64,000 bases of DNA from Haplodiscus bocki (taxonomy: Eukaryota): assembly GCA_965655095.1 (NCBI GenBank), contig OZ296652.1, forward strand, positions 372,001-436,000, in the 5' to 3' direction. Of this stretch, positions 1-64,000 are shown in pieces. The number at the start of each line of letters is the position of its first letter. Position 1 is the stretch's first letter. The notes beneath the pieces are model-generated. The model made no database searches. It was not told where the DNA came from and was given only the letters and a program-made list of their open reading frames with translations. Both the position numbers and the translations under genes were made by a program.

Positions 1-1349
1 ATGATTTTCACAAACGGCAAAAGGCGAAAAGAAATCACGATACTATAGAGCTTCAAGAATGGGACACTGAATCTGAAATCTCAACTACAGAATCAAGCAT
101 GTTTTTGAATTAGAAGCCGCTGAAGACCCTCCGAATAATCCACCTTCTTGCAACAATAGTAGATTATATAGAAGTTTGTTGGCGTTTTTTTAATAAGCGT
201 AACTTTACACTGGACTACTACACAAAAGTTCAAACATTGCTTTTTTTCATAAACGTAAAGGTAGAAAGCTTTGTGTTTAGTTTAGTCGGAAGTTCAATCT
301 AAGAATGTTCTACCGAAAAACTCAGTTTCATACGGCGTGACCGCTGTTTGATAACAGCAAAGTAATTGAACATGAAATTGCAGGAGCAAAAAATGGAATT
401 TATTTGAAAGTGCGAAAGTCTGTAGGTATTAATAAACGCACCACCGCAGCTGCTACAGATAGGTGAAGCAAGATAACCACTCCTATTACTAGCAAAGAAT
501 TTGAAAACAGACATGGCCACAGTCTGCTGCTCTCGAACCACATTTTTGCTGCTTCCCGAAACGAAATCTGCTTTTCAGAGATACCCTTTTCAGAGCAATA
601 AATATGCACTGCGACCAAAAATTATCGAATCATAAACTATTTTGAATAGTCTTGAGATCGTTTTCCTGGGAATTTTTGTGTAACTTTTCAGTGTACAGCA
701 AGATTTTCAGTCATACAACCTTTCATTTTATTCGTAGACGAGAAGTTCTCTGAATATTTCGTTGAAATCAGAGCATGAACTTGAAGTTTTTCTGCTTACT
801 CTCCTGAATGGTACACTCCGTCAATTCTGCTGTTTCTGTCCGCAGCAGATTATGGCGGTGTCTGGTTCGCAAAGTTATGCTAAAAATGTTAACATTATCT
901 GGAAGAGTTAGTTGATCCCCACTACCATAAAATTCAGTCACACTACATCCATTGATCGATTTTCGATCGATTCAGCCAGGAGCTCACTTGCAATGCTTTG
1001 TCAGAAAATTGTACAGCGTACCAGAATGGACGATAAAATCTCTGGGCTTCTAATTCCAGTGGTGGTCTACAATTCACCATTGTAATGAATAGTCTGATAC
1101 TACTTTTCAAAAACTTCACGAAACATTCCTTTTCCTTGCTATTTGTTGTTGGTAAAGCGTAAGTTCTGCATAGACACGGTAGCAAACAAAGTTTTGGCTC
1201 ATCCTTGCAATTCTCTCTAAAACTATGTGCAAGAATGTGATAAAAATTAACTTGATAAAGATTAATAGAGATGCCATAAGAAAGCTTACAGCGAACAAGA
1301 AGGATTGACAAAGAATGTGAAAAAGATACCGAAAGAAAGTTTGAGGAGA

Positions 1350-2540
1350 AAAAACCATGTACCGAACAGTAACCCCTCACAAAAGCAAACACTTGGCTTT
1401 TTTATCAATGCCAAGAACTTGCATAGGAAATAATCGAGAGTTTCTCTCTTTCATTGAAAAGCTTTGTCTGGAAAGAGTAAAGGAAGTTGATTTGCCAGAA
1501 GACTTCAGCACACCAGATGACTCTCACAATGGTTATCCAGATTTTCCTATGGCGCCGACTAAGGAACCAATTGATAATTACTGGCTACGGGAGATTCAGA
1601 CTGATAATCTGGGAATGACAGCAACAAAGACAACTTGAACAAACAGCAAAAAAAATTGGTAAACACTTCATAAAAAAAACCAACTACACAAAGCATTACC
1701 TGACAGTGACAAAAACGGTGAATTGGATTCAAAAAGTACCGAAACGCAGAGATTACTGCAATTTGAAAAGTGACAATGACTCCGAAAGTATATAGAACTA
1801 AACAAAAAGAAAAGCATTAGCAAAAAATTTGACAACTTCTATGATTATGATTAACTCAACCTTCGGCAAAAACATGAAAATCAAATGGATGAGATTATCG
1901 ATTGAGATTCTCCGCACGAAAGATCAGTTGTTAGCTTAAACAAAGAAAAAGTGGATCGAAACGAAAAAGATTATGAACAATCAAGTGGCCTCAAAAACGT
2001 CTGCACTGCGGAAAATCTATTGGGACACCGAATTTGTTGATGCCACAAACATGGAATATTGTTGGAACTCAATATGTATTGATTGCACTAAAAACATAAA
2101 GAACCAAGCTTCAAAACCATGAATAGGACGGCTTGCAAGAAGGCCTCAAAAAATGATTGAACTTGAACAAAAATTTGATTGTCCAAACTATCATCAACTG
2201 TACTCTAAACACCAAAACTTGGAAACACAAATTCAAAAACGAAATGCGCGGAAAAATCATTCAGAGTATCATTGCTCCAGAGACAAAGTTATATTCTACT
2301 TCTACGAAAGACGAAGCGGAAAATCTCCGCAAAAGGAACCACCAAGTATGCTCGGAGAGTCTACCAACATTCGGTTCCTTTTCCGAATTGTTGCAAAGGC
2401 AAAGAAATCTTGAAAACCTTCAACAACACAATAAATTCAATGGAACAATCTATTAGCTTTGCACACATCCAATAATTCTTTCATTTGTCCAAAGATACAC
2501 AATGTCCAATGGTGTGCTACAAAACCCTATTGGACATTAT
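1350..2540 (+). pseudogene. Decayed protein-primed-type family-B DNA polymerase fragment (Polinton/Maverick/adintovirus-like pPolB), copy 1
   Basis: Colinear motifs across frameshifts and stops: LGFFINAKNLH 1392-1424 (motif A, xDxNNLY); IIESFSLSLKSFVW 1430-1471 (M..LP..F.W); TPDDSHNGY-DFPMAPTKEPIDNYWL 1510-1587; KKLVNT..NYTKHYLT ~1650-1705; RLLQFEK*Q*LRKYIELN 1750-1803 (RVLxFxQxxWLxxYIxxN); xIMINSTFGKNM 1841-1876 (motif B, KLMxNSxFGKTME); RKIYWD 2009-2026; MY*LH*KHKEPSF 2074-2112; FDCPNYHQLYS 2174-2206; KFKNEMxGKII..KLYS 2229-2297; KISAKG 2320-2337; RYTMSNGVLQNPIGHY 2493-2540. Motif C YxDTDS is absent. Confidence 0.88.
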
Positions 2541-2641
2541 TGCTTCCCTGCAAGACAATGTAATATTCCAACAAACTATCGCAGACGTTGAATGGAAAGA
2601 AGAGGAAGAGGACAACGCTATTCAGAGTAATCAATAGCTTT

Positions 2642-2686
2642 TGTCAACACATATAATCAAATGGTCAAGAACTCTCTGTGTTGACA
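2642..2686. repeat. Perfect 10-bp inverted repeat (TGTCAACACA ... TGTGTTGACA) with a 25-nt loop, present in every unit
   Basis: Arms at 2642-2651 and 2677-2686 are exact reverse complements; seen at the equivalent position of all 18 full units. Confidence 0.9.
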
Positions 2687-4046
2687 CCCCCGATCATGAT
2701 TTTCACAAACGGCAAAAGCCGAAAACAAATCACGATATTATAGAGCTTCAAGAATGGGACACTGAATCTGAAATCTCAACTACAGAATCAAGCATGTTTT
2801 TGAATTAGAAGCCGCTGAAGACCCTCCGAATAATCCACCTTCTTGCAACAATAGTAGATTATATAATAGTTTGTTGGCGTTTTTTTAATAAGCGTAACTT
2901 TACACTGGACTACTACACAAAACTTCAAACATTGCTTTTTTTTCATAAACGTAAAGGTAGAAAGCTTTGTGTTTAGTTTAGTCGGAAGTTCAATCTAAGA
3001 AAGTTCTACCGAATATCTCAGTTTCATACGGCGTGACCGCTGTTTGATAACAGCAAAGTAACTGAACATGAAATTGCAGGAGCAAAAAATGGAATTGATT
3101 TGAAAGTGCGAAAGTCTGTAGGTATTAATAAACGCACCACCGCAGCTGCAACAGATAGGTGAAGCAAGATAACCACTCCTATTACTAGCAAAGAAATTGA
3201 AAACAGACATTGCCACTGTCGGCTGCTCTCGAACCACAATTTTGCTGCTTCCCGAAACGAAATCTGCTTTTCAGAGATACCCTTTTCAGAGCAATAAATA
3301 TACACTGCGACCAAAAATTATCGAATCAAAAACTATTTTGAATAGTCTTGAGATCGTTTTCCTGGGAAATTTTGTGTAATTTTTCAGTGTAAAGCAAGAT
3401 TTTCAGTCATACAACCTTTCATTTTATTCGTAGACGAGAAGTTCTCTGATTATTTCGTTGAAATCAGAGCATGAACTTGAAGTTTTTCTGCTTACTCTCC
3501 TGAATGGTACACTCCGTCAATTCTGCTGTTTCTGTCCGCAGCAGATTATGGCGGTGTCTGGTTGGCAAAGTTATGCTAACAATGTTAACATTATCTGGAA
3601 GAGTTAGTTGATCCCCACTACTATAAAATTCAGTCACACTACATCCATTGATCGATTTTTGATCGATTCAGCCAGGAGCTCACTTGCAATTCTTTGTCAG
3701 AAAATTGTACAGCGTACCAGACTGGACGATAAAATCTCTGGGCTTCTAATTCCAGTGGTGGTCTACAATTCACCATTGTAATGAATAGTCTGATACTACT
3801 TTTCAAAAAATTTCACGAAACATTCCTTTTCCTTGCTATTTGTTGTTGGTAAAGCGTAAGTTCTGCATAGACACGGTAGCAAACAAAGTTTTGGCTCATC
3901 CTTCCAATTCTCTCAAAAACTCTGTGCAAGAATGTGATAAAAATAAACTTGATAAAGATTAATAAAGATGCCATAAGAAAGCTTGCAGCGAACAAGAAGG
4001 ATTGACAAAGAATGTGAAAAAGATACCGAAAGAAAGTTTGAGGAGA

Positions 4047-5280
4047 AAAAACCATGTACCGAACAGTAACCCCTCAGAAATGCAAACACTTGGCTTTTTT
4101 ATCAATGCCAAGAACTTGCATAGGAAATAATCGAGAGTCTCTCTTTCATTGAAAAGCTTTGTCTGGAAAGAGTAAAGGAAGTTGATTTGCCAGAAGACTT
4201 CAGCACACCAGATGACTCTCACAATGGTTATCCAGATTTTCGTATGGCGCCGACTAAGGAACCAATTGATAATTACTGGCTAGGGGAGATTCAGACTGAT
4301 ATGCTGGGAATGGCAGCAACAAAGACAACTTGAACAAACAGCAAAAAAAATTGGTAAACACTTCATCAAAAAAACCAACTACACAAAGCATTACCTGACA
4401 GTGACAAAAACGGTGAATTGGATTCAAAAAGTACCGAAATGCAGAGATTACTGTAATTTGAAAAGTGAAAATGACTCCGAAAGTATATAGAACTAAACAA
4501 AAAGAAAAGCATCAGCAAAAAAATCGACAACTTCTAAGATTATGATTAACTCAACCTTCGGCAAAAACATGGAAATCAAATGGATGAGATTATCGATTGA
4601 GATTCTCCGCACGAAAGATCAGTTGTTAGCTTAAACAAAGAAAAAGTGGATCGAAACGAAAAAGATTATGACCAATCAAAAGGCCTCAAAAACGTTGCAC
4701 TGCGGAAAATCTATTGGGACACCGAATTTGTTGATGCCACAAACATGGAATATTGTTGGAACTCAATATGTATTGATTGCACTAAAAACATAAAGAACCA
4801 AGCTTCAAAACTATGAATAGGACGGCTTGCAAGAAGGCCTCAAAAACATGATACACTTGAACAAAAATTTGATTGTCCAAACTATCATCAACTGTACTCT
4901 AAACACCAAAACTTGGAAACACAAATTCAAAAACGAAATGCGCGGAAAAATCATTCAGAGTATCATTGCTCCAGAGACAAAGTTATATTCTACTTCTACG
5001 AAAGACGAAGCGGATAATCTCCGCAAAAGGAACCACCAAGTATGCTCGGAGAGTCTACCAACATTCGGTTCTTTTTCCGAATTGTTGCAAAGGCAAAGAA
5101 ATCCCAACATTCGGTTCTTTTGCCGAATTGTTGCAAAGGCAAAGAAATCTTGAAAACCTTCAACAACACAATAAATTCAATGGAGCAATCTATTAGCTTT
5201 GCACTCATCCAATAAGTCTTTCAATTGTCCAAAGATACACAATGTCCAATGGTGTGCTACAAAAGCCTATTGGACATTAT
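4047..5280 (+). pseudogene. pPolB pseudogene fragment, copy 2
   Basis: Near-identical to copy 1; motif B reads KIMINSTFGKNME; carries the 46-bp internal duplication. Confidence 0.86.
5058..5149 (+). repeat. 46-bp direct tandem duplication containing a bulged hairpin (units 2-18; single copy in unit 1)
   Basis: CCAACATTCGGTTCTTTTTCCGAATTGTTGCAAAGGCAAAGAAATC starts at 5058 and again at 5104. Unit 1 has one copy (~2364-2409) and is 46 bp shorter than unit 2. Confidence 0.97.
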
Positions 5281-6784
5281 TGCTTCCCTGCAAGACAATG
5301 TAATATTCCAAAAAAACTATCGCAGACGTTGAATGGAGAGAAGAGGAAGAGGACAACGCTATTCAGAGTAATCAATAGCTTTTGTCAACACATATAATCA
5401 AATGGTCAAGAACTCTCTGTGTTGACACCCCCGATCATGATTTTCACAAACGGCAAAAGCCGAAAACAAATCACGATATTATAGAGCTTCAAGAATGGGA
5501 CACTGAATCTGAAATCTCAACTACAGAATCAATCATGTTTTTGAATTAGAAGCCGCTGAAGACCCTCCGAATAATCCACCTTCTTGCAACAATAGTAGAT
5601 TGTATAATAGTTTGTTGGCGTTTTTTTAACAAGCGTAACTTTACACTGGACTACTACACAAAACTTCAAACATTGCTTTTTTTCAAAAACGTAAAGGTAG
5701 AAAGCTTTGTGTTTAGTTTAGTCGGAAGTTCAATCTGAAAAATGTTCTACCGAAAATCTCAGTTTCTACGGCGTGACCGCTGTTTGATAACAGCAAAGTA
5801 ACTGAACATGAATTTGCAGGAGCAAAAAAAAATGGAATTTATTTGAAAGTGCGAAAGTCTGTAGGTATTCATAAACGCACCACCGCAGCTGCTACAGATA
5901 GGTCAAGCAAGATAACCACTCCTATTACTAGCAAAGAATTTGAAAACAGACATGGCCACAGTCTGCTGGTCTCGAACCACAATTTTGCTGCTTCCTGAAA
6001 CGGAATCTGCTTTTCAGAGATACCCTTCTCAGAGCAATAAATATGCACTGCGACCAAAAGTTATCGAATCATAAACTATTTTGAATAGTCTTGAGATCGT
6101 TTTCCTGGGAATTTTTGTGTAAATTTTCAGTGTACAGCAAGATTTTCAGTCATACAACCTTTCATTTTATTCGTAGACGAGAAGTTCTCTGACTATTTCG
6201 TTGAAATCAGAGCATGAACTTGAAGTTTTTCTGCTTATTCTCCTGAATGGTACACTCCGTCAATTCTGCTGTTTCTGTCCGCAGCAGATTATGGCGGTGT
6301 CTGGTTGGCAAAGTTATGCAAACAAGGTTAACATTATCTGGAAGAGTTAGTTGATCCCCACTACTATAAAATTCAGTCACACTACATCCATTGATCGATT
6401 TTTGATCGATTCAGCCAGGAGCTCACTTGCAATGCTTTGTCAGAAAATTGTACAGCGTACCAGACTGGAGGATAAAATCTCTGGGCTTCTAATCCCAGTG
6501 CTGGTCTACAATTCACCATTGTAATGAATAGTCAGATCGTACTTTTCAAAAATTTCACGAAACATTCCTTCTCCTTGCTATTTGTTGTTGGTAAAGCGTA
6601 AGTTCTGCATAGACACGGTAGCAAACAAAGTTTTGGCTCAACCTTGTAATTCTCTCAAAAACTATGTGCAAGAATGCGATAAAAATTAACTTGATAAAGA
6701 TTAATAAAGATGCCATAAGAAAGCTTGCAGCGAACAAGAAGGATTGACAAAGAATTTGAAAAAGATACCGAAAGTTTGAGGAGA

Positions 6785-8021
6785 AAAAACCATGTACCGA
6801 ACAGTAACCCCTCAGAAAAGCAAACACTTGGCTTTTTTATCAATGCCAAGAACTTGCATAGGAAATAATCGAGAGTTTCTCTCTTTCATTGAAAAGCTTT
6901 GTCTGGAAAGAGTAAAGGAAGTTGATTTGCCAGAAGACTTCAGCACACCAGATGACTCTCACAATGGTTATGCAGATTTTCCTATGGCGCCGACTAAGGA
7001 ACCAATTGATAATTACTGGCTAGGGGAGATTCAGATTGATATGCTGGGAATGACAGCAACAAAGACAACTTGAAAAAACAGCAAAAAAAATTGGTAAACA
7101 CTTTATCAAAAAAACCAACTACACAAAGCATTACCTGACAGTGACAAAAACAGTGAATTGGATTCGAAAAGTACCGAAACGCAGAGATTACTGCAATTTG
7201 AAAAGTGAAAATGACTCCGAAAGTATATAGAACTAAACAAAAAGAAAAGCATCAGCAAAAAATTCGACAACTTCTAAGATTATGATTAACTCAACCTTCG
7301 GCAAAAACATGGAAATCAAATGTATGAGATTATCGATTGAGATTCTCCGCACGAAAGATCAGTTGTTAGCTTAAACAAAGAAAAAGTGGATCGAAACGAA
7401 AAAGATTATGACCAATCAAGTGGCCTCAAAAACTTCTGCACTGCGGAAAATCTATTGGGACACCGAATTTGTTGATGCCACAAACATGGAATATTGTTGG
7501 AACTCAATATGTATTGATTGCACTAAAAACATAAAGAACCAAGCTTCAAAACTATGAATAGGACGGCTTGCAAGAAGGCCTCAAAAACACGATACACTTG
7601 AACAAAAATTTGATTGTCCAAACTATCATCAACTGTACTCTAAACACCAAAACTTGGAAACACAAATTCAAAAACGAAATGCGCGGAAAAATCATTCAGA
7701 GTATCATTGCTCCAGAGACAAAGTTATATTCTACTTCTACGAAAGACGAAGCGGAAAATCTCCGCAAAAGGAACCACCAAGTATGCTCGGAGAGTCTACC
7801 AACATTCGGTTCTTTTTCCGAATTGTTGCAAAGGCAAAGAAATCCCAACATTCGGTTCTTTTGCCGAATTGTTGCAAAGGCAAAGAAATCTTGAAAACCT
7901 TCAACAACACAATAAATTCAATGGAACAATCTATTAGCTTTGCACACATCCAATAATCCTTTCAATTGTCCAAAGATACACAATGTCCAATGGTGTGCTA
8001 CAAAACCCTATTGGACATTAT
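6785..8021 (+). pseudogene. pPolB pseudogene fragment, copy 3
   Basis: Tandem copy with the same motifs and lesions. Confidence 0.86.
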
Positions 8022-9522
8022 TGCTTCCCTGCAAGACAATGTAATATTCCAACAAACTATCGCAGACGTTGAATGGAAAGAAGAGGAAGAGGACAACGCT
8101 ATTCAGAGTAATCAATAGCTTTTGTCAACACATATAATCAAATGGTCAAGAACTCTCTGTGTTGACACCCCCGATCATGATTTTCACAAACGGCAAAAGC
8201 CGAAAACAAATCACGATATTATAGAGCTTCAAGAATGGGACACTGAATCTGAAATCTCAACTACAGAATCAAGCATGTTTTTGAATTAGAAGCCGCTGAA
8301 GACCCTCCGAATAATCCACCTTCTTGCAACAATAGTAGATTATATAATAGTTTGTTGGCGTTTTTTTAATAAGCGTAACTTTACACTGGACTACTACACA
8401 AAACTTCAAACATTGCTTTTTTTTCATAAACGTAAAGGTAGAAAGCTTTGTGTTTAGTTTAGTCGGAAGTTCAATCTAAGAATGTTCTACCGAATATCTC
8501 AGTTTCATACGGCGTGACCGCTGTTTGATAAGAGCAAAGTAACTGAACATGAAATTGCAGGAGCGAAAAATGGAATTGATTTGAAAGTGCGAAAGTCTGT
8601 AGGTATTAATAAACGCACCACCGCAGCTGCAACAGGTGAAGCAAGATAACCACTCCTATTACTAGCAAAGAATTTGAAAACAGACATTGCCACTGTCGGC
8701 TGCTCTCGAACCACAATTTTGCTGCTTCCCGAAACGAAATCTGCTTTTCAGAGATACCCTTTTCAGAGCAATAAATATACACTGCGACCAAAAATTATCG
8801 AATCAAAAACTATTTTGAAAAGTCTTGAGATCGTTTTCCTGGGAAATTTTGTGTAATTTTTCAGTGTAAAGCAAGATTTTCAGTCATACAACCTTTCATT
8901 TTATTCGTAGACGAGAAGTTCTCTGATTATTTCGTTGAAATCAGAGCATGAACTTGAAGTTTATCTGCTTACTCTCCTGAATGGTACACTCCGTCAATTC
9001 TGCTGTTTCTGTCCGCAGCAGAATATGGCGGTGTCTGGTTGGCAAAGTTATGCTAACAATGTTAACATTATCTGGAAGAGTTAGTTGATCCCCACTACTA
9101 TAAAATTCAGTCACACTACATCCATTGATCGATTTTTGATCGATTCAGCCAGGAGCTCACTTGGAATGCTTTGTCAGAAAATTGTACAGCGTACCAGACT
9201 GGAGGATAAAATCTCTGGGCTTCTAATCCCAGTGCTGGTCTACAATTCACCATTGTAATGAATACTCCGATCGTACTTTTCAAAAATTTCACGAAACATT
9301 CCTTCTCCTTGCTATTTGTTGTTGGTAAAGCGTAAGTTCTGCATAGACACGGTAGCAAACAAAATTTTGGCTCAACCTTGTAATTCTCTCAAAAACTATG
9401 TGCAAGAATGTGATAAAAATTAACTTGATAAAGATTAATAAAGATGCCATAAGAAAGCTTGCAGCGAACAAGAAGGATTGACAAAGAATGTGAAAAAGAA
9501 ACCGAAAGAAGGTTTGAGGAGA

Positions 9523-10756
9523 AAAAACCATGTACCGAACAGTAACCCCTCAGAAAAGCAAACACTTGGCTTTTTTATCAATGCCAAGAACTTGCATAGG
9601 AAATAATCGAGAGTTTCTCCCTTTCATTGAAAAGCTTTGTCTGGAAAGAGTATAGGAAGTTGATTTGCCAGAAGACTTCAGCACACCAGATGACTCTCAC
9701 AATGGTTATGCAGATTTTCCTATGGCGCCGACTAAGGAACCAATTGATAATTACTGGCTAGGGGAGATTCAGATTGATATGCTGGGAATGACAGCAACAA
9801 AGACAACTTGAACAAACAGCAAAAAAATTGGTAAACACTTTATCAAAAAAACCAACTACACAAAGCATTACCTGACAGTGACAAAAACGGTGAATTGGAT
9901 TCGAAAAGTACCGAAACGCAGAGATTACTGCAATTTGAAAAGTGAAAATGACTCCGAAAGTATATAGAACTAAACAAAAAGAAAAGCATTAGCAAAAAAT
10001 TCGACAACTTCTAAGATTATGATTAACTCAACCTTCGGCAAAAACATGAAAATCAAATGGATGAGATTATCGATTGAGATTCTCCGCACGAAAGATGTTG
10101 TTAGCTTAAACAAAGAAAAAGTGGATCGAAACGAGAAAGATTATGACCAATCAAGTGCCCTCGAAAACGTCTGCACTGCGGAAAATCTATTGGGACACCG
10201 AATTTGTTGATGCCACAAACATGGAATATTGTTGGAACTCAATATGTATTGATTGTACTAAAAACATAAAAAACCAAGCTTCAAAACCATGAATAGGACG
10301 GCTTGCAAGAAGGCCTCAAAAAATGATTGAACTTGAACAAAAATTTGATTGTCCAAACTATCATCAACTGTACTCTAAACACCAAAACTTGGAAACACAA
10401 ATTCAAAAACGAAATGGGCGGAAAAATCATTCAGAGTATCATTGCTCCAGAGACAAAGTTATATTCTACTTCTACGAAAGACGAAGCGGAAAATCTCCGC
10501 AAAAGGAACCACCAAGTATGCTCGGAGAGTCTACCAACATTCGGTTCCTTTTCCGAATTGTTGCAGAGGCAAAGAAATCCCAACATTCGGTTCTTTTGCC
10601 GAATTGTTGCAAAGGCAAAGAAATCTTGAAAACCTTCAACAACACAATAAATTCAATGGAACAATCTATTAGCTTTGCACACATCCAATAATTCTTTCAA
10701 TTGTCCAAAGATACACAATGTCCAATGGTGTGCTACAAAACCCTATTGGACATTAT
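9523..10756 (+). pseudogene. pPolB pseudogene fragment, copy 4
   Basis: Tandem copy; ORF track shows MINSTFGKNM at 10019 and KFKNEMGGKII in 10327..10629. Confidence 0.86.
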
Positions 10757-12262
10757 TGCTTCCCTGCAAGACAATGTAATATTCCAACAAACTATCGCAG
10801 ACGTTGAATGGAAAGAAGAGGAAGAGGACAACGCTATTCAGAGTAATCAATAGCTTTTGTCAACACATATAATCAAATGGTCAAGAACTCTCTGTGTTGA
10901 CACCCCCGATCATGATTTTCACAAACGGCAAAAGCCGAAAACAAATCACGATATTATAGAGCTTCAAGAATGGGACACTGAATCTGAAATCTCAACTACA
11001 GAATCAAGCATGTTTTTGAATTAGAAGCCGCTGAAGACCCTCCGAATAATCCACCTTCTTGCAACAATAGTAGATTATATAATAGTTTGTTGGCGTTTTT
11101 TTAATAAGCGTAACTTTACACTGGACTACTACACAAAACTTCAAACATTGCTTTTTTTCAAAAACGTGAAGGTAGAAAGCTTTGTGTTTAGTTTAGTCGG
11201 AAGTTCAATCTAAAAAATGTTCTACCGAATATCTCAGTTTCATACGGTGTGACCGCTGTTTGATAACAGCAAAGTAACTGAACATGAATTTGCAGGAGCA
11301 AAAAAATGGAATTTATTTGAAAGTGCGAAAGTCTGTAGGTATTAATAAACGCACCACCGCAGCTGCTACAGATAGGTGAAGCAAGATAACCACTCCTATT
11401 ACTAGCAAAGAATTTGAGAACAGATATGGCCACAGTCTGCTGCTCTCGAACCACAATTTTGCTGCTTCCTGAAACGGAATCTGCTTTTCAGAGATACCCT
11501 TTTCAGAGCAATAAATATGCACTGCGACCAAAAGTTATCGAATCATAAACTATTTTGAATAGTCTTGAGATCGTTTTCCTGGGAATTTTTGTGTAATTTT
11601 TCAGTGTACAGCAAGATTTTCAGTCATACAACCTTTCATTTTATTCGTAGACGAGAAGTTCTCTGATTATTTCGTTGAAATCAGAGCATGAACTTGAAAA
11701 TTTTCTGCTTACTCTCCTGCTTGGTACACTCCGTCAATTCTGCTGTTTCTGTCCGCAGCAGATTATGGCGGTGTCTGGTTGGCAAAGTTATGCAAACAAT
11801 GTTAACATTATCTGGAAGAGTTAGTTGATCCCCACTACTATAAAATTCAGTCACACTACATCCATTGATCGATTTTTGATCGATTCAGCCAGGAGCTCAC
11901 TTGCAATGCTTTGTCAGAAAATTGTACAGCGTACCAGACTGGAGGATAAAATCTCTGGGCTTCTAATCCCAGTGCTGGTCTACAATTCACCATTGTAATG
12001 AATAGTCCGATCGTACTTTTCGAAAATTTCACGAAACATTCCTTCTCCTTGCTATTTGTTGTTGGTAAAGCGTAAGTTCTGCATAGACACGGTAGCAAAC
12101 AAAATTTTGGCTCAACCTTGTAATTCTCTCAAAAACTATGTGCAAGAATGTGATAAAAATTAACTTGATGAAGATTAATAAAGATGCCATAAGAAAGCTT
12201 GCAGCGAACAAGAAGGATTGACAAAGAATGTGAAAAAGATACCGAAAGAAAGTTTGAGGAGA

Positions 12263-13499
12263 AAAAACCATGTACCGAACAGTAACCCCTCAGAAAAGCA
12301 AACACTTGGCTTTTTTATCAATGCCAAGAACTTGCATAGGAAACAATCGAGAGTTTCTCTCTTTCATTGAAAAGCTTTGTCTGGAAAGAGTATAGGAAGT
12401 TGATTTGCCAGAAGACTTTAGCACACCAGATGACTCTCACAATGATTATCCAGATTTTCCTATGGCGCCGACTAAGGAACCAATTGATAATTACTGGCTA
12501 GGGGAGATTCAGATTGATATGCTGGGAATGACAGCAACAAAGACAACTTGAACAAACAGCAAAAAAAAAATTGGTAAACACTTTATCAAAAAAACCAACT
12601 ACACAAAGCATTACCTGACAGTGACAAAAACGGTGAATTGGATTCGAAAAGTACCGAAACGCAGAGATTACTGCAATTTGAAAAGTGAAAATGACTCCGA
12701 AAGTATATAGAACTAAACAAAAAGAAAAGCATCAGCAAAAAATTTGACAACTTCTAAGATTATGATTAACTCAACCTTCGGCAAAAACATGAAAATCAAA
12801 TGGATGAGATTATCGATTGAGATTCTCCGCACGAAAGATGTTGTTAGCTTAAACAAAGAAAAAGTGGATCGAAACGAGAAAGATTATGACCAATCAAGTG
12901 GCCTCGAAAACGTCTGCACTGCGGAAAATCTATTGGGACACCGAATTTGTTGATGCCACAAACATGGAATATTGTTGGAACTCAATATGTATTGATTGCA
13001 CTAAAAACATAAAAAACCAAGCTTCAAAACCATGAATAGGACGGCTTGCAAGAAGGCCTCAAAAAATGATTGAACTTGAACAAAAATTTGATTGTCCAAA
13101 CTATCATCAACTGTACTCTAAACACCAAAACTTGGAAACACAAATTCAAAAACGAAATGGGCGGAAAAATCATTCAGAGTATCATTGCTCCAGAGACAAA
13201 GTTATATTCTACTTCTACGAAAGACGAAGTGGAAAATCTCCGCAAAAGGAACCACCAAGTATGCTCGGAGAGTCTACCAACATTCGGTTCTTTTTCCGAA
13301 GTGTTGCAAAGGTAAAGAAATCCCAACATTCGGTTCTTTTGCCGAATTGTTGCAAAGGCAAAGAAATCTTGAAAACCTTCAACAACACAATAAATTCAAT
13401 GGAACAATCTATTAGCTTTGCACACATCCAATAATTCTTTCAATTGTCCAAAGATACACAATGTCCAATGGTGTGCTACAAAACCCTATTGGACATTAT
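12263..13499 (+). pseudogene. pPolB pseudogene fragment, copy 5
   Basis: Tandem copy; ORF 12744..12953 shows SKIMINSTFGKNM. Confidence 0.86.
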
Positions 13500-15005
13500 T
13501 GCTTCCCTGCAAGACAATGTAATATTCCAACAAACTATCGCAGACGTTGAATGGAAAGAAGAGGAAGAGGACAACGCTATTCAGAGTAATCAATAGCTTT
13601 TGTCAACACATATAATCAAATGGTCAAGAACTCTCTGTGTTGACACCCCCGATCATGATTTTCACAAACGGCAAAAGCCGAAAACAAATCACGATATTAT
13701 AGAGCTTCAAGAATGGGACACTGAATCTGAAATCTCAACTACAGAATCAAGCATGTTTTTGAATTAGAAGCCGCTGAAGACCCTCCGAATAATCCACCTT
13801 CTTGCAACAATAGTAGATTATATAATAGTTTGTTGGCGTTTTTTTAATAAGCGTAACTTTACACTGGACTACTACACAAAACTTCAAACATTGCTTTTTT
13901 TCAAAAACGTGAAGGTAGAAAGCTTTGTGTTTAGTTTAGTCGGAAGTTCAATCTAAAAAATGTTCTACCGAATATCTCAGTTTCATACGGTGTGACCGCT
14001 GTTTGATAACAGCAAAGTAACTGAACATGAATTTGCAGGAGCAAAAAAATGGAATTTATCTGAAAGTGCGAAAGTCTGTAGGTATTAATAAACGCACCAC
14101 CGCAGCTGCTACAGATAGGTGAAGCAAGATAACCACTCCTATTACTAGCAAAGAATTTGAGAACAGATATGGCCACAGTCTGCTGCTCTCGAACCACAAT
14201 TTTGCTGCTTCCTGAAACGGAATCTGCTTTTCAGAGATACCCTTTTCAGAATAATAAATATGCACTGCGACCAAAAGTTATCGAATCATAAACTATTTTG
14301 AATAGTCTTGAGATCGTTTTCCTGGGAATTTTTGTGTAATTTTTCAGTGTACAGCAAGATTTTCAGTCATACAACCTTTCATTTTATTCGTAGACGAGAA
14401 GTTCTCTGATTATTTCGTTGAAATCAGAGCATGAACTTGAAAACTTTCTGCTTACTCTCCTGCTTGGTACACTCCGTCAATTCTGCTGTTTCTGTCTGCA
14501 GCAGATTATGGCGGTGTCTGGTTGGCAAAGTTATGCAAACAATGTTAACATTATCTGGAAGAGTTAGTTGATCCCCACTACTATAAAATTCAGTCACACT
14601 ACATCCATTGATCGATTTTTGATCGATTCAGCCAGGAGCTCACTTGCAATGCTTTGTCAGAAAATTGTACAGCGTACCAGACTGGAGGATAAAATCTCTG
14701 GGCTTCTAATCCCAGTGCTGGTCTACAATTTACCTTTGTAATGAATACTCCGATCGTGTTTTTCAAAAATTTCACGAAACATTCCTTTTCCTTGCTATTT
14801 GTTGTTGGTAAAGCGTAAGTTCTGCATAGACACGGTAGCAAACAAAGTTTTGGCTCATCCTTGTAATTCTCTCAAAAACTATGTGCAAGAATGTGATAAA
14901 AATTAACTTGATAAAGATTAATAAAGATGCCATAAGAAAGCTTGCAGCGAACAAGAAGGATTGACAAAGAATGTGAAAAAGATACCGAAAGAAAGTTTGA
15001 GGAGA

Positions 15006-16242
15006 AAAAACCATGTACCAAACAGTAACCCCTCAGAAAAGGAAACACTTGGCTTTTTTATCAATGCCAAGAACTTGCATAGGAAATAATCGAGAGTTTC
15101 TCTCTTTCATCGAAAAGCTTTGTCTGGAAAGAGTAAAGGAAGTTGATTTGCCAGAAGACTTCAGCACACCAGATGACTCTCACAATGGTTATCCAGATTT
15201 TCCTATGGCGCCGACTAAGGAACCAATTGATAATTACTGGCTAGGGGAGATTCAGACTGATATGCTGGGAATGACAGCAACAAAGACAACTTGAACAAAC
15301 AGCAAAAAAAATTGGTAAACACTTTATCAAAAAAACCAACTACCCAAAGCATTACCTGACACTGACAAAAACGGTGAATTGGATTTGAAAAGTACCGAAA
15401 CGCAGAGATTACTGCAATTTGAAAAGTGACAATGACTCCGAAAGTATATAGAACTAAACAAAAAGAAAAGCATCAGCAAAAAATTCGACAACTTCTAAGA
15501 TTATGATTAACTCAACCTTCGGCAAAAACATGAAAATCAGATGGATGAGATTATCGATTGAGATTCTCCGCACGAAAGATCAGTTGTTAGCTTAAACAAA
15601 GAAAAAGTGGATCGAAACGAGAAAGATTATGACCAATCAAGTGGCCTCAAAAACGTCTGCACTGCGGAAAATCTATTGGGACACCGAATTTGTTGATGCC
15701 ACAAACATGGAATATTGTTGGAACTCAATATGTATTGATTGCACTAAAAACATAAAGAACCAAGCTTCAAAACCATGAATAGGACGGCTTGCAAGAAGGC
15801 CTCAAAAAATGATTGAACTTGAACAAAAATTTGATTGTCCAAACTATCATCAACTGTATTCTAAACACCAAAACTTGGAAACACAAATTCAAAAACGAAA
15901 TGGGCGGAAAAATCATTCAGAGTATCATTGCTCCAGAGACAAAGTTATATTCTACTTCTACGAAAGACGAAGCGGAAAATCTCCGCAAAAGGAACCACCA
16001 AGTATGCTCGGAGAGTCTACCAACATTCGGTTCTTTTTCCGAATTGTTGCAAAGGCAAAGAATTCCCAACATTCGGTTCTTTTGCCGAATTGTTGCAAAG
16101 GCAAAGAAATCTTGAAAACCTTCAACAACACAATAAATTCAATGGAACAATCTATTAGCTTTGCACACATCCAATAATTCTTTCAATTGTCCAAAGATAC
16201 ACAATGTCCAATGGTGTGCTACAAAACCCTATTGGACATTAT
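15006..16242 (+). pseudogene. pPolB pseudogene fragment, copy 6
   Basis: Tandem copy with the same motifs and lesions. Confidence 0.86.
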
Positions 16243-17744
16243 TGCTTCCCTGCAAGACAATGTAATATTCCAACAAACTATCGCAGACGTTGAATGGAAA
16301 GAAGAGGAAGAGGACAACGCTATTCAGAGTAATCAATAGCTTTTGTCAACACATATAATCAAATGGTCAAGAACTCTCTGTGTTGACACCCCCGATCATG
16401 ATTTTCACAAACGGCAAAAGCCGAAAACAAATCACGATATTATAGAGCTTCAAGAATGGGACACTGAATCTGAAATCTCAACTACAGAATCAAGCATGTT
16501 TTTGAATTAGAAGCCGCTGAAGACCCTCCGAATAATCCACCTTCTTGCAACAATAGTAGATTATATAATAGTTTGTTGGCGTTTTTTTAATAAGCGTAAC
16601 TTTACACTGGACTACTACACAAAACTTCAAACATTGCTTTTTTTCAAAAACGTGAAGGTAGAAAGCTTTGTGTTTAGTTTAGTCGGAAGTTCAATCTAAA
16701 AAATGTTCTACCGAATATCTCAGTTTCATACGGTGTGACCGCTGTTTGATAACAGCAAAGTAACTGAACATGAATTTGCAGGAGCAAAAAAATGGAATTT
16801 ATCTGAAAGTGCGAAAGTCTGTAGATATTAATAAACGCACCACCGCAGCTGCTACAGATAGGTGAAGCAAGATAACCACTCCTATTACTAGCAAAGAATT
16901 TGAGAACAGATATGGCCACAGTCTGCTGCTCTCGAACCACAATTTTGCTGCTTCCTGAAACGGAATCTGCTTTTCAGAGATACCCTTTTCAGAGCAATAA
17001 ATATGCACTGCGACCAAAAGTTATCGAATCATAAACTATTTTGAATAGTCTTGAGATCGTTTTCCTGGGAATTTTTGTGTAATTTTTCAGTGTACAGCAA
17101 GATTTTCAGTCATACAACCTTTCATTTTATTCGTAGACGAGAAGTTCTCTGATTATTTCGTTGAAATCAGAGCATGAACTTGAAAATTTTCTGCTTACTC
17201 TCCTGCTTGGTACACTCCGTCAATTCTGCTGTTTCTGTCCGCAGCAGATTATGGCGGTGTCTGGTTGGCAAAGTTATGCAAACAATGTTAACATTATCTG
17301 GAAGAGTTAGTTGATCCCCACTACTATAAAATTCAGTCACACTACATCCATTGATCGATTTTTGATCGATTCAGCCAGGAGCTCACTTGCAATGCTTTGT
17401 CAGAAAATTGTACAGCGTACCAGACTGGAGGATAAAATCTCTGGGCTTCTAATCCCAGTGCTGGTCTACAATTCACCTTTGTAACGAATAGTCCGATCGT
17501 GTTTTTCAAAAATTTCACGAAACATTCCTTTTCCTTGCTATTTGTTGTTGGTAAAGCGTAAGTTCTGCATAGACACGGTAGCAAACAAAGTTTTGGCTCA
17601 TCCTTGTAATTCTCTCAAAAACTATGTGCAAGAATGTGATAAAAATTAACTTGATAAAGATTAATAAAGATGCCATAAGAAAGCTTGCAGCGAACAAGAA
17701 GGATTGACAAAGAATGTGAAAAAGATACCGAAAGTTTGAGGAGA

Positions 17745-18980
17745 AAAAACCATGTACCAAACAGTAACCCCTCAGAAAAGGAAACACTTGGCTTTTTTAT
17801 CAATGCCAAGAACTTGCATAGGAAATAATCGAGAGTTTCTCTCTTTCATTGAAAAGCTTTGTCTGGAAAGAGTAAAGGAAGTTGATTTGCCAGAAGACTT
17901 CAGCACACCAGATGACTCTCACAATGGTTATCCAGATTTTCCTATGGCGCCGACTAAGGAACCAATTGATAATTACTGGCTAGGGGAGATTCAGACTGAT
18001 ATGCTGGGAATGACAGCAACAAAGACAACTTGAACAAACAGCAAAAAAAATTGGTAAACACTTTATCAAAAAAACCAACTACCCAAAGCATTACCTGACA
18101 CTGACAAAAACGGTGAATTGGATTTGAAAAGTACCGAAACGCAGAGATTACTGCAATTTGAAAAGTGACAATGACTCCGAAAGTATATAGAACTAAACAA
18201 AAAGAAAAGCATCAGCAAAAAATTCGACAACTTCTAAGATTATGATTAACTCAACCTTCGGCAAAAACATGAAAATCAGATGGATGAGATTATCGATTGA
18301 GATTCTCCGCACGAAAGATCAGTTGTTAGCTTAAACAAAGAAAAAGTGGATCGAAACGAGAAAGATTATGACCAATCAAGTGGCCTCAAAAACGTCTGCA
18401 CTGCGGTAAATCTATTGGGACACCGAATTTGTTGATGCCACAAACATGGAATATTGTTGGAACTCAATATGTATTGATTGCACTAAAAACATAAAGAACC
18501 AAGCTTCAAAACCATGAATAGGACGGCTTGCAAGAAGGCCTCAAAAAATGATTGAACTTGAACAAAAATTTGATTGTCCAAACTATCATCAACTGTATTC
18601 TAAACACCAAAACTTGGAAACACAAATTCAAAAACGAAATGGGCGGAAAAATCATTCAGAGTATCATTGCTCCAGAGACAAAGTTATATTCTACTTCTAC
18701 GAAAGACGAAGCGGAAAATCTCCGCAAAAGGAACCACCAAGTATGCTCGGAGAGTCTACCAACATTCGGTTCTTTTTCCGAATTGTTGCAAAGGCAAAGA
18801 ATTCCCAACATTCGGCTCTTTTGCCGAACTGTTGCAAAGGCAAAGAAATCTTGAGAACTTTCAACAACACAATAAATTCAGTGGAACAATCTAATAGCTT
18901 TGCACACATCCAATAATTCTTTCAATTGTCCAAAGATACACAGTGTCCAATGGTGTGCTACAAAGCCTATTGGACATTAT
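17745..18980 (+). pseudogene. pPolB pseudogene fragment, copy 7
   Basis: Tandem copy with the same motifs and lesions. Confidence 0.86.
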
Positions 18981-20485
18981 TGCTTCCCTGCAAGACAATG
19001 TAATATTCCAACAAACTATCGCAGACGTTGAATGGAAAGAAGAGGAAGAGGACAACGCTATTCAGAGTAATCAATAGCTTTTGTCAACACATATAATCAA
19101 ATGGTCAAGAACTCTGTGTTGACACCCCCGATCATGATTTTCACAAACGGCAAAAGCCGAAAACAAATCACGATATTATAGAGCTTCAAGAATGGGACAC
19201 TGAATCTGAAATCTCAACTACAGAATCAAGCATGTTTTTGAATTAGAAGCCGCTGAAGACCCTCCGAATAATCCACCTTCTTGCAACAATAGTAGATTAT
19301 ATAATAGTTTGTTGGCGTTTTTTTTAATAAGCGTAACTTTACACTGGACTACTACACAAAACTTCAAACATTGCTTTTTTTCAAAAACGTGAAGGTAGAA
19401 AGCTTTGTGTTTAGTTTAGTAGGAAGTTCAATCTAAAAAATGTTCTACCGAATATCTCAGTTTCATACGGTGCGACCGCTGTTTGATAACAGCAAAGTAA
19501 CTGAACATGAATTTGCAGGAGCAAAAAAATGGAATTTATTTGAAAATGCGAAAGTCTGTAGGTATTAATAAACGCACCACCGCAACTGCTACAGATAGGT
19601 GAAGCAAGATAACCACTCCTATTACTAGCAAAGAATTTGAAAACAGACATGGCCACAGTCTGCTGCTCTCGAACCACAATTTTGCTGCTTCCTGAAACGG
19701 AATCTGCTTTTCAGAGATACCCTTTTCAGAGCAATAAATATGCACTGCGACCAAAAGTTATCGAATCATAAACTATTTTCAATAGTCTTGAGATCGTTTT
19801 CCTGGGAATTTTTGTGTAATTTTTCAGTGTACAGCAAGATTTTCAGTCATACAACCTTTCATTTTATTCGTAGACGAGAAGTTCTCTGATTATTTCGTTG
19901 AGATCAGAGCATGAACTTGAAGTTTTTCTGCTTACTCTCGTGAATGGTACACTCCGTCAATTCTGCTGTTTCTGTCCGCAGCAGATTATGGCGGTGTCTG
20001 GTTGGCAAAGTTATGCAAACAATGTTAACATTATCTGGAAGAGTTAGTTGATCCCCACTACTATAAAATTCAGTCACACTACATCCATTGATCGATTTTT
20101 GATCGATTCAGCCAGGAGCTCACTTGCAATGCTTTGTCAGAAAATTGTACAGCGTACCAGACTGGAGGATAAAATCTCTGGGCTTCTAATCCCAGTGCTG
20201 GTCTACAATTCACCATTGTAATGAATAGTCCGATCGTACTTTTCAAAAATTTCACGAAACATTCCTTTTCCTTGCTATTTGTTGTTGGTAAAGCTTAAGT
20301 TCTGCATAGACACGGTAGCAAACAAAGTTTTGGCTCATCCTTGTAATTCTCTCAAAAACTATGTGCAAGAATGTGATATAAAGTAACTTGATAAAGATTA
20401 ATAAAGATGCCATAAGAAAGCTTGCAGCGAACAAGAAGGATTGACAAAGAATGTGAAAAAGATACCGAAAGAAAGTTTGAGGAGA

Positions 20486-21721
20486 AAAAACCATGTACCG
20501 AACAGTAACCCCTCAGAAAAGGAAACACTTGGCTTTTTTATCAATGCCAAGAACTTGCATAGGAAATAATCGAGAGTTTCTCTCTTTCATTGAAAAGCTT
20601 TGTCTGGAAAGAGTAAAGGAAGTTGATTTGCCAGAAGACTTCAGCACACCAGATGACTCTCACAATGGTTATCCAGATTTTCCTATGGCGCCGACTAAGG
20701 AACCAATTGATAATTACTGGCTAGGGGAGATTCAGACTGATATGCTGGGAATGACAGCAACAAAGACAACTTGAACAAACAGCAAAAAAAATTGGTAAAC
20801 ACTTTATCAAAAAAACCAACTACCCAAAGCATTACCTGACACTGACAAAAACGGTGAATTGGATTTGAAAAGTACCGAAACGCAGAGATTACTGCAATTT
20901 GAAAAGTGACAATGACTCCGAAAGTATATAGAACTAAACAAAAAGAAAAGCATCAGCAAAAAATTCGACAACTTCTAAGATTATGATTAACTCAACCTTC
21001 GGCAAAAACATGAAAATCAGATGGATGAGATTATCGATTGAGATTCTCCGCACGAAAGATCAGTTGTTAGCTTAAACAAAGAAAAAGTGGATCGAAACGA
21101 GAAAGATTATGACCAATCAAGTGGCCTCAAAAACGTCTGCACTGCGGTAAATCTATTGGGACACCGAATTTGTTGATGCCACAAACATGGAATATTGTTG
21201 GAACTCAATATGTATTGATTGCACTAAAAACATAAAGAACCAAGCTTCAAAACCATGAATAGGACGGCTTGCAAGAAGGCCTCAAAAAATGATTGAACTT
21301 GAACAAAAATTTGATTGTCCAAACTATCATCAACTGTATTCTAAACACCAAAACTTGGAAACACAAATTCAAAAACGAAATGGGCGGAAAAATCATTCAG
21401 AGTATCATTGCTCCAGAGACAAAGTTATATTCTACTTCTACGAAAGACGAAGCGGAAAATCTCCGCAAAAGGAACCACCAAGTATGCTCGGAGAGTCTAC
21501 CAACATTCGGTTCTTTTTCCGAATTGTTGCAAAGGCAAAGAATTCCCAACATTCGGCTCTTTTGCCGAACTGTTGCAAAGGCAAAGAAATCTTGAGAACT
21601 TTCAACAACACAATAAATTCAGTGGAACAATCTAATAGCTTTGCACACATCCAATAATTCTTTCAATTGTCCAAAGATACACAGTGTCCAATGGTGTGCT
21701 ACAAAGCCTATTGGACATTAT
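20486..21721 (+). pseudogene. pPolB pseudogene fragment, copy 8
   Basis: Tandem copy with the same motifs and lesions. Confidence 0.86.
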
Positions 21722-23225
21722 TGCTTCCCTGCAAGACAATGTAATATTCCAACAAACTATCGCAGACGTTGAATGGAAAGAAGAGGAAGAGGACAACGCT
21801 ATTCAGAGTAATCAATAGCTTTTGTCAACACATATAATCAAATGGTCAAGAACTCTGTGTTGACACCCCCGATCATGATTTTCACAAACGGCAAAAGCCG
21901 AAAACAAATCACGATATTATAGAGCTTCAAGAATGGGACACTGAATCTGAAATCTCAACTACAGAATCAAGCATGTTTTTGAATTAGAAGCCGCTGAAGA
22001 CCCTCCGAATAATCCACCTTCTTGCAACAATAGTAGATTATATAATAGTTTGTTGGCGTTTTTTTAATAAGCGTAACTTTACACTGGACTACTACACAAA
22101 ACTTCAAACATTGCTTTTTTTCAAAAACGTGAAGGTAGAAAGCTTTGTGTTTAGTTTAGTCGGAAGTTCAATCTAAAAAATGTTCTACCGAATATCTCAG
22201 TTTCATACGGTGTGACCGCTGTTTGATAACAGCAAAGTAACTGAACATGAATTTGCAGGAGCAAAAAAATGGAATTTATCTGAAAGTGCGAAAGTCTGTA
22301 GGTATTAATAAACGCACCACCGCAGCTGCTACAGATAGGTGAAGCAAGATAACCACTCCTATTACTAGCAAAGAATTTGAGAACAGATATGGCCACAGTC
22401 TGCTGCTCTCGAACCACAATTTTGCTGCTTCCTGAAACGGAATCTGCTTTTCAGAGATACCCTTTTCAGAATAATAAATATGCACTGCGACCAAAAGTTA
22501 TCGAATCATAAACTATTTTGAATAGTCTTGAGATCGTTTTCCTGGGAATTTTTGTGTAATTTTTCAGTGTACAGCAAGATTTTCAGTCATACAACCTTTC
22601 ATTTTATTCGTAGACGAGAAGTTCTCTGATTATTTCGTTGAAATCAGAGCATGAACTTGAAAACTTTCTGCTTACTCTCCTGCTTGGTACACTCCGTCAA
22701 TTCTGCTGTTTCTGTCTGCAGCAGATTATGGCGGTGTCTGGTTGGCAAAGTTATGCAAACAATGTTAACATTATCTGGAAGAGTTAGTTGATCCCCACTA
22801 CTATAAAATTCAGTCACACTACATCCATTGATCGATTTTTGATCGATTCAGCCAGGAGCTCACTTGCAATGCTTTGTCAGAAAATTGTACAGCGTACCAG
22901 ACTGGAGGATAAAATCTCTGGGCTTCTAATCCCAGTGCTGGTCTACAATTTACCTTTGTAATGAATACTCCGATCGTGTTTTTCAAAAATTTCACGAAAC
23001 ATTCCTTTTCCTTGCTATTTGTTGTTGGTAAAGCGTAAGTTCTGCATAGACACGGTAGCAAACAAAGTTTTGGCTCATCCTTGTAATTCTCTCAAAAACT
23101 ATGTGCAAGAATGTGATAAAAATTAACTTGATAAAGATTAATAAAGATGCCATAAGAAAGCTTGCAGCGAACAAGAAGGATTGACAAAGAATGTGAAAAA
23201 GATACCGAAAGAAAGTTTGAGGAGA

Positions 23226-24462
23226 AAAAACCATGTACCAAACAGTAACCCCTCAGAAAAGGAAACACTTGGCTTTTTTATCAATGCCAAGAACTTGCAT
23301 AGGAAATAATCGAGAGTTTCTCTCTTTCATCGAAAAGCTTTGTCTGGAAAGAGTAAAGGAAGTTGATTTGCCAGAAGACTTCAGCACACCAGATGACTCT
23401 CACAATGGTTATCCAGATTTTCCTATGGCGCCGACTAAGGAACCAATTGATAATTACTGGCTAGGGGAGATTCAGACTGATATGCTGGGAATGACAGCAA
23501 CAAAGACAACTTGAACAAACAGCAAAAAAAATTGGTAAACACTTTATCAAAAAAACCAACTACCCAAAGCATTACCTGACACTGACAAAAACGGTGAATT
23601 GGATTTGAAAAGTACCGAAACGCAGAGATTACTGCAATTTGAAAAGTGACAATGACTCCGAAAGTATATAGAACTAAACAAAAAGAAAAGCATCAGCAAA
23701 AAATTCGACAACTTCTAAGATTATGATTAACTCAACCTTCGGCAAAAACATGAAAATCAGATGGATGAGATTATCGATTGAGATTCTCCGCACGAAAGAT
23801 CAGTTGTTAGCTTAAACAAAGAAAAAGTGGATCGAAACGAGAAAGATTATGACCAATCAAGTGGCCTCAAAAACGTCTGCACTGCGGAAAATCTATTGGG
23901 ACACCGAATTTGTTGATGCCACAAACATGGAATATTGTTGGAACTCAATATGTATTGATTGCACTAAAAACATAAAGAACCAAGCTTCAAAACCATGAAT
24001 AGGACGGCTTGCAAGAAGGCCTCAAAAAATGATTGAACTTGAACAAAAATTTGATTGTCCAAACTATCATCAACTGTATTCTAAACACCAAAACTTGGAA
24101 ACACAAATTCAAAAACGAAATGGGCGGAAAAATCATTCAGAGTATCATTGCTCCAGAGACAAAGTTATATTCTACTTCTACGAAAGACGAAGCGGAAAAT
24201 CTCCGCAAAAGGAACCACCAAGTATGCTCGGAGAGTCTACCAACATTCGGTTCTTTTTCCGAATTGTTGCAAAGGCAAAGAATTCCCAACATTCGGTTCT
24301 TTTGCCGAATTGTTGCAAAGGCAAAGAAATCTTGAAAACCTTCAACAACACAATAAATTCAATGGAACAATCTATTAGCTTTGCACACATCCAATAATTC
24401 TTTCAATTGTCCAAAGATACACAATGTCCAATGGTGTGCTACAAAACCCTATTGGACATTAT
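23226..24462 (+). pseudogene. pPolB pseudogene fragment, copy 9
   Basis: Appears identical to copy 6 (offset 8220). Confidence 0.86.
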
Positions 24463-25964
24463 TGCTTCCCTGCAAGACAATGTAATATTCCAACAAACTA
24501 TCGCAGACGTTGAATGGAAAGAAGAGGAAGAGGACAACGCTATTCAGAGTAATCAATAGCTTTTGTCAACACATATAATCAAATGGTCAAGAACTCTCTG
24601 TGTTGACACCCCCGATCATGATTTTCACAAACGGCAAAAGCCGAAAACAAATCACGATATTATAGAGCTTCAAGAATGGGACACTGAATCTGAAATCTCA
24701 ACTACAGAATCAAGCATGTTTTTGAATTAGAAGCCGCTGAAGACCCTCCGAATAATCCACCTTCTTGCAACAATAGTAGATTATATAATAGTTTGTTGGC
24801 GTTTTTTTAATAAGCGTAACTTTACACTGGACTACTACACAAAACTTCAAACATTGCTTTTTTTCAAAAACGTGAAGGTAGAAAGCTTTGTGTTTAGTTT
24901 AGTCGGAAGTTCAATCTAAAAAATGTTCTACCGAATATCTCAGTTTCATACGGTGTGACCGCTGTTTGATAACAGCAAAGTAACTGAACATGAATTTGCA
25001 GGAGCAAAAAAATGGAATTTATCTGAAAGTGCGAAAGTCTGTAGATATTAATAAACGCACCACCGCAGCTGCTACAGATAGGTGAAGCAAGATAACCACT
25101 CCTATTACTAGCAAAGAATTTGAGAACAGATATGGCCACAGTCTGCTGCTCTCGAACCACAATTTTGCTGCTTCCTGAAACGGAATCTGCTTTTCAGAGA
25201 TACCCTTTTCAGAGCAATAAATATGCACTGCGACCAAAAGTTATCGAATCATAAACTATTTTGAATAGTCTTGAGATCGTTTTCCTGGGAATTTTTGTGT
25301 AATTTTTCAGTGTACAGCAAGATTTTCAGTCATACAACCTTTCATTTTATTCGTAGACGAGAAGTTCTCTGATTATTTCGTTGAAATCAGAGCATGAACT
25401 TGAAAATTTTCTGCTTACTCTCCTGCTTGGTACACTCCGTCAATTCTGCTGTTTCTGTCCGCAGCAGATTATGGCGGTGTCTGGTTGGCAAAGTTATGCA
25501 AACAATGTTAACATTATCTGGAAGAGTTAGTTGATCCCCACTACTATAAAATTCAGTCACACTACATCCATTGATCGATTTTTGATCGATTCAGCCAGGA
25601 GCTCACTTGCAATGCTTTGTCAGAAAATTGTACAGCGTACCAGACTGGAGGATAAAATCTCTGGGCTTCTAATCCCAGTGCTGGTCTACAATTCACCTTT
25701 GTAACGAATAGTCCGATCGTGTTTTTCAAAAATTTCACGAAACATTCCTTTTCCTTGCTATTTGTTGTTGGTAAAGCGTAAGTTCTGCATAGACACGGTA
25801 GCAAACAAAGTTTTGGCTCATCCTTGTAATTCTCTCAAAAACTATGTGCAAGAATGTGATAAAAATTAACTTGATAAAGATTAATAAAGATGCCATAAGA
25901 AAGCTTGCAGCGAACAAGAAGGATTGACAAAGAATGTGAAAAAGATACCGAAAGTTTGAGGAGA

Positions 25965-27200
25965 AAAAACCATGTACCAAACAGTAACCCCTCAGAAAAG
26001 GAAACACTTGGCTTTTTTATCAATGCCAAGAACTTGCATAGGAAATAATCGAGAGTTTCTCTCTTTCATTGAAAAGCTTTGTCTGGAAAGAGTAAAGGAA
26101 GTTGATTTGCCAGAAGACTTCAGCACACCAGATGACTCTCACAATGGTTATCCAGATTTTCCTATGGCGCCGACTAAGGAACCAATTGATAATTACTGGC
26201 TAGGGGAGATTCAGACTGATATGCTGGGAATGACAGCAACAAAGACAACTTGAACAAACAGCAAAAAAAATTGGTAAACACTTTATCAAAAAAACCAACT
26301 ACCCAAAGCATTACCTGACACTGACAAAAACGGTGAATTGGATTTGAAAAGTACCGAAACGCAGAGATTACTGCAATTTGAAAAGTGACAATGACTCCGA
26401 AAGTATATAGAACTAAACAAAAAGAAAAGCATCAGCAAAAAATTCGACAACTTCTAAGATTATGATTAACTCAACCTTCGGCAAAAACATGAAAATCAGA
26501 TGGATGAGATTATCGATTGAGATTCTCCGCACGAAAGATCAGTTGTTAGCTTAAACAAAGAAAAAGTGGATCGAAACGAGAAAGATTATGACCAATCAAG
26601 TGGCCTCAAAAACGTCTGCACTGCGGTAAATCTATTGGGACACCGAATTTGTTGATGCCACAAACATGGAATATTGTTGGAACTCAATATGTATTGATTG
26701 CACTAAAAACATAAAGAACCAAGCTTCAAAACCATGAATAGGACGGCTTGCAAGAAGGCCTCAAAAAATGATTGAACTTGAACAAAAATTTGATTGTCCA
26801 AACTATCATCAACTGTATTCTAAACACCAAAACTTGGAAACACAAATTCAAAAACGAAATGGGCGGAAAAATCATTCAGAGTATCATTGCTCCAGAGACA
26901 AAGTTATATTCTACTTCTACGAAAGACGAAGCGGAAAATCTCCGCAAAAGGAACCACCAAGTATGCTCGGAGAGTCTACCAACATTCGGTTCTTTTTCCG
27001 AATTGTTGCAAAGGCAAAGAATTCCCAACATTCGGCTCTTTTGCCGAACTGTTGCAAAGGCAAAGAAATCTTGAGAACTTTCAACAACACAATAAATTCA
27101 GTGGAACAATCTAATAGCTTTGCACACATCCAATAATTCTTTCAATTGTCCAAAGATACACAGTGTCCAATGGTGTGCTACAAAGCCTATTGGACATTAT
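25965..27200 (+). pseudogene. pPolB pseudogene fragment, copy 10
   Basis: Appears identical to copy 7 (offset 8220). Confidence 0.86.
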
Positions 27201-28705
27201 TGCTTCCCTGCAAGACAATGTAATATTCCAACAAACTATCGCAGACGTTGAATGGAAAGAAGAGGAAGAGGACAACGCTATTCAGAGTAATCAATAGCTT
27301 TTGTCAACACATATAATCAAATGGTCAAGAACTCTGTGTTGACACCCCCGATCATGATTTTCACAAACGGCAAAAGCCGAAAACAAATCACGATATTATA
27401 GAGCTTCAAGAATGGGACACTGAATCTGAAATCTCAACTACAGAATCAAGCATGTTTTTGAATTAGAAGCCGCTGAAGACCCTCCGAATAATCCACCTTC
27501 TTGCAACAATAGTAGATTATATAATAGTTTGTTGGCGTTTTTTTTAATAAGCGTAACTTTACACTGGACTACTACACAAAACTTCAAACATTGCTTTTTT
27601 TCAAAAACGTGAAGGTAGAAAGCTTTGTGTTTAGTTTAGTAGGAAGTTCAATCTAAAAAATGTTCTACCGAATATCTCAGTTTCATACGGTGCGACCGCT
27701 GTTTGATAACAGCAAAGTAACTGAACATGAATTTGCAGGAGCAAAAAAATGGAATTTATTTGAAAATGCGAAAGTCTGTAGGTATTAATAAACGCACCAC
27801 CGCAACTGCTACAGATAGGTGAAGCAAGATAACCACTCCTATTACTAGCAAAGAATTTGAAAACAGACATGGCCACAGTCTGCTGCTCTCGAACCACAAT
27901 TTTGCTGCTTCCTGAAACGGAATCTGCTTTTCAGAGATACCCTTTTCAGAGCAATAAATATGCACTGCGACCAAAAGTTATCGAATCATAAACTATTTTC
28001 AATAGTCTTGAGATCGTTTTCCTGGGAATTTTTGTGTAATTTTTCAGTGTACAGCAAGATTTTCAGTCATACAACCTTTCATTTTATTCGTAGACGAGAA
28101 GTTCTCTGATTATTTCGTTGAGATCAGAGCATGAACTTGAAGTTTTTCTGCTTACTCTCGTGAATGGTACACTCCGTCAATTCTGCTGTTTCTGTCCGCA
28201 GCAGATTATGGCGGTGTCTGGTTGGCAAAGTTATGCAAACAATGTTAACATTATCTGGAAGAGTTAGTTGATCCCCACTACTATAAAATTCAGTCACACT
28301 ACATCCATTGATCGATTTTTGATCGATTCAGCCAGGAGCTCACTTGCAATGCTTTGTCAGAAAATTGTACAGCGTACCAGACTGGAGGATAAAATCTCTG
28401 GGCTTCTAATCCCAGTGCTGGTCTACAATTCACCATTGTAATGAATAGTCCGATCGTACTTTTCAAAAATTTCACGAAACATTCCTTTTCCTTGCTATTT
28501 GTTGTTGGTAAAGCTTAAGTTCTGCATAGACACGGTAGCAAACAAAGTTTTGGCTCATCCTTGTAATTCTCTCAAAAACTATGTGCAAGAATGTGATATA
28601 AAGTAACTTGATAAAGATTAATAAAGATGCCATAAGAAAGCTTGCAGCGAACAAGAAGGATTGACAAAGAATGTGAAAAAGATACCGAAAGAAAGTTTGA
28701 GGAGA

Positions 28706-29939
28706 AAAAACCATGTACCGAACAGTAACCCCTCAGAAAAGGAAACACTTGGCTTTTTTATCAATGCCAAGAACTTGCATAGGAAATAATCGAGAGTTTC
28801 TCTCTTTCATTGAAAAGCTTTGTCTGGAAAGAGTAAAGGAAGTTGATTTGCCAGAAGACTTCAGCACACCAGATGACTCTCACAATGGTTATCCAGATTT
28901 TCCTATGGCGCCGACTAAGGAACCAATTGATAATTACTGGCTAGGGGAGATTCAGACTGATATGCTGGGAATGACAGCAACAAAGACAACTTGAACAAAC
29001 AGCAAAAAAAATTGGTAAACACTTTATCAAAAAAACCAACTACCCAAAGCATTACCTGACACTGACAAAAACGGTGAATTGGATTTGAAAAGTACCGAAA
29101 CGCAGAGATTACTGCAATTTGAAAAGTGACAATGACTCCGAAAGTATATAGAACTAAACAAAAAGAAAAGCATCAGCAAAAAATTCGACAACTTCTAAGA
29201 TTATGATTAACTCAACGTTCGGCAAAAACATGAAAATCAGATGGATGAGATTATCGATTGAGATTCTCCGCACGAAAGATCAGTTGTTAGCTTAAACAAA
29301 GAAAAAGTGGATCGAAACGAGAAAGATTATGACCAATCAAGTGGCCTCAAAAACGTCTGCACTGCGGTAAATCTATTGGGACACCGAATTTGTTGATGCC
29401 ACAAACATGGAATATTGTTGGAACTCAATATGTATTGATTGCACTAAAAACATAAAGAACCAAGCTTCAAAACTATGAATAGGACGGCTTGCAAGAAGGC
29501 CTCAAAAACATGATACACTTGAACAAAAATTTGATTGTCCAAACTATCATCAACTGTACTCTAAACACCAAAACTTGGAAACAAATTCAAAAACGAAATG
29601 GGCGGAAAAATCATTCAGAGTATCATTGCTCCAGAGACAAAGTTATATTCTACTTCTACGAAAGACGAAGCGGAAAATCTCCGCAAAAGGAACCACCAAG
29701 TATGCTCGGAGAGTCTACCAACATTCGGTTCTTTTTCCGAATTGTTGCAAAGGCAAAGAATTCCCAACATTCGGTTCTTTTGCCGAACTGTTGCAAAGGC
29801 AAAGAAATCTTGAGAACTTTCAACAACACAATAAATTCAGTGGAACAATCTAATAGCTTTGCACACATCCAATAATTCTTTCAATTGTCCAAAGATACAC
29901 AATGTCCAATGGTGTGCTACAAAGCCTATTGGACATTAT
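28706..29939 (+). pseudogene. pPolB pseudogene fragment, copy 11
   Basis: Tandem copy; its first ~750 bp match copy 8 apart from one substitution. Confidence 0.86.
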
Positions 29940-31421
29940 TTCTTCCCTGCATGACAATGTAATATTCCAACAAACTATCGCAGACGTTGAATGGAGAGAA
30001 GAGGAGGAGGACAACGCTATTCAGAGTAATCAATAGCTTTTGTCAACACATATAATCAAATGGTCAAGAACTCTCTGTGTTGACACCCCCGATCATGATT
30101 TTCACAAACGGCAAAAACCGAAAACAAATCACGATATTATAGAGCTTCAAGAATGGGACAGAATCATGCATGTTTTTGAATTAGAAGCCGCTGAAGACCC
30201 TCCGAATAATCCACCTTCTTGCAACAATAGTAGATTATATAATAGTTTGTTGGCGTTTTTTTAATAAGCGTAACTTTACACTGGACTACTACACAAAACT
30301 TCAAACATTGCTTTTTTTCAAAAACGTAAAGGTAGAAAGCTTTGTGTTTAGTTTAGTCGGAAGTTCAATCTAAGAATGTTGTACCGAATATCTCAGTTTC
30401 ATACGGCGTGACCGCTGTTTGATAACAGCAAAGTAACTGAACATGAATTTGCAGGAGCAAAAAAATGGAATTGATTTGAAAGTGCGAGAGTCTGTAGGTA
30501 TTAATAAACGCACCACCGCAGCTGCTACAGATAGGTGAAGCAAGATAACCACTCCTATTACTAGCAAAGAATTTGAAAACAGACATGGCCACAGTCTGCT
30601 GCTCTCGAACCAGAATTTTGCTGCTTCCCGAAACGAAATCTGCTTTTCAGAGATACCCTTTTCAGAGCAATAAATATACACTGCGACCAAAAATTATCGA
30701 ATCAAAAACTATTTTGAAAAGTCTTGAGATCGTTTTCCTGGGAAATTTTGTGTAATTTTTCAGTGTAAAGCAAGATTTTCAGTCATACAACCTTTCATTT
30801 TATTCGTAGACGAGAAGTTCTCTGATTATTTCGTTGAAATCACAGCATGAACTTGAAGTTTTTCTGCTTACTCTCCTGAATGGTACACTCCGTCAATTCT
30901 GCTGTTTCTGTCCGCAGCAGATTATGGCGGTGTCTGGTTGGCAAAGTTATGCTAACAATGTTAACATTCTCTGGAAGAGTTAGTTGATCCCCACTACTAT
31001 AAAATTCAGTCACACTACATCCATTGATCGATTTTTGATCGATTCAGCCAGGAGCTCGCTTGCAATGCTTTGTCAGAAAATTGTACAGCGTACCAGACTG
31101 GAGGATAAAATCTCTGGGCTTCTAATCCCAGTGCTGGTCTACAATTCACCATTGTAATGAATAGTCCGATCGTACTTTTCAAAAATTTCACGAAACATTC
31201 CTTTTCCTTGCTATTTGTTGTTGGTAAAGCGTAAGTTCTGCATAGACACGGTAGCAAACAAAGTTTTGGCTCATCCTTGTAATTCTCTCAAAAACTATGT
31301 GCAAGAACGTGATAAAAACTAACTTGATAAAGATTAATAAAGATGCCATAAGAAAGCTTGCAGCGAACAAGAAGGATTGACAAAGAATGTGAAAAAGATA
31401 CCGAAAGAAAGTTTGAGGAGA

Positions 31422-32657
31422 AAAAACCATGTACCAAACAGTAACCCCTCAGAAAAGGAAACACTTGGCTTTTTTATCAATGCCAAGAACTTGCATAGGA
31501 AATAATCGAGAGTTTCGCTCTTTCATTGAAAAGCTTTGTCTGGAAAGAGTAAAGGAAGTTGATTTGCCAGAAGACTTCAGCACACCAGATGACTCTCACA
31601 ATGGTTATCCAGATTTTCCTATGGCGCCGACTAAGGAACCAATTGATAATTACTGGCTAGGGGAGATTCAGACTGATATGCTGGGAATGACAGCAACAAA
31701 GACAACTTGAACAAACAGCAAAAAAAATTGGTAAACACTTTATCAAAAAAACCAACTACCCAAAGCATTACCTGACACTGACAAAAACGGTGAATTGGAT
31801 TTGAAAAGTACCGAAACGCAGAGATTACTGCAATTTGAAAAGTGACAATGACTCCGAAAGTATATAGAACTAAACAAAAAGAAAAGCATCAGCAAAAAAT
31901 TCGACAACTTCTAAGATTATGATTAACTCAACCTTCGGCAAAAACATGAAAATCAGATGGATGAGATTATCGATTGAGATTCTCCGCACGAAAGATCAGT
32001 TGTTAGCTTAAACAAAGAAAAAGTGGATCGAAACGAGAAAGATTATGACCAATCAAGTGGCCTTAAAAACGTCTGCACTGCGGAAAATCTATTGGGACAC
32101 CGAATTTGTTGATGCCACAAACATGGAATATTGTTGGAACTTAATATGTATTGATTGCACTAAAAACATAAAGAACCAAGCTTCAAAACCATGAATAGGA
32201 CGGCTTGCAAGAAGGCCTCAAAAAATGATTGAACTTGAACAAAAATTTGATTGTCCAAACTATCATCAACTGTACTCTAAACACCAAAACTTGGAAACAC
32301 AAATTCAAAAACGAAATGGGCGGAAAAATCATTCAGAGTATCATTGCTCCAGAGACAAAGTTATATTCTACTTCTACGAAAGACGAAGCGGAAAATCTCC
32401 GCAAAAGGAACCACCAAGTATGCTCGGAGAGTCTACCAACATTCGGTTCTTTTTCCGAATTGTTGCAAAGGCAAAGAATTCCCAACATTCGGCTCTTTTG
32501 CCGAAGTGTTGCAAAGGCAAAGAAATCTTGAGAACTTTCAACAACACAATAAATTCAGTGGAACAATCTAATAGCTTTGCACACATCCAATAATTCTTTC
32601 AATTGTCCAAAGATACACAGTGTCCAATGGTGTGCTACAAAGCCTATTGGACATTAT
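31422..32657 (+). pseudogene. pPolB pseudogene fragment, copy 12
   Basis: Tandem copy with the same motifs and lesions. Confidence 0.86.
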
Positions 32658-34163
32658 TGCTTCCCTGCAAGACAATGTAATATTCCAACAAACTATCGCA
32701 GACGTTGAATGGAAAGAAGAGGAAGAGGACAACGCTATTCAGAGTAATCAATAGCTTTTGTCAACACATATAATCAAATGGTCAAGAACTCTCTGTGTTG
32801 ACACCCCCGATCATGATTTTCACAAACCGCAAAAGCCGAAAACAAATCACGATATTATAGAGCTTCAAGAATGGGACACTGAATCTGAAATCTCAACTAC
32901 AGAATCAAGCATGTTTTTGAATTAGAAGCCGCTGAAGACCCTCCGAATAATCCACCTTCTTGCAACAATAGTAGATTATATAATAGTTTGTTGGCGTTTT
33001 TTTTAATAAGCGTAACTTTACACTGGACTACTACACAAAACTTCAAACATTGCTTTTTTTCAAAAACGTGAAGGTAGAAAGCTTTGTGTTTAGTTTAGTA
33101 GGAAGTTCAATCTAAGAATGTTGTACCGAATGTCTGAGTTTCATACGGCGTGACCGCTGTTTGATAACAGCAAAGTAACTGAACATGAATTTGCAGGAGC
33201 AAAAAAATGGAATTTATTTGAAAATGCGAAAGTCTGTAGGTATTAATAAACGCACCACCGCAACTGCTACAGATAGGTGAAGCAAGATAACCACTCCTAT
33301 TACTAGCAAAGAATTTGAAAACAGACATGGCCACAGTCTGCTGCTCTCGAACCACAATTTTGCTGCTTCCTGAAACGGAATCTGCTTTTCAGAGATACCC
33401 TTTTCAGAGCAATAAATATGCACTGCGACCAAAAGTTATCGAATCATAAACTATTTTCAATAGTCTTGAGATCGTTTTCCTGGGAATTTTTGTGTAATTT
33501 TTCAGTGTACAGCAAGATTTTCAGTCATACAACCTTTCATTTTATTCGTAGACGAGAAGTTCTCTGATTATTTCGTTGAAATCAGAGCATGAACTTGAAG
33601 TTTTTCTGCTTACTCTCGTGAATGGTACACTCCGTCAATTCTGCTGTTTCTGTCCGCAGCAGATTATGGCGGTGTCTGGTTGGCAAAGTTATGCAAACAA
33701 TGTTAACATTATCTGGAAGAGTTAGTTGATCCCCACTACTATAAAATTCAGTCACACTACATCCATTGATCGATTTTTGATCGATTCAGCCAGGAGCTCA
33801 CTTGCAATGCTTTGTCAGAAAATTGTACAGCGTACCAGACTGGAGGATAAAATCTCTGGGCTTCTAATCCCAGTGCTGGTCTACAATTCACCATTGTAAT
33901 GAATAGTCCGATCGTACTTTTCAAAAATTTCACGAAACATTCCTTTTCCTTGCTATTTGTTGTTGGTAAAGCGTAAGTTCTGCATAGACACGGTAGCAAA
34001 CAAAGTTTTGGCTCATCCTTGTAATTCTCTCAAAAACTATGTGCAAGAACGTGATAAAAATTAACTTGATAAAGATTAATAAAAATGCCATAAGAAAGCT
34101 TGCAGCGAACAAGAAGGATTGACAAAGAATGTGAAAAAGATACCGAAAGAAAGTTTGAGGAGA

Positions 34164-35399
34164 AAAAACCATGTACCAAACAGTAACCCCTCAGAAAAGG
34201 AAACACTTGGCTTTTTTATCAATGCCAAGAACTTGCATAGGAAATAATCGAGAGTTTCTCTCTTTCATTGAAAAGCTTTGTCTGGAAAGAGTAAAGGAAG
34301 TTGATTTGCCAGAAGACTTCAGCACACCAGATGACTCTCACAATGGTTATCCAGATTTTCCTATGGCGCCGACTAAGGAACCAATTGATAATTACTGGCT
34401 AGGGGAGATTCAGACTGATATGCTGGGAATGACAGCAACAAAGACAACTTGAACAAACAGCAAAAAAAATTGGTAAACACTTTATCAAAAAAACCAACTA
34501 CCCAAAGCATTACCTGACACTGACAAAAACGGTGAATTGGATTTGAAAAGTACCGAAACGCAGAGATTACTGCAATTTGAAAAGTGACAATGACTCCGAA
34601 AGTATATAGAACTAAACAAAAAGAAAAGCATCAGCAAAAAATTCGACAACTTCTAAGATTATGATTAACTCAACCTTCGGCAAAAACATGAAAATCAGAT
34701 GGATGAGATTATCGATTGAGATTCTCCGCACGAAAGATCAGTTGTTAGCTTAAACAAAGAAAAAGTGGATCGAAACGAGAAAGATTATGACCAATCAAGT
34801 GGCCTTAAAAACGTCTGCACTGCGGAAAATCTATTGGGACACCGAATTTGTTGATGCCACAAACATGGAATATTGTTGGAACTCAATATGTATTGATTGC
34901 ACTAAAAACATAAAGAACCAAGCTTCAAAACCATGAATAGGACGGCTTGCAAGAAGGCCTCGAAAAATGATTGAACTTGAACAAAAATTTGATTGTCCAA
35001 ACTATCATCAACTGTATTCTAAACACCAAAACTTGGAAACACAAATTCAAAAACGAAATGGGCGGAAAAATAATTCAGAGTATCATTGCTCCAGAGACAA
35101 AGTTATATCCTACTTCTACGAAAGACGAAGCGGAAAATCTCCGCAAAAGGAACCACCAAGTATGCTCGGAGAGTCTACCAACATTCGGTTCTTTTTCCGA
35201 ATTGTTGCAAAGGCAAAGAATTCCCAACATTCGGCTCTTTTGCCGAAGTGTTGCAAAGGCAAAGAAATCTTGAGAACTTTCAACAACACAATAAATTCAG
35301 TGGAACAATCTAATAGCTTTGCACACATCCAATAATTCTTTCAATTGTCCAAAGATACACAGTGTCCAATGGTGTGCTACAAAGCCTATTGGACATTAT
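34164..35399 (+). pseudogene. pPolB pseudogene fragment, copy 13
   Basis: Tandem copy with the same motifs and lesions. Confidence 0.86.
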
Positions 35400-36907
35400 T
35401 GCTTCCCTGCAAGACAATGTAATATTCCAACAAACTATCGCAGACGTTGAATGGAAAGAAGAGGAAGAGGACAACGCTATTCAGAGTAATCAATAGCTTT
35501 TGTCAACACATATAATCAAATGGTCAAGAACTCTCTGTGTTGACACCCCCGATCATGATTTTCACAAACGGCAAAAGCCGAAAACAAATCACGATATTAT
35601 AGAGCTTCAAGAATGGGACACTGAATCTGAAATCTCAACTACAGAATCAAGCATGTTTTTGAATTAGAAGCCGCTGAAGACCCTCCGAATAATCCACCTT
35701 CTTGCAACAATAGTAGATTATATAATAGTTTGTTGGCGTTTTTTTTAATAAGCGTAACTTTACACTGGACTACTACACAAAACTTCAAACATTGCTTTTT
35801 TTCAAAAACGTGAAGGTAGAAAGCTTTGTGTTTAGTTTAGTAGGAAGTTCAATCTAAAAAATGTTCTACCGAATATCTCAGTTTCATACGGTGCGACCGC
35901 TGTTTGATAACAGCAAAGTAACTGAACATGAATTTGCAGGAGCAAAAAAAATGGAATTTATTTGAAAATGCGAAAGTCTGTAGGTATTAATAAACGCACC
36001 ACCGCACCTGCTACAGATAGGTGAAGCAAGATAACCACTCCTATTACTAGCAAAGAATTTGAAAACAGACATGGCCACAGTCTGCTGCTCTCGAACCACA
36101 ATTTTGCTGCTTCCTGAAACGGAATCTGCTTTTCAGAGATACCCTTTTCAGAGCAATAAATATGCACTGCGACCAAAAGTTATCGAATCATAAACTATTT
36201 TCAATAGTCTTGAGATCGTTTTCCTGGGAATTTTTGTGTAATTTTTCAGTGTACAGCAAGATTTTCAGTCATACAACCTTTCATTTTATTCGTAGACGAG
36301 AAGTTCTCTGATTATTTCGTTGAAATCAGAGCATGAACTTGAAGTTTTTCTGCTTACTCTCGTGAATGGTACACTCCGTCAATTCTGCTGTTTCTGTCCG
36401 CAGCAGATTATGGCGGTGTCTGGTTGGCAAAGTTATGCAAACAATGTTAACATTATCTGGAAGAGTTAGTTGATCCCCACTACTATAAAATTCAGTCACA
36501 CTACATCCATTGATCGATTTTTGATCGATTCAGCCAGGAGCTCACTTGCAATGCTTTGTCAGAAAATTGTACAGCGTACCAGACTGGAGGATAAAATCTC
36601 TGGGCTTCTAATCCCAGTGCTGGTCTACAATTCACCATTGTAATGAATAGTCCGATCGTACTTTTCAAAAATTTCACGAAACATTCCTTTTCCTTGCTAT
36701 TTGTTGTTGGTAAAGCTTAAGTTCTGCATAGACACGGTAGCAAACAAAGTTTTGGCTCATCCTTGTAATTCTCTCAAAAACTATGTGCAAGAATGTGATA
36801 TAAAGTAACTTGATAAAGATTAATAAAGATGCCATAAGAAAGCTTGCAGCGAACAAGAAGGATTGACAAAGAATGTGAAAAAGATACCGAAAGAAAGTTT
36901 GAGGAGA

Positions 36908-38143
36908 AAAAACCATGTACCGAACAGTAACCCCTCAGAAAAGGAAACACTTGGCTTTTTTATCAATGCCAAGAACTTGCATAGGAAATAATCGAGAGTT
37001 TCTCTCTTTCATTGAAAAGCTTTGTCTGGAAAGAGTAAAGGAAGTTGATTTGCCAGAAGACTTCAGCACACCAGATGACTCTCACAATGGTTATCCCGAT
37101 TTTCCTATGGCGCCGACTAAGGAACCAATTGATAATTACTGGCTAGGGGAGATTCAGACTGATATGCTGGGAATGACAGCAACAAAGACAACTTGAACAA
37201 ACAGCAAAAAAAAATTGGTAAACACTTTATCAAAAAAACCAACTACCCAAAGCATTACCTGACACTGACAAAAACGGTGAATTGGATTTGAAAAGTACCG
37301 AAACGCAGAGATTACTGCAATTTGAAAAGTGACAATGACTCCGAAAGTATATAGAACTAAACAAAAAGAAAAGCATCAGCAAAAAATTCGACAACTTCTA
37401 AGATTATGATTAACTCAACCTTCGGCAAAAACATGAAAATCAGATGGATGAGATTATCGATTGAGATTCTCCGCACGAAAGATCAGTTGTTAGCTTAAAC
37501 AAAGAAAAAGTGGATCGAAACGAGAAAGATTATGACCAATCAAGTGGCCTCAAAAACGTCTGCACTGCGGAAAATCTATTGGGACACCGAATTTGTTGAT
37601 GCCACAAACATGGAATAATGTTGGAACTCAATATGTATTGATTGCACTAAAAACATAAAGAACCAAGCTTCAAAACCATGAATAGGACGGCTTGCAAGAA
37701 GGCCTCAAAAATGATTGAACTTGAACAAAAATTTGATTGTCCAAACTATCATCAACTGTACTCTAAACACCAAAACTTGGAAACACAAATTCAAAAACGA
37801 AATGGGCGGAAAAATCATTCAGAGTATCATTGCTCCAGAGACAAAGTTATATTCTACTTCTACGAAAGACGAAGCGGAAAATCTCCGCAAAAGGAACCAC
37901 CAAGTATGCTCGGAGAGTCTACCAACATTCGGTTCTTTTTCCGAATTGTTGCAAAGGCAAAGAATTCCCAACATTCGGTTCTTTTGCCGAACTGTTGCAA
38001 AGGCAAAGAAATCTTGAGAACTTTCAACAACACAATAAATTCAGTGGAACAATCTAATAGCTTTGCACACATCCAATAATTCTTTCAATTGTCCAAAGAT
38101 ACACAGTGTCCAATGGTGTGCTACAAAGCCTATTGGAAATTAT
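36908..38143 (+). pseudogene. pPolB pseudogene fragment, copy 14
   Basis: Tandem copy with the same motifs and lesions. Confidence 0.86.
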
Positions 38144-39624
38144 TTCTTCCCTGCATGACAATGTAATATTCCAACAAACTATCGCAGACGTTGAATGGAG
38201 AGAAGAGGAGGAGGACAACGCTATTCAGAGTAATCAATAGCTTTTGTCAACACATATAATCAAATGGTCAAGAACTCTCTGTGTTGACACCCCCGATCAT
38301 GATTTTCACAAACGGCAAAAACCGAAAACAAATCACGATATTATAGAGCTTCAAGAATGGGACAGAATCATGCATGTTTTTGAATTAGAAGCCGCTGAAG
38401 ACCCTCCGAATAATCCACCTTCTTGCAACAATAGTAGATTATATAATAGTTTGTTGGCGTTTTTTTAATAAGCGTAACTTTACACTGGACTACTACACAA
38501 AACTTCAAACATTGCTTTTTTTCAAAAACGTAAAGGTAGAAAGCTTTGTGTTTAGTTTAGTCGGAAGTTCAATCTAAGAATGTTGTACCGAATATCTCAT
38601 TTCATACGGCGTGACCGCTGTTTGATAACAGCAAAGTAACTGAACATGAATTTGCAGGAGCAAAAAAATGGAATTGATTTGAAAGTGCGAGAGTCTGTAG
38701 GTATTAATAAACGCACCACCGCAGCTGCTACAGATAGGTGAAGCAAGATAACCACTCCTATTACTAGCAAAGAATTTGAAAACAGACATGGCCACAGTCT
38801 GCTGCTCTCGAACCAGAATTTTGCTGCTTCCCGAAACGAAATCTGCTTTTCAGAGATACCCTTTTCAGAGCAATAAATATACACTGCGACCAAAAATTAT
38901 CGAATCAAAAACTATTTTGAAAAGTCTTGAGATCGTTTTCCTGGGAAATTTTGTGTAATTTTTCAGTGTAAAGCAAGATTTTCAGTCATACAACCTTTCA
39001 TTTTATTCGTAGACGAGAAGTTCTCTGATTATTTCGTTGAAATCAGAGCATGAACTTGAAGTTTTTCTGCTTACTCTCCTGAATGGTACACTCCGTCAAT
39101 TCTGCTGTTTCTGTCCGCAGCAGATTATGGCGGTGTCTGGTTGGCAAAGTTATGCTAACAATGTTAACATTATCTGGAAGAGTTAGTTGATCCCCACTAC
39201 TATAAAATTCAGTCACACTACATCCATTGATCGATTTTTGATCGATTCAGCCAGGAGCTCACTTGCAATGCTTTGTCAGAAAATTGTACAGCGTACCAGA
39301 CTGGAGGATAAAATCTCTGGGCTTCTAATCCCAGTGCTGGTCTACAATTCACCATTGTAATGAATAGTCCGATCGTACTTTTCAAAAATTTCACGAAACA
39401 TTCCTTTTCCTTGCTATTTGTTGTTGGTAAAGCGTAAGTTCTGCATAGACACGGTAGCAAACAAAGTTTTGGCTCATCCTTGTAATTCTCTCAAAAACTA
39501 TGTGCAAGAACGTGATAAAAATTAACTTGATAAAGATTAATAAAGATGCCATAAGAAAGCTTGCAGCGAACAAGAAGGATTGACAAAGAATGTGAAAAAG
39601 ATACCGAAAGAAAGTTTGAGGAGA

Positions 39625-40859
39625 AAAAACCATGTACCAAACAGTAACCCCTCAGAAAAGCAAACACTTGGCTTTTTTATCAATGCCAAGAACTTGCATA
39701 GGAAATAATCGAGAGTTTCTCTATTTCATTGAAAAGCTTTGTCTGGAAAGAGTAAAGGAAGTTGATTTGCCAGAAGACTTCAGCACACCAGATGACTCTC
39801 ACAATGGTTATCCAGATTTTCCTATGGCGCCGACTAAGGAACCAATTGATAATTACTGGCTAGGGGAGATTCAGACTGATATGCTGGGAATGACAGCAAC
39901 AAAGACAACTTGAACAAACAGCAAAAAAAAATTGGTAAACACTTTATCAAAAAAACCAACTACCCAAAGCATTACCTGACACTGACAAAAACGGTGAATT
40001 GGATTTGAAAAGTACCGAAACGCAGATTACTGCAATTTGAAAAGTGACAATGACTCCGAAAGTATATAGAACTAAACAAAAAGAAAAGCATCAGCAAAAA
40101 ATTCGACAACTTCTAAGATTATGATTAACTCAACCTTCGGCAAAAACATGAAAATCAGATGGATGAGATTATCGATTGAGATTCTCCGCACGAAAGATCA
40201 GTTGTTAGCTTAAACAAAGAAAAAGTGGATCGAAACGAGAAAGATTATGACCAATCAAGTGGCCTCAAAAACGTCTGCACTGCGGAAAATCTATTGGGAC
40301 ACCGAATTTGTTGATGCCACAAACATGGAATATTGTTGGAACTCAATATGTATTGATTGCACTAAAAACATAAAGAACCAAGCTTCAAAACCATGAATAG
40401 GACGGCTTGCAAGAAGGCCTCAAAAAATGATTGAACTTGAACAAAAATTTGATTGTCCAAACTATCATCAACTGTACTCTAAACACCAAAACTTGGAAAC
40501 ACAAATTCAAAAACGAAATGGGCGGAAAAATCATTCAGAGTATCATTGCTCCAGAGACAAAGTTATATTCTACTTCTACGAAAGACGAAGCGGAAAATCT
40601 CCGCAAAAGGAACCACCAAGTATGCTCGGAGAGTCTACCAACATTCGGTTCTTTTTCCGAATTGTTGCAAAGGCAAAGAATTCCCAACATTCGGTTCTTT
40701 TGCCGAACTGTTGCAAAGGCAAAGAAATCTTGAGAACTTTCAACAACACAATAAATTCAGTGGAACAATCTAATAGCTTTGCACACATCCAATAATTCTT
40801 TCAATTGTCCAAAGATACACAGTGTCCAATGGTGTGCTACAAAGCCTATTGGACATTAT
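39625..40859 (+). pseudogene. pPolB pseudogene fragment, copy 15
   Basis: Tandem copy with the same motifs and lesions. Confidence 0.86.
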
Positions 40860-42341
40860 TTCTTCCCTGCATGACAATGTAATATTCCAACAAACTATCG
40901 CAGACGTTGAATGGAGAGAAGAGGAGGAGGTTAACGCTATTCAGAGTAATCAATAGCTTTTGTCAACACATATAATCAAATGGTCAAGAACTCTCTGTGT
41001 TGACACCCCCGATCATGATTTTCACAAACGGCAAAAACCGAAAACAAATCACGATATTATAGAGCTTCAAGAATGGGACAGAATCATGCATGTTTTTGAA
41101 TTAGAAGCCGCTGAAGACCCTCCGAATAATCCACCTTCTTGCAACAATAGTAGATTATATAATAGTTTGTTGGCGTTTTTTTAATAAGCGTAACTTTACA
41201 CTGGACTACTACACAAAACTTCAAACATTGCTTTTTTTCAAAAACGTAAAGGTAGAAAGCTTTGTGTTTAGTTTAGTCGGAAGTTCAATCTAAGAATGTT
41301 GTACCGAATATCTCAGTTTCATACGGCGTGACCGCTGTTTGATAACAGCAAAGTAACTGAACATGAATTTGCAGGAGCAAAAAAATGGAATTGATTTGAA
41401 AGTGCGAGAGTCTGTAGGTATTAATAAACGCACCACCGCAGCTGCTACAGATAGGTGAAGCAAGATAACCACTCCTATTACTAGCAAAGAATTTGAAAAC
41501 AGACATGGCCACAGTCTGCTGCTCTCGAACCACAATTTTGCTGCTTCCCGAAACGAAATCTGCTTTTCAGAGATACCCTTTTCAGAGCAATAAATATACA
41601 CTGCGACCAAAAATTATCGAATCAAAAACTATTTTGAAAAGTCTTGAGATCGTTTTCCTGGGAAATTTTGTGTAATTTTTCAGTGTAAAGCAAGATTTTC
41701 AGTCATACAACCTTTCATTTTATTCGTAGACGAGAAGTTCTCTGATTATTTCGTTGAAATCAGAGCATGAACTTGAAGTTTTTCTGCTTACTCTCCTGAA
41801 TGGTACACTCCGTCAATTCTGCTGTTTCTGTCCGCAGCAGATTATGGCGGTGTCTGGTTGGCAAAGTTATGCTAACAATGTTAACATTATCTGGAAGAGT
41901 TAGTTGATCCCCACTACTATAAAATTCAGTCACACTACATCCATTGATCGATTTTTGATCGATTCAGCCAGGAGCTCACTTGCAATGCTTTGTCAGAAAA
42001 TTGTACAGCGTACCAGACTGGAGGATAAAATCTCTGGGCTTCTAATCCCAGTGCTGGTCTACAATTCACCATTGTAATGAATAGTCCGATCGTACTTTTC
42101 AAAAATTTCACGAAACATTCCTTTTCCTTGCTATTTGTTGTTGGTAAAGCGTAAGTTCTGCATAGACACGGTAGCAAACAAAGTTTTGGCTCATCCTTGT
42201 AATTCTCTCAAAAATTATGTGCAAGAATGTGATAAAAATTAACTTGATAAAGATTAATAAAGATGCCATAAGAAAGCTTGCAGCGAACAAGAAGGATTGA
42301 CATAGAATGTGAAAAAGATACCGAAAGAAAGTTTGAGGAGA

Positions 42342-43578
42342 AAAAACCATGTACCAAACAGTAACCCCTCAGAAAAGCCAACACTTGGCTTTTTTATCAA
42401 TGCCAAGAACTTGCATAGGAAATAATCGAGAGTTTCTCTATTTCATTGAAAAGCTTTGTCTGGAAAGAGTAAAGGAAGTTGATTTGCCAGAAGACTTCAG
42501 CACACCAGATGACTCTCACAAGGGTTTTCCAGATTTTCCTATGGCGCCGACTAAGGAACCAATTGATAAATACTGGCTACGGGAGATTCAGACAGATACG
42601 CTGGGAATGACAGCAACAAAGACAACCTGAACAAACAGCAAAAAAAAATTCGTAAACACTTTATCAAAAAAACCAACTACACAAAGCATTACCTGACAGT
42701 GACAAAAACGGTGAATTGGATTCGAAAAGTACCGAAACGCAGAGATTACTGCAATTTGAAAAGTGAAAATGGCTCCGAAAGTATATAGAACTAAACAAAA
42801 AGAAAAGCATCAGCAAAAAATTCGACAACTTCTAAGATTATGATTAATTCAACCTTCGGCAAAAACATGGTAATCAAATGGATGAAATTATCGATTGAGA
42901 TTCTCCGCACGAAAGATCAGTTATTAGCTTAAACAAAGCAAAAGTGGATCGAAACGAGAAAGATTATGACCAATCAAGTGGCCTCAAAAACGTCTGCACT
43001 GCGGAAAATCTATTGGGACACCGAATTTGTTGATGCCACAAACATGGAATATTGTTGGAACTCAATATGTATTGATTGCACTAAAAACATAAAGAACCAA
43101 GCTTCAAAACCATGAATAGGACGGCTTGCAAGAAGGCCTCAAAAAATGATTGAACTTGAACAAAAATTTGATTGTCCAAACTATCATCAACTGTACTCTA
43201 AACACCAAAACTTGGAAACACAAATTCAAAAACGAAATGGGCGGAAAAATCATTCAGAGTATCATTGCTCCAGAGACAAAGTTATATTCTACTTCTACGA
43301 AAGACGAAGCGGAAAATCTCCGCAAAAGGAACCACCAAGTATGCTCGGAGAGTCTACCAACATTCGGTTCTTTTTCCGAATTGTTGCAAAGGCAAAGAAT
43401 TCCCAACATTCGGTTCTTTTGCCGAACTGTTGCAAAGGCAAAGAAATCTTGAGAACCTTCAACAACACAATAAATTCAGTGGAACAATCTAATAGCTTTC
43501 CACACATCCAATAAATCTTTCAATTGTCCAAAGATACACAATGTCCAATGGTGTGCTACAAAGCCTATTGGACATTAT
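42342..43578 (+). pseudogene. pPolB pseudogene fragment, copy 16
   Basis: Tandem copy, slightly more diverged. Confidence 0.86.
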
Positions 43579-45060
43579 TTCTTCCCTGCAAGACAATGTA
43601 ATATTCCAACAAACTATCGCAGACGTTGAATGGAGAGAAGAGGAGGAGGACAACGCTATTCAGAGTAATCAATAGCTTTTGTCAACACATATAATCAAAT
43701 GGTCAAAAACTCTCTGTGTTGACACCCCCGATCATGATTTTCACAAACGGCAAAAACCGAAAACAAATCACGATATTATAGAGCTTCAAGAATGGGACAG
43801 AATCATGCATGTTTTTGAATTAGAAGCCGCTGAAGACCCTCCGAATAATCCACCTTCTTGCAACAATAGTAGATTATATAATAGTTTGTTGGCGTTTTTT
43901 TAATAAGCGTAACTTTACACTGGACTACTACACAAAACTTCAAACATTGCTTTTTTTCAAAAACGTAAAGGTAGAAAGCTTTGTGTTTAGTTTAGTCGGA
44001 AGTTCAATCTAAGAATGTTGTACCGAATGTCTGAGTTTCATACGGCGTGACCGCTGTTTGATAACAGCAAAGTAACTGAACATGAATTTGCAGGAGCAAA
44101 AAAATGGAATTTATTTGAAAGTGCGAAAGTCTGTAGGTATTAATAAACGCACCACCGCACCTGCTACAGATAGGTGAAGCAAGATAACCACTCCTATTAC
44201 TAGCAAAGAATTTGAAAACAGACATGGCCACAGTCTGCTGCTCTCGAACCACAATTTTGCTGCTTCCCGAAACGGAATCTGCTTTTCAGAGATACCCTTT
44301 TCAGAGCAATAAATATGCACTGCGACCAAAAGTTATCGAATCATAAACTATTTTCAATAGTCTTGAGATCGTTTTCCTGGGAATTTTTGTGTAATTTTTC
44401 AGTGTACAGCAAGATTTTCAGTCATACAACCTTTCATTTTATTCGTAGACGAGAAGTTCTCTGATTATTTCGTTGAAATCAGAGCATGAACTTGAAGTTT
44501 TTCTGCTTACTCTCGTGAATGGTACACTCCGTCAATTCTGCTGTTTCTGTCCGCAGCAGATTATGGCGGTGTCTGGTTGGCAAAGTTATGCAAACAATGT
44601 TAATATTATCTGGAAGAGTTAGTTGATCCCCACTACTATAAAATTCAGTCACACTACATCCATTGATCGATTTTTGATCGATTCAGCCAGGAGCTCACTT
44701 GCAATGCTTTGTCAGAAAATTGTACAGCGTACCAGACTGGAGGATAAAATCTCTGGGCTTCTAATCCCAGTGCTGGTCTACAATTCACCATTGTAATGAA
44801 TAGTCCGATCGTACTTTTCAAAAATTTCACGAAACATTCCTTTTCCTTGCTATTTGTTGTTGGTAAAGCGTAAGTTCTGCATAGACACGGTAGCAAACAA
44901 AGTTTTGGCTCATCCTTGTAATTCTCTCAAAAACTATGTGCAAGAACGTGATAAAAATTAACTTGATAAAGATTAATAAAGATGCCATAAGAAAGCTTGC
45001 AGCGAACAAGAAGGATTGACAAAGAATGTGAAAAAGATACCGAAAGAAAGTTTGAGGAGA

Positions 45061-46293
45061 AAAAACCATGTACCAAACAGTAACCCCTCAGAAAAGCAAA
45101 CACTTGGCTTTTTTATCAATGCCAAGAACTTGCATAGGAAATAATCGAGAGTTTCTCTATTTCATTGAAAAGCTTTGTCTGGAAAGATTAAAGGAAGTTG
45201 ATTTGCCAGAAGACTTCAGCACACCAGATGACTCTCACAAGGGTTATCCAGATTTTCCTATGGCGCCGACTAAGGAACCAATTGATAATTACTGGCTACG
45301 GGAGATTCAGACTGATAATCTGGGAATGACAGCAACAAAGACAACTTGAACAAACAGCAAAAAAATTGGTAAACACTTTATCAAAAAAACCAACTACACA
45401 AAGCATTACCTGACAGTGACAAAAACGGTGAATTGGATTCGAAAAGTACCGAAACGCAGAGATTACTGCAATTTGAAAAGTGAAAATGACTCCGAAAGTA
45501 TATAGAACTAAACAAAAAGAAAAGCATCAGCAAAAAATTCGACAACTTCTAAGATTATGATTAACTCAACCTTCGGCAAAAACATGGAAATCAAATGTAT
45601 GAGATTATCGATTGAGATTCTCCGCACGAAAGATCAGTTATTAGCTTAAACAAAGCAAAAGTGGATCGAAACGAGAAAGATTATGACCAATCAAGTGGCC
45701 TCAGAAACGTCTGCACTGCGGAAAATCTATTGGGACACCGAATTTGTTGATGCCACAAACATGGAATATTGTTGGAACTCAATATGTATTGATTGCACTA
45801 AAAACAAAGAACCAAGCTTCAAAACTATGAATAGGACGGCTTGCAAGAAGGCCTCAAAAACATGATACACTTGAACAAAAATTTGATTGTCCAAACTATC
45901 ATCAACTGTACTCTAAACACCAAAACTTGGAAACACAAATTCCAAAACGAAATGGGCGGAAAAATCATTCAGAGTATCATTGCTCCAGAGACAAAGTTAT
46001 ACTCTACTTCTACGAAAGACGAAGCGGAAAATCTCCGCAATAGGAACCACCAAGTATGCTCGGAGAGTCTACCAACATTCGGTTCTTTTTCCGAATTGTT
46101 GCAAAGGCAAAGAATTCCCAACATTCGGTTCTTTTGCCGAACTGTTGCAAAGGCAAAGAAATCTTGAGAACTTTCAACAACACAATAAATTCAGTGGAAC
46201 AATCTAATAGCTTTACACACATCCAATAAATCTTTCAATTGTCCAAAGATACACAATGTCCAATGGTGTGCTACAAAGCCTATTGGACATTAT
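45061..46293 (+). pseudogene. pPolB pseudogene fragment, copy 17
   Basis: Tandem copy; ORF 45683..45865 shows ALRKIYWDTEFVDAT. Confidence 0.86.
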
Positions 46294-47775
46294 TTCTTCC
46301 CTGCAAGACAATGTAATATTCCAACAAACTATCGCAGACGTTGAATGGAGAGAAGAGGAGGAGGACAACGCTATTCAGAGTAATCAATAGCTTTTGTCAA
46401 CACATATAATCAAATGGTCAAAAACTCTCTGTGTTGACACCCCCGATCATGATTTTCACAAACGGCAAAAACCGAAAACAAATCACGATATTATAGAGCT
46501 TCAAGAATGGGACAGAATCATGCATGTTTTTGAATTAGAAGCCGCTGAAGACCCTCCGAATAATCCACCTTCTTGCAACAATAGTAGATTATATAATAGT
46601 TTGTTGGCGTTTTTTTAATAAGCGTAACTTTACACTGGACTACTACACAAAACTTCAAACATTGCTTTTTTTCAAAAACGTAAAGGTAGAAAGCTTTGTG
46701 TTTAGTTTAGTCGGAAGTTCAATCTAAGAATGTTGTACCGAATATCTCAGTTTCATACGGCGTGACCGCTGTTTGATAACAGCAAAGTAACTGAACATGA
46801 AATTGCAGGAGCAAAAAAATGGAATTTATTTGAAAGTGCGAAAGTCTGTAGGTATTAATAAACGCACCACCGCAACTGCTACAGATAGGTGAAGCAAGAT
46901 AACCACTCCTTTTACTAGCAAAGAATTTGAAAACAGACCTGGCCACAGTCTGCTGCCCTCGAACCACAATTTTGCTGCTTCCCGAAACGGAATCTGCTTT
47001 TCAGAGATACCCTTTTCAGAGCAATAAATATGCACTGCGACCAAAAGTTATCGAATCATAAACTATTTTCAATAGTCTTGAGATCGTTTTCCTGGGAATT
47101 TTTGTGTAATTTTTCAGTGTACAGCAAGATTTTCAGTCATACAACCTTTCATTTTATTCGTAGACGAGAAGTTCTCTGATTATTTCGTTGAAATCAGAGC
47201 ATGAACTTGAAGTTTTTCTGCTTACTCTCGTGAATGGTACACTCCGTCAATTCTGCTGTTTCTGTCCGCAGCAGATTATGGCGGTGTCTGGTTGGCAAAG
47301 TTATGCAAACAATGTTAACATTATCTGGAAGAGTTAGTTGATCCCCACTACTATAAAATTCAGTCACACTACATCCATTGATCGATTTTTGATCGATTCA
47401 GCCAGGAGCTCACTTGCAATGCTTTGTCAGAAAATTGTACAGCGTACCAGACTGGAGGATAAAATCTCTGGGCTTCTAATCCCAGTGCTGGTCTACAATT
47501 CACCATTGTAATGAATAGTCCGATCGTACTTTTCAAAAATTTCACGAAACATTCCTTTTCCTTGCTATTTGTTGTTGGTAAAGCGTAAGTTCTGCATAGA
47601 CACGGTAGCAAACAAAGTTTTGGCTCATCCTTGTAATTCTCTCTAAAACTATGTGCAAGAATGTGATAAAAATTAACTTGATAAAGATTAATAGAGATGC
47701 CATAAGAAAGCTTACAGCGAACAAGAAGGATTGACAAAGAATGTGAAAACGATACCGAAAGAAAGTTTGAGGAGA

Positions 47776-49010
47776 AAAAACCATGTACCGAACAGTAACC
47801 CCTCAGAAAAGCAAACACTTGGCTTTTTTATCAATGCCAAGAACTTGCATAGGAAATAATCGAGAGTTTCTCTATTTCATTGAAAAGCTTTGTCTGGAAA
47901 GAGTAAAGGAAGTTGATTTGCCAGAAGACCTCAGCACACCAGATGACTCTCACAAGGGTTTTCCAGATTTTCCTATGGCGCCGACTAAGGAACCAATTGA
48001 TAAATACTGGCTACGGGAGATTCAGACTGATACGCTGGGAATGACAGCAACAAAGACAACTTGAACAAACAGCAAAAAAAATTGGTAAACACTTTATCAA
48101 AAAAACCAACTACACAAAGCATTACCTGACAGTGACAAAAACGGTGAATTGGATTCGAAAAGTACCGAAACGCAGAGATTACTGCAATTTGAAAAGTGAA
48201 AATGACTCCGAAAGTATATAGAACTAAACAAAAAGAAAAGCATCAGCAAAAAATTCGACAACTTCTAAGATTATGATTAACACAACCTTCGGCAAAAACA
48301 TGGAAATCAAATGTATGAGATTATCGATTGAGATTCTCCGCACGAAAGATCAGTTATTAGCTTAAACAAAGCAAAAGTGGATCGAAACGAGAAAGATTAT
48401 GACCAATCAAGTGGCCTCAGAAACGTCTGCACTGCGGAAAATCTATTGGGACACCGAATTTGTTGATGCCACAAACATGGAATGTTGTTGGAACTCAATA
48501 TGTATTGATTGCACTAAAAACATAAAGAACCAAGCTTCAAAACTATGAATAGGACGGCTTGCAAGAAGGCCTCAAAAACATGATACACTTGAACAAAAAT
48601 TTGATTGTCCAAACTATCATCAACTGTACTCTAAACACCAAAACTTGGAAACAAATTCAAAAACGAAATGGGCGGAAAAATCATTCAGAGTATCATTGCT
48701 CCAGAGACAAAGTTATATTCTACTTCTACGAAAGACGAAGCGGAAAATCTCCGCAAAAGGAACCACCAAGTATGCTCGGAGAGTCTACCAACATTCGGTT
48801 CTTTTTCCGAATTGTTGCAAAGGCAAAGAATTCCCAACATTCGGTTCTTTTGCCGAATTGTTGCAAAGGCAAAGAAATCTTGAGAACTTTCAACAACACA
48901 ATAAATTCAGTGGAACAATCTAATAGCTTTGCACACATCCAATACTTCTTTCAATTGTCCAAAGATACACAATGTCCAATGGTGTGCTACAAAAGCCTAT
49001 TGGACATTAT
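47776..49010 (+). pseudogene. pPolB pseudogene fragment, copy 18 (last complete copy)
   Basis: Tandem copy; a TAA>TAC change lengthens one frame to 182 aa (48559..49107). Confidence 0.86.
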
Positions 49011-52000
49011 TGCTTCCCTGCAAGACAATGTAATATTCCAACAAACTATCGCAGACGTTGAATGGAAAGAAGAGGAAGAGGACAACGCTATTCAGAGTAA
49101 TCAATAGCTTCTGTCAACACATATAATCAAAGGGTCAACAACTCTCTGTGTTGACACCCCCGATCATGATTTTCACAAACGGCAAAAGCCGAAAACAAAT
49201 CACGATATTATAGAGCTTCAAGAATGGGACAGAATCAAGCATGTTTTTGAATTAGAAGCCGCTGAAGACCCTCCGAATAATCCACCTTCTTGCAACAATA
49301 GTAGATTATATAAAAGATTGTTGGCGTTTTTTTAATAAGCGTAACTTTACACTGGACTACTACACAAAACTTCAAACATTGCTTTTTTTCAAAAACGTAA
49401 AGGTAGAAAGCTTTGTGTTTAGTTTAGTCGGAAGTTCAATCTAAGAATGTTGTACCGAATATCTCAGTTTCATACGGCGTGACCGCTGTTTGATAACAGC
49501 AAAGTAACTGAACATGAATTTGCAGGAGCAAAAAAATGGAATTGATTTGAAAGTGCGAGAGTCTGTAGGTATTAATAAACGCACCACCGCAGCTGCTACA
49601 GATAGGTGAAGCAAGATAACCACTCCTATTACTAGCAAAGAATTTGAAAACAGACATGGCCACAGTCTGCTGCTCTCGAACCACAATTTTGCTGCTTCCC
49701 GAAACGAAATCTGCTTTTCAGAGATACCCTTTTCAGAGCAATAAATATGCACTGCGACCAAAAATTATCGAATCATAAACTATTTTGAATAGTCTTGAGA
49801 TCGTTTTCCTGGGAATTTTTGTGTAATTTTTCAGTGTACAGCAAGATTTTCAGTCATACAACCTTTCATTTTATTCGTAGACGAGAAGTTCTCTGATTAT
49901 TTCGTTGAAATCAGAGCATGAACTTGAAGTTTTTCTGCTTACTCTCCTGAATGGTACACTCCGTCAATTCTGCTGTTTCTGTCCGCAGCAGATTATGGCG
50001 GTGTCTGGTTGGCAAAGTTATGCAAACAATGTTAACATTATCTGGAAGTGTTAGTTGATCCCCACTACTATAAAATTCAGTCACACTACATCCAAACTTC
50101 AGGGCTAGTTCAGCCTAAATTTCGAGACTTTCGAAGCGATACCAAGAAAACCTACCCTTTCCTTACACGTTAATTTCAAAGTTTGGTTTTTGAAGAGGTT
50201 TTGTGGAAGCGGTCAAAAACGCCTCAGCACGAATTAAACTCGGCAGTGGCAAGGGATTCAGAGACTTTTCTCAATTTGGAGGAGTTCCTAATATCAAATA
50301 TGGAGCAGTCTTCAAAGAGAGGACGGATCGAGCTGCTCCCCTCTACCAGCTGAAAAGCCAATCGTTTTCCTTTCTACTATTTTTCCTCTTGGTTTTGTTT
50401 AAATTTACTTTCCGTCGTAATATATCTCACGAAAGGAAGATCATTCCCTTAGTATGCACTTTTTTCTGCCTGAATTGCTAATTCAATGTGAGTATGTTCA
50501 TTTTTTATTCCCAAAACGTTCCACTGGACACGTAAAATGCAGTTTTGTTAATCCTCCCGCAAAATTTCCGCAAATCCTCGGGATGTTTTCTGCTCAAAGT
50601 CTGGAAAAAGTCAACATTTTCAAAAATCCCACGATGTTCTTGAATATATATGAAATCAGGTTTGACTCTGCTGAATGTTGAAACTCACTTTCCTACAGAG
50701 CAACATGGATCAATTCTTCTATTAGGGTCTCAGTCGACAACCACTCACTTGCAGAGGACTTTCCAGAAAAAAAATCACGGTTTTTCTTTGCCTCCGAACT
50801 CTTACACGCTGATAATGCCGAAAGGTCTATTAAAAACAGATCTCGATTCTAAAACTCTAGATATTTCGAAACTAACAACTTGAATTTCTGCATTATTGGA
50901 TCAACAGAGATCTCTCTACTTGAGGAAGGCTATCCAAATAGTAAAGTTGATTGTTGCTTTCGTTGGAATCCTGATAATGCAAAAAAAGCTATCAATTTAG
51001 AAACACCTCGATGATCAAATTCAAACCTTTCAAGGACTTGATTTTTCCAAACATTGGCTTGATTTTTTCCATCACGGTCTCAACCATCAGCTTTTTAAAT
51101 GTGGACTATGACAAAAAAAATCATTTTTTTCCGGTTCCGTAGGAAACCTGATACTGCCCAAATGCCAACAAGTGCTCATAAAAATGACATGGATCGACAT
51201 TCAATTTCATATTACTTCAACACTACCTGCTTCACTCCTGCAAACGTTTCAATCAACAGATTTTGACTGGACGAGGAGTTTTCAAAAACTTTCCGAGAAA
51301 AACTTGGAAAAGGGGCTAACATTGGACACCTTGAACATAAGTTTTTTACCAGAGGTCATTTTATTGACCATGTAGGATTGCAAATTGCTTGAACTTCGCA
51401 GAGGCTTAAAGAAGAGATTCTGTTCTAGCACATATTCAACTTGAGTTGCGGCCCAACAATCTTTCAATCTTGCATGTTTTTCATTTTGGCACCTAGTTCC
51501 TCAATTCAAATTTGAACATCCACAAAAGGAAAATTCAAAGCTATCAGATATCTAATCTCTGTTGCAGTGACGAAGCTTTTTGATAATTTTTTTGCGAACT
51601 GGTCTTAAAAGTTCAGCTTTTTTCAAAATTTTCCGTCAGTTTTCAAACGCGGTCCCTTGAACTCTCAGCAATTCTGAGAGAAATCCTTAAATTGCCACAG
51701 CATTGGAAAACAGAAATATTATTCTGTTACAATTCCATTGCGGACAGCAAATTTTTCATTGGGATTTTTGCGAAAGAATTTTGATAATCCAGTTTAGTTT
51801 GGTGTTCCGAAGAAACTTGTCAACATGAAGTCTTCAATCTGGGCATCTAGGTCTCGAACATACTCGAACTTTGAACAACTTTAATCACAGACTCCCATTC
51901 ATGAAAGAGTAGCTTTTCCTTTCGCTGTCAATGTTTCTCGTTCGGTTTTTTCCGCGAGAAAATTTTGCAAATCGAGCTTTTTTCAATTACTTTTTGACAA

Positions 52001-52919
52001 ATTGAAGTCCTGTATATCGTGAGTAACTTCAAAAATCCCAAATTTTGAACAGGAATGAAGGAAGACTTCGGTCGACTGCTGCGGAGATACAGATTTTTTC
52101 CCAAGAGCTTTTGTTTGCGAGAAACTTATTAACCGAGCTGTTTTTGGCTCTTTTCGAACTCTTTTATTTTTTAGCAGTGCTTTCTACGGTAAACGTGAAA
52201 ATGGCCCAGATTTTCTACTGGCAAAACTCCTGTCTTTTATCTAGCAAACTCTGGTTCAGGATATTAATTTTCTGCTAAATTTTTTGACAAGAGATCGTGA
52301 CAATCGAACAAATTTTGATAATTTGAACTTTTCAAAGTCACATTTTATTATCTTGGGGCAGTTAGGTCTAAAAACGGCCAAAGTCTTTGAAATATTTAAC
52401 AGGAAGGTTTCATTATTTCAATCATTATTTTTGGTTCGCAATCAAGAAGTATTTCAGAATATCGTTAACGAAACAAACTCCAACATCGAGATTTTTTTCT
52501 ATTTCAATTTTTGTTTAGTCTTTTGTTCTGTATCGGAGAAGCAAGGACTAAAAATGAAGCCATTTAAACATTGCAATAACAAGAACACTCCAAAGTATCA
52601 CACACTAGGCTTTAGTTGCTGTCAGAAAAGTTTTTCGAAAAGTTCTCTCAGAAAAAATCCAAATCCATCTATTATGAATACAGATTAGAAAATATTAAGA
52701 ACAATGTATTTAGCAAAAGCTTTTCGATAATTTCAGATCATCATCAGTGCATCCGTTTAACATATCATATGAATAGTTGCTAACAGCCTATATTCATGTA
52801 AAATCCGTGAGCACTGAGGATTCATTTAGAAGGTGATGGCAACATTTCCCAGTTTTTTGGGAAACTCTTGCCGCGAGCTAAGCACTGAGCTATTAGTGCA
52901 TGTTTTTTCTTTGCTTCCG

Positions 52920-53770
52920 ATCAGTGACAGGCTGAAAATGCCAAAAAATATTACTAATATATACATTTAGGTTTTCGAACTCATTATTCTCCACACTAAC
53001 GAGCTAGAAATCTTTCATCAAGGGCTCACGTGACACCTCGGTACTCGAGAAGCATTCAATAGAAAAATGGCGGAACTTGATCGTAGCGTCACAATCCTGA
53101 CAGTCCAAAAGTGCCAAAAAATGATAATAGTTTTGGCATATCCCTATATTCAAAGTCTCATTTCTCCATAACTATTGGTTTGACGTCTTTCATCAGAGTT
53201 TTAAATGATAGCTTCTTATCTGTAGAAGGGTCTTCGAAGTGAAATTTCCTGCTTTTTGCGCAATCAGCAGAATTTTCATGAAAGGCTGAAAATGCCAAAA
53301 AGTGCAACTGTTATGGTTATTTTGTCGATATTCACACTCATAACTTACTAAAGCTCTTCTGCGATATAACACTTCCTGGGTAAGTGTAATGGGTTTTTAT
53401 CATAATATAATTAGAATAGGAAAGTACAAATTGAAAAATCAAACCACATAATAGAGGCTTGAATTCTTCCATCAAAGTAATAGTAGACATCTTTTTGCCT
53501 TTGCCTGTAGAAGGGTCTTCGAAGTGAAATTCCCTGATTTTTGCGCAATCAACAAAACTTACATGATAGGCCCAAAATGCCGAAAAGCGCAACTGTTTTT
53601 GTTATTTTATCAATATTTGAATAGATAATTTTCAACAGCTCTCCCGCCATATACATAACACTGCTTGCGCAGGAGAAATGAATTTTCATTATGAACTAAT
53701 TATAATAGAAAATTACCATTTAAAGATTCAAACAAGAAAATAGGGGCCTGAATTCTTCCGACAAGGTCTC
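52920..53770 (+). repeat. Diverged ~285-bp tandem dimer with upstream partial copies
   Basis: TGTAGAAGGGTCTTCGAAGTGAAATT at 53221 and 53506; TGAATTCTTCC near 53460 and 53749; related GGCTGAAAATGCCAAAAA at ~52931 and ~53284. Confidence 0.8.
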
Positions 53771-53799
53771 AATCGACAAGTTTCTAATTATTCGAAAAT

Positions 53800-54160
53800 T
53801 TTGTCAAAACCTTCTGTTTTATGTTTCATCAATCATTTCTACACCCTTGGAAGGAAAATACTGCACTGCGACTGCGCCTCTTGTATATTACCAATTCAAA
53901 ATCAACATCAAACCTTATGTGTGATCACAGGATCTTTCGCAGCCTCCAAACCTCCAGGCATCAACGTCCACAAACAGAAAAGTACAGACACAACACCGCC
54001 TGCAATCATCATTTGTCGTCTTCTACCAATTATGTCTGAAAGGTTCATCAACTTCGGAAACACCGAATTTCAGACTCTCTGATTGTTTCTCCCATCTTGT
54101 CGGAGATCAATATGGCACAGATAGTCAAAAGTAATGAAGCCTTTTATGATCATAACGTTT
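53800..54160 (-). pseudogene. Possible relic of an MFS (SLC22-like) transporter
   Basis: The minus strand reads LSDIIGRRRQMMIAGGVVSVLFCLWTL (SDIIGRR at 54039-54019, resembling the MFS motif D-x-x-G-R-R followed by a hydrophobic helix). FITFDYLC lies upstream (cf. SLC22 TEWDLVC). Broken by stops; short evidence only. Confidence 0.3.
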
Positions 54161-54792
54161 TAGGGAGTATGCACACACCGTGGTCTGCCAGCAAAACCAG
54201 TAGGACAATTACACAAAACACGAAAAGGTTAAAAGCTCAAACCCCGGAACAAAGATAGAGGATCGATTTACAGTGCACTTTCCAACAAGACCACTTACAG
54301 GTAATAAAATTCTTCAAAATCATCTCTCGTTTAACGTTGCCAAAACGAAGACTGCTCCAAGCATTGAGTCACTGGTACAGCCACTTAACTGTCGACTACT
54401 GCCTCATTATCACTACAAGGGTGGTAACGTCCATGACACTCGGTAACACAATCCAATTTTTTTTATAGCAACAGGGTTTTTTCGACAAAATTTAGGGTTT
54501 TTGATGACTGGGCTTTTTTTCTCAAAAATTATTCGTTTTGCGACGTAACTCAAACAAATAGCTTCCTTCCAGATAGTTTCTAAAAAATTGAGAAAAACAA
54601 GATGTCCCTTGGAAGTCGAAAAAAGTTAATTCAAAGATCTGTTCAATTTTTTTGAAAATAAAAACAAGTTGACAACTTTTTTTCAGTTATTTAAAGAATC
54701 ATTTTTGATCACTATCCTAGTCTCTCCGGAACCAAAAACAAAATTATTTCGGAAATGGATCTGATGGAACATATCGTTCTGGAATTCTCATA

Positions 54793-55781
54793 TTGATTGT
54801 TCCTGGTTGTTGGGAATTCGCAGCTTATAGCTGCAGGGCTCAGTACCTGTCGTCATTTTAAATTAACGTCCACTTGTTGCGGCACGTGGGGCAGTCGCAG
54901 GAGAGCTGCCAAGTGCACAAGTTTGATTCCGAGTATTTTTCATCAAATTTCCACATTAATTTTAGAAGTCTGTTCTTCAGTCCTTGCGGGTTCATGAAGT
55001 CGATATATTCGTCCAAACGATTGACGAGTCTGCAATTTCTGAAGACGAACTCGCTTCTCCCTTTCTCTGTTCGTGTCTTCCAAAGTTTGAAGCTTTCACT
55101 TCTTCCTTTTATTTCGGATCTCTCGGGCAGGCTGATGCTGCTTCCCATTTCTTCGTTTGTGATTTTCGATAAGAGCAGCATATCGTTCAACTGTAGAAAC
55201 ATTGGTAGCGGCAGGATGTTAAGGATTTTCAGTTGGCTTAGATAACTCATTGTCTTATTCCCGCTTATCCACTTCACTACCTTCTTCTGGAAATTTTCTA
55301 ATAAGTGGAGATCTGCTCTTGATGCAAAAACACATGCGAAACCGTACAACAGCACTGGCAAGATGAGAGACTTGTACAGTCCTAGTTTTACACGTGTCTG
55401 TACTTTCACTGAAACGTTTCTGCGGAGAAGGTATAGCACTTTATTGGCTTTCCTCAGTCGCTCTTCGATCTGCATTTTCCAGGTTAGATCATCCGAGACA
55501 TGCATGCCGAGATCTTTCACAGTCTTTGAGTCATCTAATTTTTGATCCAAGATGTTGAAACTTCGGTTACTGCCTCTAAAGGTGATCGCCGTACACTTGT
55601 CCATGGCAAGTTCCATTCTGTTCTTTTTGACCCATTCTTCGAACCTATACAGATCATCCTGTATTTCCCAGTATGATTTCCTAATTGAGAGTACTTTCAA
55701 GTCGTCCGCAAAAATGAATGGTTCGGAAAAGGTTAGAACTTCCGGTAGATCGTTTATAAATATGCATAACAGCAAAGGGCC
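54793..55781 (-). mobile_element. 5'-truncated non-LTR retrotransposon (CR1/L2-group LINE), 3' part of ORF2 plus short 3' UTR
   Basis: Uninterrupted frame 55781-54858: GPLLLCIFINDLP, FADD, KDLG, KANKVL, YKSLILPVLLYG, LENFQKK and terminal CTWQLSCDCPTCR. Homology begins abruptly just after the PQG motif. 3' UTR hairpin at 54820-54834 and a CAA-rich tail. Confidence 0.93.
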
Positions 55782-55805
55782 ATGATGAAACGCCAAAAAA
55801 CGCAA
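54858..55805 (-). CDS. Reverse transcriptase C-terminal fragment (315-aa ORF) of the truncated LINE; the first ~8 residues come from flanking DNA
   Basis: ORF track; FADD catalytic motif and downstream thumb region are present; RT N-terminal subdomains and the endonuclease are missing. Confidence 0.8.
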   Translation of the reverse strand: MRFLAFHHGPLLLCIFINDLPEVLTFSEPFIFADDLKVLSIRKSYWEIQDDLYRFEEWVKKNRMELAMDKCTAITFRGSNRSFNILDQKLDDSKTVKDLGMHVSDDLTWKMQIEERLRKANKVLYLLRRNVSVKVQTRVKLGLYKSLILPVLLYGFACVFASRADLHLLENFQKKVVKWISGNKTMSYLSQLKILNILPLPMFLQLNDMLLLSKITNEEMGSSISLPERSEIKGRSESFKLWKTRTEKGRSEFVFRNCRLVNRLDEYIDFMNPQGLKNRLLKLMWKFDEKYSESNLCTWQLSCDCPTCRNKWTLI

Positions 55806-56512
55806 AATAGTATTGGAACTCCTAAAAGTTGAAACTAACTTTTCTCCAGTGGCAGACTGTGCAATTCTTTCATCCAGGTCTCGATCGCAGTTCTTCTGCT
55901 TTCACAAGGGTTCCCCACGGAAAAAATCTTCTGTGTCAGAATCCTGTTAAACCGGTAATGCGCAAAAAAACAATCAAAAGTTTTAAAAACCTCTCTTTTC
56001 ATTTAATTTATTTCTCCATAACTACTCGCTCGACTTCTTCCGTCAAGGTTTCAATTGAAAACTTTCAACTAGCGATAAATCATTCAAAAAAATGTCGAAT
56101 TCGATCTTCGCCTCAGAATCCTAAATGTACGCCAAATCCGAGAAAATGCTATCCGTTCTGATTCACGTCGATGTTCAAACGGATGTTCTCGGTAACAACA
56201 GGTTTTTAGTTCGTCCATCGATATCTCGATCTGAAATTTTCCACTTGAAGTGGCGGTCTCGGTTGAAAGCTTATTTACTTCGAACCTTTCATCAGTATCT
56301 TGATAAGCCGAATTCTTCAAAGTGTTGTTTGAATACTGGTTTAGCTCCATTTTTAAAGTCATCTTTCTAGGTGACTATACGCTTGATTTTCTCCTATTGG
56401 GCTCCTAAGCGACCTTTCTACAAAAGTAAACGTTGACTAGAGTGAGGTGTAACCAACTCTGTTACTTCAGCCCAATTATTAAGATCAGCTTTCTAAAAAG
56501 TTTCGGGTTGTG

Positions 56513-57290
56513 ATGACAAAGTAGTCTACTTCATCCTCCAAGTGTTGCAGCTGCAAGAGGTTTTTTAAAGACGGGGATAAGTCTGGCATTGCGTCTGACA
56601 ACTGCTCTCTCTGGTACCATGGATCTTTGTCAAGCCTATCTGAAGAGGATGTCTTTTTAATGGCACGAAACAAAGGATGTCTCTGGCTTTACCAATCTTA
56701 CCTCAACGACGACGTCTTCAATTCAGAACCTAAGTACAAACCTATAGTTGATATCAAATTTGGGGAAAATTATATGAATCCTATTCAGAATTCATTCGCT
56801 GAAAATAAATCTGCCCTCAAGCCAACCCCAGAACCTGTCAAAATACACGATAACGAAAACAATATATCTCGTGAGGTAATCATAAATGCTCTTGTTGAGG
56901 AAAAAGGAACGTTTATTTCATCTTTTGAAGCTGACAATTATAAAATACAAAATGGATTTAACGATATGGATGAAACAACTCTTAAGATTGATTTTATCCG
57001 CAGATTGGGTAAGAACAAAGGTGATATGTCAAGACTAAGAGCGCTTCTTGTCCGTTTTACTTCGGAATGGGATGCTAGGAAATGTCTCTCCGAATCTTAA
57101 AAGCTGAAAAACTATCTTGAACTAGTCTTCATATCACAACCACTTGATAAAGATGATCAAACAGCCGATCGAATGCTTTTGCAGACACGGTATGAAATGA
57201 TCAATACAGATGGAGTACCACGGGAAGAAATCAAAATTAAAAATCTCAAGTTGTTTAGAAATGGAACTGAAGTTACATTCCAGAAGTTAC
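56513..57290 (+). pseudogene. LINE ORF1 pseudogene with degenerate PHD finger and RRM/CTD-like region
   Basis: The frame from ATG 56513 reads KCCSCKRFFKDGDKSGIASDNCSLWYHGSLSSL...GCLWLYQSYL (C-x2-C...CDxC..W.H..C...W.C..C with several Cys lost), then RRLGKNKGDMSRLRALLVRF and VFISQPL. In-frame stops at ~56522 and 57098. Confidence 0.8.
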
Positions 57291-60128
57291 TGCTGATAAA
57301 ATTTTGCCTCTTAAAAGTTCAAAGTGTACTCAGTCTCCGAGAACGATTCAAACTAATCAACTTTTCAAGTCTCCATTCGCCTGATTCAGTTTTTATCACT
57401 GAAATTTGGCAATACCCAGAGACCGCGGACTCTGAAGTGTTCCACTGAATTTTTTTTACTCAATTGCAGCAAAACGAGATCGCTCTGGCGGTGAAAACGA
57501 TGGTTTCTTCACTGCAGCTAAAAACGATATCAGATTCAACTACTCTTATCTGACTCTGAAAATTGATAAGAATCTGAAAGTTGGCCAAAACATCGGTTTT
57601 GCTCTCGCTGGTTCCATTGTCTCTATCCAGAGTTCTCAATGGTTTCTATTGATTTAGAACCCACCATCAACATCATCTTATCGGATTGCAGCGAACTTTT
57701 TAACTGATTTGATTTCCTCGTGTAATGCTAAAGTTGATAAGATTGTTCCCAACTCTTTCTCCATTTTAGGGGACCTCAATGTGCATGTTTTTGTTGGCCA
57801 ACAATTACTCGTCATAGTGATTATTCCAAAAGTTTTTCACTACAAACTCAGCAAATTACTCTCAATTCCCATTTTTTCGAAACTCCTTACAACTCTGGTT
57901 GTTTTTAGGATACAATTTTTACTTCCAAATCCGTGCTACTCATTGTTTAAGTGGATTCTCATCTCTATTTCAATCAATACCCTATTTTTACTTTGTTAAA
58001 CATTCCTATCTCCTACTCAGATTCACCCACCAAGATAACAAATAAATACTCCTCGTCGCCTTTTTGTAGTACCATATGTGTACGGGATTCAACATGCTGA
58101 TGGCAATACCAAAATGCAGTTTCAGTGAAAATTGCTCCGAAGAATATTTCTTAATGTAGCAACATACAGTGATGGACGCTCTCAACATGCCTGGCAAAAT
58201 CAAAACTACTCACCGATTACAGTTTCCATATTTCTATTCTTCCCATTCAATTCACTTGATCAATAAACTTCGTACAGCTAAAGTATTTAACTACAGAAAC
58301 AGTGCCATTAAAAGGTTAGGACAAGAAGTTTGTTTGTCTGTTGAAGCAGATCAAAAGTCCCTTTTTAAAATCTGTTCCCTCACATCACTGTTCCTGTTTC
58401 AAGTTTTTACGCCCTTTTTTGTCAAATGACTTGCCAAATCAAATGAACTGGTAAAATCTAAAAGAAAACACCAGAAACAAAATTGCTGATCTCTTTAATA
58501 ACTTTTTCAGTTCTGTCCTTCGAAAAAATGTAGATACAACTTGCAACCATTGGAGCGCCCTACAATCCATTTAGGCGATTTCATCATCAAAATCTCTGGA
58601 AGTCTCTGATTTACTCTCAAAAACTAAAACCAGCTCATTGAGCTCTGACACAATTCCTACCTTTGTGCTCAATTCATGCCTTGATATCCTCACTCCACTG
58701 ACCACTCAACTTATTGCTGTGGTAATTAAGGCAAGCAAACGGCCGAAGCTCTGGAAATGCTCAATAATAACGCCAATTTATAAGTCAGGGAACCTCAAAA
58801 TTGTAGGAAGTTGTCAATTTATTGGCATTTCACCCCAGTTTTTACTTACACTTCAGAAAATGCTCGTCCGACACGTGTATCTTGGGGTTTGAAAATGAAT
58901 CTGTGACCAGCAACATGTCTTCTTAAAGAAGCGCTCTCCGATAACACAACTTTTGCCCTGTTTAAGTGACTTTTACAACCACAAAGATATTAATGCTTCT
59001 ACCTATGCTGTTTACTTGCATTTTCGAAACGCTTTTGACCTAGTTCAGCTCCGTATCAAATCTTGCTCCAGAAACTAGAGAAAATTGGCTTTGATGAAGA
59101 TCTTTTAACATCTTCCAAATCTTATCTGTACTCAAAATCTCAACGAGTAACATTCAATGGCTTTCTCTCAGAAACGGTGAAAAGTAATAGCGGAATACCT
59201 CAAGGTATCGTCTTCGGGCCACTTCTTTTCATTATTTTCTTTTTTGATCTTCAGGACAAAGATGACAACCCTTCATGCTCTTCATTTGCACACAACAGTA
59301 AATTACTGTCTCTTTTGACAAAGCCTGATTTAAAATTGGATACTGATCTCTTGATTGAGTGGGCCGACGAAAATAGAAAGGAATAATAAACTCAAAAGTG
59401 CAAGTCAGCTTTATCAGATCCCGTTGTTCGAAAAATTGATGTTATTTCCACAGTCAACTCAATCAAAGACCTTGGAATTATCATATCAAATAATATTACA
59501 TGGGACAATCATATTCAAAAGAAATGGATTGAGGCTAGGAAATCTTACCAATTCTTGAAACGCACAGTTCGTTACAGTGTTAGTCTCTTCTTAATACTTA
59601 TTTACTGTTGTCTCTGTGTTCAAATATGTATTCAAATGTACGGATCCCAAGTATGGCACCCTTCTATTAATTACAGACGGAAGTTGGAATTCTTGAAAAG
59701 ACACTGCCTTTTTTGTGTTACTGGGTTACAAATTTTTCACATCAACTGGCAGCATCAAATGCACTACCCACTTCCTATTTTTTGGTTCTATACGACATGG
59801 TTGTCCTCACCATAACCAAAAAAAAACATTAGATTTACATCTTAGCACCTATAACTGTTTCAGCAAACCTAGCAAGGATCTCAGAAGTTCAAAACACCAA
59901 CAATTTTTGCCAGTCAAAAGATGTCGCAAAGTCTCCACGAGAGAATCCTTCTTTCGAAGAGTCTGTGGCTACTCCAACTTCCTCGCTGTAAGAAACATTG
60001 ACGCTTTTGACTCACCTGAAAAGTTCACGCATGTACTAATGACCTACCACGCAATCAAGTCCCAATATTCAATTTAGATTGAACCTGCACCTGGTTTATA
60101 AAATGACTCTAGCGTCTGTCGCTCCTAG
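57291..60128 (+). pseudogene. LINE ORF2 pseudogene (apurinic-like endonuclease + reverse transcriptase)
   Basis: APE motifs: ITEIW ~57395, RDR ~57475, NPP ~57660, ILGDLN ~57763. RT motifs: SDTIP..LN, WKCSIITPIYKSG, QQH.F..RS..TQL, VYLHFRNAFD ~59010-59039, SGIPQGIVFGPLLF ~59190-59230, FAHNSK (mutated FADDxK) ~59286, KDLGI ~59465, YGSQVW ~59640, terminal TCTWFIK..CRS*. Confidence 0.9.
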
Positions 60129-60208
60129 ATTTAATAACATTAGTTTGTAAAAGCCAACATTACAACTGCTTGCAAGTAACTTTGTATTTAAAAGTAAAGT
60201 AAGTCTTT

Positions 60209-60233
60209 TAGTAGTAGTAATAGTAGTAGTAGT
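60209..60233 (+). repeat. (TAG)n microsatellite, probable LINE 3' tail
   Basis: TAGTAGTAGTAATAGTAGTAGTAGT lies ~80 bp after the ORF2 stop. Confidence 0.85.
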
Positions 60234-61469
60234 TACATTTATGAGAATCCTGATAGTCCGAAAATTCCAGAAAGAGCTTTTCTTATAGACGTTTTTTGAC
60301 ATTCGAGCTCATGTTTGTCCATATATACGGGTTCGCTTCTGTGTACCAAAACCTCAAGCAAAAACTGTTCACTTGGAGAACAAGACATGATTGGAAGATG
60401 TTTTGCTTTGATCAGTGCATCAGAAATTTAACGGTCCAAAATTTGCAAAAGGTGCTGTCGATTTTGATTCATCTTGAGATAAAAACACGTATTTCGCCGG
60501 TTTTTACAGTCTCTAATCCTTCCATCAAAATCTCAATCCAAAGTTCACTTTTTTACAGGAGCACGTTCTTCGGAAACCATTTTTTTCTGTTCCGTGGATC
60601 GGAATTTCGATAGTCCAAGGATTTCAAGAAACGCCAATAATTTTGATTTATCGCGATCTTCAAACTCAAGTTTCTCACGGGATACAGGTTTAATTCCTTG
60701 CCTCAGGGCCTTTACTGGAAGAACCACATTCATAGAGGAGAATTAGGTTGAAAATTATTCTATTTCCTGGTTTAGTTGGCAGCACTGATAGTCTGTCTGA
60801 TAAAACCAAAAAGTGCTAACAGTACTGACTTTTCTCGACGTCTTTTTCTCGATATTATTAGTCCTAATTCCTTCCGTCAAGATCTCAATAAGGAGCTTAT
60901 GACCTGCGAAAGTGTTTTTGCTTGACGAACTATCCATTTGATTCTTTGCGTCGGATTCGTTGTAGCCTAAATAGTCCCAAAACTCTTGATCTCTTGATTT
61001 TGACTTACCTCGACACTCAAAATCAAAATTGTCCGTTACTAAAAACTAGAAATCTTTCCTAAAGCATCGAAATCCTAATCAACAATCATTCAATTGAATT
61101 CAAAAAACGTCGGATTCAAAAAATGATTGATTTTAATCTCCTTGCGTTGGAATTTTGCTAGTTCGAGGATGCCTAAAGATTGCTGTTAATTCGGACTTTT
61201 TCCCCATATCCCATCTTACAAATCTCTCCGAATGTTGACGTTATTTCTTGCTTCAAACTTTTCTTTGCACTCTTGGAATTAAATGGTTGATATGTTTTCT
61301 GCATTAGAATCCTGAGAGTCTAAGAAAGCCTAAATGCTGCTATATCTGATCAATTCTAATGTTCAGGCTCAACGTTCTTCATAAATACAGGCTCGACTTC
61401 TTCCACGAAGGTTTCAATTGAAAAGACTTTACTTTGTAGGCAACCTTGGCCTGGAAACACAGAGTTCAT

Positions 61470-61640
61470 TTTTCTTCTGCATTGTTTTTTTCATGGACCA
61501 TAAAGGCGAAAATTGTTTGTAACATGGACCGCTCTTGACTCTTCATTCTCTTCCATCTCGACTGCTTTTTCTGCATTGCATTTTTGATGGACCAGAAATG
61601 CCAGAAGTGTTTGTGATATAGACTCTTCTCGACTTTAGAA
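61470..61640 (+). repeat. Diverged ~95-bp tandem dimer
   Basis: CTGCATTG..TTTT.ATGGACCA.AAA.GC..AA.TGTTTGT at 61477 and 61571; a third partial copy near 61751. Confidence 0.65.
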
Positions 61641-62499
61641 CTCATGTTTCTCCATTAGTTTTTTTTCTTTCAAGGTCGCAATCTGAAACTTCCTATTTGT
61701 CTTGGAGAATTCCGTTGAAAATATTTCATTTTATTCCGTGAAGTTGAAACTTGATGGATCAAAAATGCGAAAAATTGTCAAAAATTCCGACATGCCTGGC
61801 TAATCAAACTCATTTTACTTCTCTGCTCTACCTGCTTCGTTTCTCCGTCACGGAGTTATTCGATAGAGTTTTTAAAGAACTGTACTTTTTGTTTCTAAAT
61901 AACGTAAACGTTGTTGCTCATTCCATTGAAATTAGGATCCTGATATGCCATAAGTAGTGGCGCCAAAAGTCCTGTTAGTACTGACTTAGAAAAACAACAA
62001 TTTTGAATTCATCTGTCAAGGTCTGAAAGAAAAGTGTAGTACTTTTAAATGTTTTTTTAATTGTGAAGGACCTACTTTGTTCATTGGGTTGCAAAATTGA
62101 TGGAACAAAATCACAAAAAGATCCGTTTTGTATACAATAATCGTCGATGTTCAATTTGAAAATTCTATAAAATTACCGGTTCAATTGTATTGAAAGAAGC
62201 TGCGTTTAAATTCTTTTGTCAAAATTCGGTTTCTTCTTGAAACTGACTTGGTGTATGTTCCTTGCGCCCCGTTGGCAGAAAACATAGCAGTGAGACAGAA
62301 CCTCTTGTTTCTATCGTTCTCGAATTTCAAAGCCCAATGAACTCTAGCTTTCCTTCAACTTTTGTGGGCATTATATTGACATGGTCAATGGAATTTCAAT
62401 ATTGACTTTAGTGGTAGCTATTTGCAGTTACAGAGCAATTTCTGATAATTCAGCTTCTGCCTGACTGTTTTGAGGAGAAAGAGATACCGAAGTTTCTGA

Positions 62500-63700
62500 A
62501 GGTTTGCCTTCAATTACTGGTTGTCTCGTCCACGAGATGGTCCGAGAAATTAAAGTTGATTAATAGAACAAGAACTAAACAAAACCCGATTGAAGTGAGC
62601 GCACTATGAGACCCATTTACGGAGAAACCTGAGCAAACCACAAAGCCCGGTAAAAGAGTCCTCATGGCCTATCAACTGGTTTCACTTACATTGGCTTTGC
62701 GGACAAGAGATGATCAAGTCAAAACCCAACATTTAGGAAAATTGCATAACCTGTGTTTGGAGAAGATCACCCAGAACTTAACACGAGCGGTCACTGACTG
62801 TGTTACACAGTAAATCAAAGCCCGAAATTGTTGAAAAGGTGCTACGGTATGGCCCTAGAAACCCCGTACAAGCGAACTTCACTGATCGACTTTTCTTTGC
62901 TGACAGCGATATCCGTTTGTCTGATTGCATGTCGCAGAAAGCAGAAGCGAAAATGATCAATCAGATTCATTCTTTGACAGTAGGGCAAACCAACCAAATA
63001 TGTGAAAGGAGTCAAAACAACGAACGTTCCAAAGTCAAAACTGACTCAAATTCAACGGTGTTTAAGCAATTCCTTACAATAAGGGTATAGGATTTTGTCA
63101 GATGATCATGAAAACGTGTTTTGCTAAATGCATCGAATAGCTATCTATACCCAATGCAAGAAAAAAAGAAATTCTTCTACTTTAAAGGGGGAACTACTGA
63201 AATATGGAGGAAAACTTTCACAAACGCAGAAATCGTTTATCGTCTCTGAAGAACTTTACAAGCTAAAACCACTAGGTTCCCAACTGGCTGAACTTTATGG
63301 ACTTCCTAAAGTCTACGGAAAGAAGACCCGGCTAAGGCCAATTGTGGCAATGCCAGGATCGGCATCTCATGCTTTAGCGGCATTATTGGGGAACTGTCTT
63401 CAAAATTTCCTAAGGCTAACAAAATCATCAATGTTAATAAGGTTCAGGGATGGCTGAACGACCTGAATCTTGATGATGATGATGATCATGATGATGAAAA
63501 CCTCGTCAGTCTGGACGTTGTTAGCCTGTTTACCAACGTGCCCGTGGCAAACGCGAAAGCAATGGTTACAGAAAAACTGTAGTATGGTGACGGTGTGTAA
63601 ACACCTTCAATACAACAGAGCACCTTCAAAACAACACTGGAGATGGTGTTCTCTTCAATCTTCAAGCAAACCTTCATCCGAAGCAATGGTCATTCAAAAC
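62500..63700 (+). mobile_element. Penelope-like retroelement (PLE) RT fragment, decayed and 3'-truncated
   Basis: EKVLRYGPRNP (PLE N-terminal VLxxG motif), LYGLPKVYGKKTRLRPIVAMPGSASHALA (63293-63380; cf. YGLPKxHK..PLRPIVS..GS) and LVSLDVVSLFTNVP (63502-63543; cf. SFDVxSLFTNVP). The downstream G..MGS and YVDD motifs and the GIY-YIG domain are not seen. Confidence 0.88.
63471..63497 (+). repeat. (GAT)n microsatellite inside the PLE RT
   Basis: TGATGATGATGATGATCATGATGATGA; reads DDDDDHDDE in the RT frame. Confidence 0.9.
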
Positions 63701-64000
63701 GAAAAACACTTTCGGTGGCATTCACAGGCTCAACAAATTGAACTTCCTGATTCCTTGTAACTGACATGTAACCAAACTAAAAGTTGGGAAAAGATTTCTT
63801 TTAAAAAATTACCAAGAGCCTATATCAAAATTCTACCGCAGAAAACATCCGGAAAAATACTGAAAAACCATATCTCTAGAAAGTTAGGCGAAAACTCGAT
63901 TGAAAAAAGTACACTTTTTGCTAAAACGTTCTTCTGAAAACATCGAAGAGATAGCTCAGTAGTGGTTTTTGAAGTGCTTGAAAGTGAAAAAGACACCACA

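Follow-up and report, generated by a model that had tools for sequence, protein, structure and literature searches.

The DNA analysed here, a window of 64,000 nucleotides from Haplodiscus bocki (contig OZ296652.1), holds most of a macrosatellite that is probably a 23-copy internal slice of an already broken Polinton, likely started by one repair duplication, enlarged by unequal exchange and conversion, and without function. The tandem array is 62.8 kb long and consists of 23 head-to-tail units of 2.70-2.74 kb each (mean divergence, 2.25%); it starts 12,726 bp before the window does, its right end falls exactly at window position 50094, and there is an N gap at neither end. Window positions 1-50094 contain 18 full units plus 951 bp, 96-98% alike, with k-mer spacing peaks at 2,715-2,744 bp. 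The first-pass annotation had thus rightly recognised a 2.7-kb unit present at least 18 times in 50 kb, but had let the unit start at position 1, whereas the phase-aligned start is at about 952. The first and last positions of the array are in the same phase.

1..50094, + strand: right 80% of the 23-unit tandem array (whole array, G000:C5:359,274-422,094)
952..3647, + strand: single phase-aligned unit (copy 6 of 23; 2,696 bp; the sole copy without the 46-bp internal duplication)
5058..5149, + strand: internal tandem duplication of 46 bp, lacking in only one of the 23 units
13633..29216, + strand: three-unit block repeat, with 13633-20996 letter-identical to the stretch 8,220 bp downstream
47378..50094, + strand: last unit, whose end joins the right arm of the parent element without a junction insert

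All 23 near-identical DNA matches of the unit fall within the array, which lies at 0.36-0.42 Mb on C5, a scaffold of 119 Mb, counted from its start; with kilobase-size units arranged head to tail in many copies at a single locus, it is a macrosatellite. The letter-identical block at the three-unit period (7,364 bp) represents either a very recent duplication or an assembly error, and it is the one observation favouring the idea that the array is partly an assembly artefact. However, the other copies are 0.5-3.5% apart, and multi-copy depth together with the exact right junction was recovered in contigs of three of four runs (two samples of the same organism), making this idea extremely improbable; at most about 3 of the 23 units are in doubt as assembly error. 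Contig depth over the array, at 13-19x the flanking value in two runs from a single sample, is a rough figure that does not equal copy number (run X4 was left out for copy number, its depth being very uneven), and it gives no hint of a far larger array having collapsed. From run X5 of organism B came only a few 151-base pieces, at a depth of 2-3.

These same features bear on a centromeric or centromere-seeding role, one of three roles that had been proposed for the repeat. In the available parts of the respective sources, retrotransposon-derived tandem repeats are described in maize centromeres (PMC3648361) and as expanding in Lathyrus primary constrictions (PMC7004042). A centromeric satellite would form large arrays on all chromosomes, though, and what we find is one locus of 63 kb near a scaffold start, with rough depth that indicates no larger collapsed array, while a long 31/123-bp satellite is present elsewhere in the genome; judged on these features, such a role would be very improbable. 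The label "subtelomeric" is likewise unsupported, since no telomere repeats were found in the first 20 kb or the last 10 kb of C5.

About half of each unit, and only half, derives from a gene for a protein-primed DNA polymerase B (pPolB), as follows.

1375..2776, + strand: broken C-terminal third of the polymerase gene, with 12-16 frameshifts and 5-11 stops per copy compared with a relative
1404..1427, + strand: motif A remnant, its catalytic aspartate missing in all 23 copies
1844..1870, + strand: motif B remnant, reading KIMINSTFGK in 21 of 23 copies
2493..2540, + strand: C-terminal RY..PxGH stretch; 8 copies have it in a single frame, 15 with a shift

In frameshift-aware alignments to a dispersed relative, each of the 23 copies scored 406-498 (41-45% identity over 405-479 codons), whereas eight codon shuffles gave 35-39 and the reverse strand 32. 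This bears out the stitching of frames by which the first-pass annotation had traced a polymerase from a motif A remnant to the C-terminal RY stretch, and its span of 1350-2820 is close to that in the first phase-aligned copy of the window (approximately 1375-2776). The profile check that it had suggested gave a divided answer: PF03175 was found by Pfam in none of the three forward frames of the unit, and neither the unit's short open reading frames (ORFs) nor the six frames of the right arm gave a relevant match, but 30 of 83 outside pPolB-like proteins matched one unit at E<=1e-3, as against none for the reversed unit. Within the genome, an ORF carrying PF03175 (E 3e-15) is matched by the unit over residues 934-1114 and further on; the best 15 PF03175 loci belong to another clade, and two of these touch the unit (E 0.001).

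The polymerase was evidently dead before amplification, as its exonuclease part (lost within a 4.3-kb deletion) and motif C are missing and stops are common to all copies. An active Polinton polymerase has the exonuclease and intact motifs A, B and C, a set that the unit lacks; motif C is absent from all 23 copies and was deleted, not merely decayed. Four stops and four frameshifts occur at identical places in all 23 copies, although some of these frameshifts may lie in the reference, itself decayed with 14 stops in its reading, and not in the unit.

The origin of the slice becomes clear from its surroundings. Immediately to the left of the array, at C5:355.4-359.1 kb, relics follow one another in Polinton order: integrase, PZ, orf154, capsid and a putative protease. 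The integrase relic (C5:355,625-356,422) matches an rve ORF at 35% (E 2e-32), with eight stops breaking the frame, and the major capsid relic (C5:357,684-358,863) matches a 440-amino-acid ORF at 30% (E 3e-33). This ORF has no Pfam match; its Atlas neighbours score 0.98, one nearby Atlas cluster has a DJR-like domain in 30% of its members, and the label "major capsid" is also based on gene position. A relic at the protease position (C5:358,993-359,124) matches a 168-amino-acid ORF weakly (E 3e-4 to 3e-3), in a region 66-71% identical to relatives at the DNA level; Pfam gives no match for this ORF, which we take to be a protease from its position and sequence. A packaging ATPase, carried by the relatives, gave no match in C5:346-362 kb, and we read it as deleted from the parent copy.

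963..1243, no strand assigned: Polinton slice that immediately follows the protease gene and corresponds to the 5' portion of the conserved orf224 region; it shares 67% identity with dispersed relatives, against which the 4.3-kb deletion comes next
3197..3567, no strand assigned: piece of an unrelated dispersed repeat that lies in the Polinton right arm and was multiplied along with the unit; it is 70-78% identical to copies on many chromosomes
50095..50378, + strand: single-copy remainder of the parent's right arm, closed by a decayed terminal inverted repeat with CTACT as its final bases

DNA homology to dispersed relatives crosses the left end of the array in six of six cases and the right end in five of six, and alignments to three of three relatives stop at an identical last base, window position 50378. 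At the left terminal repeat of the parent nothing rose above background, the relatives having both ends; as for the 5-8 bp target-site duplications of Polintons, one relative (C9b) has a 6-bp duplication and two others have no clear one. Given the relics in Polinton order, the homology across both ends and the right terminal repeat, the array was evidently made in place, inside its own decayed parent Polinton. The proposed derivation from a dead Polinton/Maverick polymerase is thereby upheld by alignment, relics and flank homology alike, and the suggested search for a parent element led to a decayed one in place, with integrase, capsid and putative protease relics and a right terminal repeat, if not an ATPase. 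The statement that only a dead piece became a satellite, though correct, gives a wrong impression, since the slice was amplified within its own parent, neither moved nor selected. Two other routes were considered and ruled out: insertion of a ready-made array from elsewhere, as homology to relatives crosses both ends, and a Helitron-type tandem insertion, as both flanks continue the unit's own Polinton.

The distance between the unit and its relatives is equally relevant to another of the proposed roles, in which the host would keep the array as a piRNA/siRNA source or as repressive chromatin against Polintons, amplification boosting the dose. A target for such silencing exists, the genome's Polinton families including ones with long open genes and copies 96-99% identical, and several Polinton-slice arrays are known here, among them one on C6 that is approximately 80% identical in DNA to its own abundant family. 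The unit itself, however, has its best dispersed matches in the genome at only 68-71% (Polinton part) and approximately 77% (foreign repeat). None of its 2,712 26-mers comes within four mismatches of the intact-looking C4-family element or of the intact-looking C5d element; for two decayed relatives, only 1 and 9 of them reach three mismatches or fewer. The near-perfect match to an active target that a small-RNA source would have is thus lacking for the two intact-looking elements compared, out of many families, and on these sequence grounds a small-RNA template role against them appears unlikely. The wider proposal that the host repeatedly amplifies Polinton slices in place as dose-boosted small-RNA or silencing templates against its large Polinton load, an amplified antiviral memory, strikes us as improbable.

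How the slice was first duplicated can be read from the boundaries between units.

952..959, + strand: founding junction, an 8-base insert copying bases 4-11 of the unit start, at all 22 internal junctions and absent at both outer ends

The junction is common to all 22 internal boundaries, 21 of which are identical over 32 bases. According to the available part of PMC7368036, polymerase theta characteristically leaves templated insertions and gives rise to tandem duplications of between 1 kb and 1 Mb. One templated insert in all 22 junctions points to a single end-joining duplication, with a role for polymerase theta suggested by that single junction only. Subsequent growth has left its own traces: copies lying further apart are more distant in sequence (Mantel r 0.41, p 0.0002), site incompatibility increases with distance from 0.09 to 0.37 (permutation p 0.001), neighbouring copies are alike, mosaic copies are present, and a 23-bp deletion is found in six of the last eight units. 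The array has thus undergone concerted evolution. Singletons account for 163 of the 319 variants, so an early burst of copies fits as well.

Such a burst would also be expected if a circle from the dead element had been copied by rolling circle and the concatemer had re-entered at its own site, most copies arising at once. A rolling-circle origin has been proposed for long satellites and for Bari1 clusters (available parts of PMC4935994 and PMC9659126, respectively). A single junction in all copies, an integer number of units and the many singletons would agree with this route. Against it, homologous re-entry at the site of origin is required; the similarity of neighbours, shared indel blocks, identical three-unit block and mosaics speak for stepwise change; and the slice has neither a working polymerase nor the terminal repeat, which serves Polintons as replication origin. 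All in all, we consider this route improbable.

Among the copies, variation looks neutral over the codon positions: variants are distributed over positions 1, 2 and 3 as 41, 37 and 41 (p=0.86), whereas the older divergence from the relative is biased toward third positions (0.35-0.38, 0.31-0.34 and 0.48-0.50), and variant density is 0.10 in the polymerase part versus 0.11 and 0.15 elsewhere. CpG decay, which might have hinted at methylation, was not seen (0.077 transitions per CpG position versus 0.068 elsewhere), a test that is uninformative given the genome's CpG observed/expected ratio of 0.93. Among the three roles originally suggested, neutrality fits best, a general centromeric role being unlikely for one 63-kb locus; the array is likely to be an ordinary local amplification without function, even if neutrality of a dead frame leaves room for a non-coding DNA or RNA role.

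Taken together, the history of the locus would run as follows. The starting point was a Polinton that had integrase, major capsid, protease and polymerase genes, a gene at the minor capsid position, and terminal repeats; it then lost 4.3 kb, including the N-terminal two thirds of the polymerase, as well as motif C, and gained stops, frameshifts and the foreign repeat, all before amplification because these lesions are common to all copies. A single break may next have been healed by end joining of the microhomology type, through polymerase theta or template switching, which would have produced two copies with the 8-base insert between them. Misaligned recombination between copies, as the mosaic patterns suggest, could have raised the number to 23 and kept neighbours alike, in a sequence presumably under no selection.

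The locus is not alone. Polinton DNA makes up at least approximately 11% of the sampled sequence, and two further arrays, one of a 1.3-kb polymerase slice and the other of a 2.9-kb capsid slice, occur in other Polinton remnants, as does a duplication of 3.2 kb; counted with the present array, these cases come from at least two families. The polymerase of the second family had no matches among PDB sequences. A polymerase-specific amplification mechanism was ruled out, as the sister array consists of a capsid slice. Recurrence of such arrays would follow from Polinton debris amounting to more than a tenth of the genome and from kilobase-unit arrays being common there (base-rate sample, 35 stretches at round-number coordinates), but arrays may be truly enriched in Polintons, seeing that little searching sufficed to turn up the three arrays and the duplication.

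While the functional importance of the array is probably nil, it offers an unusually complete birth record of a macrosatellite, in which parent, outer ends, founding junction and later recombination are all readable, as is rare for satellites. Recurrent arrays in a Polinton-rich genome provide independent cases for studying array origin and for tests of small-RNA silencing; if arrays do feed silencing, amplification in tandem would be one way to strengthen the defence against endogenous DNA viruses.

The human macrosatellites D4Z4, DXZ4 and RS447 are also single-locus arrays of kilobase-size units in tens of copies; our unit differs in having no intact gene, in not being GC-rich and in having no known regulation. 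Nicotiana chromosomes carry tandem geminivirus-related DNA with pieces of a viral replication gene and the viral origin, whereas the present unit is without a terminal repeat and the array expanded within an already integrated element. Polinton/Maverick elements have integrase, capsid, protease, pPolB and terminal repeats (AGT...ACT), and eroded copies predominate in genomes, reaching 96% in vertebrates (10.1101/2023.08.22.554363 and PMC8097293, available parts). The parent copy is dead, without ATPase, left end or most of its pPolB, and stands apart in that an internal slice was amplified 23-fold; the repeat unit itself is not a Polinton element. CRM1TR and CRM4TR of maize, tandem repeats derived from centromeric retrotransposons, are, in the available part of PMC3648361, likewise single-locus arrays of a transposon slice with a non-homologous founding junction and growth and mosaicism by conversion. 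Their parent, however, is an LTR retrotransposon 97-98% like a living family, in or near centromeres; here, the parent is a Polinton whose nearest relatives are 63-71% similar, and the site is close to the end of a scaffold. As for Polinton arrays with kilobase units, our literature search (main texts, with thin coverage of subscription journals) gave only a locust satellite, and the available parts of PMC9248874, PMC7859515, PMC7598501 and 10.1101/2024.01.15.575659 describe none. That satellite, LmiSat34-299 of Locusta migratoria, shares with the Haplodiscus array its homology to Polinton coding sequence (PMC4935994). In the available part of that source, it is a 299-bp monomer obtained by read clustering, with gene, parent and junction not named, whereas the Haplodiscus array has a 2.7-kb unit whose parent, ends and founding junction are all visible.

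Self-comparison of the window (G000:C5:372,001-436,000) resolved units of about 2.72 to 2.74 kb throughout positions 1 to 50094, confirming the tandem 2.7-kb unit (at least 18 copies) of the first-pass annotation, and with the neighbouring stretches the array extended leftwards to C5:359,274 (C5 being a 119-Mb scaffold of the 1.5-Gb eukaryotic assembly). Genome size, repeat content and the taxa in which the capsid has look-alikes suggest an animal as the likely source. The whole array (C5:359,274-422,094; 62.8 kb) is gap-free at both ends and starts and ends in the same phase, with 23 units of 2,696 to 2,744 bp and a mean inter-unit divergence of 2.25% (range, 0 to 3.5%). Whole-genome DNA searches with two unit parts, in which only the best candidates were scored, gave 23 near-identical matches, all at this array. 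Unit pieces reached 13 to 19 times the flank depth in the contigs of two public runs of the same sample, a depth that is not a copy number; arithmetically, 23 copies lying 1.4% from the column majority should yield about 15-fold depth for 31-base words. Sample S1 in this comparison may itself be the assembled one. In each of three runs, drawn from two samples, one contig spans the right array end without differences.

Pfam did not directly detect a polymerase in the unit itself. The unit matched long ORFs elsewhere in the genome that carry PF03175, zinc-finger and endonuclease VII domains and sit in 18- to 20-kb elements with terminal inverted repeats, ATPase, integrase and capsid-position genes. 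All 23 copies aligned to a closer, decayed relative (a dispersed related Polinton copy) over 405 to 479 codons, with 41 to 45% identity and scores of 406 to 498 (eight codon shuffles, 35 to 39), and one unit was matched by 30 of 83 outside homologues, the reversed unit by none. The earlier identification of a PolB therefore stands. Its description as catalytically dead was likewise borne out: each copy shows 12 to 16 frameshifts and 5 to 11 stops against the relative, four of each at identical places in all 23 (some of the frameshifts may instead lie in the relative), motif C is absent and motif A lacks its aspartate in every copy, and 4.3 kb upstream, including the exonuclease part, is lost. 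Since all copies have these shared stops, frameshifts and motif defects in common, the gene was already dead when it was amplified.

The key addition to the first-pass annotation is that the array sits inside its own parent Polinton. To its left lie relics of integrase, PZ, orf154, major capsid and protease genes, in the order of intact elements; names beyond integrase, ATPase and polymerase are in part assigned from gene position, the capsid label being additionally supported by Atlas. Six dispersed relatives (five 85 to 91% alike, one 71 to 74%) match these relics at 62 to 71%, and their homology crosses the left array end in six of six cases and the right end in five of six. Alignments to the right ends of the three relatives with known termini all finish at window 50378, in CTACT; an ACT end is reported for Mavericks in passages of PMC8097293. 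The unit therefore consists of 280 bp from just past the protease, the last third of the polymerase and part of the right arm, the last containing a foreign dispersed repeat of about 370 bp. The parent is decayed, and neither its left end nor its ATPase gene was found beside the array. By its workings and descent the parent is a Polinton, yet it is not an intact one, according to features taken from parts of 10.1101/2023.08.22.554363 and PMC8097293.

Several other repeats were seen in the window and elsewhere.
Window 54858-55901 (-) and 56525-60077 (+): two decayed LINE-like retrotransposons, with RVT_1 matches (E 4e-5 and 5e-4) under the cut-off
Window ~62780-63760: reverse-transcriptase-like relic, judged by eye only
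Window 53220-53470 and 53505-53759: old direct duplication, 255 bp, 77% identical
G000:C5:334,558-348,911 (L008-L009): LTR retrotransposon-like element lying 10 kb to the left of the array, 818-bp terminal repeats 97.6% alike; includes an assembly gap
L114 (G000:C2:60.00-60.01 Mb): 31/123-bp satellite filling all ten kb, ~80% match; a more usual candidate for a major satellite

The array goes back to a single founding duplication, because all 22 internal junctions join unit end to unit start via one shared 8-base insert, which repeats bases 4 to 11 of the unit start and is absent at both outer ends; 21 of 22 junctions are identical over 32 bases. This duplication may have been caused by polymerase-theta end joining; template switching in replication would leave a similar junction. 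According to passages of PMC7368036, end joining by polymerase theta yields templated inserts as well as tandem duplications of kb size. Stepwise growth probably followed: adjacent copies differ by 1.5% and copies ten steps apart by 2.5% (Mantel p 0.0002), and among 136 informative sites incompatibility climbs from 0.09 at distances below 100 bp to 0.37 above 600 bp (p 0.001). Indels also cluster in blocks, and one stretch of 7,364 bp recurs unchanged three units further on, through either a very recent event or an error of assembly. With copies about 2% apart (given conversion, a lower bound on age) and the parent differing by 30 to 38% from its relatives, amplification came late in the parent's decay.

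The copies show no selection on a protein, since inter-copy variants fall evenly over codon positions 1, 2 and 3 (41/37/41; p 0.86), unlike the older, third-position-biased divergence from a relative. A host-amplified antiviral template set, acting through small RNAs against Polintons, is improbable: none of the 2,712 unit 26-mers lies within 4 mismatches of either of two intact elements, and against two decayed relatives 1 and 9 come within 3 mismatches, so that the unit is too divergent for such a role against the two intact elements compared (two of many families). A centromeric role is also unlikely for a 63-kb array at one locus, close to a scaffold end. The first-pass interpretation is partly supported: the dead Polinton polymerase held up, the centromeric and small-RNA options are unlikely, and neutral amplification in place is, with good probability, the best reading.

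Polintons are abundant in this genome: three queries gave 10,957, 11,501 and 7,666 first-look candidates. In a base-rate sample of 35 ten-kb stretches at round-number coordinates (349,000 bases), protein matches occurred in 9 stretches and protein or DNA matches in 11 (two DNA-only matches may be other repeats), against none for reversed controls; a smaller query library matched 5. Matching bases came to 48,129 of 349,000, or 38,212 once the stretch that is itself array is left out. Tandem arrays were present in 3 of the 35, the C6 array being one of these, and amplified Polinton slices were located as follows.
G000:C6:89,960,414-90,025,430 (L098, L129-L132, L149): second array (macrosatellite), ~37 x 1,312 bp, 91-100% alike
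G000:C8:5,953,761-5,968,721 (L164-L165): third array, 5.2 x 2.88 kb, 97.5-99% alike
G000:C9:81,367,654-81,374,020 (L070): tandem duplication, 3.19 kb, 98.3%, including part of a Polinton polymerase
The C6 unit is a polymerase slice (residues about 122 to 560) from a second Polinton family, which carries PF03175, double jelly roll and rve genes; the array is broken by a 17-kb insert, with parent genes colinear alongside. The C8 array, found by a search with the left boundary of the C5 array, repeats a slice from the capsid and protease region of a decayed Polinton that is a relative of the C5 parent, with integrase and ATPase relics adjoining, and the C9 duplication adjoins another Polinton in opposite orientation. 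Given these three cases, and a capsid slice at C8, the amplified slice need not be polymerase, and such events are not rare in this genome; an excess over the Polintons' genome share is only a possibility, as the sample is small and two of the finds came from Polinton-directed searches.

Polintons elsewhere in the genome showed further features of their own.
L048:6265-6463 (G000:C4:62.554 Mb) and six other copies: polymerase-gene insert, 184-198 bp, T-rich 3' end
L048:9266-9769 (-) and L045:583-1149 (+): ribosomal protein S5 (uS5)-like ORF, two versions
L045:1459-3685, L048:7374-8787, L051, L054: GC-rich short-repeat array
L155:4441-5280: RING-finger (zf-C3HC4_3) ORF, inside terminal repeats of the second family
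The GT...AG insert, in an intact-looking Polinton family, lies between motifs B and C in all seven copies examined and is absent from the C5 satellite and its relatives; since four of the seven inserts have lengths that 3 does not divide, it would fit a true spliceosomal intron. Vertebrate Mavericks are reported as intronless in passages of PMC8097293, and introners are described in dinoflagellate Polinton-like elements in parts of 10.1101/2025.03.18.643946. The uS5-like ORF of the same family is open, lies inside the terminal repeats and has both Pfam domains above cut-off; its two versions are only 40% identical, while the carrier elements are 96% alike. A search of literature listings for such an ORF in Polintons found nothing, and it may outdo the array in interest. 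The right arm of this family bears the GC-rich repeats, as an array of 1 to 3.5 kb, variable in length and open in several frames on both strands.

A literature search, with subscription papers and supplements outside its scope, found no array of kb-size units that had been traced within its parent Polinton, and the passages covered of a review of transposon-derived arrays (PMC9659126) do not mention Polintons. Arrays grown out of transposon slices are described in parts of PMC3648361 and PMC7004042, and the C5 array belongs to this known class of transposon-derived tandem arrays. Like the C5 array, a published locust satellite is homologous to Polinton coding sequence, as set out in passages of PMC4935994.
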